Shown piece by piece: positions 1 through 64,000 of a stretch of 64,000 nt of DNA. The stretch is from contig NC_082739.1 of NCBI RefSeq assembly GCF_030144855.1, forward strand, positions 7,254,001 through 7,318,000, in the 5' to 3' direction. The DNA is from Hypanus sabinus. Taxonomy: Eukaryota. Below the pieces are notes generated by a model. The model did not search any database, was not told the DNA's origin, and saw only the letters and a list, made by a program, of their open reading frames with translations. The first letter of the stretch is position 1; each line of letters begins with the position of its first letter. The position numbers were made by a program, and so were the translations under genes.

Positions 1-1329
1 GGTGATATAAAGAAAAGAAAAGGTTAGGCTTTATTAGTCTAATGGCCTTTTCTCTTTGATTATTTTAGTATGAAAATATTATCAAGTATAGTGAACTATT
101 CACTATGTAAAAGTATACTTCTAGCTCAAGTCTTTGAGAACTGTCCACTCATTATATTTGGTTGACTTCCTCAAGTGTTGGGTGGCACTGAAAATAATTG
201 CAATTCAGAGAAAGCTGTTCTACTGCCTCAATTTAAAGAGATTTCAATAGGTACATTTAATGTCAGTAAAATGTATACAATATACATCCTGAAATTCTTT
301 TTCTTCACAAACAGCCATGAAAACAGAGGAGTGCCCCAAAGAATGAATAACAGTTAAAAGTTAGAACCCCAATGTCCCCCCAGCTCCCCCCTCCCATGCA
401 CAAGCAGCAGCAAGGCAACGTCCCCCAACAACAAAAAACCCTTGGCACCCCAAAGACTTTGCATTTCACCCAGTATTCAACAGACCACAGGCTCTCTCTC
501 CCTAATAAGCGAAAAAGAGGTGTCCCCGTTTCACAGCGAGACGGGAGACATAACAAAACAACTCACTGATTTATGGTGTAAAATTCTATTGCATTACTTT
601 TTTCAAGCTCTGTGCCTCTGGGCACACAGCCAGTAGCAAGGTTGCTGCTTCTGACCTTCCTTGTTCTCCCATGATACATCAGTCGGCAGCACCAGCCTTG
701 AATCAGCCCATCTCCAGAGCCAGGAAAATCTGGCACCCTGAAGATGCACTAGTCTTCCAGGCCGTGACCTTGGCATATCCAAAAGCGGCCAGTCGTGAGG
801 CCCTGAGAGTGAAAACCCAAAGTCAGAGTGTAACTCCAGGTCAAGGTCTTCAAAAGAGCCTGAAGGGGGGGAAAAAAGAGATATCAAAGATAGAAGTAGA
901 GCTGTTTCCAAAGATGCAAGCAAAGGAGTTGCCATTTAGCGCCATAATCACTACATCTCTGAACATCCTTAAGCACAAAGGGCTTGGGTACTTCATTAAA
1001 ACAACCTAAGCAGTGAGTTTTGCAAGTTAGCTGTTGATGCCACTACAACTGACCCTAATCTAATATATGCCAATCAGAAGGAAAGATGAGATCTGCTGCT
1101 GCACAAACAGGGGTCACAAGTTCAATGTGTGACTAACTCAGCCCCAGCTGAAGTAAGCCAAGTCAGCACAGAGTACCAATAGAACCTGCAACATCCCTAG
1201 CCCACACTAACAAGCTCCATGCTGCCTTAGCTCAATAAGCAATACAAGTCAAGACCAGTAGGAACTGAATTAGAATTTTTGAAGGACAAAGAGTCATTTG
1301 ATTAATCAAGTATTTTCATCAACAATCAG

Positions 1330-1455
1330 GAAACAGATGGTTACTTAACTGTGAACCGGCAGCCGGCACATCAGAACGACAGAAAAAGGACATCTGTGGA
1401 GGAAAAGCAAAATAAGGAAACAAAAAAAGATGAAGATGAAACCTATGTAACAATG
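1330..1455 (+). CDS. JAML: Penultimate coding exon of a JAML-like (AMICA1) receptor, cytoplasmic tail
   Basis: AG at 1328-1329, GTAAGA at 1456, phase 0/0, open frame ETDGYLTVNRQPAHQNDRKRTSVEEKQNKETKKDEDETYVTM. As I recall it, human JAML has EKHIY...SEATYMTM|HPVW. JAML lies directly upstream of SCN2B on the same strand in mammals. The ectodomain is outside the window, so orthology is inferred. Confidence 0.7.
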
Positions 1456-2689
1456 GTAAGATGTTTAGAGGTATAATTCTGAATATAGAGGACTGCTGTA
1501 AATAGAAAACATTATACAGGTTGGCTATCTAAAATTATCCATCCAACTGTAACACTTTATTCTGAATTTGGTTACTGTTTTCCATTGGACTACCTCAGTA
1601 CACTGTTGTAATGGCCAGCACAATAAAGCTTTTTCACTGTATCTTGATACATATGACTGCAATAAACTAACCTACCAATTTGCCATTGGATGCACACATA
1701 ATGTAAAAACTTCGTAGGAGTTCCATTTCCCAAACAACCTATCATATATTTCATTCTCACTTTCCTATAAAAATACCAAAATCCTACATACTGACTTTAA
1801 CTCTTATTTGTTACAACAGTTCCCACAAACGTTCCCACATCTCATTCTCACTCAATCCGATGTATCACCTCCAGTCAAATGCCTCAAATGTTTGTGAAGA
1901 AAAAGCATTTCAGGATGTATATTGTATACATTTCTCTGTCATTAAATTGGACCTTTGAACCTTTGAACCTCTTTCTCCAAAATGCACCCCAGGACTTCTT
2001 GAAATTATTTAAGTTGTGTGATCCAAAGAGTTGGTTTGGTCATATGTTATACAATTTGGAAGTTTCCTATGTCCTATCTTTTAGTCCTCAGTTCCTCTTA
2101 GTTGTTCCCTCGCATTTGAACCAATGAAGAATTTATGCAGAGCAGCTTTGCCACTTGCCCTTATTAACTCAAAGATTCCATTGAGATTACCAAAGAAATC
2201 AAACCACTGAACCTATTCTGAAAAGCAGGAATTATCAATGGAATTTATTTGTTTACCCTCAAAATGGACCAACAATTCCCATCCCTCTTGGATGGTTCTG
2301 GAGTATCCATAGAACATAGAAGAGTACAGCACAGAAACAGGCCATTCAGCCCACAGTGTTGAGCTGAACCAGCTACTAAGCAAATCAAAAACACTTGCTT
2401 ACTAATCCCTTCTACTTACATCATGTCCATATCCCTCCATCTTCCTTATTTTCATATACCTATCCAAACATCTAATGTATTTGCCTCTAACACCATACCA
2501 GGTATCCATGATTAACAACTTTGAGAAGTACCAGATAAGCTTCACTAGGAACATTTCTGACATCATATTTTTGAATAAATACATTTTGAAGAAATATCAT
2601 TAATATACAAATAATAAAATGGTGTGAAATAATGGGGCAAGGGTAAGCTGCATCACTATACAGGTGGTTACTTAGATAAAGAATGGGAA

Positions 2690-3060
2690 GGATTGTGCAT
2701 CTCTTTATTGTCTTTTACAATTGCAAACCAAAACAAATTACCTCACAGTCACTGAGGTACCTTTTGAACAGAGTTCACTCTTGCACAGTAGAAAACTCAG
2801 CAGGCAGATTTTCACATAACAATAATGTGATCATTTGTTTTCAATGTTAGTTATGGGTTAGTGGGTGACCAGGATGCCAGGTTTCTGTGTTTCTTTAAAA
2901 TCATACCATGGAATTCTTAATAACTACCTGGGAAGGCAAAAGTTCAACACCTCAACCAGAAGATGGCACTCCCACGGTGCTGAATTGGAGAGGCAGTCTG
3001 AATTTTCAGTTTTCCCAAAAGTAGAACTCGAATCCTCAGACGTCTGAGAAGAGAAAGACA
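2690..3060 (-). mobile_element. Deu-domain SINE (SacSINE1/DeuSINE-like), diverged
   Basis: The minus strand shows a tRNA-like head remnant (GGATTCGAGTTC) and blocks resembling my recollection of the Deu core and 3' tail. A second fragment lies at about 18770-18960 (+). Confidence 0.5.
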
Positions 3061-3964
3061 ATGATTTGATGTGACACCAGTCCAGTTACAGCAACTTTAT
3101 TGCATTAAAATAAAGGCAACTATTCTCTTATAACTGCTTACTCGGTAGATTACAACACGTTTTACCATCTCATATTAGACAGAAGCTCAGAGGCAGTGGA
3201 TTCATTACACCAGTTAATTCCCTTTAACCAGCTCTGATTTATCATCACTTGGTTCAGCTCACTTCTGTATTCATGTTTTATAACTCTACCTTTGAAAAAG
3301 GATCTAGTGCTTTCCTGGCGTATATGATGAATAAACTCTTCTCCGGCATCCAACCAGGTACATGTATTGAATTTACCATTATTGAAACATCAGTTAAAAT
3401 TGATATCTGTACCCAGCTGGAAGCCTAGGAAGAGTTTATTTGTCAGTTATACCTTATACTGTTTATGGGTGCATTATATATGAATTTGTACATTATTACA
3501 AAAGATTCCAGAAGTCGTGTGGTCGTCACTTAAATACTAGAGTCCACGCAGGGATAACAAAGTGACAGTCTTGGAATATTCCTTAACACAAGTGGTCGCC
3601 ACATAACACACCCGAATCCATGTATAGGTTAACAAAGAGTGGTCACTACAGAATACTCCAGAAATCCAAGTATGTATCATACAAAGTGACAGTCATGTAT
3701 CCAATATACATCGTGTGCCGCAAATTATCACAATCTTTCGACCCGGAGAAATATTGGGACTGCCCACTGCTGTAGTGAACTCTTCAACTCACTCAACTCA
3801 ATTCACTCCCTCCTGGTAGCTCACGGTCCATTGAATCTATTTAACTGATGAATTTTTCCAGAAACTTCTCAAATCGAATAGAAAGAACCTCCACACATTT
3901 GATATGACATCATCCATGCGCCTAAATGACGCTTACGGTTAATAAAAAACAACTTTGGCATGTA

Positions 3965-6900
3965 ATAACATACAACATAAAAACAAATGGTCCCAACACC
4001 AACTCCTGTGGAACACCACTATTCTCCAGCAGCTAATCATAAAAGGCTCCCTTTATTCCTACTCTTTGCTTCCTGCCAATCTTCTGTCCATGCTAGTACC
4101 TTTCTTGTAATATGACGGGCTCTTATCCTGTTAAACAGCCTCATGTGCAGTAACTTGTCAAAGACCTTGTGAAAATCCAAGTACACAACATCCATTGCTT
4201 TCCCTTTGTGTATACTGCTTGTTATTTCCTCAAAGCAGTCCAACAGATTTGTCAGGCAAGATATTCCCCTATGGAAACCATGCTGAGTTTGGCCTATTAT
4301 ATGCTTCCAAGTACCCTGAAACCTCATCCTTGACAATCAGTTCCAACATCTTCCCAATCACTTGAGGTCAGGCAACTAGCCTATAATTTTGCTTCTTCTG
4401 CCCCTCTCCCTCCTTGTAGTGACATTTGCAATTTTCCACTTTTCCAGAACCATTCCAGAATCTAGTGATTCTTGAAAGATCATTAGTAATGCCTCCACAA
4501 TTTCTTCAACTACCTCTTTCAGAACCTTGGGGTGTAATTCATCTGGTCCAGGTGACTTGTCTACCTTCAGGCTTTTCAGTGTCTCAAACATTTTCTCCCT
4601 ATTAATAGCAACCGCATTCACTTCTGCCTCCTGACTCTCTTGAACTTCCAGCATCCTGCTAATGACTTGCATGGTGTAGATTGATTGCATGTGTGGCGCA
4701 TGGCCAGATGGTTAAGGTGTCGGTCTAGTGATCTGAAGGTCTCTAGTTCGAGCCTCAGTTGAGGCAGCATGTTCTGTCCTTGAGCAAGGCACTTAACCAC
4801 ACATTGCACTGCGACAACACTGGTGCCAAGCTGTATGGGTCCTAATGCCCATAGTGGAGTGGGGAGGGGAGACTTGCAGCATGGGCAACTGCCGGTCTTC
4901 TATACAACCTTGCCCCGGCCTCAGTCATCATCGAAACTCGATGGACAGCCAAAGAGAGAGAGAGAGATTGATGCAAAATACTTACTCAATTTGTTCGCCA
5001 TTACTACCTCTCTAGCATCACTTCTCAGCAGTCCAAAATCTACTTTTGACTCTCTTTTACTCTTTATATATTTGAAAAAAACTTTTGGTATCTTGCTTGA
5101 TAATGTTGGCTAGCTTTCATTCATATTTAATCTTTCCCCAATTATGCCTTTTTAAGTATCTTTTGTTGGCTTTTAAAAGTTTCCCAATCCTCTAACTTAT
5201 CACTATTTTTTGTTGCTCTGTTATGTGCCTTATCTTTTGCTTTTATGTTGGCTTTGACTTCCCTTGTCAACCATGGTTGTGTCATCCTGCCTTTAGAATA
5301 CTACCACTTTGAGATGTACCTATCCTGTGCCTTCTGAATTGTTTCCAGAAACTTCTGCCATTGCTGCTCCGGTGTCATCCCAGCTAGTCTCCCCTTCCAA
5401 TCAACTTTGGCCAGTTCCTTTGTCATGCCTCTGTAATTCTCTTTGCTCCACTGTAATATTGATACATCAGACTTTAGCTTCTTCCTCTCAAACTGTAGGG
5501 TGAATTTGATCACTGCCTCCTAAAGGTTCATTTACCTTAAGCTCACTAATGAAGTTCAGTTCATTACATGATACCCAATCCAGAATCACTGATCTCCTCG
5601 TGGGCTCAACCACAAGCTGCTCTAAAAAGCCATCTCGTAGGGGTTCCAGAAATGTGATCCAGCACCCACCTGTTTTCCCAATTTATCTGCATATTGAAAT
5701 TCCCATGATTATCGTAACATTGTCCTTTTGACATGCCTTTTCAATCTCCCTTTGTAATTATTTAGCCCACAGCCAGGCTACTTTTCGGAGCTCGGTATAT
5801 AACTCCCATCAGGGTCTTTTTACCTTTGCAGTTTCTTAACTCTACCAACAAGGATTCTGCATCTTCCACTCTGATGTCATCTGCTTCTAAGGATTTGATT
5901 TCATCTTTTTACCAACAGAGCCACACCACCCCCTCTGTCCACCTGCCTGTCCATTTGATACAGTGTGTATCTTTGGACGTTAAGCTCCCAAATATAAACT
6001 TCTTTCAGCCATGACTTAGTGATGCTCACATCATACCTGCCAATCTCTGAGTTTCAACATCATCTTCCTTGTACCTGCATGCATTCAAATATAACTTCTT
6101 CAGTACTTTACCTTTTCAATTTTGTCTCCCTTTTACATGGCAACTCATCCCACTGACTGCAATTTTGCCCTATCATCTGCCTGTCCGTCCTGACAGTCTC
6201 GCTACACGCTGCCTCTGCTACTAAACCAACAGCCCTATCCTCAGCCCCATTGCTTTGGTTCCCAACCCTCCTGCCAAATTATTTTAAACACTCCTCAACA
6301 GCTTAGCAAACCTGCCTGCAAGGGTATTGGCCCCCCTTGGGTTCGGTGTAACCTGACCCTTTTGTACAGGTTATGCCTTTCCCCCTCCCCACCCCCCATG
6401 ATCAGAAATCTGAAACCCTGCCCGCTGCAACAGTTTCTCAGCCACACATTCATCTGTGAATATCTTATGCTTATCCTCATTGACAAATGGCACAGCAGCC
6501 CTGAAGATCGTGCTTTTCAGCTTTCTACTTAGCTCGCTAAATTCTCTCTTCAGGACCTCCTCACTCTTCCTACCTATGTAATTGGTGCCAATATTTACCA
6601 AGACTTCTGACTGCTCACAATCCCCACTTTAGAATGCTGTGGACCTGATCCCAGTATTCCTGACCCTGGCACCCACCTGCGAGGCAACATACCATCGGGA
6701 TATCTGTATCTCATGTCGTCTACTGTAGCTGTGGAATCCCCTACCACTACTGCAGTCCTCTTCTCCATCTTTCCCTTCTGAGTTACAGTACCAGACAGTC
6801 CAGAGACCTGGTGGCTGCAGCTCCCACCTGGTAGGTCTTCCAACAGTATCCAAAACGGTATTCTTTTCATTGTGGGAAACAGCCTCGGGGGTATTCTGTA

Positions 6901-7450
6901 CTGACTACCCAGTTCCCTTCCCTCTCCTGGCAGTCACCTATTTTCCAGCCACAGCCGACAGTTCCCTGTAGCTCCTATCATCTCAGTTTCCCATACGAGC
7001 TGCAGATCTAATTCCCTGACATGTTCTCTAAGGAGCTGCAGCTCCATGCTCCCAGTGCAGATGTAGCTATCCAGGAGGCGGGAAGTCACACAAAGAACAC
7101 AACACAATGTCTAGAGTCATCCTCACTGCATCAACTATGCACTAAGCAACGAAGAATGAAGAAGAAAATTACCAGATATTAACCTTGCCAAACCTGTTCC
7201 TGCCAAAGCCTTCCCACTCCTTAACTCACACAATGACCATTTCACTTAGTTTTATTTGCCCTTGCTAATGAGTTGTGATTATGTCACCGAAAAAGCCGAA
7301 ATCCCACGAAAATGCCTTCTTTTAAATCTCCTTGACTTGCATGAGACCTGCACAAATTCAGCTGTGACTGTCAAAAGCTCCTTTTTTAAAATCTCATGCT
7401 TCCTGACCTTCATGAGGCTTCCTGCACCAATTCGACTGTACCGTGAAAAA
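3965..7450 (-). mobile_element. CR1 LINE retaining its 5' part (ORF1 esterase-like, endonuclease, RT), 3'-truncated and decayed
   Basis: Minus-strand fragments AVVVGDS (ORF1 SGNH-like), KSPGPDELHPKVLKEV, QHGFHRGISCLTNLL, DVVYLDF. Many stops and frameshifts. Interrupted by the SINE at 4691-4963. Confidence 0.9.
4691..4963 (+). mobile_element. tRNA-derived SINE nested in CR1
   Basis: A box TGGCCAGATGG, B box GTTCGAGCC, (GA)n tail; near-duplicate AGATTGAT(T)GCA on both flanks. Confidence 0.75.
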
Positions 7451-7579
7451 TAAAGGACGGGGGTGGGTAGGTTGACGTGTGTGTGTGGGGAAGGGGGCGG
7501 GGGAAGACATCATTGGAACAGAGAAAAGGTTGAAGATGACAGTGTGCTTTGAAGAATGTTAAGGTACACACTAGGTCTT

Positions 7580-7965
7580 TATTTGGAGTGTAGAAGGTTG
7601 AGGAGGGACTTAATAGAGGTATTTAAAATTATGAGGGGGATAGAGTTGACATGAATAGGCTTTTTCTATTGAGAGTAGGGGAGATTCAAACAAGAGGACA
7701 TGAGTTGAGAGTTAGGGGGCAAAAGTTTAAGGGTAACATGAGGGGGAATTTCTTTACTCAGAAAGTGGAGGCTGTGTGGAACGAGATTCCAGTAGAAGTG
7801 GTAGAGGCAGGTTCGGTATTGTCATTTAAAGTAAAATTGGATAGGTATATGGACAGGAAAGGAATGGAGTGCGGGCCAGTGGGACTAGGTTGAGAGTAAG
7901 CATTTGGCATGGACTAGGAGGGCCGAGATGGCCTGTTTCCATGCTGTAATTGTTATATGGTTATA
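7580..7965 (+). mobile_element. CR1 3' fragment
   Basis: TRGHELRVRG...RGNFFTQKV...WN C-terminal motif and short-repeat tail. Confidence 0.85.
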
Positions 7966-8649
7966 AGTTACTTACTCCTCGCATGTTGTCATCAGAGGTA
8001 AGACTGCCATTTAGTTCCATCTCTAACTGTCCTAATCTGAGAGACCTGCTCAGCCATTCAGAGGGAAGTTAAGAACCAGACCAGGTAAAAATGATAGATT
8101 TTCTTTTCTGAAGGAAATTAGTGAATAAGATGGCAGTCTGGTAGTTTCATGGACACCATAATCTATATTCAAACCAAAGTGTCCAGCAATAATCCAAGAA
8201 AATAGTTTTGGAAAATATTTCAGTCATTCAGCCACCATACTCATGCTCTTTAGCACATACACTTCCTTCATCTAATCACATGAGCCCTAAGAATTTCTCA
8301 CTTTTCCTGCAGTTTATTGTGATTTAGCCATTTGTTTGTGGCAACTAGATTTGGAATTCAATTTACAAGGGTATAGTGTAGTGAAGGTCAAATGTGAGAT
8401 GCTCAGAGGGCCATCGCTTTATTCATGGTTCAAAGTGCATGTGACATTAAAGTTGTGCAGCAGCTGACTTAATTCCACAATTTAACCAGTTTCTTACACA
8501 AAGTAACAGGGAATTTATTCATAATAAATGATATGGAAGCTTATGATTATTTATTGTAATTAACACAACGCAAAGATCAGAAATGTTGATTTAGTTCTAT
8601 TGTCATTGGCCTTAACCCATTTCTAATGCTGTCTTTCCTTTGTCTTTAG

Positions 8650-8685
8650 CATGCATTCTCAGGAACCAGGAAAACAAGTGACTAG
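8650..8685 (+). CDS. JAML: Terminal coding exon of the JAML-like gene (HAFSGTRKTSD*)
   Basis: CTAAT branch-like motif, long pyrimidine tract and TAG (AG 8648-8649). Phase 0 joins TYVTM to H, as in human TYMTM|H. Stop TAG at 8683-8685. Confidence 0.6.
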   Translation, partial: HAFSGTRKTSD

Positions 8686-9019
8686 TCTCCTAACCCAGTC
8701 AAACAACAATGATACAGCAAGAATATACCCAACAAGTCTAGGGTTCTCCTCTGATGTCTTTCCTTTTAAAACTTTAAGGTACTTATCACTCACGATTTTA
8801 GTAACACAGGAAACCTATCAACAATTCTTCAAAAACACTTTTGCTAGAAATAGCTTGACACACTTACTGTATTTCTTGCCACGCTGAATCAAGCTTACTC
8901 GGCTTCATTGCCTGCAGAAGAAAAACACTTCTGGGTCTAATTTTTACAAACTTCAACCATGGTGCCTTCTTAAAAACTGTCAAAAATTAGTTCTTTGATT
9001 GCATACAGTAAATATACGT

Positions 9020-9660
9020 AAGTGATTCTGCAGATGCTGTAAATCCAGAGTTACACACACAAGATGCTGGAGGAACTCAGTAGGTCAAGCAACATGGAAA
9101 TGAACGAAGAGTCAATGTTTTGGGCTGAGACTCTTCAGCTGGACTGAAAAGGAAGGGGAAAGATGCCCGAATAAGAAATTGGGAGGAGAGGAAGGAGTAC
9201 ATGCCAGAACATGGTAGGTGAAGCCAGCTGAGAGGGCTGAGAGGAAGAATGAAACAAGAAGCTGGGTGGGTATGGATGCAAAAAGTAAAGAGCTGAAGAA
9301 GGAGGAATCTGATAGGAGAGGAGAGTGGACTGTGGGAGAAAGGGAAGGAGGAGGGGCACCAGGGCAAGGTGATAGGCAGGTAAGAAGAGGTATTGAAGTG
9401 GAGAATTGAAGAAGATGGAAGGGGAGGGCAAAGTTATTGGAAGCTGGAGAAATCAATTTTCATGCCATCAAGTTGGAGGCTACACAAATGGAATATAAGG
9501 TGTTGCTCCTCCAACCTGAGAGTGGCTTCATCGTGTCAAAAGAGGAGGCAGCCATGGAACAACATGTTGAAATAGGAATGGGGATAGGAATTAAAATGGG
9601 GCACTGGAGGGAAGGAGGAGGGAGGTTATTGTATAGAAGTTGGGGGAAGAGGACGCGCTG
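9020..9660 (-). mobile_element. Penelope-like element 3' fragment (GIY-YIG C-terminus, pyrimidine-rich region, degenerate hammerhead, terminal repeat)
   Basis: The minus strand encodes HDEATLRLEEQHLIFHLCSLQLDGMKIDFSSF, typical of a PLE endonuclease end, and has the same terminal block as the other copies. Confidence 0.75.
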
Positions 9661-9957
9661 GCTTAAACTTGTGTGTGTTTCAATAACAGTTTTTAATCCA
9701 CTTTCTATTCAATCAGACAGTCAAACAAACAAAAATTGTCTTGCTGGCACTCATGAGAATTTTAAACTAGAATGCAGTTTTTCACTGTTATGTCAATTTG
9801 TGTGGATTGTGAGTACCTGTACAGACTTCAAAGAGGAAGTTATGTCAGAGCTGCATTACAGCCTTTTGACTTTAGATTTCTCCCCTAACAGAAGGAAAAA
9901 CTTCCTTTTACGTGACGTGCTCTTTAACCTTGGGTCAATTCATGTGTTTTATGATCA

Positions 9958-9963
9958 AATAAA
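9958..9963 (+). terminator. Candidate poly(A) signal of the JAML-like gene
   Basis: AATAAA followed by a U/GU-rich stretch (ttgcttgtattgt), about 1.27 kb after the stop. Confidence 0.35.
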
Positions 9964-10003
9964 TATATTTGAATTGCTTGTATTGTAGACTTTCTGTACA
10001 CAG

Positions 10004-10843
10004 TGTTACGTATTCAGGCAACAATAAATATATGAGTTTGGCAAGGGTTTCTTATAACAAACAACACGTTTATTAAACACAGAAAACAAACCCCCCAAAA
10101 GTAAACAAACACTACCGTAACCGAAAACAGCTGCTGAGCGGTAGCCCAAACAGTTCGTAAAGTGATATTCCAAAAACAGTTCTTTAAAGTGGTATTGCCA
10201 AAAGTTCGATATGCTCACAGTCCATTTAAAAGGACAGACTTTATAGGACGATTTAGGTTCTCTTTCACGTCGCTTGCTTCGATCCCCGACATCGAACTTC
10301 CCACGAAGAATTCACGAAACAGAACGGCTTAAAGGCACTGACCTTTCCTTCTCCACTACCTTCAATCCTTTCTAGTTAAACCTAGGGATTAACACGAAGA
10401 TAGTCAACGAAATCCTTCCAAATAAGGATCAAACAAAGGTCGCCCCCGTTTCACCGTAGAAAGCGATTCTCCTCGATCTTTAACTTCCAACTTCGAATCT
10501 TCACTCTCCACTAATTTCGAACTAACAGAATCATAAAGAACCTGCTGGCAATGACCTCTTAAACTTTAGGCATTAAATAAAAACTTCATCCTTCAGCTAA
10601 ACTGCGTCATCACTTCAAACATGCAGTGGCATGAAGTCAACCTGGCAAATCCAGCCACGAACTGCCCCTCCTCACAGGGTGGGGTCTACCTTGTATAACC
10701 CGTAAAAAAAAACCGTCACATGATCTCTACTGGCGGGAAAATGACGTCACCACCATCACAAGACCATCACCTCAAGTCCAGTACAGCTTCAACCCCAGTC
10801 ACATGACAAGGGCTCCACTGTCATGTGTCACGAGTACGTAACA
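10004..10843 (-). mobile_element. Solo LTR (840 bp, Gypsy-type)
   Basis: Inverted termini TGTTACGTA...TACGTAACA; 4-bp TSD ACAG (10000-10003 and 10844-10847); minus-strand AATAAA at 10069-10074. Orientation is inferred from that signal. Confidence 0.9.
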
Positions 10844-12315
10844 ACAGCAAGCTCCTGTAATGAGAAGAAATAGTCTATACCTTACTGTTGCTTGTTCCAC
10901 GATAGGTATTGGCAAGGACACAATAGCAAAACATTTATTATGCTTTAATCCTATCAAATTTCTTCACAAGAATGTTAACTAATGAAATAAAGATGGAGGG
11001 CTATGTAGGAGGGAAAGATGGTTTGATCTTGGAGTAAGTTAGAAGGCTGATTAGAAGTAGGAAGAATTGGATGCCAAAGGGCCTGTGCTGTGTTGTATTG
11101 CTCTATGCTCTATTTTCTATCAAGTTCCACTGGGACAGATGGCTAAAAGCTTGGTCAAAGAGATAAAACATGTCTTAACTGAGGAGAGAGTGGTAGGCAG
11201 ATTGCAGGTTTTGGAAATTCCAGAGAATTGCAGCAGATTGAATTGTGATTGATAAAGTGGATGAAATTGGATGAGTGAAATTATTAAGGAGCATTTGGAG
11301 CAATTATTATGGGAGCTGGTGCAGATGCATAAAGAAAAATTAGAGAGTGACAGGGCCACTGAAGGATTTGAAAACAAGTTAAATATTAAAAATAACACCT
11401 TCCTTAACCATAAGCCAATGTCAGTCAGCATGCAAGGGTCTACGTGAAAGGGAATAGATGAGGCCACAGGACCATAACCCTATTTCCCTGCAATTAACGC
11501 CACAAGATCACTTATACATACCTAAAGGTGTAGAAAGTGTGCCCTAGATTATAATTGGATTTGCAGGTATAGCACTTCCTCAGAGTGGCAGTAGATGTGT
11601 GTGCGTCCACATGTCTAAAATGGCATGAATACACAACCTCTTGATTGAGGATGCTCTCCACAAGGCCTTTAATAACATTTCCCAGTAGCCTCCCCCCCCT
11701 CAAAAGATCAGATGTAGCACCACTACTCTCAATTACATTGGTGCTGTTGCAGTCAGATTCCTAATTTAACAAAGTCAATGTAAACCTGCCATCAGAATTT
11801 TATTTTACAAATAATGGCAGAAGTGAGAGTAGAGGTGTACAGAGAAGAATAAGATTGTACTTATAGAAAAGGAAATGATTCTGCAAAAATAAAATAGCAG
11901 AAGTCATAGCTGACAAGTCATCATATATACCTGACTGGTGACTGGATCATGTTGGGGCACTATTCAATATTAAGTGTGTAAATTGTTTTGTGAAAGAGGA
12001 CATTAGTGATTTTATTGATCTTATTAATAGTGAATGTAATCTAGATGCATTAGGTTTAACCTTGATTTCATCTGATCCATTATTAATGATAATTGAATCC
12101 ATTATGAGTCAATGTGATGACCATCAAATAAAGGAACCAAGTCAGGCAGCATCTGTAGAAAGAAAAACAGACAGTGTGTCAGTCTGCGACCCTTCATCAG
12201 AACTGGGAAAGAGAGAGATGTGAGTAGGTTTTCAGTAGGAAGGAAGGTAAAACAGGAGTCTGTGATAGGAAGAGTCAAGATGGGACAGTGTTCAGCACAT
12301 TAAGCCACTGGGCCT

Positions 12316-13002
12316 GGGAACGTATGGGAGCAGAGAGGACTCAGCCTTACCACCAAGCTGAAGGTCTACCGAGCAGTGGTTCTCACCACCCTCCTCTATG
12401 CCAGCGAGACCTGGACTGTCTACAGCAGACACACTAAACAGCTCAACCACTTCCACTTGAGCTGCCTCCGCAGACTTCTCCACGTACGATGGCAGGACAG
12501 AGTTCCAGACACAGAGGTCCTGGAGTGCGCTAGCACCCACAGCGTCTACCCCCTCCTACAGAAAGCCCAAGCCAGATGGGCTGGCCATGTTGTCAGGATG
12601 TCTGACAGTCGACTACCAAAACAGCTGCTGTATGGAGAGCTGAGTCAGGGCAAGCGCTCAGTTGGAGGGCAGAAGAAATGTTACAAAGACTGCCTCAAAG
12701 ACCTCAACATCAATCCCAGTAGCTGGGAATCACTTGCTCTGGACTGCCCAACCTGGTGGAGCAGGACCACTAAAGGAGCGTATGCAGCAGAAATCAGCCG
12801 CACCGCAGAGGCTCAGAGGAAACGCACAAGGCTCGAGCTACCTCCACTTCCACTGCAGCACCTACCCTCATGTGTCCCACATGTGGGCGAGCTTTCAGGG
12901 CCCGGATTGGCCTCACCAGTCACCTCCGGACCCACAGTCTCAAACCCTCCACCTGACAGAAGTCGTGGTCGTCTTCGACTCCGAAGGACAAACAACAACA
13001 AC
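12316..13002 (+). mobile_element. 5'-truncated RTE (BovB-like) LINE
   Basis: ORF LLYASETWTVY...RWAGHVVRMSDSRLPKQLLYGEL; (AAC)n tail; perfect 14-bp TSD AAGCCACTGGGCCT (12302-12315 and 13003-13016). Confidence 0.92.
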
Positions 13003-13805
13003 AAGCCACTGGGCCTATGAAATGGGTTGTTAGTGATAAGGTCAATAAGAAAAGCACACCACTGTATAAACTAGGCGGCATCTGTGGGGCACACAAAATG
13101 CTGGAGAAACTCAATAGGTCAGACAGTATCTATGGAAAGGAATAGACAGTCAATGTTTTGGGCCAAAACCCCTCATCTGGATGGAACAGGAGCAGTTAAT
13201 ATTTCAGATGAAGAACCCTTCACCAGACCAGACAAAGAGAGTCATTATGGGTAGCAGCCAGAAATGTGGGTAAAAAGAAGGGGATTTCTCAGGTAGGTTG
13301 AACATGTTTGGCCAATGGATAAAATACCAGGGATGTACAATTTGTGGCTGATGAGGCTCTGGCATACAGAGACATGTTCAACAGACCAGACAATACACAA
13401 AGTGAAAAAGAAAGAAAGCAATCACTGTGGAACTAGTTCTTATTTAGATGGGGTGGGGGTAGTGGGGTGGGAAGAATGTTATCAAAAGTCAGAGCTCAAT
13501 ATCAAGTCCAGGATGTAAAGGAAAGGTGTTAAACTGGAAAGATGCAGAAAATAAACAAGGATTTTGCCAGGACTTGAGTTATAGGGGATGTTGGACTGCC
13601 CAGGACTTTATTCCTGGGAACATAAGGGATTGAGAGGTGACTAAAGTGTATAAAATTGTGTGGGGTATCAATAGGGTGAATGCACTCAGTTTTTCCCCCC
13701 CAGAGTTTGAGAATCAAGAACTAGAGGGCATAAATCGAAGGTAAGAGGGGATAGATTTAATAGGAAGTGGAAGGCCAACTTTTTTTTTCCACAGAGGGGA
13801 GATAT

Positions 13806-14663
13806 ACACTTAGTGGCCTCTTTATTAGGTACACCTGTACACCTGTTCATTAATGCAAATACCTAATCAGCAAACATGTGGTAGCGACTCATTGCATTAA
13901 AGCATGCAGACATGGCCAAGAGGTTCAGTTGTTCAAAGTTCAAAAATTCAAAGTAAATTTATTAAAAGTACAAATATGTCACAATATACAACATTAAGAT
14001 TCATGTCTTTGTGGACATACTCAACAAATCTATATAATAATAACCATAGCAGTATCAATGAAAGACCGTACCAACTCAGGTGTTAAACCAGTGTGCAAAA
14101 GACAACAAACTGTACAGATACAAAGGTTCCTGAACCTTCTACTTGATAGCAGCAGTGAGAAGGGAGCATGTCCTGGTGGTGGAGGTCTCTGATGATGGAT
14201 GCTGATTTTCTTCAACAATGTTTCATGTCAATGTGCTCAATAGTTTGGAGGGCTTTACCCATGATAGACTGGGCCATATCCACTACTTTTTGTTGGATTT
14301 TCCATTCAAGGGCATTGGTGTTTCTGTACAGGTTGTGATGCAGCCAGTCAATATACTCTCCACTACACATCTATAGAAATTTGTCAAAGTTATAGATGCC
14401 CTGCTGAATTGTTGCAAACTCCTAGGGAAGTAATGATGCTGCTGAGCTTTCTTCATAATTGCACTTACATGCTGGGTCTGGGACAGGTTCAGACCAAACA
14501 TCAGAATGGGGAAAAACTTTGATCTAAGTGACTTTAACTCTGGAATAATTGTTGGTGCAAGGCAGAGTGGTTAGAGTATCTGAGAAATTCACAATCTTCT
14601 GGGATTTTCAGGCACAACAGTCCCTAGAGTTTACAGAGAATAGTGCGAAAAATAAGAAAAAAA
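13806..14663 (+). mobile_element. Tc1/mariner left-end remnant split by a Rex/Babar-type LINE fragment (13935-14487, minus strand)
   Basis: TA + CACTTAGTGGCC terminus; the Tc1-like sequence resumes at 14487. The insert encodes KKAQQHHYF..TNFYRCVVESILTGCIT and has a TTTGAAC-type tail. Confidence 0.7.
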
Positions 14664-15104
14664 TCAGAGAATGGGAACTTGGGGAGAATAAAATGGGATT
14701 AGTGTAGGAGTGGTATAAGTGGTTGAGTGATAGATAGTCTATCTGGACATGTTTGTCCAGAGAATGCCCAATCACCTTAGCTTCTCCAGCAATCTGGATG
14801 TTCTGGAAAGGTTCTGTGCTGTATGTCTTTGCACTCTATCCAGGAATAAAGAGCAGTTTCTTGAATCGCCTGTTGTGAGCAGTCCGTGGATGGGGAAAGG
14901 TACATTCACACTGATGTTACTGAAATGGCAGATGGAGAAGATGCAAATTGATATGGGAAATAGAACGGTTTGGGCTGGAAACTTGGTAATGAGGAGCAGC
15001 CATTAAAGGGAACAGAGTTAGTCAACACAATACACATAGTCGGCTAAAGACGAGAATATGGGTAGTTATTCATTAACTGTTTAGTAAATAGGGGTATCAA
15101 AATG

Positions 15105-15385
15105 TTGACTGGTCATTTCCCTCCATAGATGCTGCCCAGCCTGCTGAGTTCCTCCAGCATTTTGTGCCAGTGTTGCTCAAGATTTCCAGCATCTGTAGAT
15201 TTTCTCTTGTTTAGTAGTCAATGCGTCCATGCTTTAGCATGTCATTAGACCGAACATCAAAAACATGATCAGAGACGTTTCGGACCGAGCCCCTTCATCA
15301 GACTTGGCCCGAAATGTCGACTGTTCATTTCCCTCTATGGATGCTGCTTGACCTGTTGAGTTCCTCCAGCATTTTTGTGTGCGTT
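15105..15385. mobile_element. Clustered Penelope-like terminal repeats in both orientations; hammerhead core on the minus strand at 15301-15274
   Basis: The minus strand reads CUGAUGA-A-GGGGCUCGGUCC-GAAA-CGUC. Helix I partner is lost at the inversion junction. Confidence 0.7.
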
Positions 15386-15943
15386 GATAAAAACATAAAT
15401 TGTGTACAGCACGGGTAAAGATGATGCAATGGGAACAAGTCAGAAATACAATATTTATCCGCTACTGCAATTATTTGCATGTCCACAAAGAATTCTGTTT
15501 AAGTTCGACAGGCGTCTGTAAAAGCGCAAGGAGGTTTTGATAGAATTAATAGGCGAAGGAGATGGAAGATGGAAACACTGTGGGTAGTGGTAGTGGTAGT
15601 GGCGGGTGGCGGGGTAGGGTAGCTGAGAGGATTCCAGGGAGCGAGGAGAGAAAGCAAATATGAAATAGGCTTCCCAGGCAAGAAGAACCAGCTATCTTCA
15701 GTGAGCTGGGAGGAGGGATTATAAACGAATATATAAAAATAAACTTTGAATGGAAAATAAGTTTGTGTATGTCTTATCTTTATAATGTATTAAACATGAT
15801 ACAGTAATAGTCCCTTCAGCCGCACCCTACATTTAACCCTTTCATTCTTCCCCTCCCGTGTAATTGTGCACATTCTGGCACATACCGATGCTGGTACAGT
15901 TTAAGTAGTTAATTTGTTAGTTTTTTTTCGCACACTCAAGAGC

Positions 15944-15959
15944 CCAAATATGGAGATAA
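15944..15959 (+). promoter_or_regulatory. CArG box (CCAAATATGG) with adjacent GATA site (AGATAA) upstream of SCN2B
   Basis: Exact CC(A/T)6GG at 15944-15953 and AGATAA at 15954-15959, about 340 bp upstream of the ATG. Motif match only. Confidence 0.35.
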
Positions 15960-16295
15960 AATACGTGGAGAGTTAAACAATAATAGTTCACGCTGGCAAT
16001 TTTCCCGTTAATTAAAGCGGACCCAGTTTACATGTGCTGCTTGCTACCCGGGTGATTTCAGCCCGCGACCTGCGGTACATTCGTTGCTTGGTAAATAGAA
16101 TCGTTCTTGCTTCTCGCCTCCAGCCCCCTCATCTCTTCCACAGCTCAGAATGAACCCCTTCCCATCCTTGCCGACACACATCCAGCCATATTGAACACGG
16201 ACAAAAACATCCTCTGCCGAGCAGCTCACACTTCCGCACCTCTCTTCACCGCTGCCTCCTTCATCTCCACTGTCTCCATCTTTGGGAAATCCACA

Positions 16296-16374
16296 ATGAA
16301 AGTCAAAACCAGACCCGTTCTACCCTTCCTCCATTTCGGCTTGGCCGGGCTTATGCTGCTGTCCAACGGTTTGG
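16296..16374 (+). CDS. SCN2B: SCN2B exon 1 (signal peptide MKVKTRPVLPFLHFGLAGLMLLSNGL)
   Basis: ATG in context ACAATGA; basic N-region followed by a hydrophobic core; donor G|GTAAGT at 16375. Phase 1 completes GTC (Val) with exon 2, giving ...L-V-RLGSG-MEV, parallel to human L-V-PPGRS-MEV. Confidence 0.8.
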
Positions 16375-17579
16375 GTAAGTTCGAACCATGTATTTTATAA
16401 GCTTTCTCGAAAAAAAACGATCTGGGAGGAAGAGAGGGGCGCGAGTAGGTGGGTGGTGGGAGTGTATAGAAAAGGGGATCTGAGAAGAAAAAAACAAGCA
16501 AACTAGATATTACCAAATTGCAATCTATCAGCAAAAGTAAAAATTAAAAACACTTTCTATCTGATGTTGGAATATCTAAAATTGCGAATAGCCCTGCTCC
16601 ATATAGCTTCGCAATATCTTAGTTAAATTGTTATATTTCTAATTCATTTCTTGCCATATTTACATATTTATTATTTTTAGATCATTGTATATGTAATATC
16701 TTTTTAGATTCTGTTATCTGAGAGACTGTTGATGTGAGAAATTAGATTACTTTGCGTACACCCAGAAACGGAAAGCTTGTGCTTGCTCCGGCTGATAGGA
16801 AAAAAATGTCTTCATCCTAGTCACCAGCCTTTCTCCAGGAAAGCTACCTAGTGCTGCAGTCAGCTGCAATAAAAAAAGCAAACGCACACTAACTCTTCTC
16901 CTTGAATCTTCCTTTGAGTGGCCGTGAATGACTGCATGCACTGACAGGGTCTCTACAGAAGGAATAAAAGATTAATTCCTGTACCATTGCTAAAATGTCT
17001 GCAGGAAAAAAAGCGCTGAAATGCCCAATTGATCTGCGAAGAGGGAAAAATGGTTAATTAAGTATAGCTTCTATCCTCGCCTCACTTTCTTTCTTTCCCG
17101 TGTTTCCATATTTGGGAAACTGGCCCTAAAACGAAATGCCTGTTTCTGTTTTCCAATGTAGACCCTTCTGTGGTCCATCCAGGAGAGAGGTAGTTATTGC
17201 GACAGAGCCATTTGTGGTAAATAATGTTATTGAGCAATCCAGTCTTCAAAGGCACCCTGAGTTCCTCCATTGCTTTGTGCTTGCTCCAGATTTCCAGCAT
17301 GTGCAGTATCTTGTATCTTCAAAGTCAGGGACAGTTTTCACAGGTCTACAGGGGAATTTACAATCATTACCCATCTGTGGCTTTCTTCAGTGTTTTTGGG
17401 TGTGGCAATTTAGTTGTGGGGTTGTTACATCAGGTCCTACCAAGACCTTTATGAAATGGGGAGAATTTAACATGCAGTGGAGTTGATGTACTGTGAATCT
17501 ATGGGCCAGTTGAAGATGTTCTATTTTTTACTGACTCATTGCATATAGTGAATTCTTCTGGACTGGGAGGGATAGACAG

Positions 17580-17960
17580 GATCTCTACAACCTCCATGGT
17601 CCCCTCCTCTTTCCTTTTCTCCCATGGTTGTTCCTCCTTCCCACTCTCCAGTCCTATCAGAATCCTTCCTTTTCAGGTATTTACCTCCTTCACCTACAAC
17701 TTTCCAACTTCTTACTTCATCCCCTCCCCCGCACCGACTCATCTTCCCCCTCAGTTGCTCTCATCTATCACCTGCCAGCTTGTACTCCTTCCCTCACTCA
17801 ATCTTCTTATTCTCACTTCTTTCCCTTTCCTTTCCAGTTTCGAACCAAAATGTCAATTGTTTATTCCTCTGCATAGGTGCTGCCCGGTCAGTTGAATTTC
17901 TCTAGCAGTTCATGTGTGTCCCTCATGATTTCCAGCATCTGCTGTCTGTGCCCTTGTGTG
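17580..17960 (+). mobile_element. Penelope-like 3' fragment with the hammerhead region deleted
   Basis: Pyrimidine-rich body and terminal block shared with 26990-27470. Confidence 0.65.
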
Positions 17961-18309
17961 TTCTCGTGTTTATGATTTGAAACTTCAAATCTGCCCTCCA
18001 CTGCAAGCACAGTTTTCATCATGCCTTTCGCAGCCTAAACCTGAAGCACTTACCCTAAACCTCTCCATCATCCTTCCTCTTTAACTAAGCTTTTGGTTAT
18101 TTGTCCTTGTATTTCTTTCCGTGGAATTGCGTCAAATATTTGACAAAGCCCCTGGGAATTAATGGAATATGTGCATCACTGGTAAAAATCTATCTGGCCT
18201 ATTAACAGGCAGCTTGTGACTAGGTTTGCCTGGCTATCCAATTAATCAATTAGATTTATAAATAACTTGATGAGGTAAAAACAAGTCACTGTAAATTGGT
18301 TCACTCTTT

Positions 18310-19445
18310 CGCACTGTTTCACGAGTGTGGAATGAGTTGCCAGTGGAAGTGATAGCTGTGCTTCAATTATAACATCCTATGTTCCAAAGGATAAGTTTGT
18401 AGATTAATTGGTTTCATAGGCATAACAGGTGGCGTGGCATTGGGCCGGAAGGGCCTGTTATTGTGCTGGATCTCTAAATAAATAAATAAACAAGCTGCCA
18501 GCGGAAGTGATGGATGCTGGTTCGATTTCAACATTTAAGAGAAATTTGGATATGTACATGGATGGGAGGGGTATGGAGGGATATCGTCCAGGTATGGGTA
18601 GATGAAACTAGGCAAAAGATCAGGTTGGCATGGACTAGATGGGCCAATGGACTTGTTTCTGTGCTGTAGTACTCTGTGACTCAATGTTAAACTAAAAATA
18701 TGAACATTTTGAAAAAAAAATCCAAGGAAGAAATACTATTTGTCCACATGAAACTGTCTCCAAAGTGGTTCAGGTCTGAGGTCCGAGATAATCTAATTTG
18801 AAGCTCAAAGTGCAGAACTCAGGGAATCATATGGCCTTGCAGCCTTTCTAGAGAGATAGTAACTCACAGATGAATATAAAAAATTCCACTTACTCTTTGG
18901 AGAAGAGCATGGAGATCTGTTCCAAGGTTCCTGGCCAATCTTCATCTCTTAACTAGCAGCAATAAAATAAAATTGTTTAGAGATTATACCCAGTTATTTA
19001 GTTAGTCTATGGTAGTTAATCTAATTTTGGAACTCGGCCTTTTCTCCTTGGAGTGACGGAGGGTGAGAGGTGACCTGATGGAGGTGTATAAGATGATGAG
19101 AGACATTGATCGTGTGGATAGTCAGAGGCTTTTTCCCAGGGCTGAAATGGCAAACATGAGAGGGCATAGTTTTAAGGTGCTTGGAAGTCGGTATAGAGGA
19201 GATATCAGGAGTAAGTTTTTTTACTCAGAGAGTGGTGTGTGTGTGGAATGGGCTGCCAGCGATGGTGGTGGAGGTGGATACGATAGGGTCTTTCAAGAGA
19301 CTCCTGGACAGGTATATGAAGCTCAGAAAAATAGAGGGCTATGGGTAACCCTTGGTCACTTCTCAGGTAAGGACATGTTCGGCTCAGCTTTGTGGGCCGA
19401 AGGACCTGTCTGGGCTGTAGGTTTTCTATGCTTCTATGTTTCCAA
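18310..19445 (+). mobile_element. Cluster of CR1 3' fragments (about 18310-18690 and 19040-19445)
   Basis: MRGDLMEVYKMM...FPRAEM...RGHSFKVLG motif; CTATG-type tails. Confidence 0.8.
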
Positions 19446-21166
19446 TTTACAATGCCTAGTTAACCTACCGAACCGTATGGAAAGCAGAGCACTCGGAGAA
19501 TACCCATGCTGTCACAGGGAGAATGTACAAACTCCTTACAGGCAACAGCAGGAATTGATTATGGGTCACTGGTACTGTAACACTTTGTGCTAACCACTAT
19601 GTTATAGTGCTGCCCTTTCCCAGCATTTGTAGTTTTTTTTTGCTTTCCATCTACTGGTTTGGGAGAGTATTTGCAATTGTAACTCCTATTTGACAGTAAG
19701 CTGTAAAAGGACCTTTCGACATCATAGAGATTTAATGATTAGCTTTATTTGTCACATTGAAACATACAATGAAATGTGTTGTTTTCAGGTGGGAGGCAGC
19801 CCACAAGGGTCGCCATACTTCTGCTACCAACCTAGCATGACCACAACTTATTAACCCTAACCCGTATCTTTGGAATGTGGAAGGAACACCTGCGGTCACA
19901 GGACAACGTACAAACTTCTTACTGACAGTGGTGGGAATTGAACCCTGAATGGTGATCGCTGTCGTGCTAACTGCTATGCTACACTGCCATGCCATCATTA
20001 TGAGCATACAAAGACACGAGAGACCGCACACACTGGAAATTTGGGTCAACACACATTTTCCTACATTGATGCTGCCTGACCCATTGAGTTCCTCCAGCAT
20101 TTTGTTTGTGTTGCTCACTATGAGAATGCCAGCTTCAACAGTAACTCAGACTCAAGAAGAAGACAAACATTGCCTTTTTGTGCAGCTACCCACACAGCAG
20201 AAATTCCAGTGAAGGGTCTTACTGAGAAATGTTGCAATGAAATTTTTCATTGACTGCAGTCAGCCCCAATAATTCAATAAATAAAAGGGAATTTGCACTC
20301 AGAATTGCTAAATCGTCTGCATGCTTTTTCCATATGCTGTCTGGATTATGAAAGTAGAATCTGATTATAATTATCATGGTAATTCAATAAAGATTTGTGA
20401 AAGCTTGATATAAATATTAGGCACTCAGCTATTAATCTAAACTCCTTCCATATAAATTAGTTCCAGTCACTCACTTGGCACTTAATGATATCTCTTTAAC
20501 TATTTCATTCCCAGAAATAATCTAACCAAGTGGTCTTTCTCTATCCCTCAATGATTCCAGCATGGAAATTAACTGATCTTTTGACTTCTCTGTCACTCAC
20601 AATATTTTTCCTCTGGGGACTAATCTATTCTATTGATGTCTCCATGACAGTCTTCCATTCCCTCCCAGAAATCATCAGATCTATTGATCTCTCTCCTTCA
20701 CCCTCAGTAACTTCTAAGCCATACTAATTAATCTATTGATACCTCTCTGACTTTCATTTACACACCAGACCTCCCTACGTCTCTCCTCCCCGGAAATACT
20801 CTAAATAGTACTTAAATAATAAATATAATCAATAATAAAACTATAGCAACAATCTTAAGCAGAAGCATAAAGGGCTAGGAGTTCTCTGCAGCATCAATAG
20901 AGAGCAAACTGGTTAAAGTTCTGTGGAAGAATACCTTCAATATATTCTGATCTTATCAGCTCTCTCTAACACTCATCATTTCCCTCCCAGAATTAAATTA
21001 CTGGTATCACTCCAAACCTCAATATTGTACCTCTTGTGGAACAATCTTTCCAATCAAGAGTGGGAATCCATTTCCTTACCCAGTTTTGATTTCTCACAGT
21101 CCATTCAACATACTCACCCTCTAAGGGAATGAACCTAGCCCAGGCTCATACACCCACATTTGGCTG

Positions 21167-21242
21167 TGTCATGGTCCGGTCCATGGAGTCAGCGTTCCAG
21201 TTCACGGTCCGGTCCGTGGACTCCACGGACAGGACCATGAAA
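21167..21242. mobile_element. 76-bp hairpin insertion with 5-bp TSD (collapsed LTR or MITE)
   Basis: 24-bp inverted arms with 3 mismatches, a third internal copy of the arm, TSD GGCTG at 21162-21166 and 21243-21247. Confidence 0.75.
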
Positions 21243-21423
21243 GGCTGTGCTTGTCAGGGACAACAAAAACTCCTGGGTGTGTCATTCTTTCATTCCAAAG
21301 CAACCATTTTTACTCATCAAACAACTCATTTACAAGGCGCCTTGGAGAATGGGTTTGATAGATTTGATAGGGAGGATGTAAAGTCTGACGTAGCAGTAAT
21401 TCAGTGCAGTAAGGGGAATTATA

Positions 21424-23735
21424 GTTAGAAACATAGAAACATAGAAAATAGGTGCAGGAGTAGGCCATTCGGCCCTTCAAGCTTGCACCGCCATTCAGTA
21501 TGATCATGGCTGATCATCCAACCTGCTTTCTCTCCATACCCCCTGATCCCTTTAGCCACAAGGGCCATATCTAACTTCCTTAACAGTTGTATGAGAGAGG
21601 AGTTGGCCAAAGTAAATTTGAAGGAGATGCTGGAAGGGATGACAGCAGAGCAACAATGGCATCAGTTTCTGGGAAAAATGAGGAAGGTGCAGGATAGATG
21701 TATTCCAAAAATTAAGAAATATTCTAATAGTAAAATAGTATAACTGTGGCTGACAAGGGAAGTCAAAGCTAATGTGAAAGCAAAAGAGAGGGCATACAAC
21801 AAAGCAAAAATTAGTGGAAAGATAGAGGATTGTGAAGTTTTAAAAACTTACAGAGGGCAACTAAAAGAATCATTAGGAGGGAAAAGATGAAAGGAAGCTA
21901 GCAACAATATCAAGGTGGGTAGAAAAGGCTTTTTTCAAGTATATAAAAAATAAAAGTGAGATGAGAGTGGATATAGGACTGCTTGAACATGAGGCTGGAG
22001 GAATAATAGCCGGGGACAAGGAGATGGCAGATGAACTAAATGAGTATTTTGCATCAGTCTTCACTGTGGAAGACACCAGCAGTGTGCCAGATGTTGAAGG
22101 ATGTGAGGGAAGAGAAGTGAGTGCAGTTACTATTACAAGGGAGAAGGTGCTCAAAAAGTTGAAATACCTAATGGTACATAAGTCACCCGGACTAGATGAA
22201 CTTGATCTAGGGTTCTGAAAGAGGTAGCGGTAGAGATTGTGGAGGCATTAGAAATGATCTTTCAAAATCATTGGACTCTGGCATGGCACCAGACAACTGG
22301 AAAATTGCAAATGTCACTCCACTCTTTAAGAAAGGAGGAAGGCAGCAGAAAGGAAAATATAGACCAGTTAACCTGACCTCAGTGGTTGGGAAGATGTTGG
22401 AGTTAATTTTTAAGGATGAGGTTATGGAGTACTTGGTGACACAGGGAAAGATGGGACAAAGTCAGTGTGGTTTCCATCAGGGAAAATCCTGCCTGACGAA
22501 CATGTTGGAATTCTTTGAGGAGATTCCAAGTAGGATAGATAAAGGGGATGCAGTAGATGTTGTATATTTGGACTTTCAGAAGGCCTCTGAAAAAGTTCCA
22601 CACATGAGGCTGCTTACCAAGTTAAGAGCCCTTAGTATTACAGGAAAGTTACTGGCATGGTTAGAGCATTGGCTGATAGTTAGGAAGCAGCGAGTGGGAA
22701 TAAAAGGATCCTTTTCTGCTTGGCTACCAGTGACTACTGGTGTTCTGCAGGGGTCAGTGTTGGGACCGTTTCTTTTTATGCTGCATATAAATCCTTTAGA
22801 TGATGGAATAGATGGCTTTGTTGCCAAGTTTACAGATGATTTGAAGATGGTGGAGGGGCTGGTAGTGCTGAGGGAACAGGTAGATTGCAGAAGGACTTAG
22901 ATTAGGAGAATGGGCAAGAAAGTGGCAAATGAAATACAATGTTGGAAAATGCATAGTCTTGCACTTTGGTAGCAGAAATAAATATGCAGAATATTTTGTA
23001 AACAAGGAGAAAATCCAAAAATCTGAGTTGCAAAGGGACTTGGAGTCCTTGTGCAGAACACCCTAAAGGTTAACTTGCAGGTTGAGTCAGTGGTGAGGAA
23101 GGCAAATGCAATGTTAGCATTCATTTCAAGAGGTCTAAAATGCAAGAGCAGGGATGTGATGATGAGGCTTTATAAGACACTGGTGAGGCCTTGCCTTGAG
23201 TATTATAAACATTTTTGGGCTCCTCATCTAAGAAAAGATGTGCTGACATTGGAGAAGGTTCAGAGGAGGTTCACAAGGATGATTCCGGGATTGAAAGGGT
23301 TATCTTACAAGGAACGTTTGATAGTTCTGGGTCTGTAATCACTAGAATTTAGAAGGATGAGGGGGTATCTCATTGAAACCTTTCAAATGTTGAAAGGCCT
23401 AGACAGGGTAATGTGGAAAGCATGTTTCCCATGGTGGGGGAGTCTAGGACAAGAGGGGTGTCCATTTAAAACAGAGATGCGGAGAGATTTCTTAAGCCAG
23501 AGGGTGGTGAATTTGTGCAATTTGTTACCACAGCCAGCTGTGGAGGCCAGGTTGTTGGTGCATTTAAGGCAGAGATTGATAGGTTCTTGACTGGACTATG
23601 GTATCAAAGGTAACGGGGAGAAAGCCAGAGAGTAGGGCAGAAGAGTGAAAAAAAGGATCAGCCACGATTGAATGGTGGAGCAGATTCAATGGGCCAAATG
23701 GCCTAATTCTGCTCCTATGTCTTATGGTCTTATGC
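21424..23735 (+). mobile_element. CR1 ORF2 3' 2.1 kb (21586-23735, +) joined to an inverted CR1 3' end (21424-21585, -)
   Basis: WKIANVTPLFKKG, YRPVNLTSVVGK, GVLQGSVLGP, FTDD, RPCLEYY motifs; CTTATGGTCTTATG tail. Confidence 0.93.
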
Positions 23736-25609
23736 ACTTATAATAGATGGTAACAACTCATTTACAAGGTACCTTGGGAATAATAGATGGCAAAGTTGAC
23801 TTCCATTCATCTCTTTACATTTATAAACTACCTTCATCATAGTAAAAAATACCCCAAACCTCTTTACAAGAATAAAATTGCATAAAGAACTGAATGCCTA
23901 CAGAAAGATGAAAACAACGGTTACAAGAGCAGTTAGAGGCTGAGTATGTTATGATGAGTGATACAAATCCTTACTCCTGGAGTCTTGCTATCTTTCATGA
24001 TGAGCAAGTCAAAATTGTGTGCGAATGCACTCCACTTCTTTGATGAAGTCCATTTCCAAACACATTCAAGAAACTTGATACAATCCAGAGGAAAATAGCC
24101 CACTTGCTTGCCAACCCATTCACCATTCTGAACTTCCACACCTCTGGGCAGTGTACGTGCTATCTAAATGTGCAATCTAATAACTTCAACTGCACTTCCC
24201 AAACATGTAACCTTTACAACAAGAGCAGCAGGTGCATGAGAATGGCATCATCTCCTAGTGGCCCACCACTAATTTGGAATTGTGTTGTTGACTCTGTACT
24301 AGCATTGTATCCATGTCTGTATTTCCTGCTTATCAGGCCTGTGGGATAATTGTCACTATACTACCACCAGTGGTTCAGGAAGTCAATTTATCCCCACACT
24401 CTCAAGGACAATTTGGAACGGTCTGTAAATGTTGGGGATGCAGTGGCACCCACCACCAATGGAAGGAACAATGGTATCAGTAAGTGGTCACCAAGTTGTT
24501 CACAGGTTGATTTTTAATCAATTCTTTAAGAGTGCAGAAAATGAAAGGGAAATAGACAGACTGACAGAGAATTTTCTGGAAATATTCTAGAGCAAAGCCA
24601 TGATAACCAAGGGTAGGGTCATCAATGCTTGAATTATTAAAATTACTGCAAAGGACAGAAGTGAAGGAATGTGAAGGATGTCTTCAAATCACCCTGGGGG
24701 ATTTCTTGACTAGCTCTGGCTCCATAATGGGGCCAGCCACTATCTAGCTGCAGCCCAGTTAGTCCACACTCAGTCACCACTATCTGAGAGGAGAAGCTAT
24801 TGACAGTGATATCAGTCTTGATGCAAGGTCTCAACTCGAAGTGTCAACAATTCCTTTCCTCACACTGTTGCTGCTCAAACTTTGAGTTCCTCTATCAGAT
24901 TATCTGGTGCTTTTATGTGGCACCATCTTACTAGAGTCTTCTCACCAGTACACAGTTCGAGTTCCACTCAATCTTCTGAATTCCAGACCTCTCTTACCTT
25001 CACCAATGGACGAATCAAAGAACTGTATACCATAGGTGAAAATGAGAGTGACTGTCCTTGATATCAACTGTGGCATCAAGGACCCTTGATAAAACTGGCC
25101 AGTAGGAACCAAAGGAATAATGACTGATGGTTGGAATTGCACTTTTCCTGAATAGAAAATGTGGTTAATAATTCTAGCCCCAAGAATACTTCAGCAAGAC
25201 TTTCTCATGCCCTACACCCAACTAGTATCTGCTGCTTCTGAAAATAATCTTCTTCATTACTGGCCTTCTTATCATAAATTCGGCAGTGGGGATATTCCCT
25301 GATAAATGCATAATGTTCAGTTTCATTCACAATCAGTCAGCAAAAGAGCATAATATTGAATGTGGGAAGAAAGGCTATCACAGACAAGAGAGATTCAGAT
25401 TCACATTTATTTATCACATGTACATCGAAACATACAGTGAAATGCATTGTTTACATCAATGACCATCCACAGTTCACAGCCATTCCAAACACTGAATTCA
25501 TCAACATCCTGGCATCCAACTTCACCAGCCACATAAATATGGTACATATAAGAGTAGGTCAAAGCACTGGTAATCCATGGTGAGTCATTCTCTTCCTGAC
25601 TCCCTAAAG

Positions 25610-25688
25610 CAGGGGTTCCCAACCAGGGGTCTGGAGACCCCTCGGTTAATGGTCAGGGTCCATGGCAAAACAAAGTTGGGAACACCTG
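25610..25688. mobile_element. 79-bp hAT MITE
   Basis: TIRs CAGGGGTTCCCAAC / GTTGGGAACACCTG; 8-bp TSD CCCTAAAG / CCCTAAAA. Confidence 0.85.
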
Positions 25689-25851
25689 CCCTAAAACCTT
25701 TCAACCACCCAGAAGGCACAAGTCAGAAGTGCAATGAAATACTCTTCACTTACCTAGATGAGAACAGTTTAGCAGCACCCAGGTGAAAGCCCTCTGCTCA
25801 ATAGATTCCACACCATCAACCTAACTCTACTAGCAGCACATAGTGGCTGTC

Positions 25852-26048
25852 TGATGCACCATCAAAAACTCTCGGAGACGGGAGGCAAACGATAGGCTTT
25901 TATTAGCTGCAAGAAACGACCACACAACATCCTGGAGACTGAGTGGGGAGCAGTGCCTCCAACTGCCTTTATACAGGGGTCTGCGGGAGAAGCCACAGGA
26001 GCAGTCAGCAGAGGGGCGTGTCCAAACAGGTATATGTAGTTCACCACA
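25852..26048 (-). mobile_element. Small solo LTR (197 bp)
   Basis: TG...CA ends; flanks CTGTC / ATGTC; minus-strand TATAAA followed about 70 bp later by AATAAA. Confidence 0.6.
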
Positions 26049-26989
26049 ATGTCATTTGAATCCTTTGCAAAATGCTCTGTGCTTACTCATCTGGGCTACT
26101 GCATCAGCATCTTCTAAACCTGTGACCTCTACTCCAAGAAGGGTTTCCAGCACATGGGAAATCACTATCTCAAAATGCACATTGAAGTTGTACATCACTC
26201 CTTCATTATTGCTGGATCTAAATCATGTAATTTCCTCTTCAATAACAATCAGAGAAGATCATGTTTAGGATGACAGTGCCTGAAGGATCTGTAAGGCTGA
26301 TAAATAATTGATGTATTTACCCAGATACCAAACAAAGAATATATTCAAAGAGACAAAGAAGGGAATATAGCCTTAAATCTTGACACATTTGGAATCTGAA
26401 ATGCCACTTCCCCACTGGAGGTGTGAATATCTTGACTCAGGATTGGATTCATTTGGCTGATGACCCACATAGTCAAATTTCCTATTCCCACTCTTTGTCC
26501 AAGAGTTGGCCTTCTTGTGGAATGATGGCCTAGATCAGGAGTTGAAAAAAATGTTGTTTTGTTTATGATGGAGTTATCAATAATTCACACCAGCATGAAG
26601 AAGTAATTAAGACAGCATGAATTGTCATGGTCCCGATTGTTAATCCCCTATCTTGCCCCTAATCTCCTTTGATTATGCCTTGATTATGATCGTTAATTTC
26701 CCATTTACTGCTAACTTGCTTGATGACAGCACACGTGGTCTCCATCAAGAACTGCAGTATAGGAATCCTGGCATCACAACCACTGGTTGCCAGTTTGTTG
26801 GTCTATTCCTGTGTGATAACTTCATTTCCTGACCAATTAGAACCAATTAGTTCCAAGTTCAGCTCCAGTTTCTACATTTGTGGATATACCATGAAAACTC
26901 TGTCTCTGTGTCAAGACTCCACAGAGCTCCATGTCAAGATTCCTCCTGTTTTCTGTTCAACATTCACGCCTGCACCAGCATCCCCAACT

Positions 26990-27470
26990 CAACCTCTATG
27001 CCTGTGTCCTGCACTTGGGTTCTCCTCAGTCACTCCGTGCAACATGAATATTGATTTCTCTATAATCTCTCCCCTCTCCCTCATCTCTCTTTTTCCATTT
27101 CCCATTCTGGATCCACTCTTACCCCCTTTCTTCTCACCTACCCATCAGCTCCCTCTGCTGCCCATTCTCCTTCCTTTTCTCCCAAAGTCCACTCTCCTCT
27201 TCTGTCGAGTTCCTTCTTCAGCCTTTACCCTTTACATCTATCATCTCCCAATTTCTCACTTCATTCCCCACCTTCCCCCTTACCTGGTTCCACCTATTAC
27301 CTGCCAGTTTGTACTCTTTCCCCTCCCCCCACCTTCTTTTTCTGGCTTCATCCCCCTTCCTTGCCAGTTCTGATGAACGGCCGGCCCGAAACATTGACAG
27401 TTCATCCCCCCCCCCATAGGTGCTGCCTGACTTCCTAAGTTCCTCCAGCATTTTGTGTGTCTTGCAATTA
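26990..27470 (+). mobile_element. Penelope-like 3' fragment with hammerhead core at 27365-27400
   Basis: Degenerate GIY-YIG tail (..MNIDFS), pyrimidine-rich body, CAGUU-CUGAUGA-ACGGCCGGCCC-GAAA-CAUU-GACAG, terminal block. Confidence 0.75.
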
Positions 27471-27789
27471 CATTATTTATTTTTCAGAAATTGAGACCTG
27501 GATGAAGAAATACTTGCACACTCAGAGAGGCTAGTTAGTCACAGAGTGGAACCCAATTACATAGTCACATGGGACCCAGTTATAGACACAAAAGAGTTAC
27601 TTACTCTGAGACACCAGGATCTGGTAAAACTCACGCAAAGAGACCCTAGGATGAAAACAAACAAGTTGGGTGATAAATTGTAGCATATTGCTTGTTATGC
27701 ATTATATTACATGTTACCGTATTTTTAACTAAACTCATCCCCTTGTCATTTTCTGTAGGTTCCAGAAAATAATAATAAAAATGATCATA

Positions 27790-28460
27790 AAATAATATGG
27801 ATCAACAAATTCAAGACAATAAAGGCAGAAAATGCCAAGAGAAACCAGAAAGGATCCAGAACTCAATCTGATTACTTACACGGGCACAATCAAATGGCAA
27901 ACATCATTCACCAAAATCTGGCTTTAAAATACAAACTCATAAAAGACACCAGACCTTACTATAAATACAAGCTTGATCCAGTTTTAGAGACAGAGTCCCA
28001 CAAATTATATTATGACTGATCAATTATTACTGATAGAACAATCCATAAATAACCGTCCAGATATAATAATACAGGATACACAAGCAAGAACAAATTACTC
28101 AATAGGTATAACCATTCCAAACACATATAACATACAAAAATCAATCTGCTGAATTAAAAGAGGAAGCTGAAAGACTTTGGAACATGAACAGGATATACAT
28201 TGTCCCAATATTAATTTCTACAACTGGTATCATCCCAAAGTCACTAGAGAATAGTGTTAAACAATTAGGCCTACACGGCAATATTTATGTAAATCTTCAG
28301 AAAGCCACAATACTAAACACCACTGGAATAGTGGTCTTTAGTATTAGTTAGGAACTTCCCCTAGAAATTCCTAACAATTGAGAAATGAGTGTGCTTGGCT
28401 ATGCCCGTACCTCAGGTTTTACCAGCTTGAGCTGAGAAAAAAAATAATAATAGTAATAAC
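27790..28460 (+). mobile_element. R4/Dong-clade non-LTR retrotransposon 3' fragment (zinc knuckle plus restriction-like endonuclease)
   Basis: Frameshifted translation RKCQEKPE..YLHGHNQMANIIHQNLALKYKL..NRPDII..IPK..LQKATIL; AAAATAATAATA on both flanks. Confidence 0.8.
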
Positions 28461-28677
28461 TTATCTGCAGAGCACTACTCATACATATGATGTAGTCCAA
28501 AGTGCTTTCGAATAGGATAAAGTGCAAACGTGAAAATAATGACAAAAATATGTTAATTAAAAGCAAGGTTAATTAAATAGGCTTTGAGCTGGCGTCAAAA
28601 AAGTGTCAACTGAGGCTACATCCCTTATAGTTTTAGGTATTGAATTCCACAGTTGAGGAATGTAGTCCAAAAAAGTT

Positions 28678-29010
28678 ATAAACATAGAAACATGGAAAAC
28701 CTACAGCACAATACAGGCCCTTCAGTCCACAAAGCTGTCCCGAACATGTCCCTACCTTAGAACTACCCAGGCTTTATCCTTAACCCTCTATTTTTCTAAG
28801 CTCCATGTAGCTATCCAGGAGTCTCTTAAAAGACCCTGTCGTTTACGCCTCTGCCACCGCCACCGCCACCCCATTCCACGCACTCACCACTCTCTGCATA
28901 AAAAACTTACCCCTGACATCTCCTCTGTATCTACTTCCAAGCACCTTAAAACTATGCCCTCTCCTGCTAACCATTTCAGCCCTGGAGAAAAGCCTCTGAC
29001 TATCCACTAG
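28678..29010 (-). mobile_element. CR1 3' end
   Basis: Reverse-complement CTATG tail and 3' ORF2 remnant. An L2-like remnant precedes it at about 28460-28676. Confidence 0.75.
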
Positions 29011-29884
29011 CTCTATCAAAGTTGACCAGTCAATTTAATTTTAAGAGACTGGTGGATGAATCATGTTGGGAGCCTGTGAAGTGGTATTCTTCCTTCAGTG
29101 CGATATTCCCTCTCCAACAAATTCTGAATCTTTACTAATGCTGTATAACCATTTGATGGTTACTCTATGCAATAGTTGCAGAGGAACAGTGGGCTTCAAT
29201 TTTGTGAGGCATACACGGAATCACGGTCACAGACATGGAAATATTTAGTTACAGACATAGAGGGGCTGACCCAGTAGCTAGTGAACAGGTGGATTATAGA
29301 GTGCAAATTATTTATTTATTTAGAGATCTCGCACAGAAACAATGAGCCGCCCAATTACACACATTTGGCTAATTAACCTGTGTGCTTGGAATGTGTGAGG
29401 AAACTCACTCAGTTGGAAACTCCTTACAGATAGCGATAGGAATTGAACCCGGATTGCTGGCTCTGTAAAGCTAAAGCTACTAAACACTACACCAGCATGC
29501 CGTCTCTACAGCTGCCAATACCATTATTAACATTAGTGTTACTCCTTCAGCTGCAGGTTTTTAAAATTTACACTCCGAATTGACTAAGCAGTCACTGCTT
29601 GTCCTGCTTTACACTATTGCAGGTCCCCACGTGATCAGCCAAACGCTTAACTCAGATTTCTGTGTTTAAACCGCACTGCCTTCCAATAGCGGAGACTCAC
29701 CGGGCAAGGAAGTTACTTGCTCCATGCTGGACTTAACAACTTCATACCCCCACCCCAGCCTTCCTCAAGTGAGACATTTGCCACTACTTTTATTACATAA
29801 ACAGGATGTAGATATAATTAGTCCAGTGCTGGAATCAAAAAATAAACTCTGATTGCTGCTGCATTGGAGTTTAGCCACAGAATG

Positions 29885-32800
29885 AGGGGAGACATTAGAT
29901 ATTGCAGGTGCCCTGAATTTGGAACAACAATCTGCTGGAAGAACTCAGCAGGTTGAGCAGCATTCATAGGAAGGAGATAAATTGTTGATGCTTCAGGTCC
30001 AGACCTACATCACGATAGAGCAGAGAGAGGAGGTATCTAGTATAGAGTGGTGAGGCGAGTGAAGGGACAAAGATGATTGACAGACTGTGAGGAAGAGGGT
30101 TGAATGAAGGGAAGATGAAACCAGCTAGAAGATAGGGAGGGGTGTGGTTGGGAGACAGGTGGATGGGTGGTAATGAGAACAGAAGGGGAAAAAGAGGAGA
30201 AGTGGGCAGAAGTTGAGGGGTGGGAGGAGGGTTAAGGTAGTGACAACTGCTGGAGGGAGATAAACAGACTTGAAGGCGAGCAGAGGGAGGGGCAGAGTTG
30301 CTTTGACCTCCCTCCCTTCTTCTCCACTTCTGCCAAGCTCAGTTGGATCCTACAGACAGCCTCACTTCCCTCGTTTTCATTTCTCCACGTACTCCTGCCC
30401 CAGTCTCTTCTTCCAAGCTGCCTGCCTTCTTTGACTCTCACACCTTCACTCCACTACCATGACCCCAAATTTTGCTCCAACTCTCACTCTTCCACTTTAG
30501 CCATTTGCCTCTCCTTGCACCCCAGTCTCATTCCACCACACTTCATTTGCCTCCCTCCCTCCTATTCTCATGACCTTCATTGCACTCACTCCCTCCATCT
30601 ACCTCTCATATTGATGTTCTCTCTTCTATGGGAATAGAGTCATAGAAACCTGCAACATGGAAACAGGACCTTCAGCCAGCTTAGTGCCATGCTAACCATC
30701 AGTCACCCACTTAAACAAGTTCTACATTAATCCCAATCTTTATTCATTTCAGATTTCTCCAGATTCTACCACTCACCTGTGTACTAGGAGTAATTTACAG
30801 CAGCTAGTTGACCTACCATCCTGTATGTCTTCATGACGTGAGCAGAATGGTAGTGTGGCAGTTAGCTTAGCCCTATTACTATTCAATTCCGTTGCTGTCT
30901 GCAAAGAGTGTACATTCTCCCCATGGCCTTGTTTGGCTTTACTTCCAGGTGCTCTGGTTTCCTCCCATATTCCAAAGGCATACAATTTAGTAGCTGTTAG
31001 GTTGTATTCTGGAGCTATGGAATATACCAAATATTAATTTCCACAGCAACTAGTCTTCAGATCTGAAAGTGGATTGTAGATTGAGTTTAAAATGCAGATT
31101 AGAACAATGATCTTCCTGGAGCAGCAGGCTGGGGTTGATTGCAAACCAGGAAACAGCTATTCACCTGAGATGTCTGCATATGCATGAATGCAACTCGGAG
31201 ACAAGGGTGACTGACACTCATTTGGGATGTGTAGGTGTGAAGTTCTAGGTGTTTGAAATGATCTGCAATGCAAAGGAAGCATTACGAATGCATTGTAAGT
31301 ATAGAATTGTCCTGCTGTTACCTTTGATCTTTAGCATATAAAATGTCATGTAATATTGGATCAGAGAGCCACTTCCAAGAGTGTCTTCAGAATGATGTCT
31401 GCTTGTTTTTGCTGAATAAAAGACTTCTATTTCACCAGCTTCTGTGTCTCACCGGTAACTTTGTTCACAGTCACGACAGTCCGTTAATTAGTTACATGGG
31501 TGTAATTGGGTGGCATGGGCTTGTTGAGCCAGAAGGGCCTGTTACCGTGCTTTGTCCCTAAACGAATAAAATATGAACTGGAAACTCACGCACATAGAGA
31601 GAACATGCAGATTCCACTCAGATAAGCACTCAAGGTCAGAACTGAATCCAGGTCTCCATCGCGGTCAGGCACTGGCTCCACTAGTGTGCCATTGTACTAC
31701 CCTAACAATTCACCCTATCGTATTCACAAACTCATTCATTTTAGACCTATTCCCTCTTTCTCTAAGCTATACAGACCGGATCTCTACACTGTTGCTCATA
31801 GGATCCTTGGGTAAATCTAAGGACTGACCTGATGGAGATCTTGTTGATTATGAGTGAGTTGGATAAAGTTGACTGAGAGATTTTTTGGTGATTTGGAGTG
31901 GAAACAGTCTGAGTTTATCCTGGAATCTCTGGTTATTTATGAAGATTCCTGAAACTCTGGGATCTTTCTATGCAATCTAGGTTACCTGCTCCCAAGTCAT
32001 ATGCTCCCAAGCACACTGGCCTGTGCTTAAGACCAGTAAACCAGAGGTTCCAAATCATATCTTGAGCATTTCGTACTGGAGGCAGTGAGTGCACTGCTTT
32101 TGGCAATGCTCCCAGATATGTCGGTGGCCCGAAATATAAGGGAATCTCTGATAAATATAATTCAGAACAATTCATTATCCAGCAATCAGTGAGAATGTGG
32201 AACCTGCGCCCACAGGAAATAATCCTGATGATCAGCGGACTCAGAGGAAGCTGGATAACAGTGCAGAGGAACCAGACACTCCATGACCTGTACATGCTTA
32301 TGTCTGGAATATCATAGCTCACTCTCCTGCAGGCCTTAAAAAAACTGACTCAGTGCAGCTGATGACTTGCTTCCTGATCATTTTTTTCCACATTTTACAT
32401 TCATATGAAGAACCTATAATTTTGCATTTCCAACCTTAACCCTATTTCAGGTGCACTCATATATTTGCACAATGTTCCTTCTTGATCCAATCTGGTTATT
32501 GTTATATATTTTACTCTCACCTCTCTTATCTACCTAATTTTCTAACTTTTACAGCTCTCAAAAACCCACTCACTTCCACAGTGCCCCCAGTCTGAAGCTC
32601 CATCTACAGTGCTAGACACCTAAGCAACATACATAATATACAAACACAAGAAATCCTGCAGATGCTGGAGACCTTGAGCAATGCACACAAAATGCTGGAT
32701 GAAGACTCTTCATGGAGGGAAATAAACAGTCAATGTTCCAGGCCAAGACCCTTCCTCAGGACTGGAAAGGAAAGGGGCAGAAGCCCGAATAAGAAGATGG

Positions 32801-33560
32801 GGGAGGGGAAGAAAACACATACAAGCTGGCAGGTGATAGGTGAGACTAGCTGAGAGTGAAAGTGGATGGGAAGGGGAGAGGGGATGATGTGAGAATCTGC
32901 AATTTGATAGGTGAAAGAGTTAAAGGGCTGAAGAAGAAGAAATCTGATACTATACAATGGACAGTATACCATGGAAGAAATGGAAAGAGGAGGGGCTGAA
33001 TACTGATTGCAGCTAAACTCAACGGAAATCTGGCTGAACAGAACAACTCATTCACCAGTCTTGATCCTTTGAAACCCACTTCACCCAAAGCAATCTTTGA
33101 GCTATGCATTCAGTTGTTCATCTCATTGACCACAGTTTGCATGTGGTTCAGGTAGTAATCAAGTGATTAACACCTTTGCAGTCTGCATGCTCTCTCAGGA
33201 GATCCTCTTTCTTAAGACTGGCAATATCACTGATACCTCAATGGATCACTCCAGCTGGTTCTTTCCCTTCCCATTCCTCCTTCTCCACATATTCTTAATC
33301 CCATCACAGGACAGGCAACTCAGCCTTTGAAACTCTCACTTGCAGTTACAGAGAATACCATCTATTCCTTTGACTATTAAAATCCCTGTGGTTATTATAT
33401 TCCTTTGCTCATTCCCTGCCCTGCTACAACACACACACAAAATGCTGGAGGAACTCAGTGGGTCAGGCAGCATCTATGGAGGGAAATAAACAGCCAATGT
33501 TTCAGGCCAAGTCCTTTCATCAGGTGCTATATAAGGTTTCCAGCATCTGCAGAATCTCTT
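29885..33560 (-). mobile_element. Three Penelope-like fragments (about 29885-30320, 32640-32990, 33420-33560) among SINE and CR1 debris
   Basis: Shared terminal block. Hammerhead-like cores at 32727-32765 (GAAA changed to GGAA) and 33491-33524 (core intact, helix I absent). Confidence 0.65.
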
Positions 33561-35049
33561 TTGTCTTCCCTTCTCTGCTCCCTACATCCCACTCTTTAAC
33601 TCCATAAATCCCAAATTCACTCTTGTCTTTTACTTTATGCTAACTCAGTCCCTCTCTTCCCCAGATGCTCTTCTCTTCTACCTTCCTTCCACATATGCAA
33701 TGATGGGCAAGGCCCTGGAGAATATTACTGAGCAATAAGATAAAAGTACATGAAAGTGACAACACAGGTAGACAGGACAGTGAGGAAGGCATATGGCATT
33801 TCACTGTATGTTTCAGTGTACATATGACAAATAAAGCTAATCATGTTTTTTCTACTGAGGCTGTGTGAGACAAGAACTAGATGTCATAGTTTAAGGTGTA
33901 GGGGTAACATGAGGAGGAAATTCTTCATTCAGAGGGTGGTGCAAGTGTGGAACGAGCTACCAGTGGAAGTGGTGGATGTGAGTTTGATTGTAAGATTTAA
34001 GAGAAATTTGTATAAGTACATGGATGGGAAGGGTATGGAATGCTATGGTCTAGGTGCGATTGCTGGGACTAGAACAATGGTTCGGTATGGGCTAGATAGG
34101 CTTAAGAGCCTGTTTCTGTGCGACTGTGCTCTATGACTCTATCACTTTATGAGAAACTGGATAATTTGGAATGATTTTCCTTGGAGTGAAAGAGGCTGAT
34201 GGGTAACCTTACAGATCTTTATAAAGTCATGATAGACATTGTAAAGGTACAACAATTTGTTCACGAAACTCAGCGATTGAGCGAGGAAACAAATTGTCAA
34301 TTTCTGGGAGAACATGCAAACTCCACACAGACTGGATTGAACTGTGAGGCAGCAACTCTACAAACTGTACCAATGTGCTGCCCTTCTACCTTATCCCATG
34401 AAGTGCTTCCAGGGTTGGGACAGCATCTCTCTCCTCTTAACTCTGATTATCCACAGCCCCTTGTTACCACAATTCATTATGTACTAAATCTCTGTCAGAA
34501 TGTTCTCTGAAACAACCCTGTAGGGGAGCGTCCAGGCAGTTTGTTAGTTTAGAGGTCATTGCAAAAGACTTCATAACTTTTTATTATTTATTATTATTAA
34601 TGTTGTTTTGGGCTTTTTGGCAATATCTCCACTTCCAGCTCTCCCACCACTTATTTAAGGTGAGGGACATCAATCTTCCACAGTCAGCAGAGGTTGGTTC
34701 GACTGCACTGGAAGCGGAGATGAGGAAAGTGAGTCCCTCTGTCGCGTGACTCAGCTTTCACTGGCAATATAATTTCCTTGGTGGAAAAGTTCTGCGTTCA
34801 CTGTCAATTAACTCTGGTTCTTAGTCCAGCAGACATGGAGGTGGATAGTGACAGCATTTCATCATTCAGATAGTTTCTTGTGGGTTTCTTGTTGAGCATT
34901 CACTTTTTGAATCTGATTGTTGAGAACAGCCCATGTGTTTTCTTGGCCATCTCCATTCTCCCAGTTTCAGATAATTCATTACCTAAGATCATTTGTATTG
35001 CCTTCTCTGTCCTCATCCTTTATCTATCCTTACTCCTCTGGATTATCAA

Positions 35050-38000
35050 AACGAATCATAGGCAGACAACCACCAATGGCCTGTGGCATCCAAATTCACT
35101 GAGGTCAGGATATAAGTTAATGGATTGTTGTCCATCCTCACCTCAAACTTGGCACCATATGGATAGTCACTCACCTTATCCACCACAACCTATTTCAATG
35201 CCAGGAACTCCAACTTGTGCATGGGATAGCTTTTCTCAGAGGGCGACAGACTCTGGCTGACAAATGCAACAGGTCTCAACTCGGTGCCCTGATCCTGATA
35301 CAAGGCATCCCATAAGCCCTCTCTGCTGGCATCCATATGCAGTACACACTGCAATCGGGGGTCTATAAAAGCCAGCACAGGCGCCTGTGTCAGCTGCTCC
35401 TTCAGTGACTGAAAGGCCTCTTCATGTTTCACATCCCACCTCACTCCAAAAGGCTCCGAAGGGCTAAGATACTCTTTACCCTCCTCTCCTTTTGTCCTCC
35501 TCCCTTTCTTCCCCAAGGGAGTGTAACCACCCAGAAGCTGCTTTAAAGAGTGACTCGCTTTCGGGTAGCCCTTCACTAACCTCCAATAGTACCCACAGAA
35601 CCCAAGGAACGAGCACAAAGTGCTGACAATCTGGGGCCTTGGCCATGTGGTTACCGCCTCCATCTTAGACAGATCCGTAACTACTCCAATCCGTGAGGCT
35701 ATGTGCCCAACATAGCTGACAGATGTCTTACAGAACTGGCACTTGTCCAGGGAAAGCTTTAATCCTTCAGCTTTTAGGCGGCCCAGCACCTTCAGTAGCC
35801 TCGCATCATGTTCCTCCAAGGTGGACTCAAACACTATGAGGTCATCCAGATACACCAATACCTCAAGCAAGTTCATATCCCCCACCATTTTCTCCATGAC
35901 CTGCTGGAAGGTTGTAGGGGCTCCCGATATGCCCTGGGGCATCCTTTCAAACTGGAAGAATCCCAGTGGACATATAAATGCCATTTTCTCTTTGTCAGCC
36001 TCACTCAGAGATCTGATAAACTCCACTCCTCAAATCCAGCACAGTGAACCACTTTGCACCACTCAGGCAGACCAGTGTGTCCTCAATTTTTGGGACCGTA
36101 TATTGGTTGGGGATGGTAAGCCTGTCCAGAGTTTGATAGTCCACACACATCTGTACCTTCCCATTCTTCTTCCGGGCCACTTCTATTGAGGACACATAGG
36201 AACTTCTGGACTCAGTGATGATCCCAGTTTCCACAGATGTTGCCAAACGTCCTGCATGACCTCACTCTGAATGGGGTGTCCTCTGTCAACCCACATCAAA
36301 CTTGTCAGTAGAAAAGACATCTTCCAGCTTCAACTTCTTCTCTATCAAACTCCTCTTCCAACCTGCAAAAACCGGGGAATCCACAAAGTTGAATGATTTA
36401 GCAGTCAACTTCCCCTTTTACAGAGAGAGTTTCTCCCCGGCTTATCTCACAGGGATACTATACATTATTGTCACCGGAAAGAGGTGCACCAGTGGCATCC
36501 CCCGCCTGAAGGTGATGTCCTTCTCCGAAGAGTCCCTGACACTCACTGTCACCTGTACATCCAAGGGCTTCTGCATTTTAGTCCTCTCCAGTACCCCAGC
36601 AGGAAAGCCTGACTCCTCTCCATGGCCTTCAGGAGCATTCACCATGAGGGCCTCGGCCTCAGGAATTCTGGGAAAATTTGGGGTTTCCCATCATTTTAGC
36701 TACTTCCCCAGGCCGTAACACGACTGGTTTGGACTGGGTGAATCCCTCGTTTATTCTCTTCATCCAGTCCAGCGCGGCCACACACTTCCTCAAAAGCAGC
36801 TCGGAACACCAGGTGAATGGACAAGGTTTTCAGAAAGTTCTCTCCAACCTTATCCTTGCAGGCTCCCACTAGCCTCCTCACAATTAGGAGTATTTGTCCC
36901 CACAAGAACTGAAGCTTCGCCCTTCTCGACCGGGTCCAGGCAAACCAACACTAATGTATCAAGGACCTCAGCTACTCCCACATCTGCCTCCAAAAATTCC
37001 AGCTTCAATGACAAGTAACCATCATATGGTTAGTCATCTGTACTAAGACCCCAGATCTCTAGCGCACTGAGTGGCGTCAATGGTAAATGCATCAAATACC
37101 GGTTGTAAAATGAATGGTACAGTAAAGTAACCCGAGAGCCAGCGTCGAGTATGTCTCTAGCACAAATATCTCAATCCGTAGCAATACACTGGAGCTTGGC
37201 CCCACTAAGACTTCAGCAATAGGGTTTTGTGATACATTGCTGGGAACATGCTTCTCCTGAGAAGCCTGGCCTTTCCCTCACTGGGTCTCTCCAGTTAGGT
37301 ACTCGGGGGCTCACTCCCCAAAGATTTTCCCATCCTGAAGTGTCCCTCTTCACCACGGTTATATCAGACAACACCAGACCCCCTCCCCCCATTCTCTTGG
37401 GACCCCATTCACTTACAGCCATCTGCTTAGTCCGTCCTCTCAGGGGGCCAGACTCCCTGTCGGCTTTGTCATGTGGGGTGGTCAAACTCACCGATAACAA
37501 CCGGGACATCTCAGACCTAAACTCTGCCATGAGCTCCTTCACCACTCCCCGGGGTGGACTATCTGTGGTCACTTCAGCCAAGGGGTCTACTACTGAGGAT
37601 TGTACCCTGCTAATGGAGCCTCCCGCGCCTCCAACGCATTCTCCTCCTCACTTTCTTCTCTGATCAGCTCAACAAATAAGGGAGTGGGGTGCGCCTTACG
37701 AGACATTCGGAGACCCCAAGTAATCAGGTCTGGCGATTGGGCGCCTTTCGCCACTGGGCCCATTCCTGACTGATCCAGCTCTGTCGTTTGGATGGCCCCT
37801 CTATACTGCAAGAAATTCAGCTGCCTTTCTAGGTGAAAAACGTAGGTGGAAAGTTTCGCCCCCTTCTCCTGATACATGTTCTGAAACCCCGTCAGAAATT
37901 CCCTTGGGCTTTGTGTCGCGCCAAAAGCATTTTCTAGCACCTGCATGTAGCCCGCAGAGGTAGCAAAGGATCTGTTTAAGGATCTGTTTAAACAAAGGAT

Positions 38001-38674
38001 GTGTTTAAGGATCTCAGTACATCAGCAGCCAGCCCTTTCAAACTCTCTACTGTCTTTTTCCGTCATCAGAGCACTGCCACTCATCCAGCATCTGAGAGTC
38101 TCACACTCCCCTTCCCCTTTAGGAGTGGGCTTCATTACTGAGAACATTCTCAGTGTACAATAGCTGGAACTTTGAAGCTGGGCATTTTTCCATTTATTCT
38201 CCAGGGTGGTAAGGGCCGCTACCAACTCAGAATGCTCACCCCTCACTGAAGAACTCATTAGACCTTCCAAATCAGTCCACTCCTTCCCCTCGCTCTGCAG
38301 AAACGAGAGCACCCTGCCTTTGAAGTTTCCACCCCCAGACTCAACCTGCGATTCGGCCCACTCGCCTTCATTCCCCTCCTCCCGGAAAGTCTGGACAGCC
38401 CACGGCACCCAATCGCCCAGGGCCCAGTAGTACCAGGCAGTTCCACTGCCGTTACGTCAGCGCTAGTCTAAACTGAAACGAAGTCTTTGCCCGTCATTTT
38501 GTCAAACCTCTGCTCCACAATTGTAACTTTGCCTAATGCTTTAACAGTACTTAAAGTTTGAATGAACAATTCATTGGGAATATGAGTGTCTACCCCACTC
38601 AATACACACGCATTAATTACTGGTAACCCCGTGGATTTGCACCACCGCTCAACCCCTGTAGCGTCCATACCCAC
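35050..38674 (-). mobile_element. Ty3/Gypsy LTR retrotransposon internal region: PNMA-type gag, protease, RT, RNase H; integrase and 3' LTR missing
   Basis: gag MDATGVERWC...LENAFG...YQEKGAKLS; degenerate knuckle YNRGEEGHF; protease ILDAGSRV; RT WFTVLDLRSG, FFQFERMPQG, YLDDLIVF; RNase H LHMDAS, HKLEFLALK*..FEVRMDNNPLTY. Multiple frameshifts and stops. Confidence 0.93.
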
Positions 38675-38778
38675 GTAACGTTATCACTTTACCGGACAAT
38701 AGTTTAACACAGGCTTAAACACACAACCCACTGGATCAATGCTCAGGGCAATCACACAGCATCAAATGAAATTGATTA

Positions 38779-39448
38779 GGGATGATACCCCCATCAAATG
38801 AAACCCCGCTGGTTTCCTTGACTGCGTAAGTCTAGGGAAGATACTCTCCAGTCGCGTCAAACTCGCGAGACTGAGACAGCTCTCCCACCCAAACCCCAGT
38901 TTGTGTGGATGCTGTGTAATTTGCTACCCTGTTACAACTCAGTACCAGGAAATAACAGACAGCACACTGCGTACGACTAAAGGAATTATATTTATGAACC
39001 TTACTTAACTAAATGGTTGGTGAAGAATAACAAAAAGAAAAGGGCCCATTCTAATGAAACAGTCAAACGTGCACAAGTTGGAGCTCATCTTGAACTTCTC
39101 TGTCACTCACGTGCCGGGTCCTCAGTCTGTGTGAAAGCACACACCACCTTCCGAACGTCGCTCGCAATCCATCTCCAACAAACGGGTCTCCCACCGGGTC
39201 GTATCCTACGACCGGTTCTCCCCAGTGTCTTCTCTCTTCACCTCCCGCCGAAGAAATGATCCAAGACCAACCTTAGTGTCCCTCACCAAAAAACCTCCCC
39301 CCAGTTCCACCATCCTAATTGGATGGCACACATTCCTCATCATCCCTTATCTTCAGCAATGACCCAAACAGTCTGAAAGCAGTACAGACGAACTGCTGAA
39401 TGAAATACATACAGCATAACAGTAAAGATGTAAACCAGGCATTAAACA
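38779..39448 (-). mobile_element. Degenerate tRNA-Pro PBS (38779-38793) and 5' LTR (about 38799-39448) of the Gypsy element
   Basis: GGATGATACCCCCA resembles the reverse complement of the tRNA-Pro PBS (GGACGAGCCCCCA). TG...CA-bounded CpG-rich block next to the gag leader. No second LTR is available to confirm the ends. Confidence 0.6.
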
Positions 39449-40015
39449 GGAGGAGCTGTAAAGACAGGATGCGATTCGGTTAAATATTTTGTGAGGAATG
39501 GATCCTGTTCTAATGCAGCATCCCCTGGGATAGGCCGAACTTAGCATCATTCAGTGAGAGTCCTGCAGAGTCAGCATTCCAGCTCGCTGCATTGGCCTCT
39601 GATTGATGCAGCGATTGGAGATATAGATTTTTTTTAAAGTGCAGCAATATGCAAATAGAACTGCAAAGGGAAAAGGCACAACTGCAAGATGACAGAAGCA
39701 GAAAAACTGGTGCAGTTCAGGGAGCTGAATGAAACCTGCATCATCAGGGCTGGTCATACCAGAGGCCTTTTCAAAAAGGGTGGTCTACCAACCAGATCCC
39801 AGACATTTCTGCTTCTCTCTCCTACTTAGAAATATTAAGTTTATTATTAACTTGAGTATTTAAGTATTACTACTACCATTAGGCAGGAGGTACAGGAGCC
39901 TTAGGTCCCACGCCACCAGGTTCATGAACAGTTATTACTCTTCAACCATCAGGCTCCTGAACCAGCGAGGATAACTTTACTCACCTCAATTCTGAACTGA
40001 ATCCACAACCTAAGG

Positions 40016-40225
40016 AACACACACAAAATGCTGGTGGAATGCAGCAGGCCAAGCAGCATCTATAGGGAGAAGTACAGTCGACATTTTGGGTCCTACTGAT
40101 GAAGGGTCTCGGCCCGAAACGTCAACAGTGCTTCTCCTTACCTGGCCTGCTGCATTCCACCAGCATTTTGTGTGTGTTGCTTGAATTTCCAGCATCTGCA
40201 GATTTCCTCGTGTTTGCGTTTTTAT
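40016..40225. mobile_element. Fold-back Penelope-derived insertion with 15-bp TSD, inside a Rex/Babar-type LINE tail (39875-40445)
   Basis: TSD ATCCACAACCTAAGG at 40001-40015 and 40226-40240; the element's left arm is the reverse complement of its right part. Confidence 0.85.
40096..40123 (+). ncRNA. Minimal hammerhead ribozyme core (best-preserved copy)
   Basis: CUGAUGA 40096-40102, extra A, helix II GGGU-CUCG-GCCC, GAAA 40116-40119, palindromic ACGU, cleavage triplet GUC 40121-40123. The helix I 5' strand is disrupted by the inversion junction. Confidence 0.7.
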
Positions 40226-40446
40226 ATCCACAACCTAAGGACTCACTTTCAAGGTCTATACAACTCATGTTCTCAGTATTAATTATTTATTTTTAAAAAA
40301 TTTATTATTAGCTCTATTTGTCCTCTTTTGCACATTGGATGTTTGTCAGTCTTTGTTATGTATAGATTTTCATAAATTCTATTTATTTATTTTCCTGTAA
40401 ATGCCTATAAGAAAATGAATCTCAGGGTAATAAATGCTAACATATA

Positions 40447-41206
40447 GTGGCAGTCCTTCAGATTCAAAGAAGTCATGATGCTGTGCAGTTCATCTGTGGA
40501 CACGGAGGTGGCTCTGCGGTCCCAGTCTGGAAGCACAGAGTCTAGCACAATGGTGGCACTAGAAGTCCGTTGTGGTAATAATTGTGGCTGCTGTTCTGTG
40601 ATGCCACTCATGGTTTTCCATCAGTTTTTGGCAGTGTCTGTCTTCAAAATTGGTGTCGGCTTCTTAGCACAGGGCTCGCCAATGGGTTCTGTCAGCTTCT
40701 AGTTCCCTTGGCTGGATGTCACAGTAGCGTAGGGTTTCCTTCACCGTGTCTTTGTAGCACTTGTGTGGACGACTTTGAGGTCTCTTTCCGGTCTCCAGTT
40801 CACCACAGAGCAGCTGGCGAGGCAAACGGTGGTCATCCATTCTGATGACCTGTCCCACCCACCGCATCTGGGCTCTGATGATCAGGGACTCAATGCTGGT
40901 GGACTCCGCGTGATCCAAGACCTCCAGCTTGGAGACACGGTCTTGCCAACGAATGCCAAGGATGGAGTAGAGGGCGCACATGTGAAATTTCTCCAGTTGT
41001 TTGATGTGTCATCGGTACAGAGTCCGGGTCTCACATCCATACAGGAGAGAAGGGATGACCACAGCTCTGTAGATTTTCAGCTTTGTGGAGTTGAGGACGT
41101 TGTGTTGATTGAGCACTCTGGTACGCAGCCTCCCCGGAGCCTGGCTGGCCTTACTGATCCTGGAGTCAATTTCTTTGTCCAAAGAAATTGACTCAATTCT
41201 TTGTCC
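40447..41206 (-). mobile_element. RTE LINE 3' fragment ending just upstream of the SCN2B exon 2 acceptor
   Basis: KEIDSRISKAS..TKLKIYRAVVIPSLLYGCET; RWVGQVIRMDDHRLPRQLLCGEL. Confidence 0.9.
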
Positions 41207-41262
41207 TAACGCTAAAGAAAGATCTGGTTTTTGATTGCCTGTTTTCCTTTTGCTCCCTGTAG

Positions 41263-41429
41263 TCCGCCTCGGATCTGGGATGGAAGTCACAGTTACACCC
41301 AATGTTGTCAAGCTGAATGGGACATCAGCCAAACTGACCTGCACCTTTAACTCATGTTACGATGCCAGTGAGAAGCAGTTCTCCTTAAACTGGACCTATC
41401 AGGAATGTAATAACTGCTCAGAAGATCTC
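41263..41429 (+). CDS. SCN2B: SCN2B exon 2 (Ig V-set N-terminal half)
   Basis: Pyrimidine tract plus AG at 41261-62, donor GTAAGT at 41430, 167 nt. Encodes MEVTVTPNVVKLNGTSAKLTCTFNSCYDASEKQFSLNWTYQECNNCSEDL with the SCN2B hallmarks CTFNSCY, KQFSLNWTYQECNNCSE and three N-glycosylation sequons. Confidence 0.97.
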
Positions 41430-42149
41430 GTAAGTGTTCTGTATTTTATGGTTCAGTATTTGATTCAAAAGTGCTGAACAGTAAACATGGCTGGATTAAT
41501 TGCTGAGGCACAGTGAGATAGATTACTGAATCCAACAACTACTTAAAGTGATCGAGGACTCACTGAAGGACACCTAGAATGATAGCAGTGTTTTTCCTTC
41601 AGCTGAATCAACATTCTGCGCAGTTAGATGTCAAGAACTCCTCAGTTCACCAATAAATGGGTTGGTGATAATTTGCTCAGTTAATCCATTCCCGAATTTG
41701 TAAGAGATTTATAAAAGGAACTAACAGAAATTTGCCAAACTTTACTATTCCAGCACATAAAAAATCAATGATAAAGAAGTATTAATATCAAAATGTAATC
41801 TTGGTAAATTGTTTAGTTACTTGTGTTGTGCTCAGTTGACCAATGGTAGGATTCTTGCCCGTGTGTCAAGAGATTAAGGCAATATTTATTGCTGCCTTCA
41901 ATTTGAAAGTGGTTGTCTCACCAGATGAAGAATTTGGTAAGATTTTTAAACATAAAATAGGAAATTTGATATTTGAAATGATAGATTAAATTTCTTTAAG
42001 ATATCCTTTATTAGTAAATGTACTAAAAGTGGTGTGTCACCAGCATCATCAAAATGGCCTACTTCTCTGGTGAAATTTATGTAAATTCTTAATTATTCAG
42101 AGGAAGTTGCAAAGCCAGAATTTAGACACAGAGACATAGACAAAGACTC

Positions 42150-42960
42150 AGGGAGCATGGAAAATAGGACCATAAAACAAAGGAGCAGAATTAGGCCATT
42201 TGGCCCATCAAGTTTTCTCCGCCATTCCACAATGGCTGATTTATTATCCCTCTCGACCTCATTCTCCTGCCTTCTCCCCGTAACCTTTGATGCCCTGACT
42301 AATCAAGAACCTATCAACCGCAGCTTTAAACGTACCCTTTGACCCACAATGTTGTGCTGAACCAGCTAAAAAGTAGTTATTTTTAAAACCCAAACACTAA
42401 TCCCTCCAACCTACGCAATGTCCATATCCCTCCATCTTCCTTGCATCATCTCTTAAAAGCCTCTAATGTATTTGCCTCTACCACAATATCAGGCATCCAT
42501 GACTCTCTGAGTAAAAATCTTACCCCTCACATCCCCTTTGAGCCTACCCCTCTCACCTTCAATGGATGCCCTCTGGAATTAGACATATCAACCCTAGGGA
42601 AAAGATATTCCCTGTCTACTCTATCTATGCCTCTAATAATCTAATAAACCTATCAGATCTCCCCACAGCCTCTGCCACTTCAGAGAAAATGACCCAAGTT
42701 TGTCTACCCTCTCATGATAACACATGCCCTCTAAACCAGGCAGCATCCTGGTGAACCTCTTCTGCATCCTCTCCAAAGCCTCAACATCCTTCCTATAGCG
42801 GGGCGACCAGAACTGTATGCAATACTCCAGATGTGGCCTAACCAGTTTTATAAAGTTGCAACATAACTTCTTGACTTTTGAACTCAATGCCTCGACTTAT
42901 AAGAGCAAGCAATCCATAAGCTTTCTTAACCACCTTATCAACCTGTTCAGCCACTTTCAA
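42150..42960 (-). mobile_element. Stacked CR1 3' fragments
   Basis: RPHLEYCIQFWSPRYRKDVEALERMQKRFTRMLPGL on the minus strand. Confidence 0.85.
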
Positions 42961-43531
42961 ATATACTTATCTCTGGCAGCAAAAGTAAACCGTTTCTCTT
43001 TCCATAGATGCTGCTTTACATAACAGTTTCCAGTTTATATTTCAGATGTTCAGTATCAGTTGTATTTATTTGCTTTTACTTACTGAGCCATTTCTGAATG
43101 TAGTTAAAAGTTGACTACATTACTGAAGGTCTGCAGGCACACACAACTCCACACCAGGGAAATACCCTGACTTCATACTTTAAAGGGTATCAGTGAAGCA
43201 GATAGGATTTTGCAGAAAATCAGTAATTTCTCAGTCACCGTTGCTGTTACTAGCTTTTAAATCCAATTTATTGAATTTTCATGGAACTATAGAAAAACAG
43301 GCCTCTAAGCCCCACCAAGTTCGTGAAGACATAGAGACCCATTTATATAACAATCTTACCTGAACCCTTTTTGTTCCCCTCATATTCCGATCAAAGCCTT
43401 TATCCCAGGCTGTCAATGAGTAATACCAAAGGACATCGTCTTTTTAGCTCCACTATGGACAGTTGCAAGCATGACTGTGGAAGAGGAGGGCTGGGCATGG
43501 GGCTAGCTAACCCATCCCATTAAAAACCTAG

Positions 43532-43783
43532 TGTTATGTTTGGTAATTCCAAAGCATAAAACTAATTGAAAGCAAAAAATAGCAGAGCCAGAAATGTGTG
43601 TCTTAGTTTCATCTTCTAACTTTAAGCAAGGCGCACACTTGTGACGTGGTGGCATAATGACGTATGCCATTCACGTACTTTTACGTATGAACTGCAATGA
43701 ATTATTTTAACAAACAAAGAAAGCTTAATCAATCCATATTTATAATATTACTCAAATGTTACTGAACTACTAAATACACAACA
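43532..43783. mobile_element. Solo LTR-like insertion (252 bp) nested in a non-autonomous retroelement
   Basis: TGTTATG...ACACAACA ends; the flanking repeat appears to continue on both sides; TSD degenerate (CCTAG / TTCAG). Confidence 0.5.
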
Positions 43784-44826
43784 TTCAGTGCTACAAAACA
43801 CCAACAGAATCTCCAAAGACCTCACTCCTGGGAGAGAAAGGATATGCAAAGAAAATGGGCTACAGCTGGGGAAAACTTAAAAAACCTGACTAGGGCAAAG
43901 GCCTCTGGGAGCTGCTGTTGCTGGCCTGTGCTCCAGTATTGGGTAATGGGCTTAAAGCTAAATTGTTTTAAACTGAGTGGAGGAATGTTTAGAGGTGGGG
44001 TTTGTTTTCCACACAGAATGGTAGGTGCTTGCAAAGCACTGCCAGGGGTGGTGGTAGAGGCAGATACTTCAGGGGCATTTAACAGACTCATAGATAGGCA
44101 TATGGGGCAGCATAGTAGCATAGTGGTTAGCATAAAGCTATTACTGCCCCAGCGACCCATGCTCAATTCCTGCCACTGTCTGTAAGGAGTTTGTACTTTC
44201 TCCCCGTGATCATGTGGGTTTCCTCCAGATGCTCCAGTTTCCTCCCACATTCCAAAGACATTCTCGTTGGTAGGTTAATTGGTCATTGTAAATTATCCCA
44301 TGATTAAGATCGGATTGAATAGGCAGATTGCTGGGCTTTGGGAGGAAACTGGAGCACCAGAGAAAAATCTATTTAGTCACAGGGAGAATGGGTAAACTAT
44401 TCACAGATACAGCCTGAGGCCAGGATCAAACCTGGGTCACTGAAGGTGTGAGGCAACAGCTGAAACACTAGCCGCCCCACCCCCCCCCCCCCCCCCATCC
44501 CCTGGTGGGACCATCTGACTAAATTATTGATAAAAACATGCATATGGTTCAGCAGCCATTGGACAACCTCGTTCTAGGAGCAACCACCTGGAAAGTGGGA
44601 GGGGGAGGATCAGAGAGGAAAAGGAAGAGGGCTGGGGACATGAAGGATGAGGGAAAGAAGTGCAAAAGTCTGAGGGAAATAGTAAAGGAAAGGGAGGTAG
44701 GAATGTTGAGGGAGAGCCATCTCAAGCAGGCTAGCAGGGCTGAGAGAATGTGGGTGAAATTGTGTGTTTGTGAGTGTGTATAAATACATGAGTGTATACA
44801 TATGAGTGTGCATGTGTATATACATA

Positions 44827-44829
<3 letters not shown>

Positions 44830-44865
<36 letters not shown>
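44830..44865. repeat. (TG)17 microsatellite within a longer TG/TA-rich tract
   Basis: Read directly from the sequence. Confidence 0.95.
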
Positions 44866-44875
<10 letters not shown>

Positions 44876-44884
44876 TCTGTGCTG

Positions 44885-46325
44885 CAGAGACTGGTTGCTG
44901 AAGAGATAGCAGATGCATTGGTCATGATCTTTCAAGAATCACTTGATTCTGGCGTGGTTCCAGAGGACTGGAAAATTGTAGATGTCGCTCCACGCTTTAA
45001 GAAGGGAGGAAGGCAAAAGAGAGGAAATTATAGGCCAGTTAGTCTAACCTCAGTGGTTGGGAAAGTGTTGGAGTCCATTGTTAAGGATGCGGTTTCGGGG
45101 TACTTGGAGACTAATGAGAAAATAAGTCAAAGTCAGCATGGTTTCTGTAAAAGGGAAATCTTGCCTGACAAATCTGTTGGAGTTCTTCGAGGATGTAACA
45201 AGCAGGGTGGACAAAGGAGAGGCAGTGGATGTCATTTACTTGGATTTTAAGACGGCGTTTGATAAGGTGCCACACATGAGGCTGCTTAACAAGATAAATT
45301 CCTATGGCATTACAGGAAAGATACTCACATAGATAGGGAAATGCCTAACAGGCAGGACGCAACGAGTGGGAATAAAGGGGGCCTTTTCTGACTGGCTGCC
45401 AGTGAATAGTGGTGTTCCTCAGGGGTCAGTATTGGGACCACTACTTTTCACATTGTGTGTCAATGATTTAGACAATGGTATTGATGACTTTGTGGCAAAG
45501 TTTGCTGGTGATACGAAGATAGGTGGAGGGGTAAGTAGTGCTGAGGAAGCAATGTGATTGCAGAAGGACTTAGACAAATTGGAAGAATGGGCAAAAATGT
45601 GGTAGGTGGAGTACAGTGTCAGGAAATGTATGATAATACATTTTGGTAAAAGGAACAATAATATGGACTATTATCTAAATGGGGTGAAAATTCAAACATC
45701 AGAGGTACAAAGGGACTTGGGAGTCCTCACACAAGTCTCCCAGAAGGTTAATTCACAGGTTGTGTGTGTGGCCAAGAAGGCAAATGCAATGTTGGTATTT
45801 TTTTCAAGGGGAATTGAATATAAAAGTAAGGAGATAATGCTGATGTTTTATAAGACACTGGTCAGACCACACTTGGAGTATTATCAACAGTTTTGGGCCC
45901 CATATCTCATAAAGGATGTGTTGTCTTTGGAGAGAGCCCAGACGAGGTTCACAAGGATGATTCTGTGAATAAAGGGGTTAACATTTAAGGAGTATTTGGC
46001 AGCTTTGGGCCTGTACTCACTGGAATTTAGAAGAATGCAGGGGGATCTCATTGAAACCCATCAAATGTTGAAAGGACTAGATAAAGTGGATGTGGAGAGG
46101 ATGTTTCCTATGGTGGGGGTTTCCAAAACACAGCTGTGGAAACCAAGACCATGGGTATATTTAAAGTGAAAATTGATAGCTTCCTGATTGGTCAGGCCAT
46201 CGAAGGTTATGGGGAGAAGGCAGGTGTATGGAGTTGACTGGGATCCGGGATCAGCCATGATGGAATGGCAGAGTAGACTCAATGAGCTGAATGGCCTAAT
46301 TCTGCTCCTATGTCCTATGGTCTTA
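44885..46325 (+). mobile_element. CR1 ORF2 3' fragment
   Basis: NYRPVSLTSVVGKVLE, GVPQGSVLGP, FAGDTKIGG, RPHLEYY; 3' tail. Confidence 0.92.
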
Positions 46326-46698
46326 CAGTCTTACTCGGTGGTTGTTGCAGAGTGTGGGAGGATCAGAGTCATAGGGAATTTGAAAACAAAGAGGAGCCGA
46401 TGTAGAGATGGTAAAATCACCGTGGATGATGGGAGCAAAAATTGGGACGCGGGCAACAGATTTTCAGATCTGTTCAGTCCAGAAGATTGGAACAAACTTC
46501 CTGAGATAGAATTTAAGAAATAGGAGCAGGAGTAGAGAATTCCAGAAATTTGCCAACCCCACGTATTGTAAATAAATAAATCTTCATCTGAATCCTAATC
46601 TTCTACTCCTTATTGTGTGACTGTGACTCTGATTTTGGGTGGTAAATATTCTCCCTGTGTCAGAGAGCTTAAGATAAAAGAACCTTAGAAAGAAGTGA

Positions 46699-48873
46699 TC
46701 ATAATATGATCAAATTCACCCTGAATTTTGAGCAGGAGAAGCTAGTCAAATGTATCAATATTACAGTGGAGTAAAGGGAATTACAGAGGCATGAGAGAGG
46801 AGTTGTCCAGAAGTGAAAAGAACACTGGCAGGGATGACGGCAGAGCAGCAATGGCTGGAATTTCTGGAAACAATTCAGAAGGCACAGGTTATATACATCC
46901 CAAAGAGGAAGAAGTATTCCAAAGGAAAGACACAACTGTGGCTAATAAGAGAAGCCAAAGAGAAGGCATATAGTAGAGCAAAAATTAGTGGGAAGTTAGA
47001 GGATTGGGAAGCTTTTAAAAACCAACAGAAGGCAACTAATAAAGTCATTAAGAAGGTAAAGATGGAATACAAATGTAAGCTAGACAAAAATATTAAAGAG
47101 GATAGCAAAAGTTTCTTAAGCTACGTAGTGTAAAAGAGAGGTGAGAGTGGAAATTTGGACCGCTGGAAAATGATACTGGAGAGGTCGTAATGGCAGACAA
47201 GGAAATGACGGACAAACTGAACAAGTACAATGCATCAGTCTTCACTGTGGAAGACACTAGTAGCATGGTGAAAATTTCAGATGTCAGGGGTCATGGAGTG
47301 TGTGAAGATTCCATTACTAGGGAGAAGGCTCTTGGGGAATTGAAAGGTCTGAAGTTAGATAAGTTACCTGAACTAGATGGTGTACACCCCAGTGTTCTAA
47401 TGGAGGTGGCTGAAGAGATTGTGGAGGCATTAGTAATGATCTTTCAAGAATCACTGGATCCTGGAATGGCTCAGAAAGAATGGAAAATTGAAAATGCCAT
47501 TCCACTCTTCAAGAATGCAGAGAAGTAGAAGAAAGGAAACTATAGACCAGTTACCCTGACTTCAGTGGTTGGGAGAATGCTGGAGTTGATTCTTAAGGAT
47601 GAGGTCATAGTCGCCATGGTTCTCTCAAGGGAAAATCGTGCCAGACAAATCTGTTGGAATTCTTCGAAGAAACAATAAGCAGGATAGACAAAAGAGAATT
47701 GGTTGATATTGTGTATTTGGATTTTCAGAAGGTCTTTGACAAGGTGCCACTCATGAGGCTGCTCAATAAGCTACGAGCTCATGGTACTACAGGGAAGATT
47801 CTAGTATATATAAAGCAGTAACTGACTGGCAGGAAGCAAAGGGTCGGAATAAAGGGAGCTTTTTCTGGCTGGCTGCCGGTGACTAGTGATGTTCCACAGG
47901 AGCAATCCTTTTTACATTATATGTTAATAACTTGGACGATGGAATTGATAGCTTTGTTGCAAAGTTTACAGATGATATGAAGATAGGTGGAGGGTCAGGT
48001 AGTTTTGAGGAAGTAGAGAGGCTACAGAAGGACTTAGACAGATTATGAGTATGGGCAAAGAAGTGGCAGATGGAATACAGTGTCGGGAAGTGTTTGGTCA
48101 CGCACTTTGGCAGAAGGTATGAAAGGATTGACTATTTTCTAGGTAGAGGGAAAATACAAAATACTGAGGCACAAAGAGACTTGGGAGTGCTTGTGCAGGA
48201 TTTCCTAAAGGTTATTTTGAAGGTTGAGTCTGTGGTGAGGAAGGCAAATGTGATGTTAGCATTCATTTCTAGAAGATTGGATGTAATGTTGAGACTTTAT
48301 AAAGCACCGGTGAGACCTCACTTGGAGTATTGTGAGCAGATTGGACCCCTTGTCTTAGAAAGGATGTGCTGAAACTGGAGACGGTTCAAAGAAGGTTCAC
48401 GAAATGATTCCGGGATTGAATGGCTTGTCATATGAAGAGCGTCTGATGGCTCTGGGCCTGTAATCACTGGAATTCAGAAGAATGTAAGGTGACCTCATTG
48501 AAACCTATTGAATGGTGAAAGGCCTTGATAGAGTGGATTTGAAAAGAATGTTTTCTATGGTGGGAGAGTCTAGGACCAGAGAACACAGCCTCAGAATAGA
48601 GGGGCATCCTTTTAGAACGGAGATATGGAGGAATTTCTTGAGCCAGAGAGAGGTGAATCTGGAATTTTTTGCCATAGGCAGCTGTGGAGGCCAAGTCTGT
48701 ACGTATACTTAGGCAGAGGTTGATAGAATTTTTATTGATCAGGGCATGAAGGGATACAGGGAGAAAGCAGGGAATTGGGGCGGAGAGGAAAATTGGATCA
48801 GCCATGATGAAATGGGGGAGCAGACTCGATGGGCCAAATGACCTAATTCTGTTCTTATATCTTATGGTCTTAT
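46699..48873 (+). mobile_element. Second CR1 ORF2 fragment (2.2 kb) in tandem
   Basis: Same RT motifs, decayed; tail CTTATATCTTATGGTCTTAT. Confidence 0.92.
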
Positions 48874-48992
48874 TTATTTTGTATTTTTATTGTAGCTTAT
48901 AGTAATTTTTGATATGTTGCACTGTACTGCTGCCATGAAGCAACAGATTTCATGACATGTGCCTGCGATAATAATCCTGATTCTCATTCTGA
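48874..48992 (+). mobile_element. Rex/Babar-type LINE 3' UTR tail abutting the exon 3 acceptor
   Basis: GATAATAATCCTGATTCTCATTCTGA matches the tails at 58968-58992 and 62361-62390. Confidence 0.7.
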
Positions 48993-49000
48993 TTTTATAG

Positions 49001-49211
49001 TTTGTCCAATTCCGCCGCCGGGTCATCATCTCCAAAACAGACCGCTTTTTGGGTCGCGTGGAGTGGTCCGGCAGCCTGGCAAGGAAAGATGTTTCTGTCA
49101 CTATTCATGACATCCAGACTAGTGATGAAGGCATTTACAGGTGTTACGTCTTAAACCCTCCTGACCGGCACAAAGGATTGGGGACCATCCGTCTGAGCGT
49201 GGTCACAGAAG
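49001..49211 (+). CDS. SCN2B: SCN2B exon 3 (Ig V-set C-terminal half)
   Basis: AG at 48999-49000, donor G|GTATCG at 49212, 211 nt, phase 0/1. Encodes FVQFRRRVIISKTDRFLGRVEWSGSLARKDVSVTIHDIQTSDEGIYRCYVLNPPDRHKGLGTIRLSVVTE (DEGIYxCY and NPPDRH motifs). Confidence 0.97.
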
Positions 49212-50189
49212 GTATCGTCAGAAAAACCTCTCACCTGTCAGTACCTTTCCTCATTTACCATTTGTCGTAGCACAAAGCCAGGCCCTTAGGCCCACAACAA
49301 CAACTAGCACCTACAGCACTGTGTCTTAGGCACATACTGTATATATAGCTAGGGCCACAACGACTTTTGTACAGTACTTCAGTCATTTTATGTATCGTGC
49401 TGTACTGCTGCAAAAAAAATCATGACATATGTGAGTGATTCTGATATGGGTCTCTATTGCGGACTGAGAGTGGGAAGGGATCAGGGAGAGGGGAATCATG
49501 GTTGGGAAAAATGGAGGGAGAATGGAGGGAGCAGGAACCACCAGAGAAAAATTCTGTAATGATCAATAATCCAATTGTTTGGAATCAAACAACCTTGCCT
49601 GGTGTCTCAGGGCTGGGTATGTCTGCACCCATGCCAGCCCGTACCCCTGGCACTCCTCTGCCACCTGACACACACCCCAACCCATGGCACTGCACCCTCA
49701 CCATTCTTAACATCTTTTGCTCCCGTCAGATTTACAAACTTGCTCTCCGCTCCACATTGAGAAATACAGAAGTGGGCAAAAGTTTAAGGATCCTATTTAT
49801 ATACAGTATATATGCCTGAGACTTTTGCATAGTATTGTACCTACACTAATCCGATGCCAATTCCACTTTATCCTTTCCACAGAAAGAGGGAGACCAATAC
49901 ATCTGTGGGGGGGGGGCAAGGGGTGGGTATTTACAAACTTTAAAGCAGATTGTTTCCCTGAAAAGATGCACGAGAAAATAGTAGGAGTTAGCCACTTGAT
50001 CCTTTAAATCTGTCCTGTCATTCAATAAGAGCATGGCTGATCTACCACAGGCCTCAACTCCTTCTTCCAGCCATTTCCCCGCAATTCCATAAATTAAAAA
50101 ATAATTATCCACTTGCTTCTTAAGTGCTTATAGCCTCCACCGCCTTCTGTCCTAGAGAGGAAGTCCACTGATGCTGCCATTTTTATGCC

Positions 50190-50620
50190 TCGTGCCGGAA
50201 AAAGTAGACTCAGAAAATGGTGGAGGAATTCCGCGGGTCAGCATCTATGGAGGAAAATATTGTATGGAGTCAACATTTTGGGCCAAGACCCTTCATCAGG
50301 ACTGGAAATGAAGGAGGCAGAAACCAGAATCAGAACATGTGGGAGGAGGGAGATACAAGGTGGCAAGTAACAAGTGAGACCAGGTGAAAGGGAAGATGGA
50401 TAGGAGGAAGAGAGGGGATGATGTGAGCTGATAGGTGGAAGAGGTAAAAGGCTGAAGAAGAAGGAATCTGATTGGAGAGTATGGTGGACCATGGAAGAAA
50501 GGGAAGGAGGAGGGGAATCAGAGGGAAGTGATGGACATGAAAGTGGGAGAAGAAAAGCGAAGGACAAGAGGGTAACCAGGTTGGGAAGTGTCCCCATCTG
50601 CAGAATCTCCTGTGTCGAGT
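50190..50620 (-). mobile_element. Penelope-like fragment in SCN2B intron 3 (hammerhead with GAAA changed to AAAA)
   Basis: The minus strand reads CAGUC-CUGAUGA-A-GGGUCUUGGCCC-AAAA-UGUU-GACUC. Confidence 0.7.
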
Positions 50621-50655
50621 GGTAGACAGTTGCTAACAGGTGCTCTCTCTTTCAG

Positions 50656-50855
50656 TGGCTCCTGAGCGTGACTCCACCGTCGCTGTAATCATTGGCGCCT
50701 CCGTTGGTGGATTCCTTGCTGTCGTCATTCTGATTTTAGTAATAGTGAAGTGCGTGAGGAGGAAAAAGAAACAAGATAACCAATCCGAAGATCAGAAGAC
50801 TGAAGAAGAAGGAAAAACGGACGGGGAAGGCAATCAGGAAGAAGAGGAAAAGTAA
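50656..50855 (+). CDS. SCN2B: SCN2B exon 4 (transmembrane helix and cytoplasmic tail)
   Basis: GCTAAC branch motif, CAG acceptor at 50653-55, phase 1. Encodes VAPERDSTVAVIIGASVGGFLAVVILILVIVKCVRRKKKQDNQSEDQKTEEEGKTDGEGNQEEEEK*. The four exons total 657 nt = 218 aa + stop. Confidence 0.97.
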
Positions 50856-51074
50856 GGGCCATGGAGTCAGCTGGGTCGCAGGCTCAACAGCCTCTCCAAG
50901 TATTGTATTTTATTTATTTTATTGGATGTAGGGTGGTTGCTAAGGTTAATGTTTACCGCCCATCCCTAATTGCTCTTGAGAAGGTGGTGGTGAGCTACCC
51001 TGCTTAACCACCTCAGTCCTTCTGATGACACCCTCTTGGGCATTGAGGTCCTGAATCTGGACCCACCAACAACG

Positions 51075-51370
51075 TAACACACACAAAATGTTGGAGGAGC
51101 TCAACAGGTCAGGCAGTTTCTATGGAAACGAAAAAACCATCAACATTTCAGGTTGAGACCCTTCATCAGGACTGGAAAGGAAGGGGGAGCTGCCAGAGTA
51201 AGAAGTTGGAGGGAGGCATCAAACTCCACTTCCTTTCTGGTCCTGATGAAGGTTCTCAGACCAATATGTTGATGTTTTATTTATTTCATGGACGCTGCCT
51301 GACCTGCTGAGTCACTCCAGCATTTTTTGTGTACTGCTCTGGATTTCCAGCACCTGCAGAATCTCTCAAG
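51075..51370. mobile_element. Inverted pair of Penelope-like ends; minus-strand hammerhead core intact at 51137-51174
   Basis: Minus strand CAGUC-CUGAUGA-A-GGGUCUCAACCU-GAAA-UGUU-GAUGG; the plus-strand copy at 51243 lacks GAAA. Confidence 0.7.
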
Positions 51371-54300
51371 TCAATGACAAAATGGTGCTCTGTTTCCAAG
51401 TCAGGACAGAGTAGAACCACAAGGGGAATCAGCAGATTATGTTATTCCCAGGTCTTTGCTACCTTTGTCCTTGATAGTAAAGTTCCCATGTTTAAGAAGT
51501 CTTGTTAGAGCAACCTAGCTAACCACAGGGCAGCATGGTAGCATAGCAGTCAGCGGATTGCTTTATAGCACTTCCAATCAGGGTTTAGTTTCCGCCGTTG
51601 CCTGTAAGGAGTTCATATGCTCTCACTGTGACTGCATGGGTTTCCTCCAGGTGCTCCGGTTTCCTCCCACAGTCCAAGCGGTTAAGGTTAGTGAGTTGTT
51701 GGCGCCAGAAGTGTGGCGACACTTGTGTGCTGCCCAGCCCAATTTCCGCTGATTTGATTTGATGAAAACGATGCATTTCACTGTCTGTTTCAATGTACAT
51801 GTGACAAATAAAGCTAATCTTTTAGCTGAGCAAATGCAGGGCACTTGTGTCAATGTTACACTCTAAGCTATAATCTTCAAGCAGGGGCCAGAATGAGCAT
51901 TTCAGATGGGGGATGAGAAGCTAATGCAACCGGCTGGTTTGTCTTGGATGATGCCAAACTTCTTACTGGAATCTTGGGTGGTTGTAAAAGACCCCAGAAC
52001 ATTACTTTAATGCAAAGAGAAGATCCCCCAATACAGACCAACATACTGCATATTCCTCAAACAATATGACCAAGAAGCAAATGATCTGATTGTTATTATC
52101 ATGCTGCTCGTAGGTGGTTGGTTTGAAAGATACATTTTTAATGCTGTGGCACTGAGCATTTTTAATGCTGTTTTATAATTGATCTTTTCATTGAAAACCC
52201 AACATACATAAACGAGAAACAGTAGATGTACTATCCTTAGATTTTCAGAATGCATTTGATAAGACATTGCAGCAAACATCAGTAAAGAAAATAGAAGCGC
52301 ATAGCGCAGGAGGTGACAGATTAAGGGGTGGCACTGTAGACTTGCAGTTAGCACAATGCTTTACGGCATTATCTGTAAGATCATGGTTTGATTCCCACCA
52401 TGGTCTTATCCGGGTGCTCTGTTTTCCCCCCACTTTCCAGAAGATGTATTGTTAGGAATGGCGAGTTGTGGGCATGCTATGTTGGCACCAGAAACATGGT
52501 GACACTTGTGGGCTGCCTGGCACAGTCCTCACTGATTCAATTTGAAACAAACAACACATTTCACTGCATGTTTTGATGTACATGTGACAAATAAAGCTAA
52601 TCATTATCTAATCTTTATCTTTCAATTCTTCTCCTTCTTCTTCTTCTTAAGCCCATCACCCTTTTTAGATCATAGGCTACTGACAGCAACTTGCCAGAGT
52701 CCTCTGTCCTGGACCAATCTCTCAAATTGTCGCTAAGTGTAGTCCATCTTCTTAGATCCTTTCTCTCCCAGGATGAGGTCTTTGAAGCTTCTGCTGGCAT
52801 TTCTGTAGCTCTGAGTTTTTACAGGGTGGGGTTGCTAGCCTCGTCCAACCCTCCTCCTTTCACAGCCGAGCTTGGGACCATCCATGGTGGACTTTATCTT
52901 CAGGTTGGTGCAGGTAGAAGATTGCTTGGTTAACACAAAATGGAGTCTTGGCATAAATAGGTCTTTTTTTCTATTTGACAAGATGTAATGAGTGCCAAGG
53001 GATTGCTGCTGGGATTTTAATTTTTGTGATTTATCCAAGTGATTTTGATGAGGGCACAAAAGTTACAGTTGCTAACCTTCCTAACAACACTTGGATAGGT
53101 AGGAAAGTAAGCTGTGGAGAGGACATGGGGAGATTTCAAGGAATATAGATGGATTAAATGAGGCAATGATCTGGCAAATGAAGTTTTATAAAGCAAAGAA
53201 TAAAAAAAGAACTATATTATATAAATGGTTGCAGAGGGATCTAGTCTGCGATTCAGCAAGCATGTAGGTACTGTAAGCATTTGTTTTTTTGTTTGTTTTT
53301 TTTTATAGAGATACAGCACGGAACAGGCCCTTCTAGCCCTTCAAGCTGCTGCACCCAGCAACCCCCCCACCCTCCGATTTAATCCTGGCCTATCACAGGA
53401 CAGTTTACAATGACCAATTAAGCCAGCAATCAGTAGATCTTTGGACTGTGGGAGAAAGCCAGTGCACCTGAAGGAAACCCACTCGGTCGCGGTGGAAAAT
53501 ATGCAAACTCTTTACAGGCAGCGGTGGGAATTGAACCCAGGTTACTGGTACTGTAAAGCGTTGTGCTCACCACTATGCTACCGTCCCACCCCAAAAATTG
53601 GGAAAACTCTCAGAATGAAATAGTTTATTGTTTTTGGAACTGAATACAAAAGTTGGGAGATTCTGCTTCAGTTATGTCCGACTTTAAGAAGACTACATCT
53701 GGAGTACTGTGCAAAACATTGGATTTGTTATAGAAAGAAGAATATTAATATGTTAGAAACTGTTCTGAGCAGGTAAACTGGACAAAGACCTGGAATGGGT
53801 GGATCTGCTTATGAGGAAAGTTTGGATGGAATAAGATTGTTTCAGTCAATTCCTCTCTAATTCTTCTAAACTCGAGAAGTGGTTGCTGGGGTTTAGTAGA
53901 AATAAAGAGGAATTCACTGAACCAAAAATAATATTGAAAGGTCTTGACAGAGTGAATGTGAAGATATTTTCTCTTTATTTTTTATTATTATTTATTTAGA
54001 GATACAGCACATAAAAGGCCCTTCCGGCCCAAAGTGCTGCACAGCCCAGCAACCCACCTATTTAACCCTAACCTAATCACAGGACAATTTACAATGACCA
54101 ATTAACCTGCTATTCAGTACGTCTTCGGACTGTGGGAGGAAATCAGAGCACCCAGAGGAAACCCACATGTTCACGGGAGGACGCACAAACTCCTTACAGG
54201 CGGTGTCGGAATTGAACTCCAAACTCGGACACTGCAACTGAACTCCGAACTCAGAAGCCCCTAGCTGTAATATTGCTGCGCTAACTGCTATGCTACGATG

Positions 54301-54722
54301 GTGCCCCTTATGGGAGCATCTGGGACTAGAAGTCAAAGGTTAGCAATAAGAGTCACCCATTGAATACGGTATAATGCAACTGTTTTACTCATAAATGATG
54401 ATCATAAATCTTTGGACCTTTTTCTGACAGGTTGGTGGAAACAAGTCAATTGCTACTGTTAAGGCAGAGGAAGACAGACACTTCATAAGCAAAGAGGTGG
54501 AAATTACCATAGGTAGATGAGAGTGCAGAACTGAGGATACAATCAGTTCAGCCATAATTTTATTAACACATGGAGTGAGTTTGAGGACCAAGTTCTATAT
54601 TGGTGCAAAAGCTTGTTCACTCCTTCTTTGTAAAACAATGCGGAAGCAAGAAACCCAATTGTTTCTGGCATTGAGATTCCAATTCATTCTAGCTTTGTTC
54701 TAACTGAGTTTTGTGTTTGTAG

Positions 54723-54732
54723 GCAGCACTAG
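54723..54732 (+). CDS. SCN2B: Candidate SCN2B exon 5 (adds QH* if the donor at 50852 is used), followed by a putative 3' UTR
   Basis: TTCTAAC branch point at 54698-54704, T-rich tract, TAG|G acceptor. AA + G CAG CAC TAG is in frame. A largely TE-poor stretch follows, with AATAAA at 55848 and 55908. Confidence 0.5.
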
Positions 54733-57700
54733 GGACAGTGAAACATGGCTGAGGATGACCTGCCTCTGTTGACGACTGTTGGTCTTCATGCTTCACGGGA
54801 TGTTACCGATTCTCTTCCATGCTGCTTTACATTAAACACGAGTGCTGATGTGCCCACCTTCTGCTGCGCTGCAAAACTGCGTTCGATCCATCGTGCATGC
54901 CGTCAACCTCCAAACTGCGCGCAAGTGATACCACTGAACATGGCAGTATTCAACGCAAGCACTAGCTTCACACCATCAGCGTAAATACAATGCTAATTAT
55001 CATGCCAAGTGCCATATGAGTGTGGTGAATTATAACTAGGGTGTTAATTGTGCACGCTTTAACTGAGCGTCAGTGAGTAGGTGGCACATTACAAGTAAAA
55101 ATAATATACACCCTGCTTCGTTATTCATTCAGGGGAACGTAAATATAGTTGTTTTGCTTATTCACTGTTTGGGAGGTTAGCATTGCCAGCAAGGCCAGTA
55201 TTTATTACCCTTCTCTAATTGCCCTTGAGAAGTTTTTGGTGACCTGCTTTCATGAACCACTATTGTCCTTCTGCTGTAGTTGATCCCGCGCTGTTGTTGA
55301 GTAGGAATCCCACCAGAGAAGGTGTTACCATCTTCATATTCCCACTTGACTCTGTCCCTCAGTAGTGAGTAAATCACATGTGATAGAAAAAAACTAATGT
55401 TGCAACCAATTCCGTACATTTTCCAGCAGGCAGGTTCAATTAAAATTGCTGAAGGCGTATGTATGTGTTTGTTTTTAAGAAAAGAATAGCACCTCAAAAT
55501 ATCTATTGTAATGATTTGGAAGACTCCAATTTCTTGGTAGGGTGTGCCTAAGGAATCCTGAATATATCACAGGATACTTCTTGTCCAATTTATCCAAGAT
55601 CAGGGGAATTCTCAAAATGGAGGCTTTGACAGGACCATTGTGAAATATTTTCTTGTGTCTTTCCCCCAAGGAAGGAGGTAGTTACAACACATCTGCCAAT
55701 CAGTGGCAGGGAACATTCCAGACACATTGGTTTTGTACAGCACAGAACGGCTTACTTTTTAAATCCAATTCCTCTGTGCTAAATGTGAGGTAATTTTGTG
55801 ATTAGAAATTGAGCTTACTATGGATCGGAAGAGGATTTATTTTCATAAATAAAAGAAAAACTTTATACATATGAGTACAAGCTGAAGTCCCACACTGCCA
55901 ACAATGGAATAAACATGTTATTCTAAACACTGGGGCTGACAAGAGGTTTCCTGGTAAGGTTCCTAACCTTCTCAAAAATAACCTGAAATTTTCAAATTGA
56001 GGGTATCTATCCTGGGCAATATTTCCAATAACCCAGGGAACTGGTGATGTAGGTCACTGACGTGGGCAACAAACACTGAGATAAAGCCCTGTGAATAATG
56101 GCTTGGCTCACAGTCATGGGAGTTAGAATCAGGCACTTATTAAAAGACCTTGGTGGCCTGGTGCCTCACATCACCAGTGATCTGGGTTCATTTGTAATCT
56201 CTGGTGCTGTTTTTGGGGAGTTTACATGCTCTCCCTGTGAATTCATGGGCTTCCTCTGGGTGTTCCGGCTTCCTTCCACTTCACAATGACGTGTGGGTGA
56301 GTAGGTTAATTAGCCAGAGTATTATGTGGATGTGTGGAGCCTGGGGAGAGATGATAGGAAAGTTGAGAGAATAAAATGGGATTCGCATAGGATTAATGTA
56401 TATGTTTGACAGCACAGACTTGTAGGGTTGAAGACCCTGTTTCTGTGCTATATACCTCTCACTCCTTGATTCTATGACTTTCCCAATCTGAGCCTCAGAA
56501 CTAAGCTAGGGAAACTGTTCAGAGTTATCGCTCTCTGAGAGCCACAACTCTCTGGGAGCGTGGTAGGTTCTTTATCAGAGGAATGGAGTAAGAAGAGAAG
56601 GGAGGGAGACTTGGAAGCTATAGCTTGGGAAAGAGAAAGAGGCCAGTTGGGGTAAAAGAGAGAAGGGTGGCAGGACCTTGGGGAGGTGAATCTGTGGTAA
56701 TTGGTGCCACAGACAGTTCTGGAGGCCAAGTCATTGAGTATACTTAAAGCAGAGTTGATAGTTTCTTGATTAGTAAGTGTGTCAAAGATTACGGGGAGAA
56801 AGCCTGAGTATGGGGTTGAAAGGGATAATAGATCAGCCATGATGGAATAGCAGGGAAAACTCAATGGGCTGAATGGCTTAACTCTTTCCTATGTCTTATG
56901 AGGATGTGAGTTTGTAGGGACTGGAAAGTGGACAATGAGAATTTAAAGACTGCAGATGCTGGAAATCTGAAAGGAAATCAAAAACTCAGCAGGTCAGGAA
57001 AAAGAATCCGAGTTACTGTTTTAGGCCAGAGGCTTTTCATAAAATTCTGTTTTTTTAGGATCAGAAGGAACAGGATGGTGAGTGAGAATAGGCCCCAGCG
57101 GGGAAGGCAGGAAGGGGGAGGAGTGAAACCCAATGATCTTCCCATGGATAAACAGTGAAGGGTAAGATGTGAAGAAAGCAGGAACAAAGATTCTGAGCTG
57201 GTTGAAATAAGAGGGCAATGAGGAGCTGGGTCCTTTAACCAAGATCTATTGAATCACAGGGCAGTGCACTACATATGGCTATCAAGGTGTAGACTAAAAC
57301 ACAATTTCAAAGTGAATGAGTTAATATTTGATTATTTTATAAATTATCATGAAATCGAAGATTACATTATCAGGTATTGTATGTAATCAAATGTTGTGAT
57401 CAGAATGTATTGTGATCAAACCAGATATGGCAGCTCTGTGTTTCTGACCTCCACTGGGGTTTTCATACAACCTAGCAACCTTCTGCTTTTCCACGGCAAC
57501 ATCCTATCCTTTATGTCAAGCCAGCATGTCTAGATTAACACTGATGAGGTCCATTACTAGTCTATGGGCCTTTCACCTTCCTTGCACTGCCCTACCTGGA
57601 TTGTTCCTTCAAGGTTTAATGCTTTAACTAATGCTTAAGCTTTCAACGACTAAGTTGCTTTGCTTAAGTCCCTGTTATTAGTCTTCCTTGTCCAAGGACC

Positions 57701-59280
57701 TGAATTTATTCCTAGCTGGACATCATTTTTTAAATGGGAGTGCTTTCCTGTTGTTTCAAGCCCACAGGGAATGTGACCAGCGTGAAAATAGCAAAAGGTA
57801 ATTTGGAGGCATATGGTATTGTGGGGCTGACATCAATCTGACAATTTAACTTCAGCTAGGTTGCCAACTTTGCTTTTGCATATTTTAGGAGGTTTTGTCA
57901 CATGATCTGTAAGTTGGCTAGCTTCTCTCTAGGTCCCCACCATTGGTGCCTGACACATCCATTGTCACAGTTGTCCACCTTTCATCCCGTTAGAAAACAG
58001 ACCCTTCAAATTACCCACTATGAGACTGTTGGCCATTTAATACTGGAAAGCTGGTGAATCTGGGGATTCCAGGACAAGCCTGGAGGAGCTGAGAAACCCA
58101 CACATTCGGCTAATCCAATGAACTTCTGCTGTCAGTGGTGTAACCCTCCCATGATGCTCTACCTACCGTGATGAGATACCTTTCCCCTCTGATTTCTAGC
58201 AGAAATATGAATGAGTTTCCATAGAATGAGCATGTGATCACACCCGTAACAGTCACCTTCCTTAACAGATTGACCCACCACAAATTATTTTGCTGGGCAA
58301 GTTGGGTTGCATTTGAGAATTGATGATTTTTTATATCTTTTTCATGGTGTTTTCCCTTTTGGAGGTTTTCAGTATTGCCAGAAAGGATTGTCAGGGATTC
58401 TGGATACCTGTTAGTTGTAACATAGTTAAAAATAAAGTAAATGTGATTGAAATAAATCCTTGTGGTGTTGGAATTTATTTTTATACTCGCCCTTCACAGG
58501 CACTATCTGATCTTGGGTACAATCACTGTCTAAATTTTGCACTTGTTTGCATTCCTCACTGATTCTCAACAGTGGGCATCACAAGGGCTGCATGGGAATG
58601 CAAAGGGTTGCAAGCAATGGATCGGGAAAAAGCTGCAGAGGGCCGTAGAGTTAGCCAGCTCCATCATGGGCACTAGCCTCCCCAGTATCAAGGACAACTT
58701 CAAATGGAGATGACTCAAAAAGGCAGCATCCATCGTTAAGGGCATGCCCTCTTCTCATTACTACCATCAGGACGGAGTTTTAAGAGCTTGATGACACACA
58801 TTCAACATTTTAGGAACAACACAGTCAGATTTATGACAGTCCATGAACACTATGTATTTTGCTCTCTTTTTGCATTATTTATATACATTTTAATATATCT
58901 TTATTGTAAATTATTTATGTATTGCACAGAACGGCTCCTGCAAAATAACAGATTTCAAGACATTTGTCAGTGATAATAAACCTGATTCTGATTTTGGACC
59001 AGCCTGATCCTGCCTTCACCGAAGGTACGCACACTACGCACTTTATAAAGGGGATGAAAAACTTGATCACAGCTGGCTTTTATCCTCCTTTTGGAGAAAA
59101 TGTTGTAGATGTTAGAATCATAGAGAGACGCAGTATAGAAACAAGCCATATGGCCCATCAACTCAATGCCAACTATCAGGTATCCATTTACCTACCCTAC
59201 CTTAATCCATTTTATTCTTCCTGTGTTCCCATCAGCTCCCCATGGATTCTTCCACTCGCCTATACAAGGGAACAATTAAC

Positions 59281-60090
59281 CTTGTTCCCTCTAAGGTGTG
59301 CACATGTGCACGCACACACGTCTTTTACTATTAGCGCACAAAGGAATTTAAACTGCGCACAAAAGGTTGTCACCTTCTACCTCATTGGCATGTTAAGTAT
59401 AGTTCATGATCGTACACAATCACGTTTCCTTTTCTGGTTTCTGATGCGGACTCTGTTGACAACATGGAGTTTGCGATGATTTGTCTGCAGATTTTAGAAC
59501 TGGCTTATTGAGAGTTTTTAAATTGAAGAAATTATTGATTCACTATGTCAAATTCCAAAGAAGCAAAGGGCGTGAAGCGCAAAAGAACTGCTCGTTCATT
59601 TACAGCAGAATGGCTTAATGAATCAGTAGAAACTGCTCCACTGAAAGCTCATGAGGTCAGGAACGTGCAGCTACAAGAAATATTTATTTACGATACAGAA
59701 ACTGGTGTGACCTGTGTGTGTTGTCACGATGCAAAAGTTGCTGGGGAACTTGCAAGTGGGAAGAAGTGGAGTGATGTTTAGAAACTTGACTTTTTAAAGC
59801 ATCACTTAGCTAGCAAGTCACATAATGGATGGTTTGCAAAAGTTCCGATGATAAAATCCTTCATTACCCGCTACAGGCCTGCTATGTATATTTTGTGAGA
59901 GTGCAAGTGAATGAAAGTGTAAATGATCAAACCCGGAGGAGATCAAAGCTCATTGACAGTGTTTTGCTAGCTGTTAAAATGAATACCCCTGTATATAACA
60001 TTCAGAACACATGTTGTTGTCACTGGGCAAAAAATTGCACAGCACAAGATTTCTGCGCACGCTGGTCATTACAAAGTAGAGGGAACATTG
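59281..60090 (+). mobile_element. Internally deleted hAT DNA transposon with N-terminal TTF-type zinc-finger remnant, nested in a SINE
   Basis: TIR-like TGTTCCCTCTA / TAGAGGGAACA; ORF 59545-59781 RSFTAEWL...CVCC...KKWSDV*KLDFLKHHLASKSH. Confidence 0.75.
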
Positions 60091-61668
60091 CTTCCAACCC
60101 ACCCATTTTTGGGATGTGGGAGGAAGCTACAATACCACAGCAGTGCAGCAGTTAGTGCAACGTTTTTACAGCTCGAGGCTTCGTTGGAGCTTGGAATTCA
60201 ATTCCAATGTCATCTGTAAGGAGTTTGTATGTACTGCTCAAGGAACATGCGAGTTTCCTCCCACAGTTCAAAGACGTACCAGTTAGTAGGTTAATTGGTC
60301 ATGTATTTTGTCCCGTGATTAGCCTAGGGTTACACGGGGGTTGCTGGGAGGCTCAAAGGGCCAGAAGGGGCTATTCCGTGTTGTATCTCAATAAATAAAT
60401 AAATACTGGATCACCAGTGGAAATGCACACAATCCCCCACATGGAGAACGTGCAAACTCCACATGAACAGCACCAGAGGTCAGGCCTGAACCCGGATCAC
60501 TACACCTGTGAGGCAGCTCCACTAGCCGCAGCACTGTGCTGTCCCTTTGTGAAATGTGTTGCAATTAGGTTTCAATCAGAATCAGATTCAGGTTTATTAT
60601 CACTGACTTATGTCCTTAAATTTGGTGTTTTACAGCAACAGTACAGGACATAAAAATTACTATAACTTACAAAAATAATAAGTAATACCTCGACCACTTC
60701 CTCCATATACCAAACAACCTCTGTGCAAAAATTTGCTCCTCAGCTTCCCTTTAAATCTTTCCTCTCACATTAAACCCATGCACGCTTGCTTAGGTTCCCC
60801 TACCCTGGAGAAAACACATAACTGAATTTATAATTTATTTCAATTTCCTTTTGTCAGAGTTTACTATGTCCAAGCTGACAGCTAATGTTACTGCATTCCA
60901 ATAGTAACAGAGATTTATTTCCTTTCATTGGCACAATGGAACATTTTGAAATTGTAAAAATATCACAGGAAATGGCTAGCGTATCGCTTTACAGCACCAA
61001 CAGTCAGGATTCAATGCCTGTCACTGGAGTTTGTACGTTCTCCCCATGACTACGCGGCTTTCCTCCAGGTGCTCCGGTTTCCTCCCACATCCCAAAGACA
61101 TACCGGTTGGTAATTTTTGGGCATGCTGGAAGCATGGTGACACTTGCGGGCTGCCCCCAGCACATCCTTGGACTATGTCGTTCGTTAATGCAAAACAACA
61201 CATTTCACTGTATGTTTCGATGTACATGTCACAAATAAAGCTAATCTTTAAGCAAATAGAGAACAGAGAGAATTAGGAAAAAATAGTTTGTCACGGAATC
61301 AAGGCAATTACAGTGACATTGAACTTCCGTGCAGTAATACTGTGATTGAAAGGTAATTTGACGAGTTGGCTTTGAATATTTTACAATAAGCTAGTACTGG
61401 AACATTGTCCTCATCAACACATTGGTAATGGAGCTGTCAAGATGGTCAACAGACTCGAGTATGATGCCAGCTATTCATTTCTGCCTGATACAGGTAGAAG
61501 AAAAAAAGGAAGTGAGAGAGAAAGAGGAAGGAGGAGAGGGAGAGAAGGAAAGAGGAAAAGAAAGCAAGTTCTGTTATCACTTCCTCAATATGAGCTATAA
61601 CACTTTCTCCATTAACTAACTACTTTTAAAAAGCATTTTTGCCTCTGCTTAACTATTTCTCATTGCTA

Positions 61669-62080
61669 CCATCAGGGAGGAGGTACAGGAGCCTGAAGGC
61701 CCACACTCTGCGATTCAGGAACAGCTTCTTCCCCTCTGCCATCAGGGAGGAGGTACAGGAGCCTGAAGACACACACTCAGCGATTCAGGAACAGCTTCTT
61801 CCCCTCCGCCATCAGGGAGGAGGTACAGGAGCCTGAAGGCACACACTCAGCGATTCAGGAACAGCTTCTTCCCCTCTGCCATCAGGGAGGAGGTACAGGA
61901 GCCTGAAGACACACACTCAGCGATTCAGGAACAGCTTCTTCCCCTCCGCCATCAGGGAGGAGGTACAGGAGCCTGAAGGCACACACTCAGCGATTCAGGA
62001 ACAGCTTCTTCCCCTCTGCCATCAGGGAGGAGGTACAGGAGCCTGAAGACACACACTCAGCGATTCAGGGACAGCTTCTT
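61669..62080 (+). repeat. 70-bp minisatellite (about 6 units, alternating A/B variants) derived from a Rex/Babar-type LINE end
   Basis: Units start at 61669, 61739, 61809, 61879, 61949 and 62019. The unit encodes PSGRRYRSLKAHT.RFRNSFFPSA. A seventh, diverged copy at about 62117 runs into the LINE tail ending at 62390. Confidence 0.95.
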
Positions 62081-63550
62081 GCCTGTCATCGAGGACATAC
62101 CCTCTTCTCAATGCTACCATCAAGGAGGAGGTACAGGAGTGTGAAGACAAACACTCAACAATTCAGGAACAGCTTCTTCCCCTTTGCCATCAGCTTTCTG
62201 AATGGACACTGAAGCCAAGAACACTACCTCTCTACTTTTTTTCTCTTTTTGCACTATTTATTTGATTTAACTTTATATATATTACTGTGATTTACAGTTT
62301 TTTATTATCATGTATTGCATAGCACTGCTGTTGCACATCAACAAATTTCACAACATACGCCAGTGATATTAAACCTGATTCTGATTCTGACATCCTCCCT
62401 GATTTAGTTTTGCTGAGGCACAAGCTGTACTGCAATAAGTGATCTGAGAGTCAACTCTTACAGTAGCACAAGCCAATGCAAGCAAATAGAGCCATATGAA
62501 TGTTCTAGAATTTAACATCTTCACCATAAGACATGGGAACAGAATTAGGCCACTCATCCTATCGAGTCTGCCCCACCATTCCATCATGGCTGATCTATTA
62601 ACCCTCTCAACCCCATTCTCCTGCCGTCTCCTGGCAACCTTTGATGCCCTGGTGAATCAAGAACCTGTCAACCTCCACCCACTGATAGCCTGCAAGACCC
62701 CAGCTGTGATGACTATTCGTACCACTGGACCCAGATATCCAAGATCAAGAGAGTAGAACTTCCCTAATGCAATGGCTTTTCCACTTAAAAAACTCTCCTG
62801 CACAGGTTTGCTTGCATCATCGAATACGACGGACAGCCAACAGCCTGTAAGCAGGTGCTCAGTGTGTAGTAACATGAATAATTATAACTTTTAGCTTGGA
62901 GAATCCATTGAACATTGGTAACCATTTCCTCCACATTGCAAGGGTGACAAGCATCCAGTCACCTCTCACTTTATTTCTGGCTTTCTGCACGGATCCAGTG
63001 CTGCCCAATGTAAGCTTGAGCTACACCCCATCCTCCATAGGGGCATATTGCAATCCTTGGGTATCAATACTGAATCCAATTATTTCAGATGAACAGCCAT
63101 TGATATTTCAGTTTCAATTTCTTCCTTTGTTTCTCTTCTGTCTCTAATTGCTAGTACGTATTTAATGATTCCCATGACAATTGGTCTACACCCTACCATA
63201 GATATTCCCTCTGGTCTCTACACCCTTTCCACTTTCTGCTATTTAAAACACAATGATTTCTCACTTTTCTTCTCTCTTTCTCTCTCTCCCCCTCTCTCTC
63301 CCTCGGTCAGAATGGCACCCAGGGTGTGAAAAGAAATATGGCAGAAACGTATCTTCTTGCCAGTTTGTGTCAATATAAAATAAGTTATGTAATTTGAAAG
63401 GTGATCAAACCTATAAATTTGAAAGGTTATAGTATGGAGAATCTAAATAACATTTATCTTACAATTTCAGTCGAGGCCCTCACTCACAGAACATAGAATG
63501 TTACAGCACAGTACTGGCCTTTCAGCTCATGAAGTAAGATCAATCTAACC

Positions 63551-63626
63551 CAGGGGTTCTCAACATGGGGTCCATGGACCCTTGCTTGTGAATGGTTCAT
63601 GGTATAAAACAGATTGGGAGCCCCTG
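63551..63626. mobile_element. 76-bp hAT MITE, same family as 25610-25688
   Basis: CAGGGGTTCTCAAC...ATTGGGAGCCCCTG; degenerate 8-bp flanks ATCTAACC / GCCTAACT. Confidence 0.7.
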
Positions 63627-64000
63627 GCCTAACTTTTCTCTTCTACATAACCCTCCACTTTTCTGAGTATTTGTATTCAATCCAATCCCATTTATCTGAA
63701 ATCCTCACCACTCTCCCTAGTTGTCATTATCTTTCAAACCAGAAATACATTTTCTGAGACTTAGAGTTTTGAAAGCTTGAAATATTTTTGAGGTTCAATC
63801 ATCTTCAAGGTCAGCATATATGTTGGAGTGACCATCAGAGAGCACCATAAGAAAGCAAGAAGTGTTCAGCAAAAGAAAGTGATATAAATTAAGCCCCAAA
63901 ACAAATGAAGGCATCAAAATTCCTTTATTCATGTAATACTGTAAGTCATACTTTTATTTACAAGGCACATTAATAACCTGCATGACTGTTCATTGATTCT

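What the first reader, a model, noticed from the sequence alone, without database searches (positions are those of the whole stretch)
9020..57240. Dense family of Penelope-derived ends carrying a minimal hammerhead ribozyme
Seen: at least 13 copies of one terminal block (about 9114, 13148, 15274, 17850, 20209, 24830, 27365, 29985, 32727, 33491, 40096, 50271, 51137, 51243, 57000; several very degenerate). Their consensus CAGUC-CUGAUGA-A-GGGU(CUCG)GCCC-GAAA-CGUC-GACUG gives a 5-bp helix I, the CUGANGA and GAAA core, a 4-bp helix II, a GUC cleavage triplet, and a helix III reduced to the palindrome ACGU. Established: Penelope-like elements carry such minimal hammerheads, which are thought to cleave as dimers, and an extra A after A9 occurs in a natural viroid hammerhead (CChMVd). 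Three copies are attached to GIY-YIG C-terminal remnants (about 9450-9540, 27010-27060, 63050-63100). Inference: this is a very abundant, mostly non-autonomous ribozyme-bearing retroelement family, at roughly one copy per 4-5 kb, including in the pre-mRNA of a sodium-channel gene. I do not know whether it has been described in this lineage.
Basis: partly seen in the sequence, partly recalled or inferred. Interest (0 to 1): 0.8.

Follow-up and report, generated by a model that had tools for sequence, protein, structure and literature searches.

The report
Decayed Penelope retrotransposon tails with hammerhead relics
The window is peppered with old, broken end-pieces of a Penelope-like jumping gene of sharks and rays. 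Their ancestral sequence carried the small "minimal hammerhead" self-cutting RNA motif already known from such elements, so this is a correct spotting of an ordinary, already described kind of repeat.

Summary

That motif has every hallmark of the minimal type-I hammerhead of metazoan Penelope-like elements (PLEs), as described by Cervera and de la Pena 2014. These are the CUGAUGA and GAAA boxes, one extra base after A9, a G10.1-C11.1 pair, no helix III loop and a palindromic ACGU.

Two copies run on into the C-terminal end of a GIY-YIG ORF, which is 84% identical to a devil-ray RT/GIY-YIG fragment. The third ORF remnant, near 63 kb, has no recognisable hammerhead block.

The copies also show the known PLE insertion signature:
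- 5' truncation
- inverted twin copies
- an optional tail of about 39 bp
- one clean 16-bp target-site duplication

All copies are fossils, 14-45% diverged with strong CpG decay. Only 5 of 13 keep the invariant core, and none keeps core, helix I, helix II and ACGU together. The two best cores are locked in -113 and -120 kcal/mol fold-back hairpins. There is no covariation, as expected for neutral decay.

Three copies lie in SCN2B introns. The only sense-oriented one of these has a broken core.

Verdict: a new member of a known kind, of low interest. Other agents of this scan reached the same reading on other windows of this genome.

The parts
9029..9625 (-). Longest copy. ORF C-terminal remnant at 9437-9535, with an upstream piece reaching 9625. 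Then about 290 nt of 3' UTR, a decayed hammerhead at about 9106-9146, and a 3' part with tail.
   Evidence: (84% identity to P0009 C-terminus)
12138..12220 (-). CUGAUGA is kept and GAAA has become GACA.
13088..13190 (-). Decayed copy without tail (core CAGAUGA, G12 changed to A).
15098..15221 (+). 5'-truncated copy that starts inside the hammerhead (from the GAAA CGUC region) and has the tail.
15265..15395 (.). Inverted junction. On the minus strand, an intact 28-nt core lies at 15274-15301 (2 mismatches) but lacks helix I. On the plus strand, a sense arm at 15297-15395 is truncated at GGCCC.
17760..17991 (+). Copy with tail. CUGAUGA and half of helix II are deleted.
20054..20240 (+). 3' part only at 20054-20149. 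A very degenerate hammerhead-like stretch lies near 20205-20240 and is not significant.
24800..24900 (+). Strongly decayed copy (core UUGAUGC).
27043..27460 (+). Copy reaching the last codons of the ORF (..NMNIDFS). Hammerhead at 27365-27405 with helix II broken. No tail.
29905..30030 (-). Decayed copy with tail.
32650..32888 (-). Copy with 5/5 helix I and 4/4 helix II, but A13 changed to G and 16.2 changed to A. Has the tail.
33428..33565 (-). Sense arm starting at CUGAUGA, without tail. It is joined to a short inverted piece that consists of the tail only.
40001..40241 (+). Youngest insertion, a fold-back of two inverted tails. The left arm is antisense and reaches 63 nt past the cut site, with no tail. 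The right arm runs from CUGAUGA to 102 nt past the cut site, with tail. The perfect 28-nt core is at 40096-40123. The 16-bp TSD ATCCACAACCTAAGGA lies at 40001-40016 and 40226-40241.
50190..50422 (-). Copy in an SCN2B intron, antisense to the gene. G12 changed to A.
51063..51376 (.). Head-to-head inverted pair in the last SCN2B intron. 51128-51178(-) is the only copy passing a relaxed min-HHR descriptor with helix I at 4/5. 51234-51284(+) has GAAA changed to AAUA.
56934..57125 (-). Very degenerate copy with tail and a 16-nt insertion in the core.
62922..63089 (+). GIY-YIG C-terminal remnant of an older or different PLE copy. No recognisable hammerhead block follows it.

Best explanation
The blocks are the last 100-600 bp of insertions of one old Penelope-like retrotransposon family of cartilaginous fishes. 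This family has a C-terminal GIY-YIG endonuclease and is probably Neptune-like.

How the copies arose:
- Each copy was made by target-primed reverse transcription that started near the 3' end of the element RNA and usually stopped early. Mostly tails are therefore left.
- Two alternative start points, about 39 nt apart, explain why copies come with or without a tail.
- PLE enzymes cut and extend both DNA strands, so many insertions are twin inverted copies that meet head-to-head (fold-backs).

About 64 nt upstream of the proximal 3' end, the ancestral element carried the known PLE minimal type-I hammerhead. It has a 5-bp helix I, CUGAUGA, one bulged A, a 4-bp helix II, GAAA and a loop-less ACGU in place of helix III. 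It is therefore expected to be active only as a dimer or with help from the element's protein.

In active elements the motif is thought to process tandem pLTR transcripts, though its role is unproven. In this window every copy is a neutrally decaying fossil, and none is expected to cleave. The anatomy, family membership and decay are shown here. The insertion mechanism and ribozyme function are inferred from the PLE literature.
For: Family and statistics.

Hammerhead features: alignment A2 and the core table, and the descriptor scan giving 2 hits against 0.01 in shuffles. All four non-descriptor hallmarks named in PMC4209133 are present.

Link to the PLE ORF:
- 9437-9535(-) is 84% identical to the C-terminus of P0009 from Mobula hypostoma. 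P0009 carries the RT YIDD motif, a CX4CX2C linker and a GIY-YIG domain (Pfam E 4.6e-4).
- The 9114 and 27365 copies are collinear from the ORF end to the 3' end.

PLE insertion signature, as described in PMC8557442 and PMC11167929:
- 5' truncation at varied points.
- Inverted partners at 40096, 15274, 33491 and 51137/51243.
- Tail present in 8 pieces and absent in at least 7.
- In the 40096 insertion the two arms end 63 and 102 nt past the cut site, a difference of 39 nt, and it has a 16-bp TSD.

Decay: K2P 0.16-0.67. The CG sites of GCCCGAAACGUCGACUG read TG or CA in most copies.

Elasmobranch host: named hits from a skate, a devil ray and a bamboo shark.
Against: - No Rfam hammerhead model matches, even at E up to 10. 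This is expected for a motif without helix III, but it means membership rests on a hand-made descriptor.
- No covariation was found.
- Nearest-neighbour energies do not favour the double-hammerhead fold: -19.9 kcal/mol against -25.4 for two monomers and -33.7 for an alternative duplex.
- No RT domain of this family lies in the window, so the ORF link rests on about 30-60 C-terminal residues.
- Cleavage was not and could not be tested. All sequencing runs offered are contigs.
Confidence: 0.88

Rival explanations
1. The short fold-back insertions are a separate, self-propagating non-autonomous lineage, not by-products of each insertion. They would be hairpin mini-elements made only of the hammerhead end module and mobilised in trans by PLE enzymes. 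Their template RNA would start exactly at C3 of the hammerhead.
For: In three of the four inverted structures the sense arm begins within 0-1 nt of CUGAUGA (40096, 15274, 33491). The 40096 unit inserted as one piece with a perfect TSD. Unchecked notes of this scan report many TSD-flanked fold-backs with the hammerhead at the apex elsewhere in the genome.
Against: The junctions differ in sequence and in where the antisense arm ends (GGGUCC+UA, GGGCCAAG+U, tail-only+9 nt). This argues for independent events rather than one master. Inverted 5'-truncated partners and cutting of both strands are known PLE behaviour. Three cases are too few for statistics.
Confidence: 0.1
2. The copies are active or exapted ribozymes that cleave host transcripts, for example the SCN2B pre-mRNA, or they form retrozyme-like tandem arrays giving circular RNAs.
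For: Three copies lie in SCN2B introns. The motif is a bona fide hammerhead design.
Against: Of the three intronic copies only 51243 is in the sense orientation, and its GAAA box reads AAUA. No copy has all required parts. The two best cores are sequestered in hairpins of -113 and -120 kcal/mol. There are no head-to-tail tandem arrays. The two same-strand neighbours, 50271 and 51137, are separated by an SCN2B exon. There is no conservation beyond neutral decay.
Confidence: 0.03
3. The repeat is a SINE or MITE unrelated to PLEs, and its resemblance to a hammerhead is chance.
For: Rfam finds no hammerhead. Many copies are short and palindromic.
Against: Two copies are collinear with a GIY-YIG ORF end. 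The motif has features not imposed by any search pattern: the bulged base, G10.1-C11.1 and the ACGU palindrome. The descriptor expectation in shuffles is 0.01.
Confidence: 0.02

Closest known systems
Minimal hammerhead ribozymes (min-HHR) of metazoan Penelope-like elements (Cervera and de la Pena 2014, PMC4209133; dimer cleavage per Lunse et al. 2017 as cited in PMC6765202)
   Same: - Type I topology with the CUGANGA and GAAA boxes.
- An unpaired base between A9 and 10.1, and a G10.1-C11.1 pair.
- No helix III loop, with palindromic 15.2-16.2.
- A helix I of 4-5 bp.
- Located near the 3' end of the element.
- Present in very many dispersed, mostly truncated copies.
   Different: Helix II here is 4 bp, against 6-8 bp in many published families. 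The host is a ray. Elasmobranch families are not specifically described in the papers I could search. All copies here are decayed.
Poseidon PLE of Anolis carolinensis (PAc; Frangieh et al. 2024, PMC11167929)
   Same: The hammerhead lies tens of nucleotides upstream of two alternative reverse-transcription start sites. These sites are 30-40 nt apart and define the optional tail. Both target strands are cut and extended, which fits the twin inverted insertions seen here.
   Different: PAc belongs to the Penelope/Poseidon clade. The closest ORF fragment here has a CX4CX2C linker, which points to Neptune-type elements. In PAc the ORF starts inside the hammerhead. Here the majority sequence has an ATG in CUGAUGA but a stop 21 codons later.
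Non-LTR retrozymes of animals (Cervera and de la Pena 2020, PMC7229834; Li et al. 2026 preprint 10.64898/2026.07.22.740005)
   Same: They are hammerhead-bearing, PLE-related and non-coding. One cartilaginous fish was reported to carry them.
   Different: Retrozymes are head-to-tail tandem arrays with canonical type I hammerheads and give circular RNAs. Here the copies are dispersed single or inverted units with a loop-less minimal motif.

Membership tests
PLE minimal hammerhead (min-HHR) | Catalytic boxes CUGANGA and GAAA at the right spacing around a helix II hairpin | tested here: met
   Present in the alignment majority. The invariant core is intact in 5 of 13 copies. The descriptor gave 2 hits against 0.01 in shuffles.
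PLE minimal hammerhead (min-HHR) | One unpaired nucleotide between A9 and G10.1 | tested here: met
   It is A in 12 of 13 copies and G in one. Listed as a conserved feature in PMC4209133.
PLE minimal hammerhead (min-HHR) | G10.1-C11.1 closing pair of helix II | tested here: met
   GC in 6 copies and GU in 3 of 13. The GU cases fit C-to-T decay at a CpG.
PLE minimal hammerhead (min-HHR) | No helix III loop, with palindromic 15.1-16.1 (ACGU) allowing a dimeric helix III | tested here: met
   ACGU is intact in 40096 and 15274. AUGU or ACAU in the others is consistent with CpG decay.
PLE minimal hammerhead (min-HHR) | Open helix I of 4-6 bp flanking the motif (type I) | tested here: met
   5/5 in 32727 and 4/5 in five other copies. 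Absent in the copies truncated at C3.
PLE minimal hammerhead (min-HHR) | Compensatory changes in helices I and II across family members | tested here: inconclusive
   The covariation score of 0.238 equals the shuffle mean, and 229 of 500 shuffles reach it. Copies of one decaying family cannot show selection. Other families or species are needed.
PLE minimal hammerhead (min-HHR) | Self-cleavage at GUC, as a dimer or with protein | not testable with these tools
   Only assembled contigs were available. Thermodynamics alone do not favour the dimer fold.
Penelope-like element (EN+) | ORF with RT followed by a C-terminal GIY-YIG endonuclease upstream of the block | tested here: met
   Only the C-terminal remnant lies in the window. 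It matches P0009, which has RT YIDD, a CX4CX2C linker and GIY-YIG. DNA collinearity of two copies. No RT of this family lies in the window.
Penelope-like element (EN+) | Frequent 5' truncation, an adjacent inverted 5'-truncated copy, and an optional 30-40 bp tail at one end | tested here: met
   In 40096 the arms differ by a 39-nt tail. Features as described in PMC8557442 and PMC11167929.
Penelope-like element (EN+) | Target-site duplication | tested here: met
   16-bp perfect TSD for 40096. The other copies are too decayed for a clear TSD.
Rfam hammerhead families (types I, II, III, HH9, HH10) | Covariance-model score at or above the gathering threshold | tested here: not met
   No hammerhead hit at gathering, or at E up to 10, on the window or on the 121-nt best copy. 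The motif lacks the helix III hairpin these models expect.
Non-LTR retrozyme | Head-to-tail tandem repeats of hammerhead-bearing units | tested here: not met
   No direct tandem pairs. The neighbours are inverted, or separated by an SCN2B exon.

The most novel reading that the evidence does not exclude
The hammerhead marks a preferred 5' end of the template. Short RNAs that begin exactly at C3 of CUGAUGA and run to the element's 3' end would be copied from both target strands. This would give a distinct, abundant class of TSD-flanked hairpin mini-insertions with the ribozyme core at the apex. It would tie the hammerhead region to transcript start or processing in PLE biology, in a way not yet described.
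Probability: 0.1. Interest if true: 0.4.

Novelty: new member of a known kind. Interest (0 to 1): 0.14.

Why it matters
It matters little beyond annotation. The family should be masked as a PLE with its min-HHR, so that its hairpins are not taken for microRNA precursors. Rfam gave weak miRNA-like hits on them. Its remnants should also not be fused into gene models. A skate 'neuromedin-U receptor 1' model ends in this element's GIY-YIG tail.

The clean 40096 insertion is a tidy natural example of the twin-strand, two-start-site insertion mechanism shown in vitro for the anole PLE. The role of the hammerhead in PLE biology is still open, but these fossil copies cannot settle it.

Tried and rejected
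- Rfam at gathering and at E up to 10 gave no hammerhead, only spurious miRNA-like hits on the fold-backs and on a TG microsatellite.
- My first spaced pattern used the wrong spacing and found only a chance hit.
- Pfam on the window's ORF remnants found nothing.
- A word-based homologue search with the 62.9-kb remnant found nothing.
- DNA around the Mobula and Chiloscyllium ORF fragments could not be fetched because the files were too large. Four other hits were not on record. No cross-species hammerhead comparison was therefore possible.
- No supplement text is held for Cervera 2014, and Lunse 2017 is not held.
- The TSD search found a clear duplication for only one copy.
- The upstream piece 62757-62891 does not match the PLE linker significantly.
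- Read laying could not address cleavage because all runs are contigs.
- I considered and rejected a trans or alternative-register hammerhead between the antisense arm and the core in the fold-backs. Helices I and III do not form, by inspection of the sequence.
Full report

Yes. The core pattern CTGATGAAGGGTNNNNGCCCGAAACGTC gives three hits at up to 3 mismatches, against none in 100 shuffles. They are 40096(+) with 0 mismatches, 15274(-) with 2, and 50272(-) with 3.

An nhmmer profile built from 14 copies finds 20 hits, about 17 loci, with E-values down to 1e-56. Fourteen of the 15 listed positions are hit. The 15th, 20209, is only a very degenerate motif seen by eye. 17850 has a deletion and 57000 an insertion. 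I found extra pieces at 12138-12220(-), 15098-15221(+) and 20054-20149(+).

In the hammerhead-sense alignment (A2) the majority reads ..CCAGTC CTGATGA A GGGTCTCGGCCC GAAA C[A/G]T[T/C] GAC.G. The three CpGs in GCCCGAAACGTCGACTG read TG or CA in most copies.

**2. What is it?**

Two copies continue upstream into the end of an ORF.

- 9437-9535(-) translates to ..DEATLRLEEQHLIFHLCSLQLDGMKIDFSSFQ*.
- A full HMMER scan of 1.84 billion proteins with this 33-residue piece found 8 hits. Most are gene models that end in the same tail.
- A region-restricted search with one of those hits then found proteins named from Rhinoraja longicauda, Mobula hypostoma and Chiloscyllium punctatum.
- The Mobula protein P0009 carries the RT motif ..RYIDD.., a CX4CX2C linker and a GIY-YIG domain (Pfam E 4.6e-4, just under the cut-off). 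Its C-terminus is 84% identical to the window remnant.
- Such a Zn-finger-like linker marks the Neptune and Nematis clades (PMC8557442), so the family is probably Neptune-like. This is an inference.

The 9114 and 27365 copies are collinear over 433 bp, from the last codons of the ORF to the 3' end (70% identity, E 2e-56). The third remnant, 62922-63089(+), aligns to the same C-terminus (E 4e-5). Nothing like the hammerhead block follows it, so only two of the three claimed attachments hold.

The host is an elasmobranch. Other agents' notes call this genome a ray or stingray, and the named hits agree.

**3. Anatomy of the family**

In sense orientation the order is:

- ORF stop
- about 290-310 nt of pyrimidine-rich 3' UTR
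- the hammerhead
- about 64 nt ending in ..CAGCATTTTGTGTGTG
- an optional tail of about 38 nt, ..GATTTCCAGCATCTGCAGAATC..

Eight pieces have the tail and at least seven lack it. 5' ends are scattered: two reach the ORF, several lie in the 3' UTR, three lie at CUGAUGA, and three lie inside or after the hammerhead.

Four loci are inverted structures: 40096, 15274, 33491 and 51137/51243.

The youngest, 40096, is especially clear.

- A perfect 16-bp duplication, ATCCACAACCTAAGGA, lies at 40001-40016 and 40226-40241.
- It flanks two inverted arms whose outer ends are the element's 3' ends.
- The left arm stops 63 nt past the cut site and the right arm 102 nt past it. The arms therefore differ by exactly a 39-nt tail (read).

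This matches published PLE behaviour:

- high 5' truncation
- an adjacent inverted 5'-truncated copy
- a 30-40 bp tail, often at one end only (PMC8557442)
- for the anole element, cutting and extension of both strands, with two internal reverse-transcription start sites separated by the tail (PMC11167929)

**4. The ribozyme**

The motif carries all four hallmarks that Cervera and de la Pena list as emerging beyond their descriptor:

- consensus families within a genome
- G10.1-C11.1
- palindromic 15.2-16.2

The 'extra A' is thus a family trait of PLE min-HHRs and needs no viroid analogy. Rfam hammerhead models do not match even at E up to 10. This is expected without a helix III hairpin.

In this window the motif survives only as a relic. 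Only 5 of 13 alignable copies keep all invariant core bases, and none keeps core, helix I, helix II and ACGU together.

A relaxed descriptor finds two hits, against 0.01 in shuffles:

| Copy | Helix I | Genomic context |
|---|---|---|
| 40096(+) | 2/5 | In a fold-back of -113 kcal/mol; the GGCCCGAAACGUC half pairs with the antisense arm |
| 51169(-) | 4/5 | Pairs end to end with its inverted partner, -120 kcal/mol |

Divergence from the window majority is 14-45% (K2P 0.16-0.67).

Counting pairs on A2 gives 73% paired cells, against 18-42% when the partners are slid. Covariation, however, equals the shuffles (229 of 500). This is the expected outcome for neutrally decaying copies of one ancestor.

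Nearest-neighbour energies do not favour the double hammerhead: -19.9 kcal/mol, against -25.4 for two monomers and -33.7 for an alternative duplex. This is in line with published findings:

- PLE hammerheads cleave poorly in vitro.
- They need a dimeric construct or the element's protein.
- They are dispensable for insertion in vitro.
- They leave no RNA-seq ends at the cut site.

**5. Host gene context**

SCN2B lies on the + strand. Its exons are near 41.3 kb, 49.1 kb, 50654-50851, and from 54723 onward. Contigs of three probable RNA runs join 50851 to 54723 across a GT..AG intron.

- 50271(-) lies in one intron.
- The 51137/51243 pair lies in the last intron.
- Only 51243 is in the sense orientation, and its GAAA box reads AAUA.
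- Whether 40096 is intronic depends on the position of exon 1, which I did not find.

**6. Known or new?**

The kind is fully known: PLE min-HHRs occur in thousands of copies in fishes, coelacanth, amphibians and reptiles (PMC4209133). Penelope elements are annotated in shark genomes (PMC8455134). A 2026 preprint sampled one cartilaginous fish for PLE-derived retrozymes.

I found no paper describing this particular elasmobranch hammerhead family, so it is a new member of a known kind. The scan has noted the same family more than 300 times in this genome, and four follow-up agents reached the same verdict on other windows. I did not treat that as independent evidence.

**7. Residual oddity**

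In three of the four inverted structures the sense arm starts within a base of C3 of CUGAUGA. The junctions differ in detail, so independent events are likelier than a master copy. A genome-wide histogram of truncation points would decide whether the hammerhead marks a preferred template 5' end.

Noticed in passing
window 50851-54723 (+): Contigs of three probable RNA runs from three coded organisms join 50851 to 54723 across a 3871-nt GT..AG intron. SCN2B therefore has a further downstream exon after the exon ending at 50851. This supports another first-stage note on a fifth SCN2B exon.
   Followed up: partly
window 61669-62080: Tandem array of 5.9 copies of a 70-bp unit (96% matches). The same sequence also occurs as a dispersed repeat into which the 40096 element inserted (39880-40016 and 40226 onward).
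   Followed up: partly
window 40096, 15274, 33491: In three inverted insertions the sense arm begins at or within 1 nt of C3 of CUGAUGA. This may be a preferred 5' end or template-switch point.
   Followed up: partly
P0005 (Rhinoraja longicauda 'neuromedin-U receptor 1', residues about 440-499); also P0003, P0004: Public gene models of elasmobranchs end in, or contain, the GIY-YIG C-terminal tail of this PLE family. These are chimeric annotations caused by unmasked element remnants.
   Followed up: partly
window 44730-44900: A TG/TA-rich microsatellite gives weak false miRNA-like Rfam matches (mir-3149, mir-297).
   Followed up: no
window 12376-13020(+), 22271-22900(+), 44879-45968(+), 35190-36026(-): Other retroelement ORF fragments. 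By eye, three look like LINE-type RT pieces and one like an LTR-retrotransposon pol. None was scanned against Pfam.
   Followed up: no
family majority, from CUGAUGA onward: The AUG inside CUGAUGA opens a 21-codon frame (MKGLGPKRRL..) before a stop. In the anole PLE the ORF starts inside the hammerhead. Whether the ray family once did the same, perhaps with an intron, is unknown.
   Followed up: no
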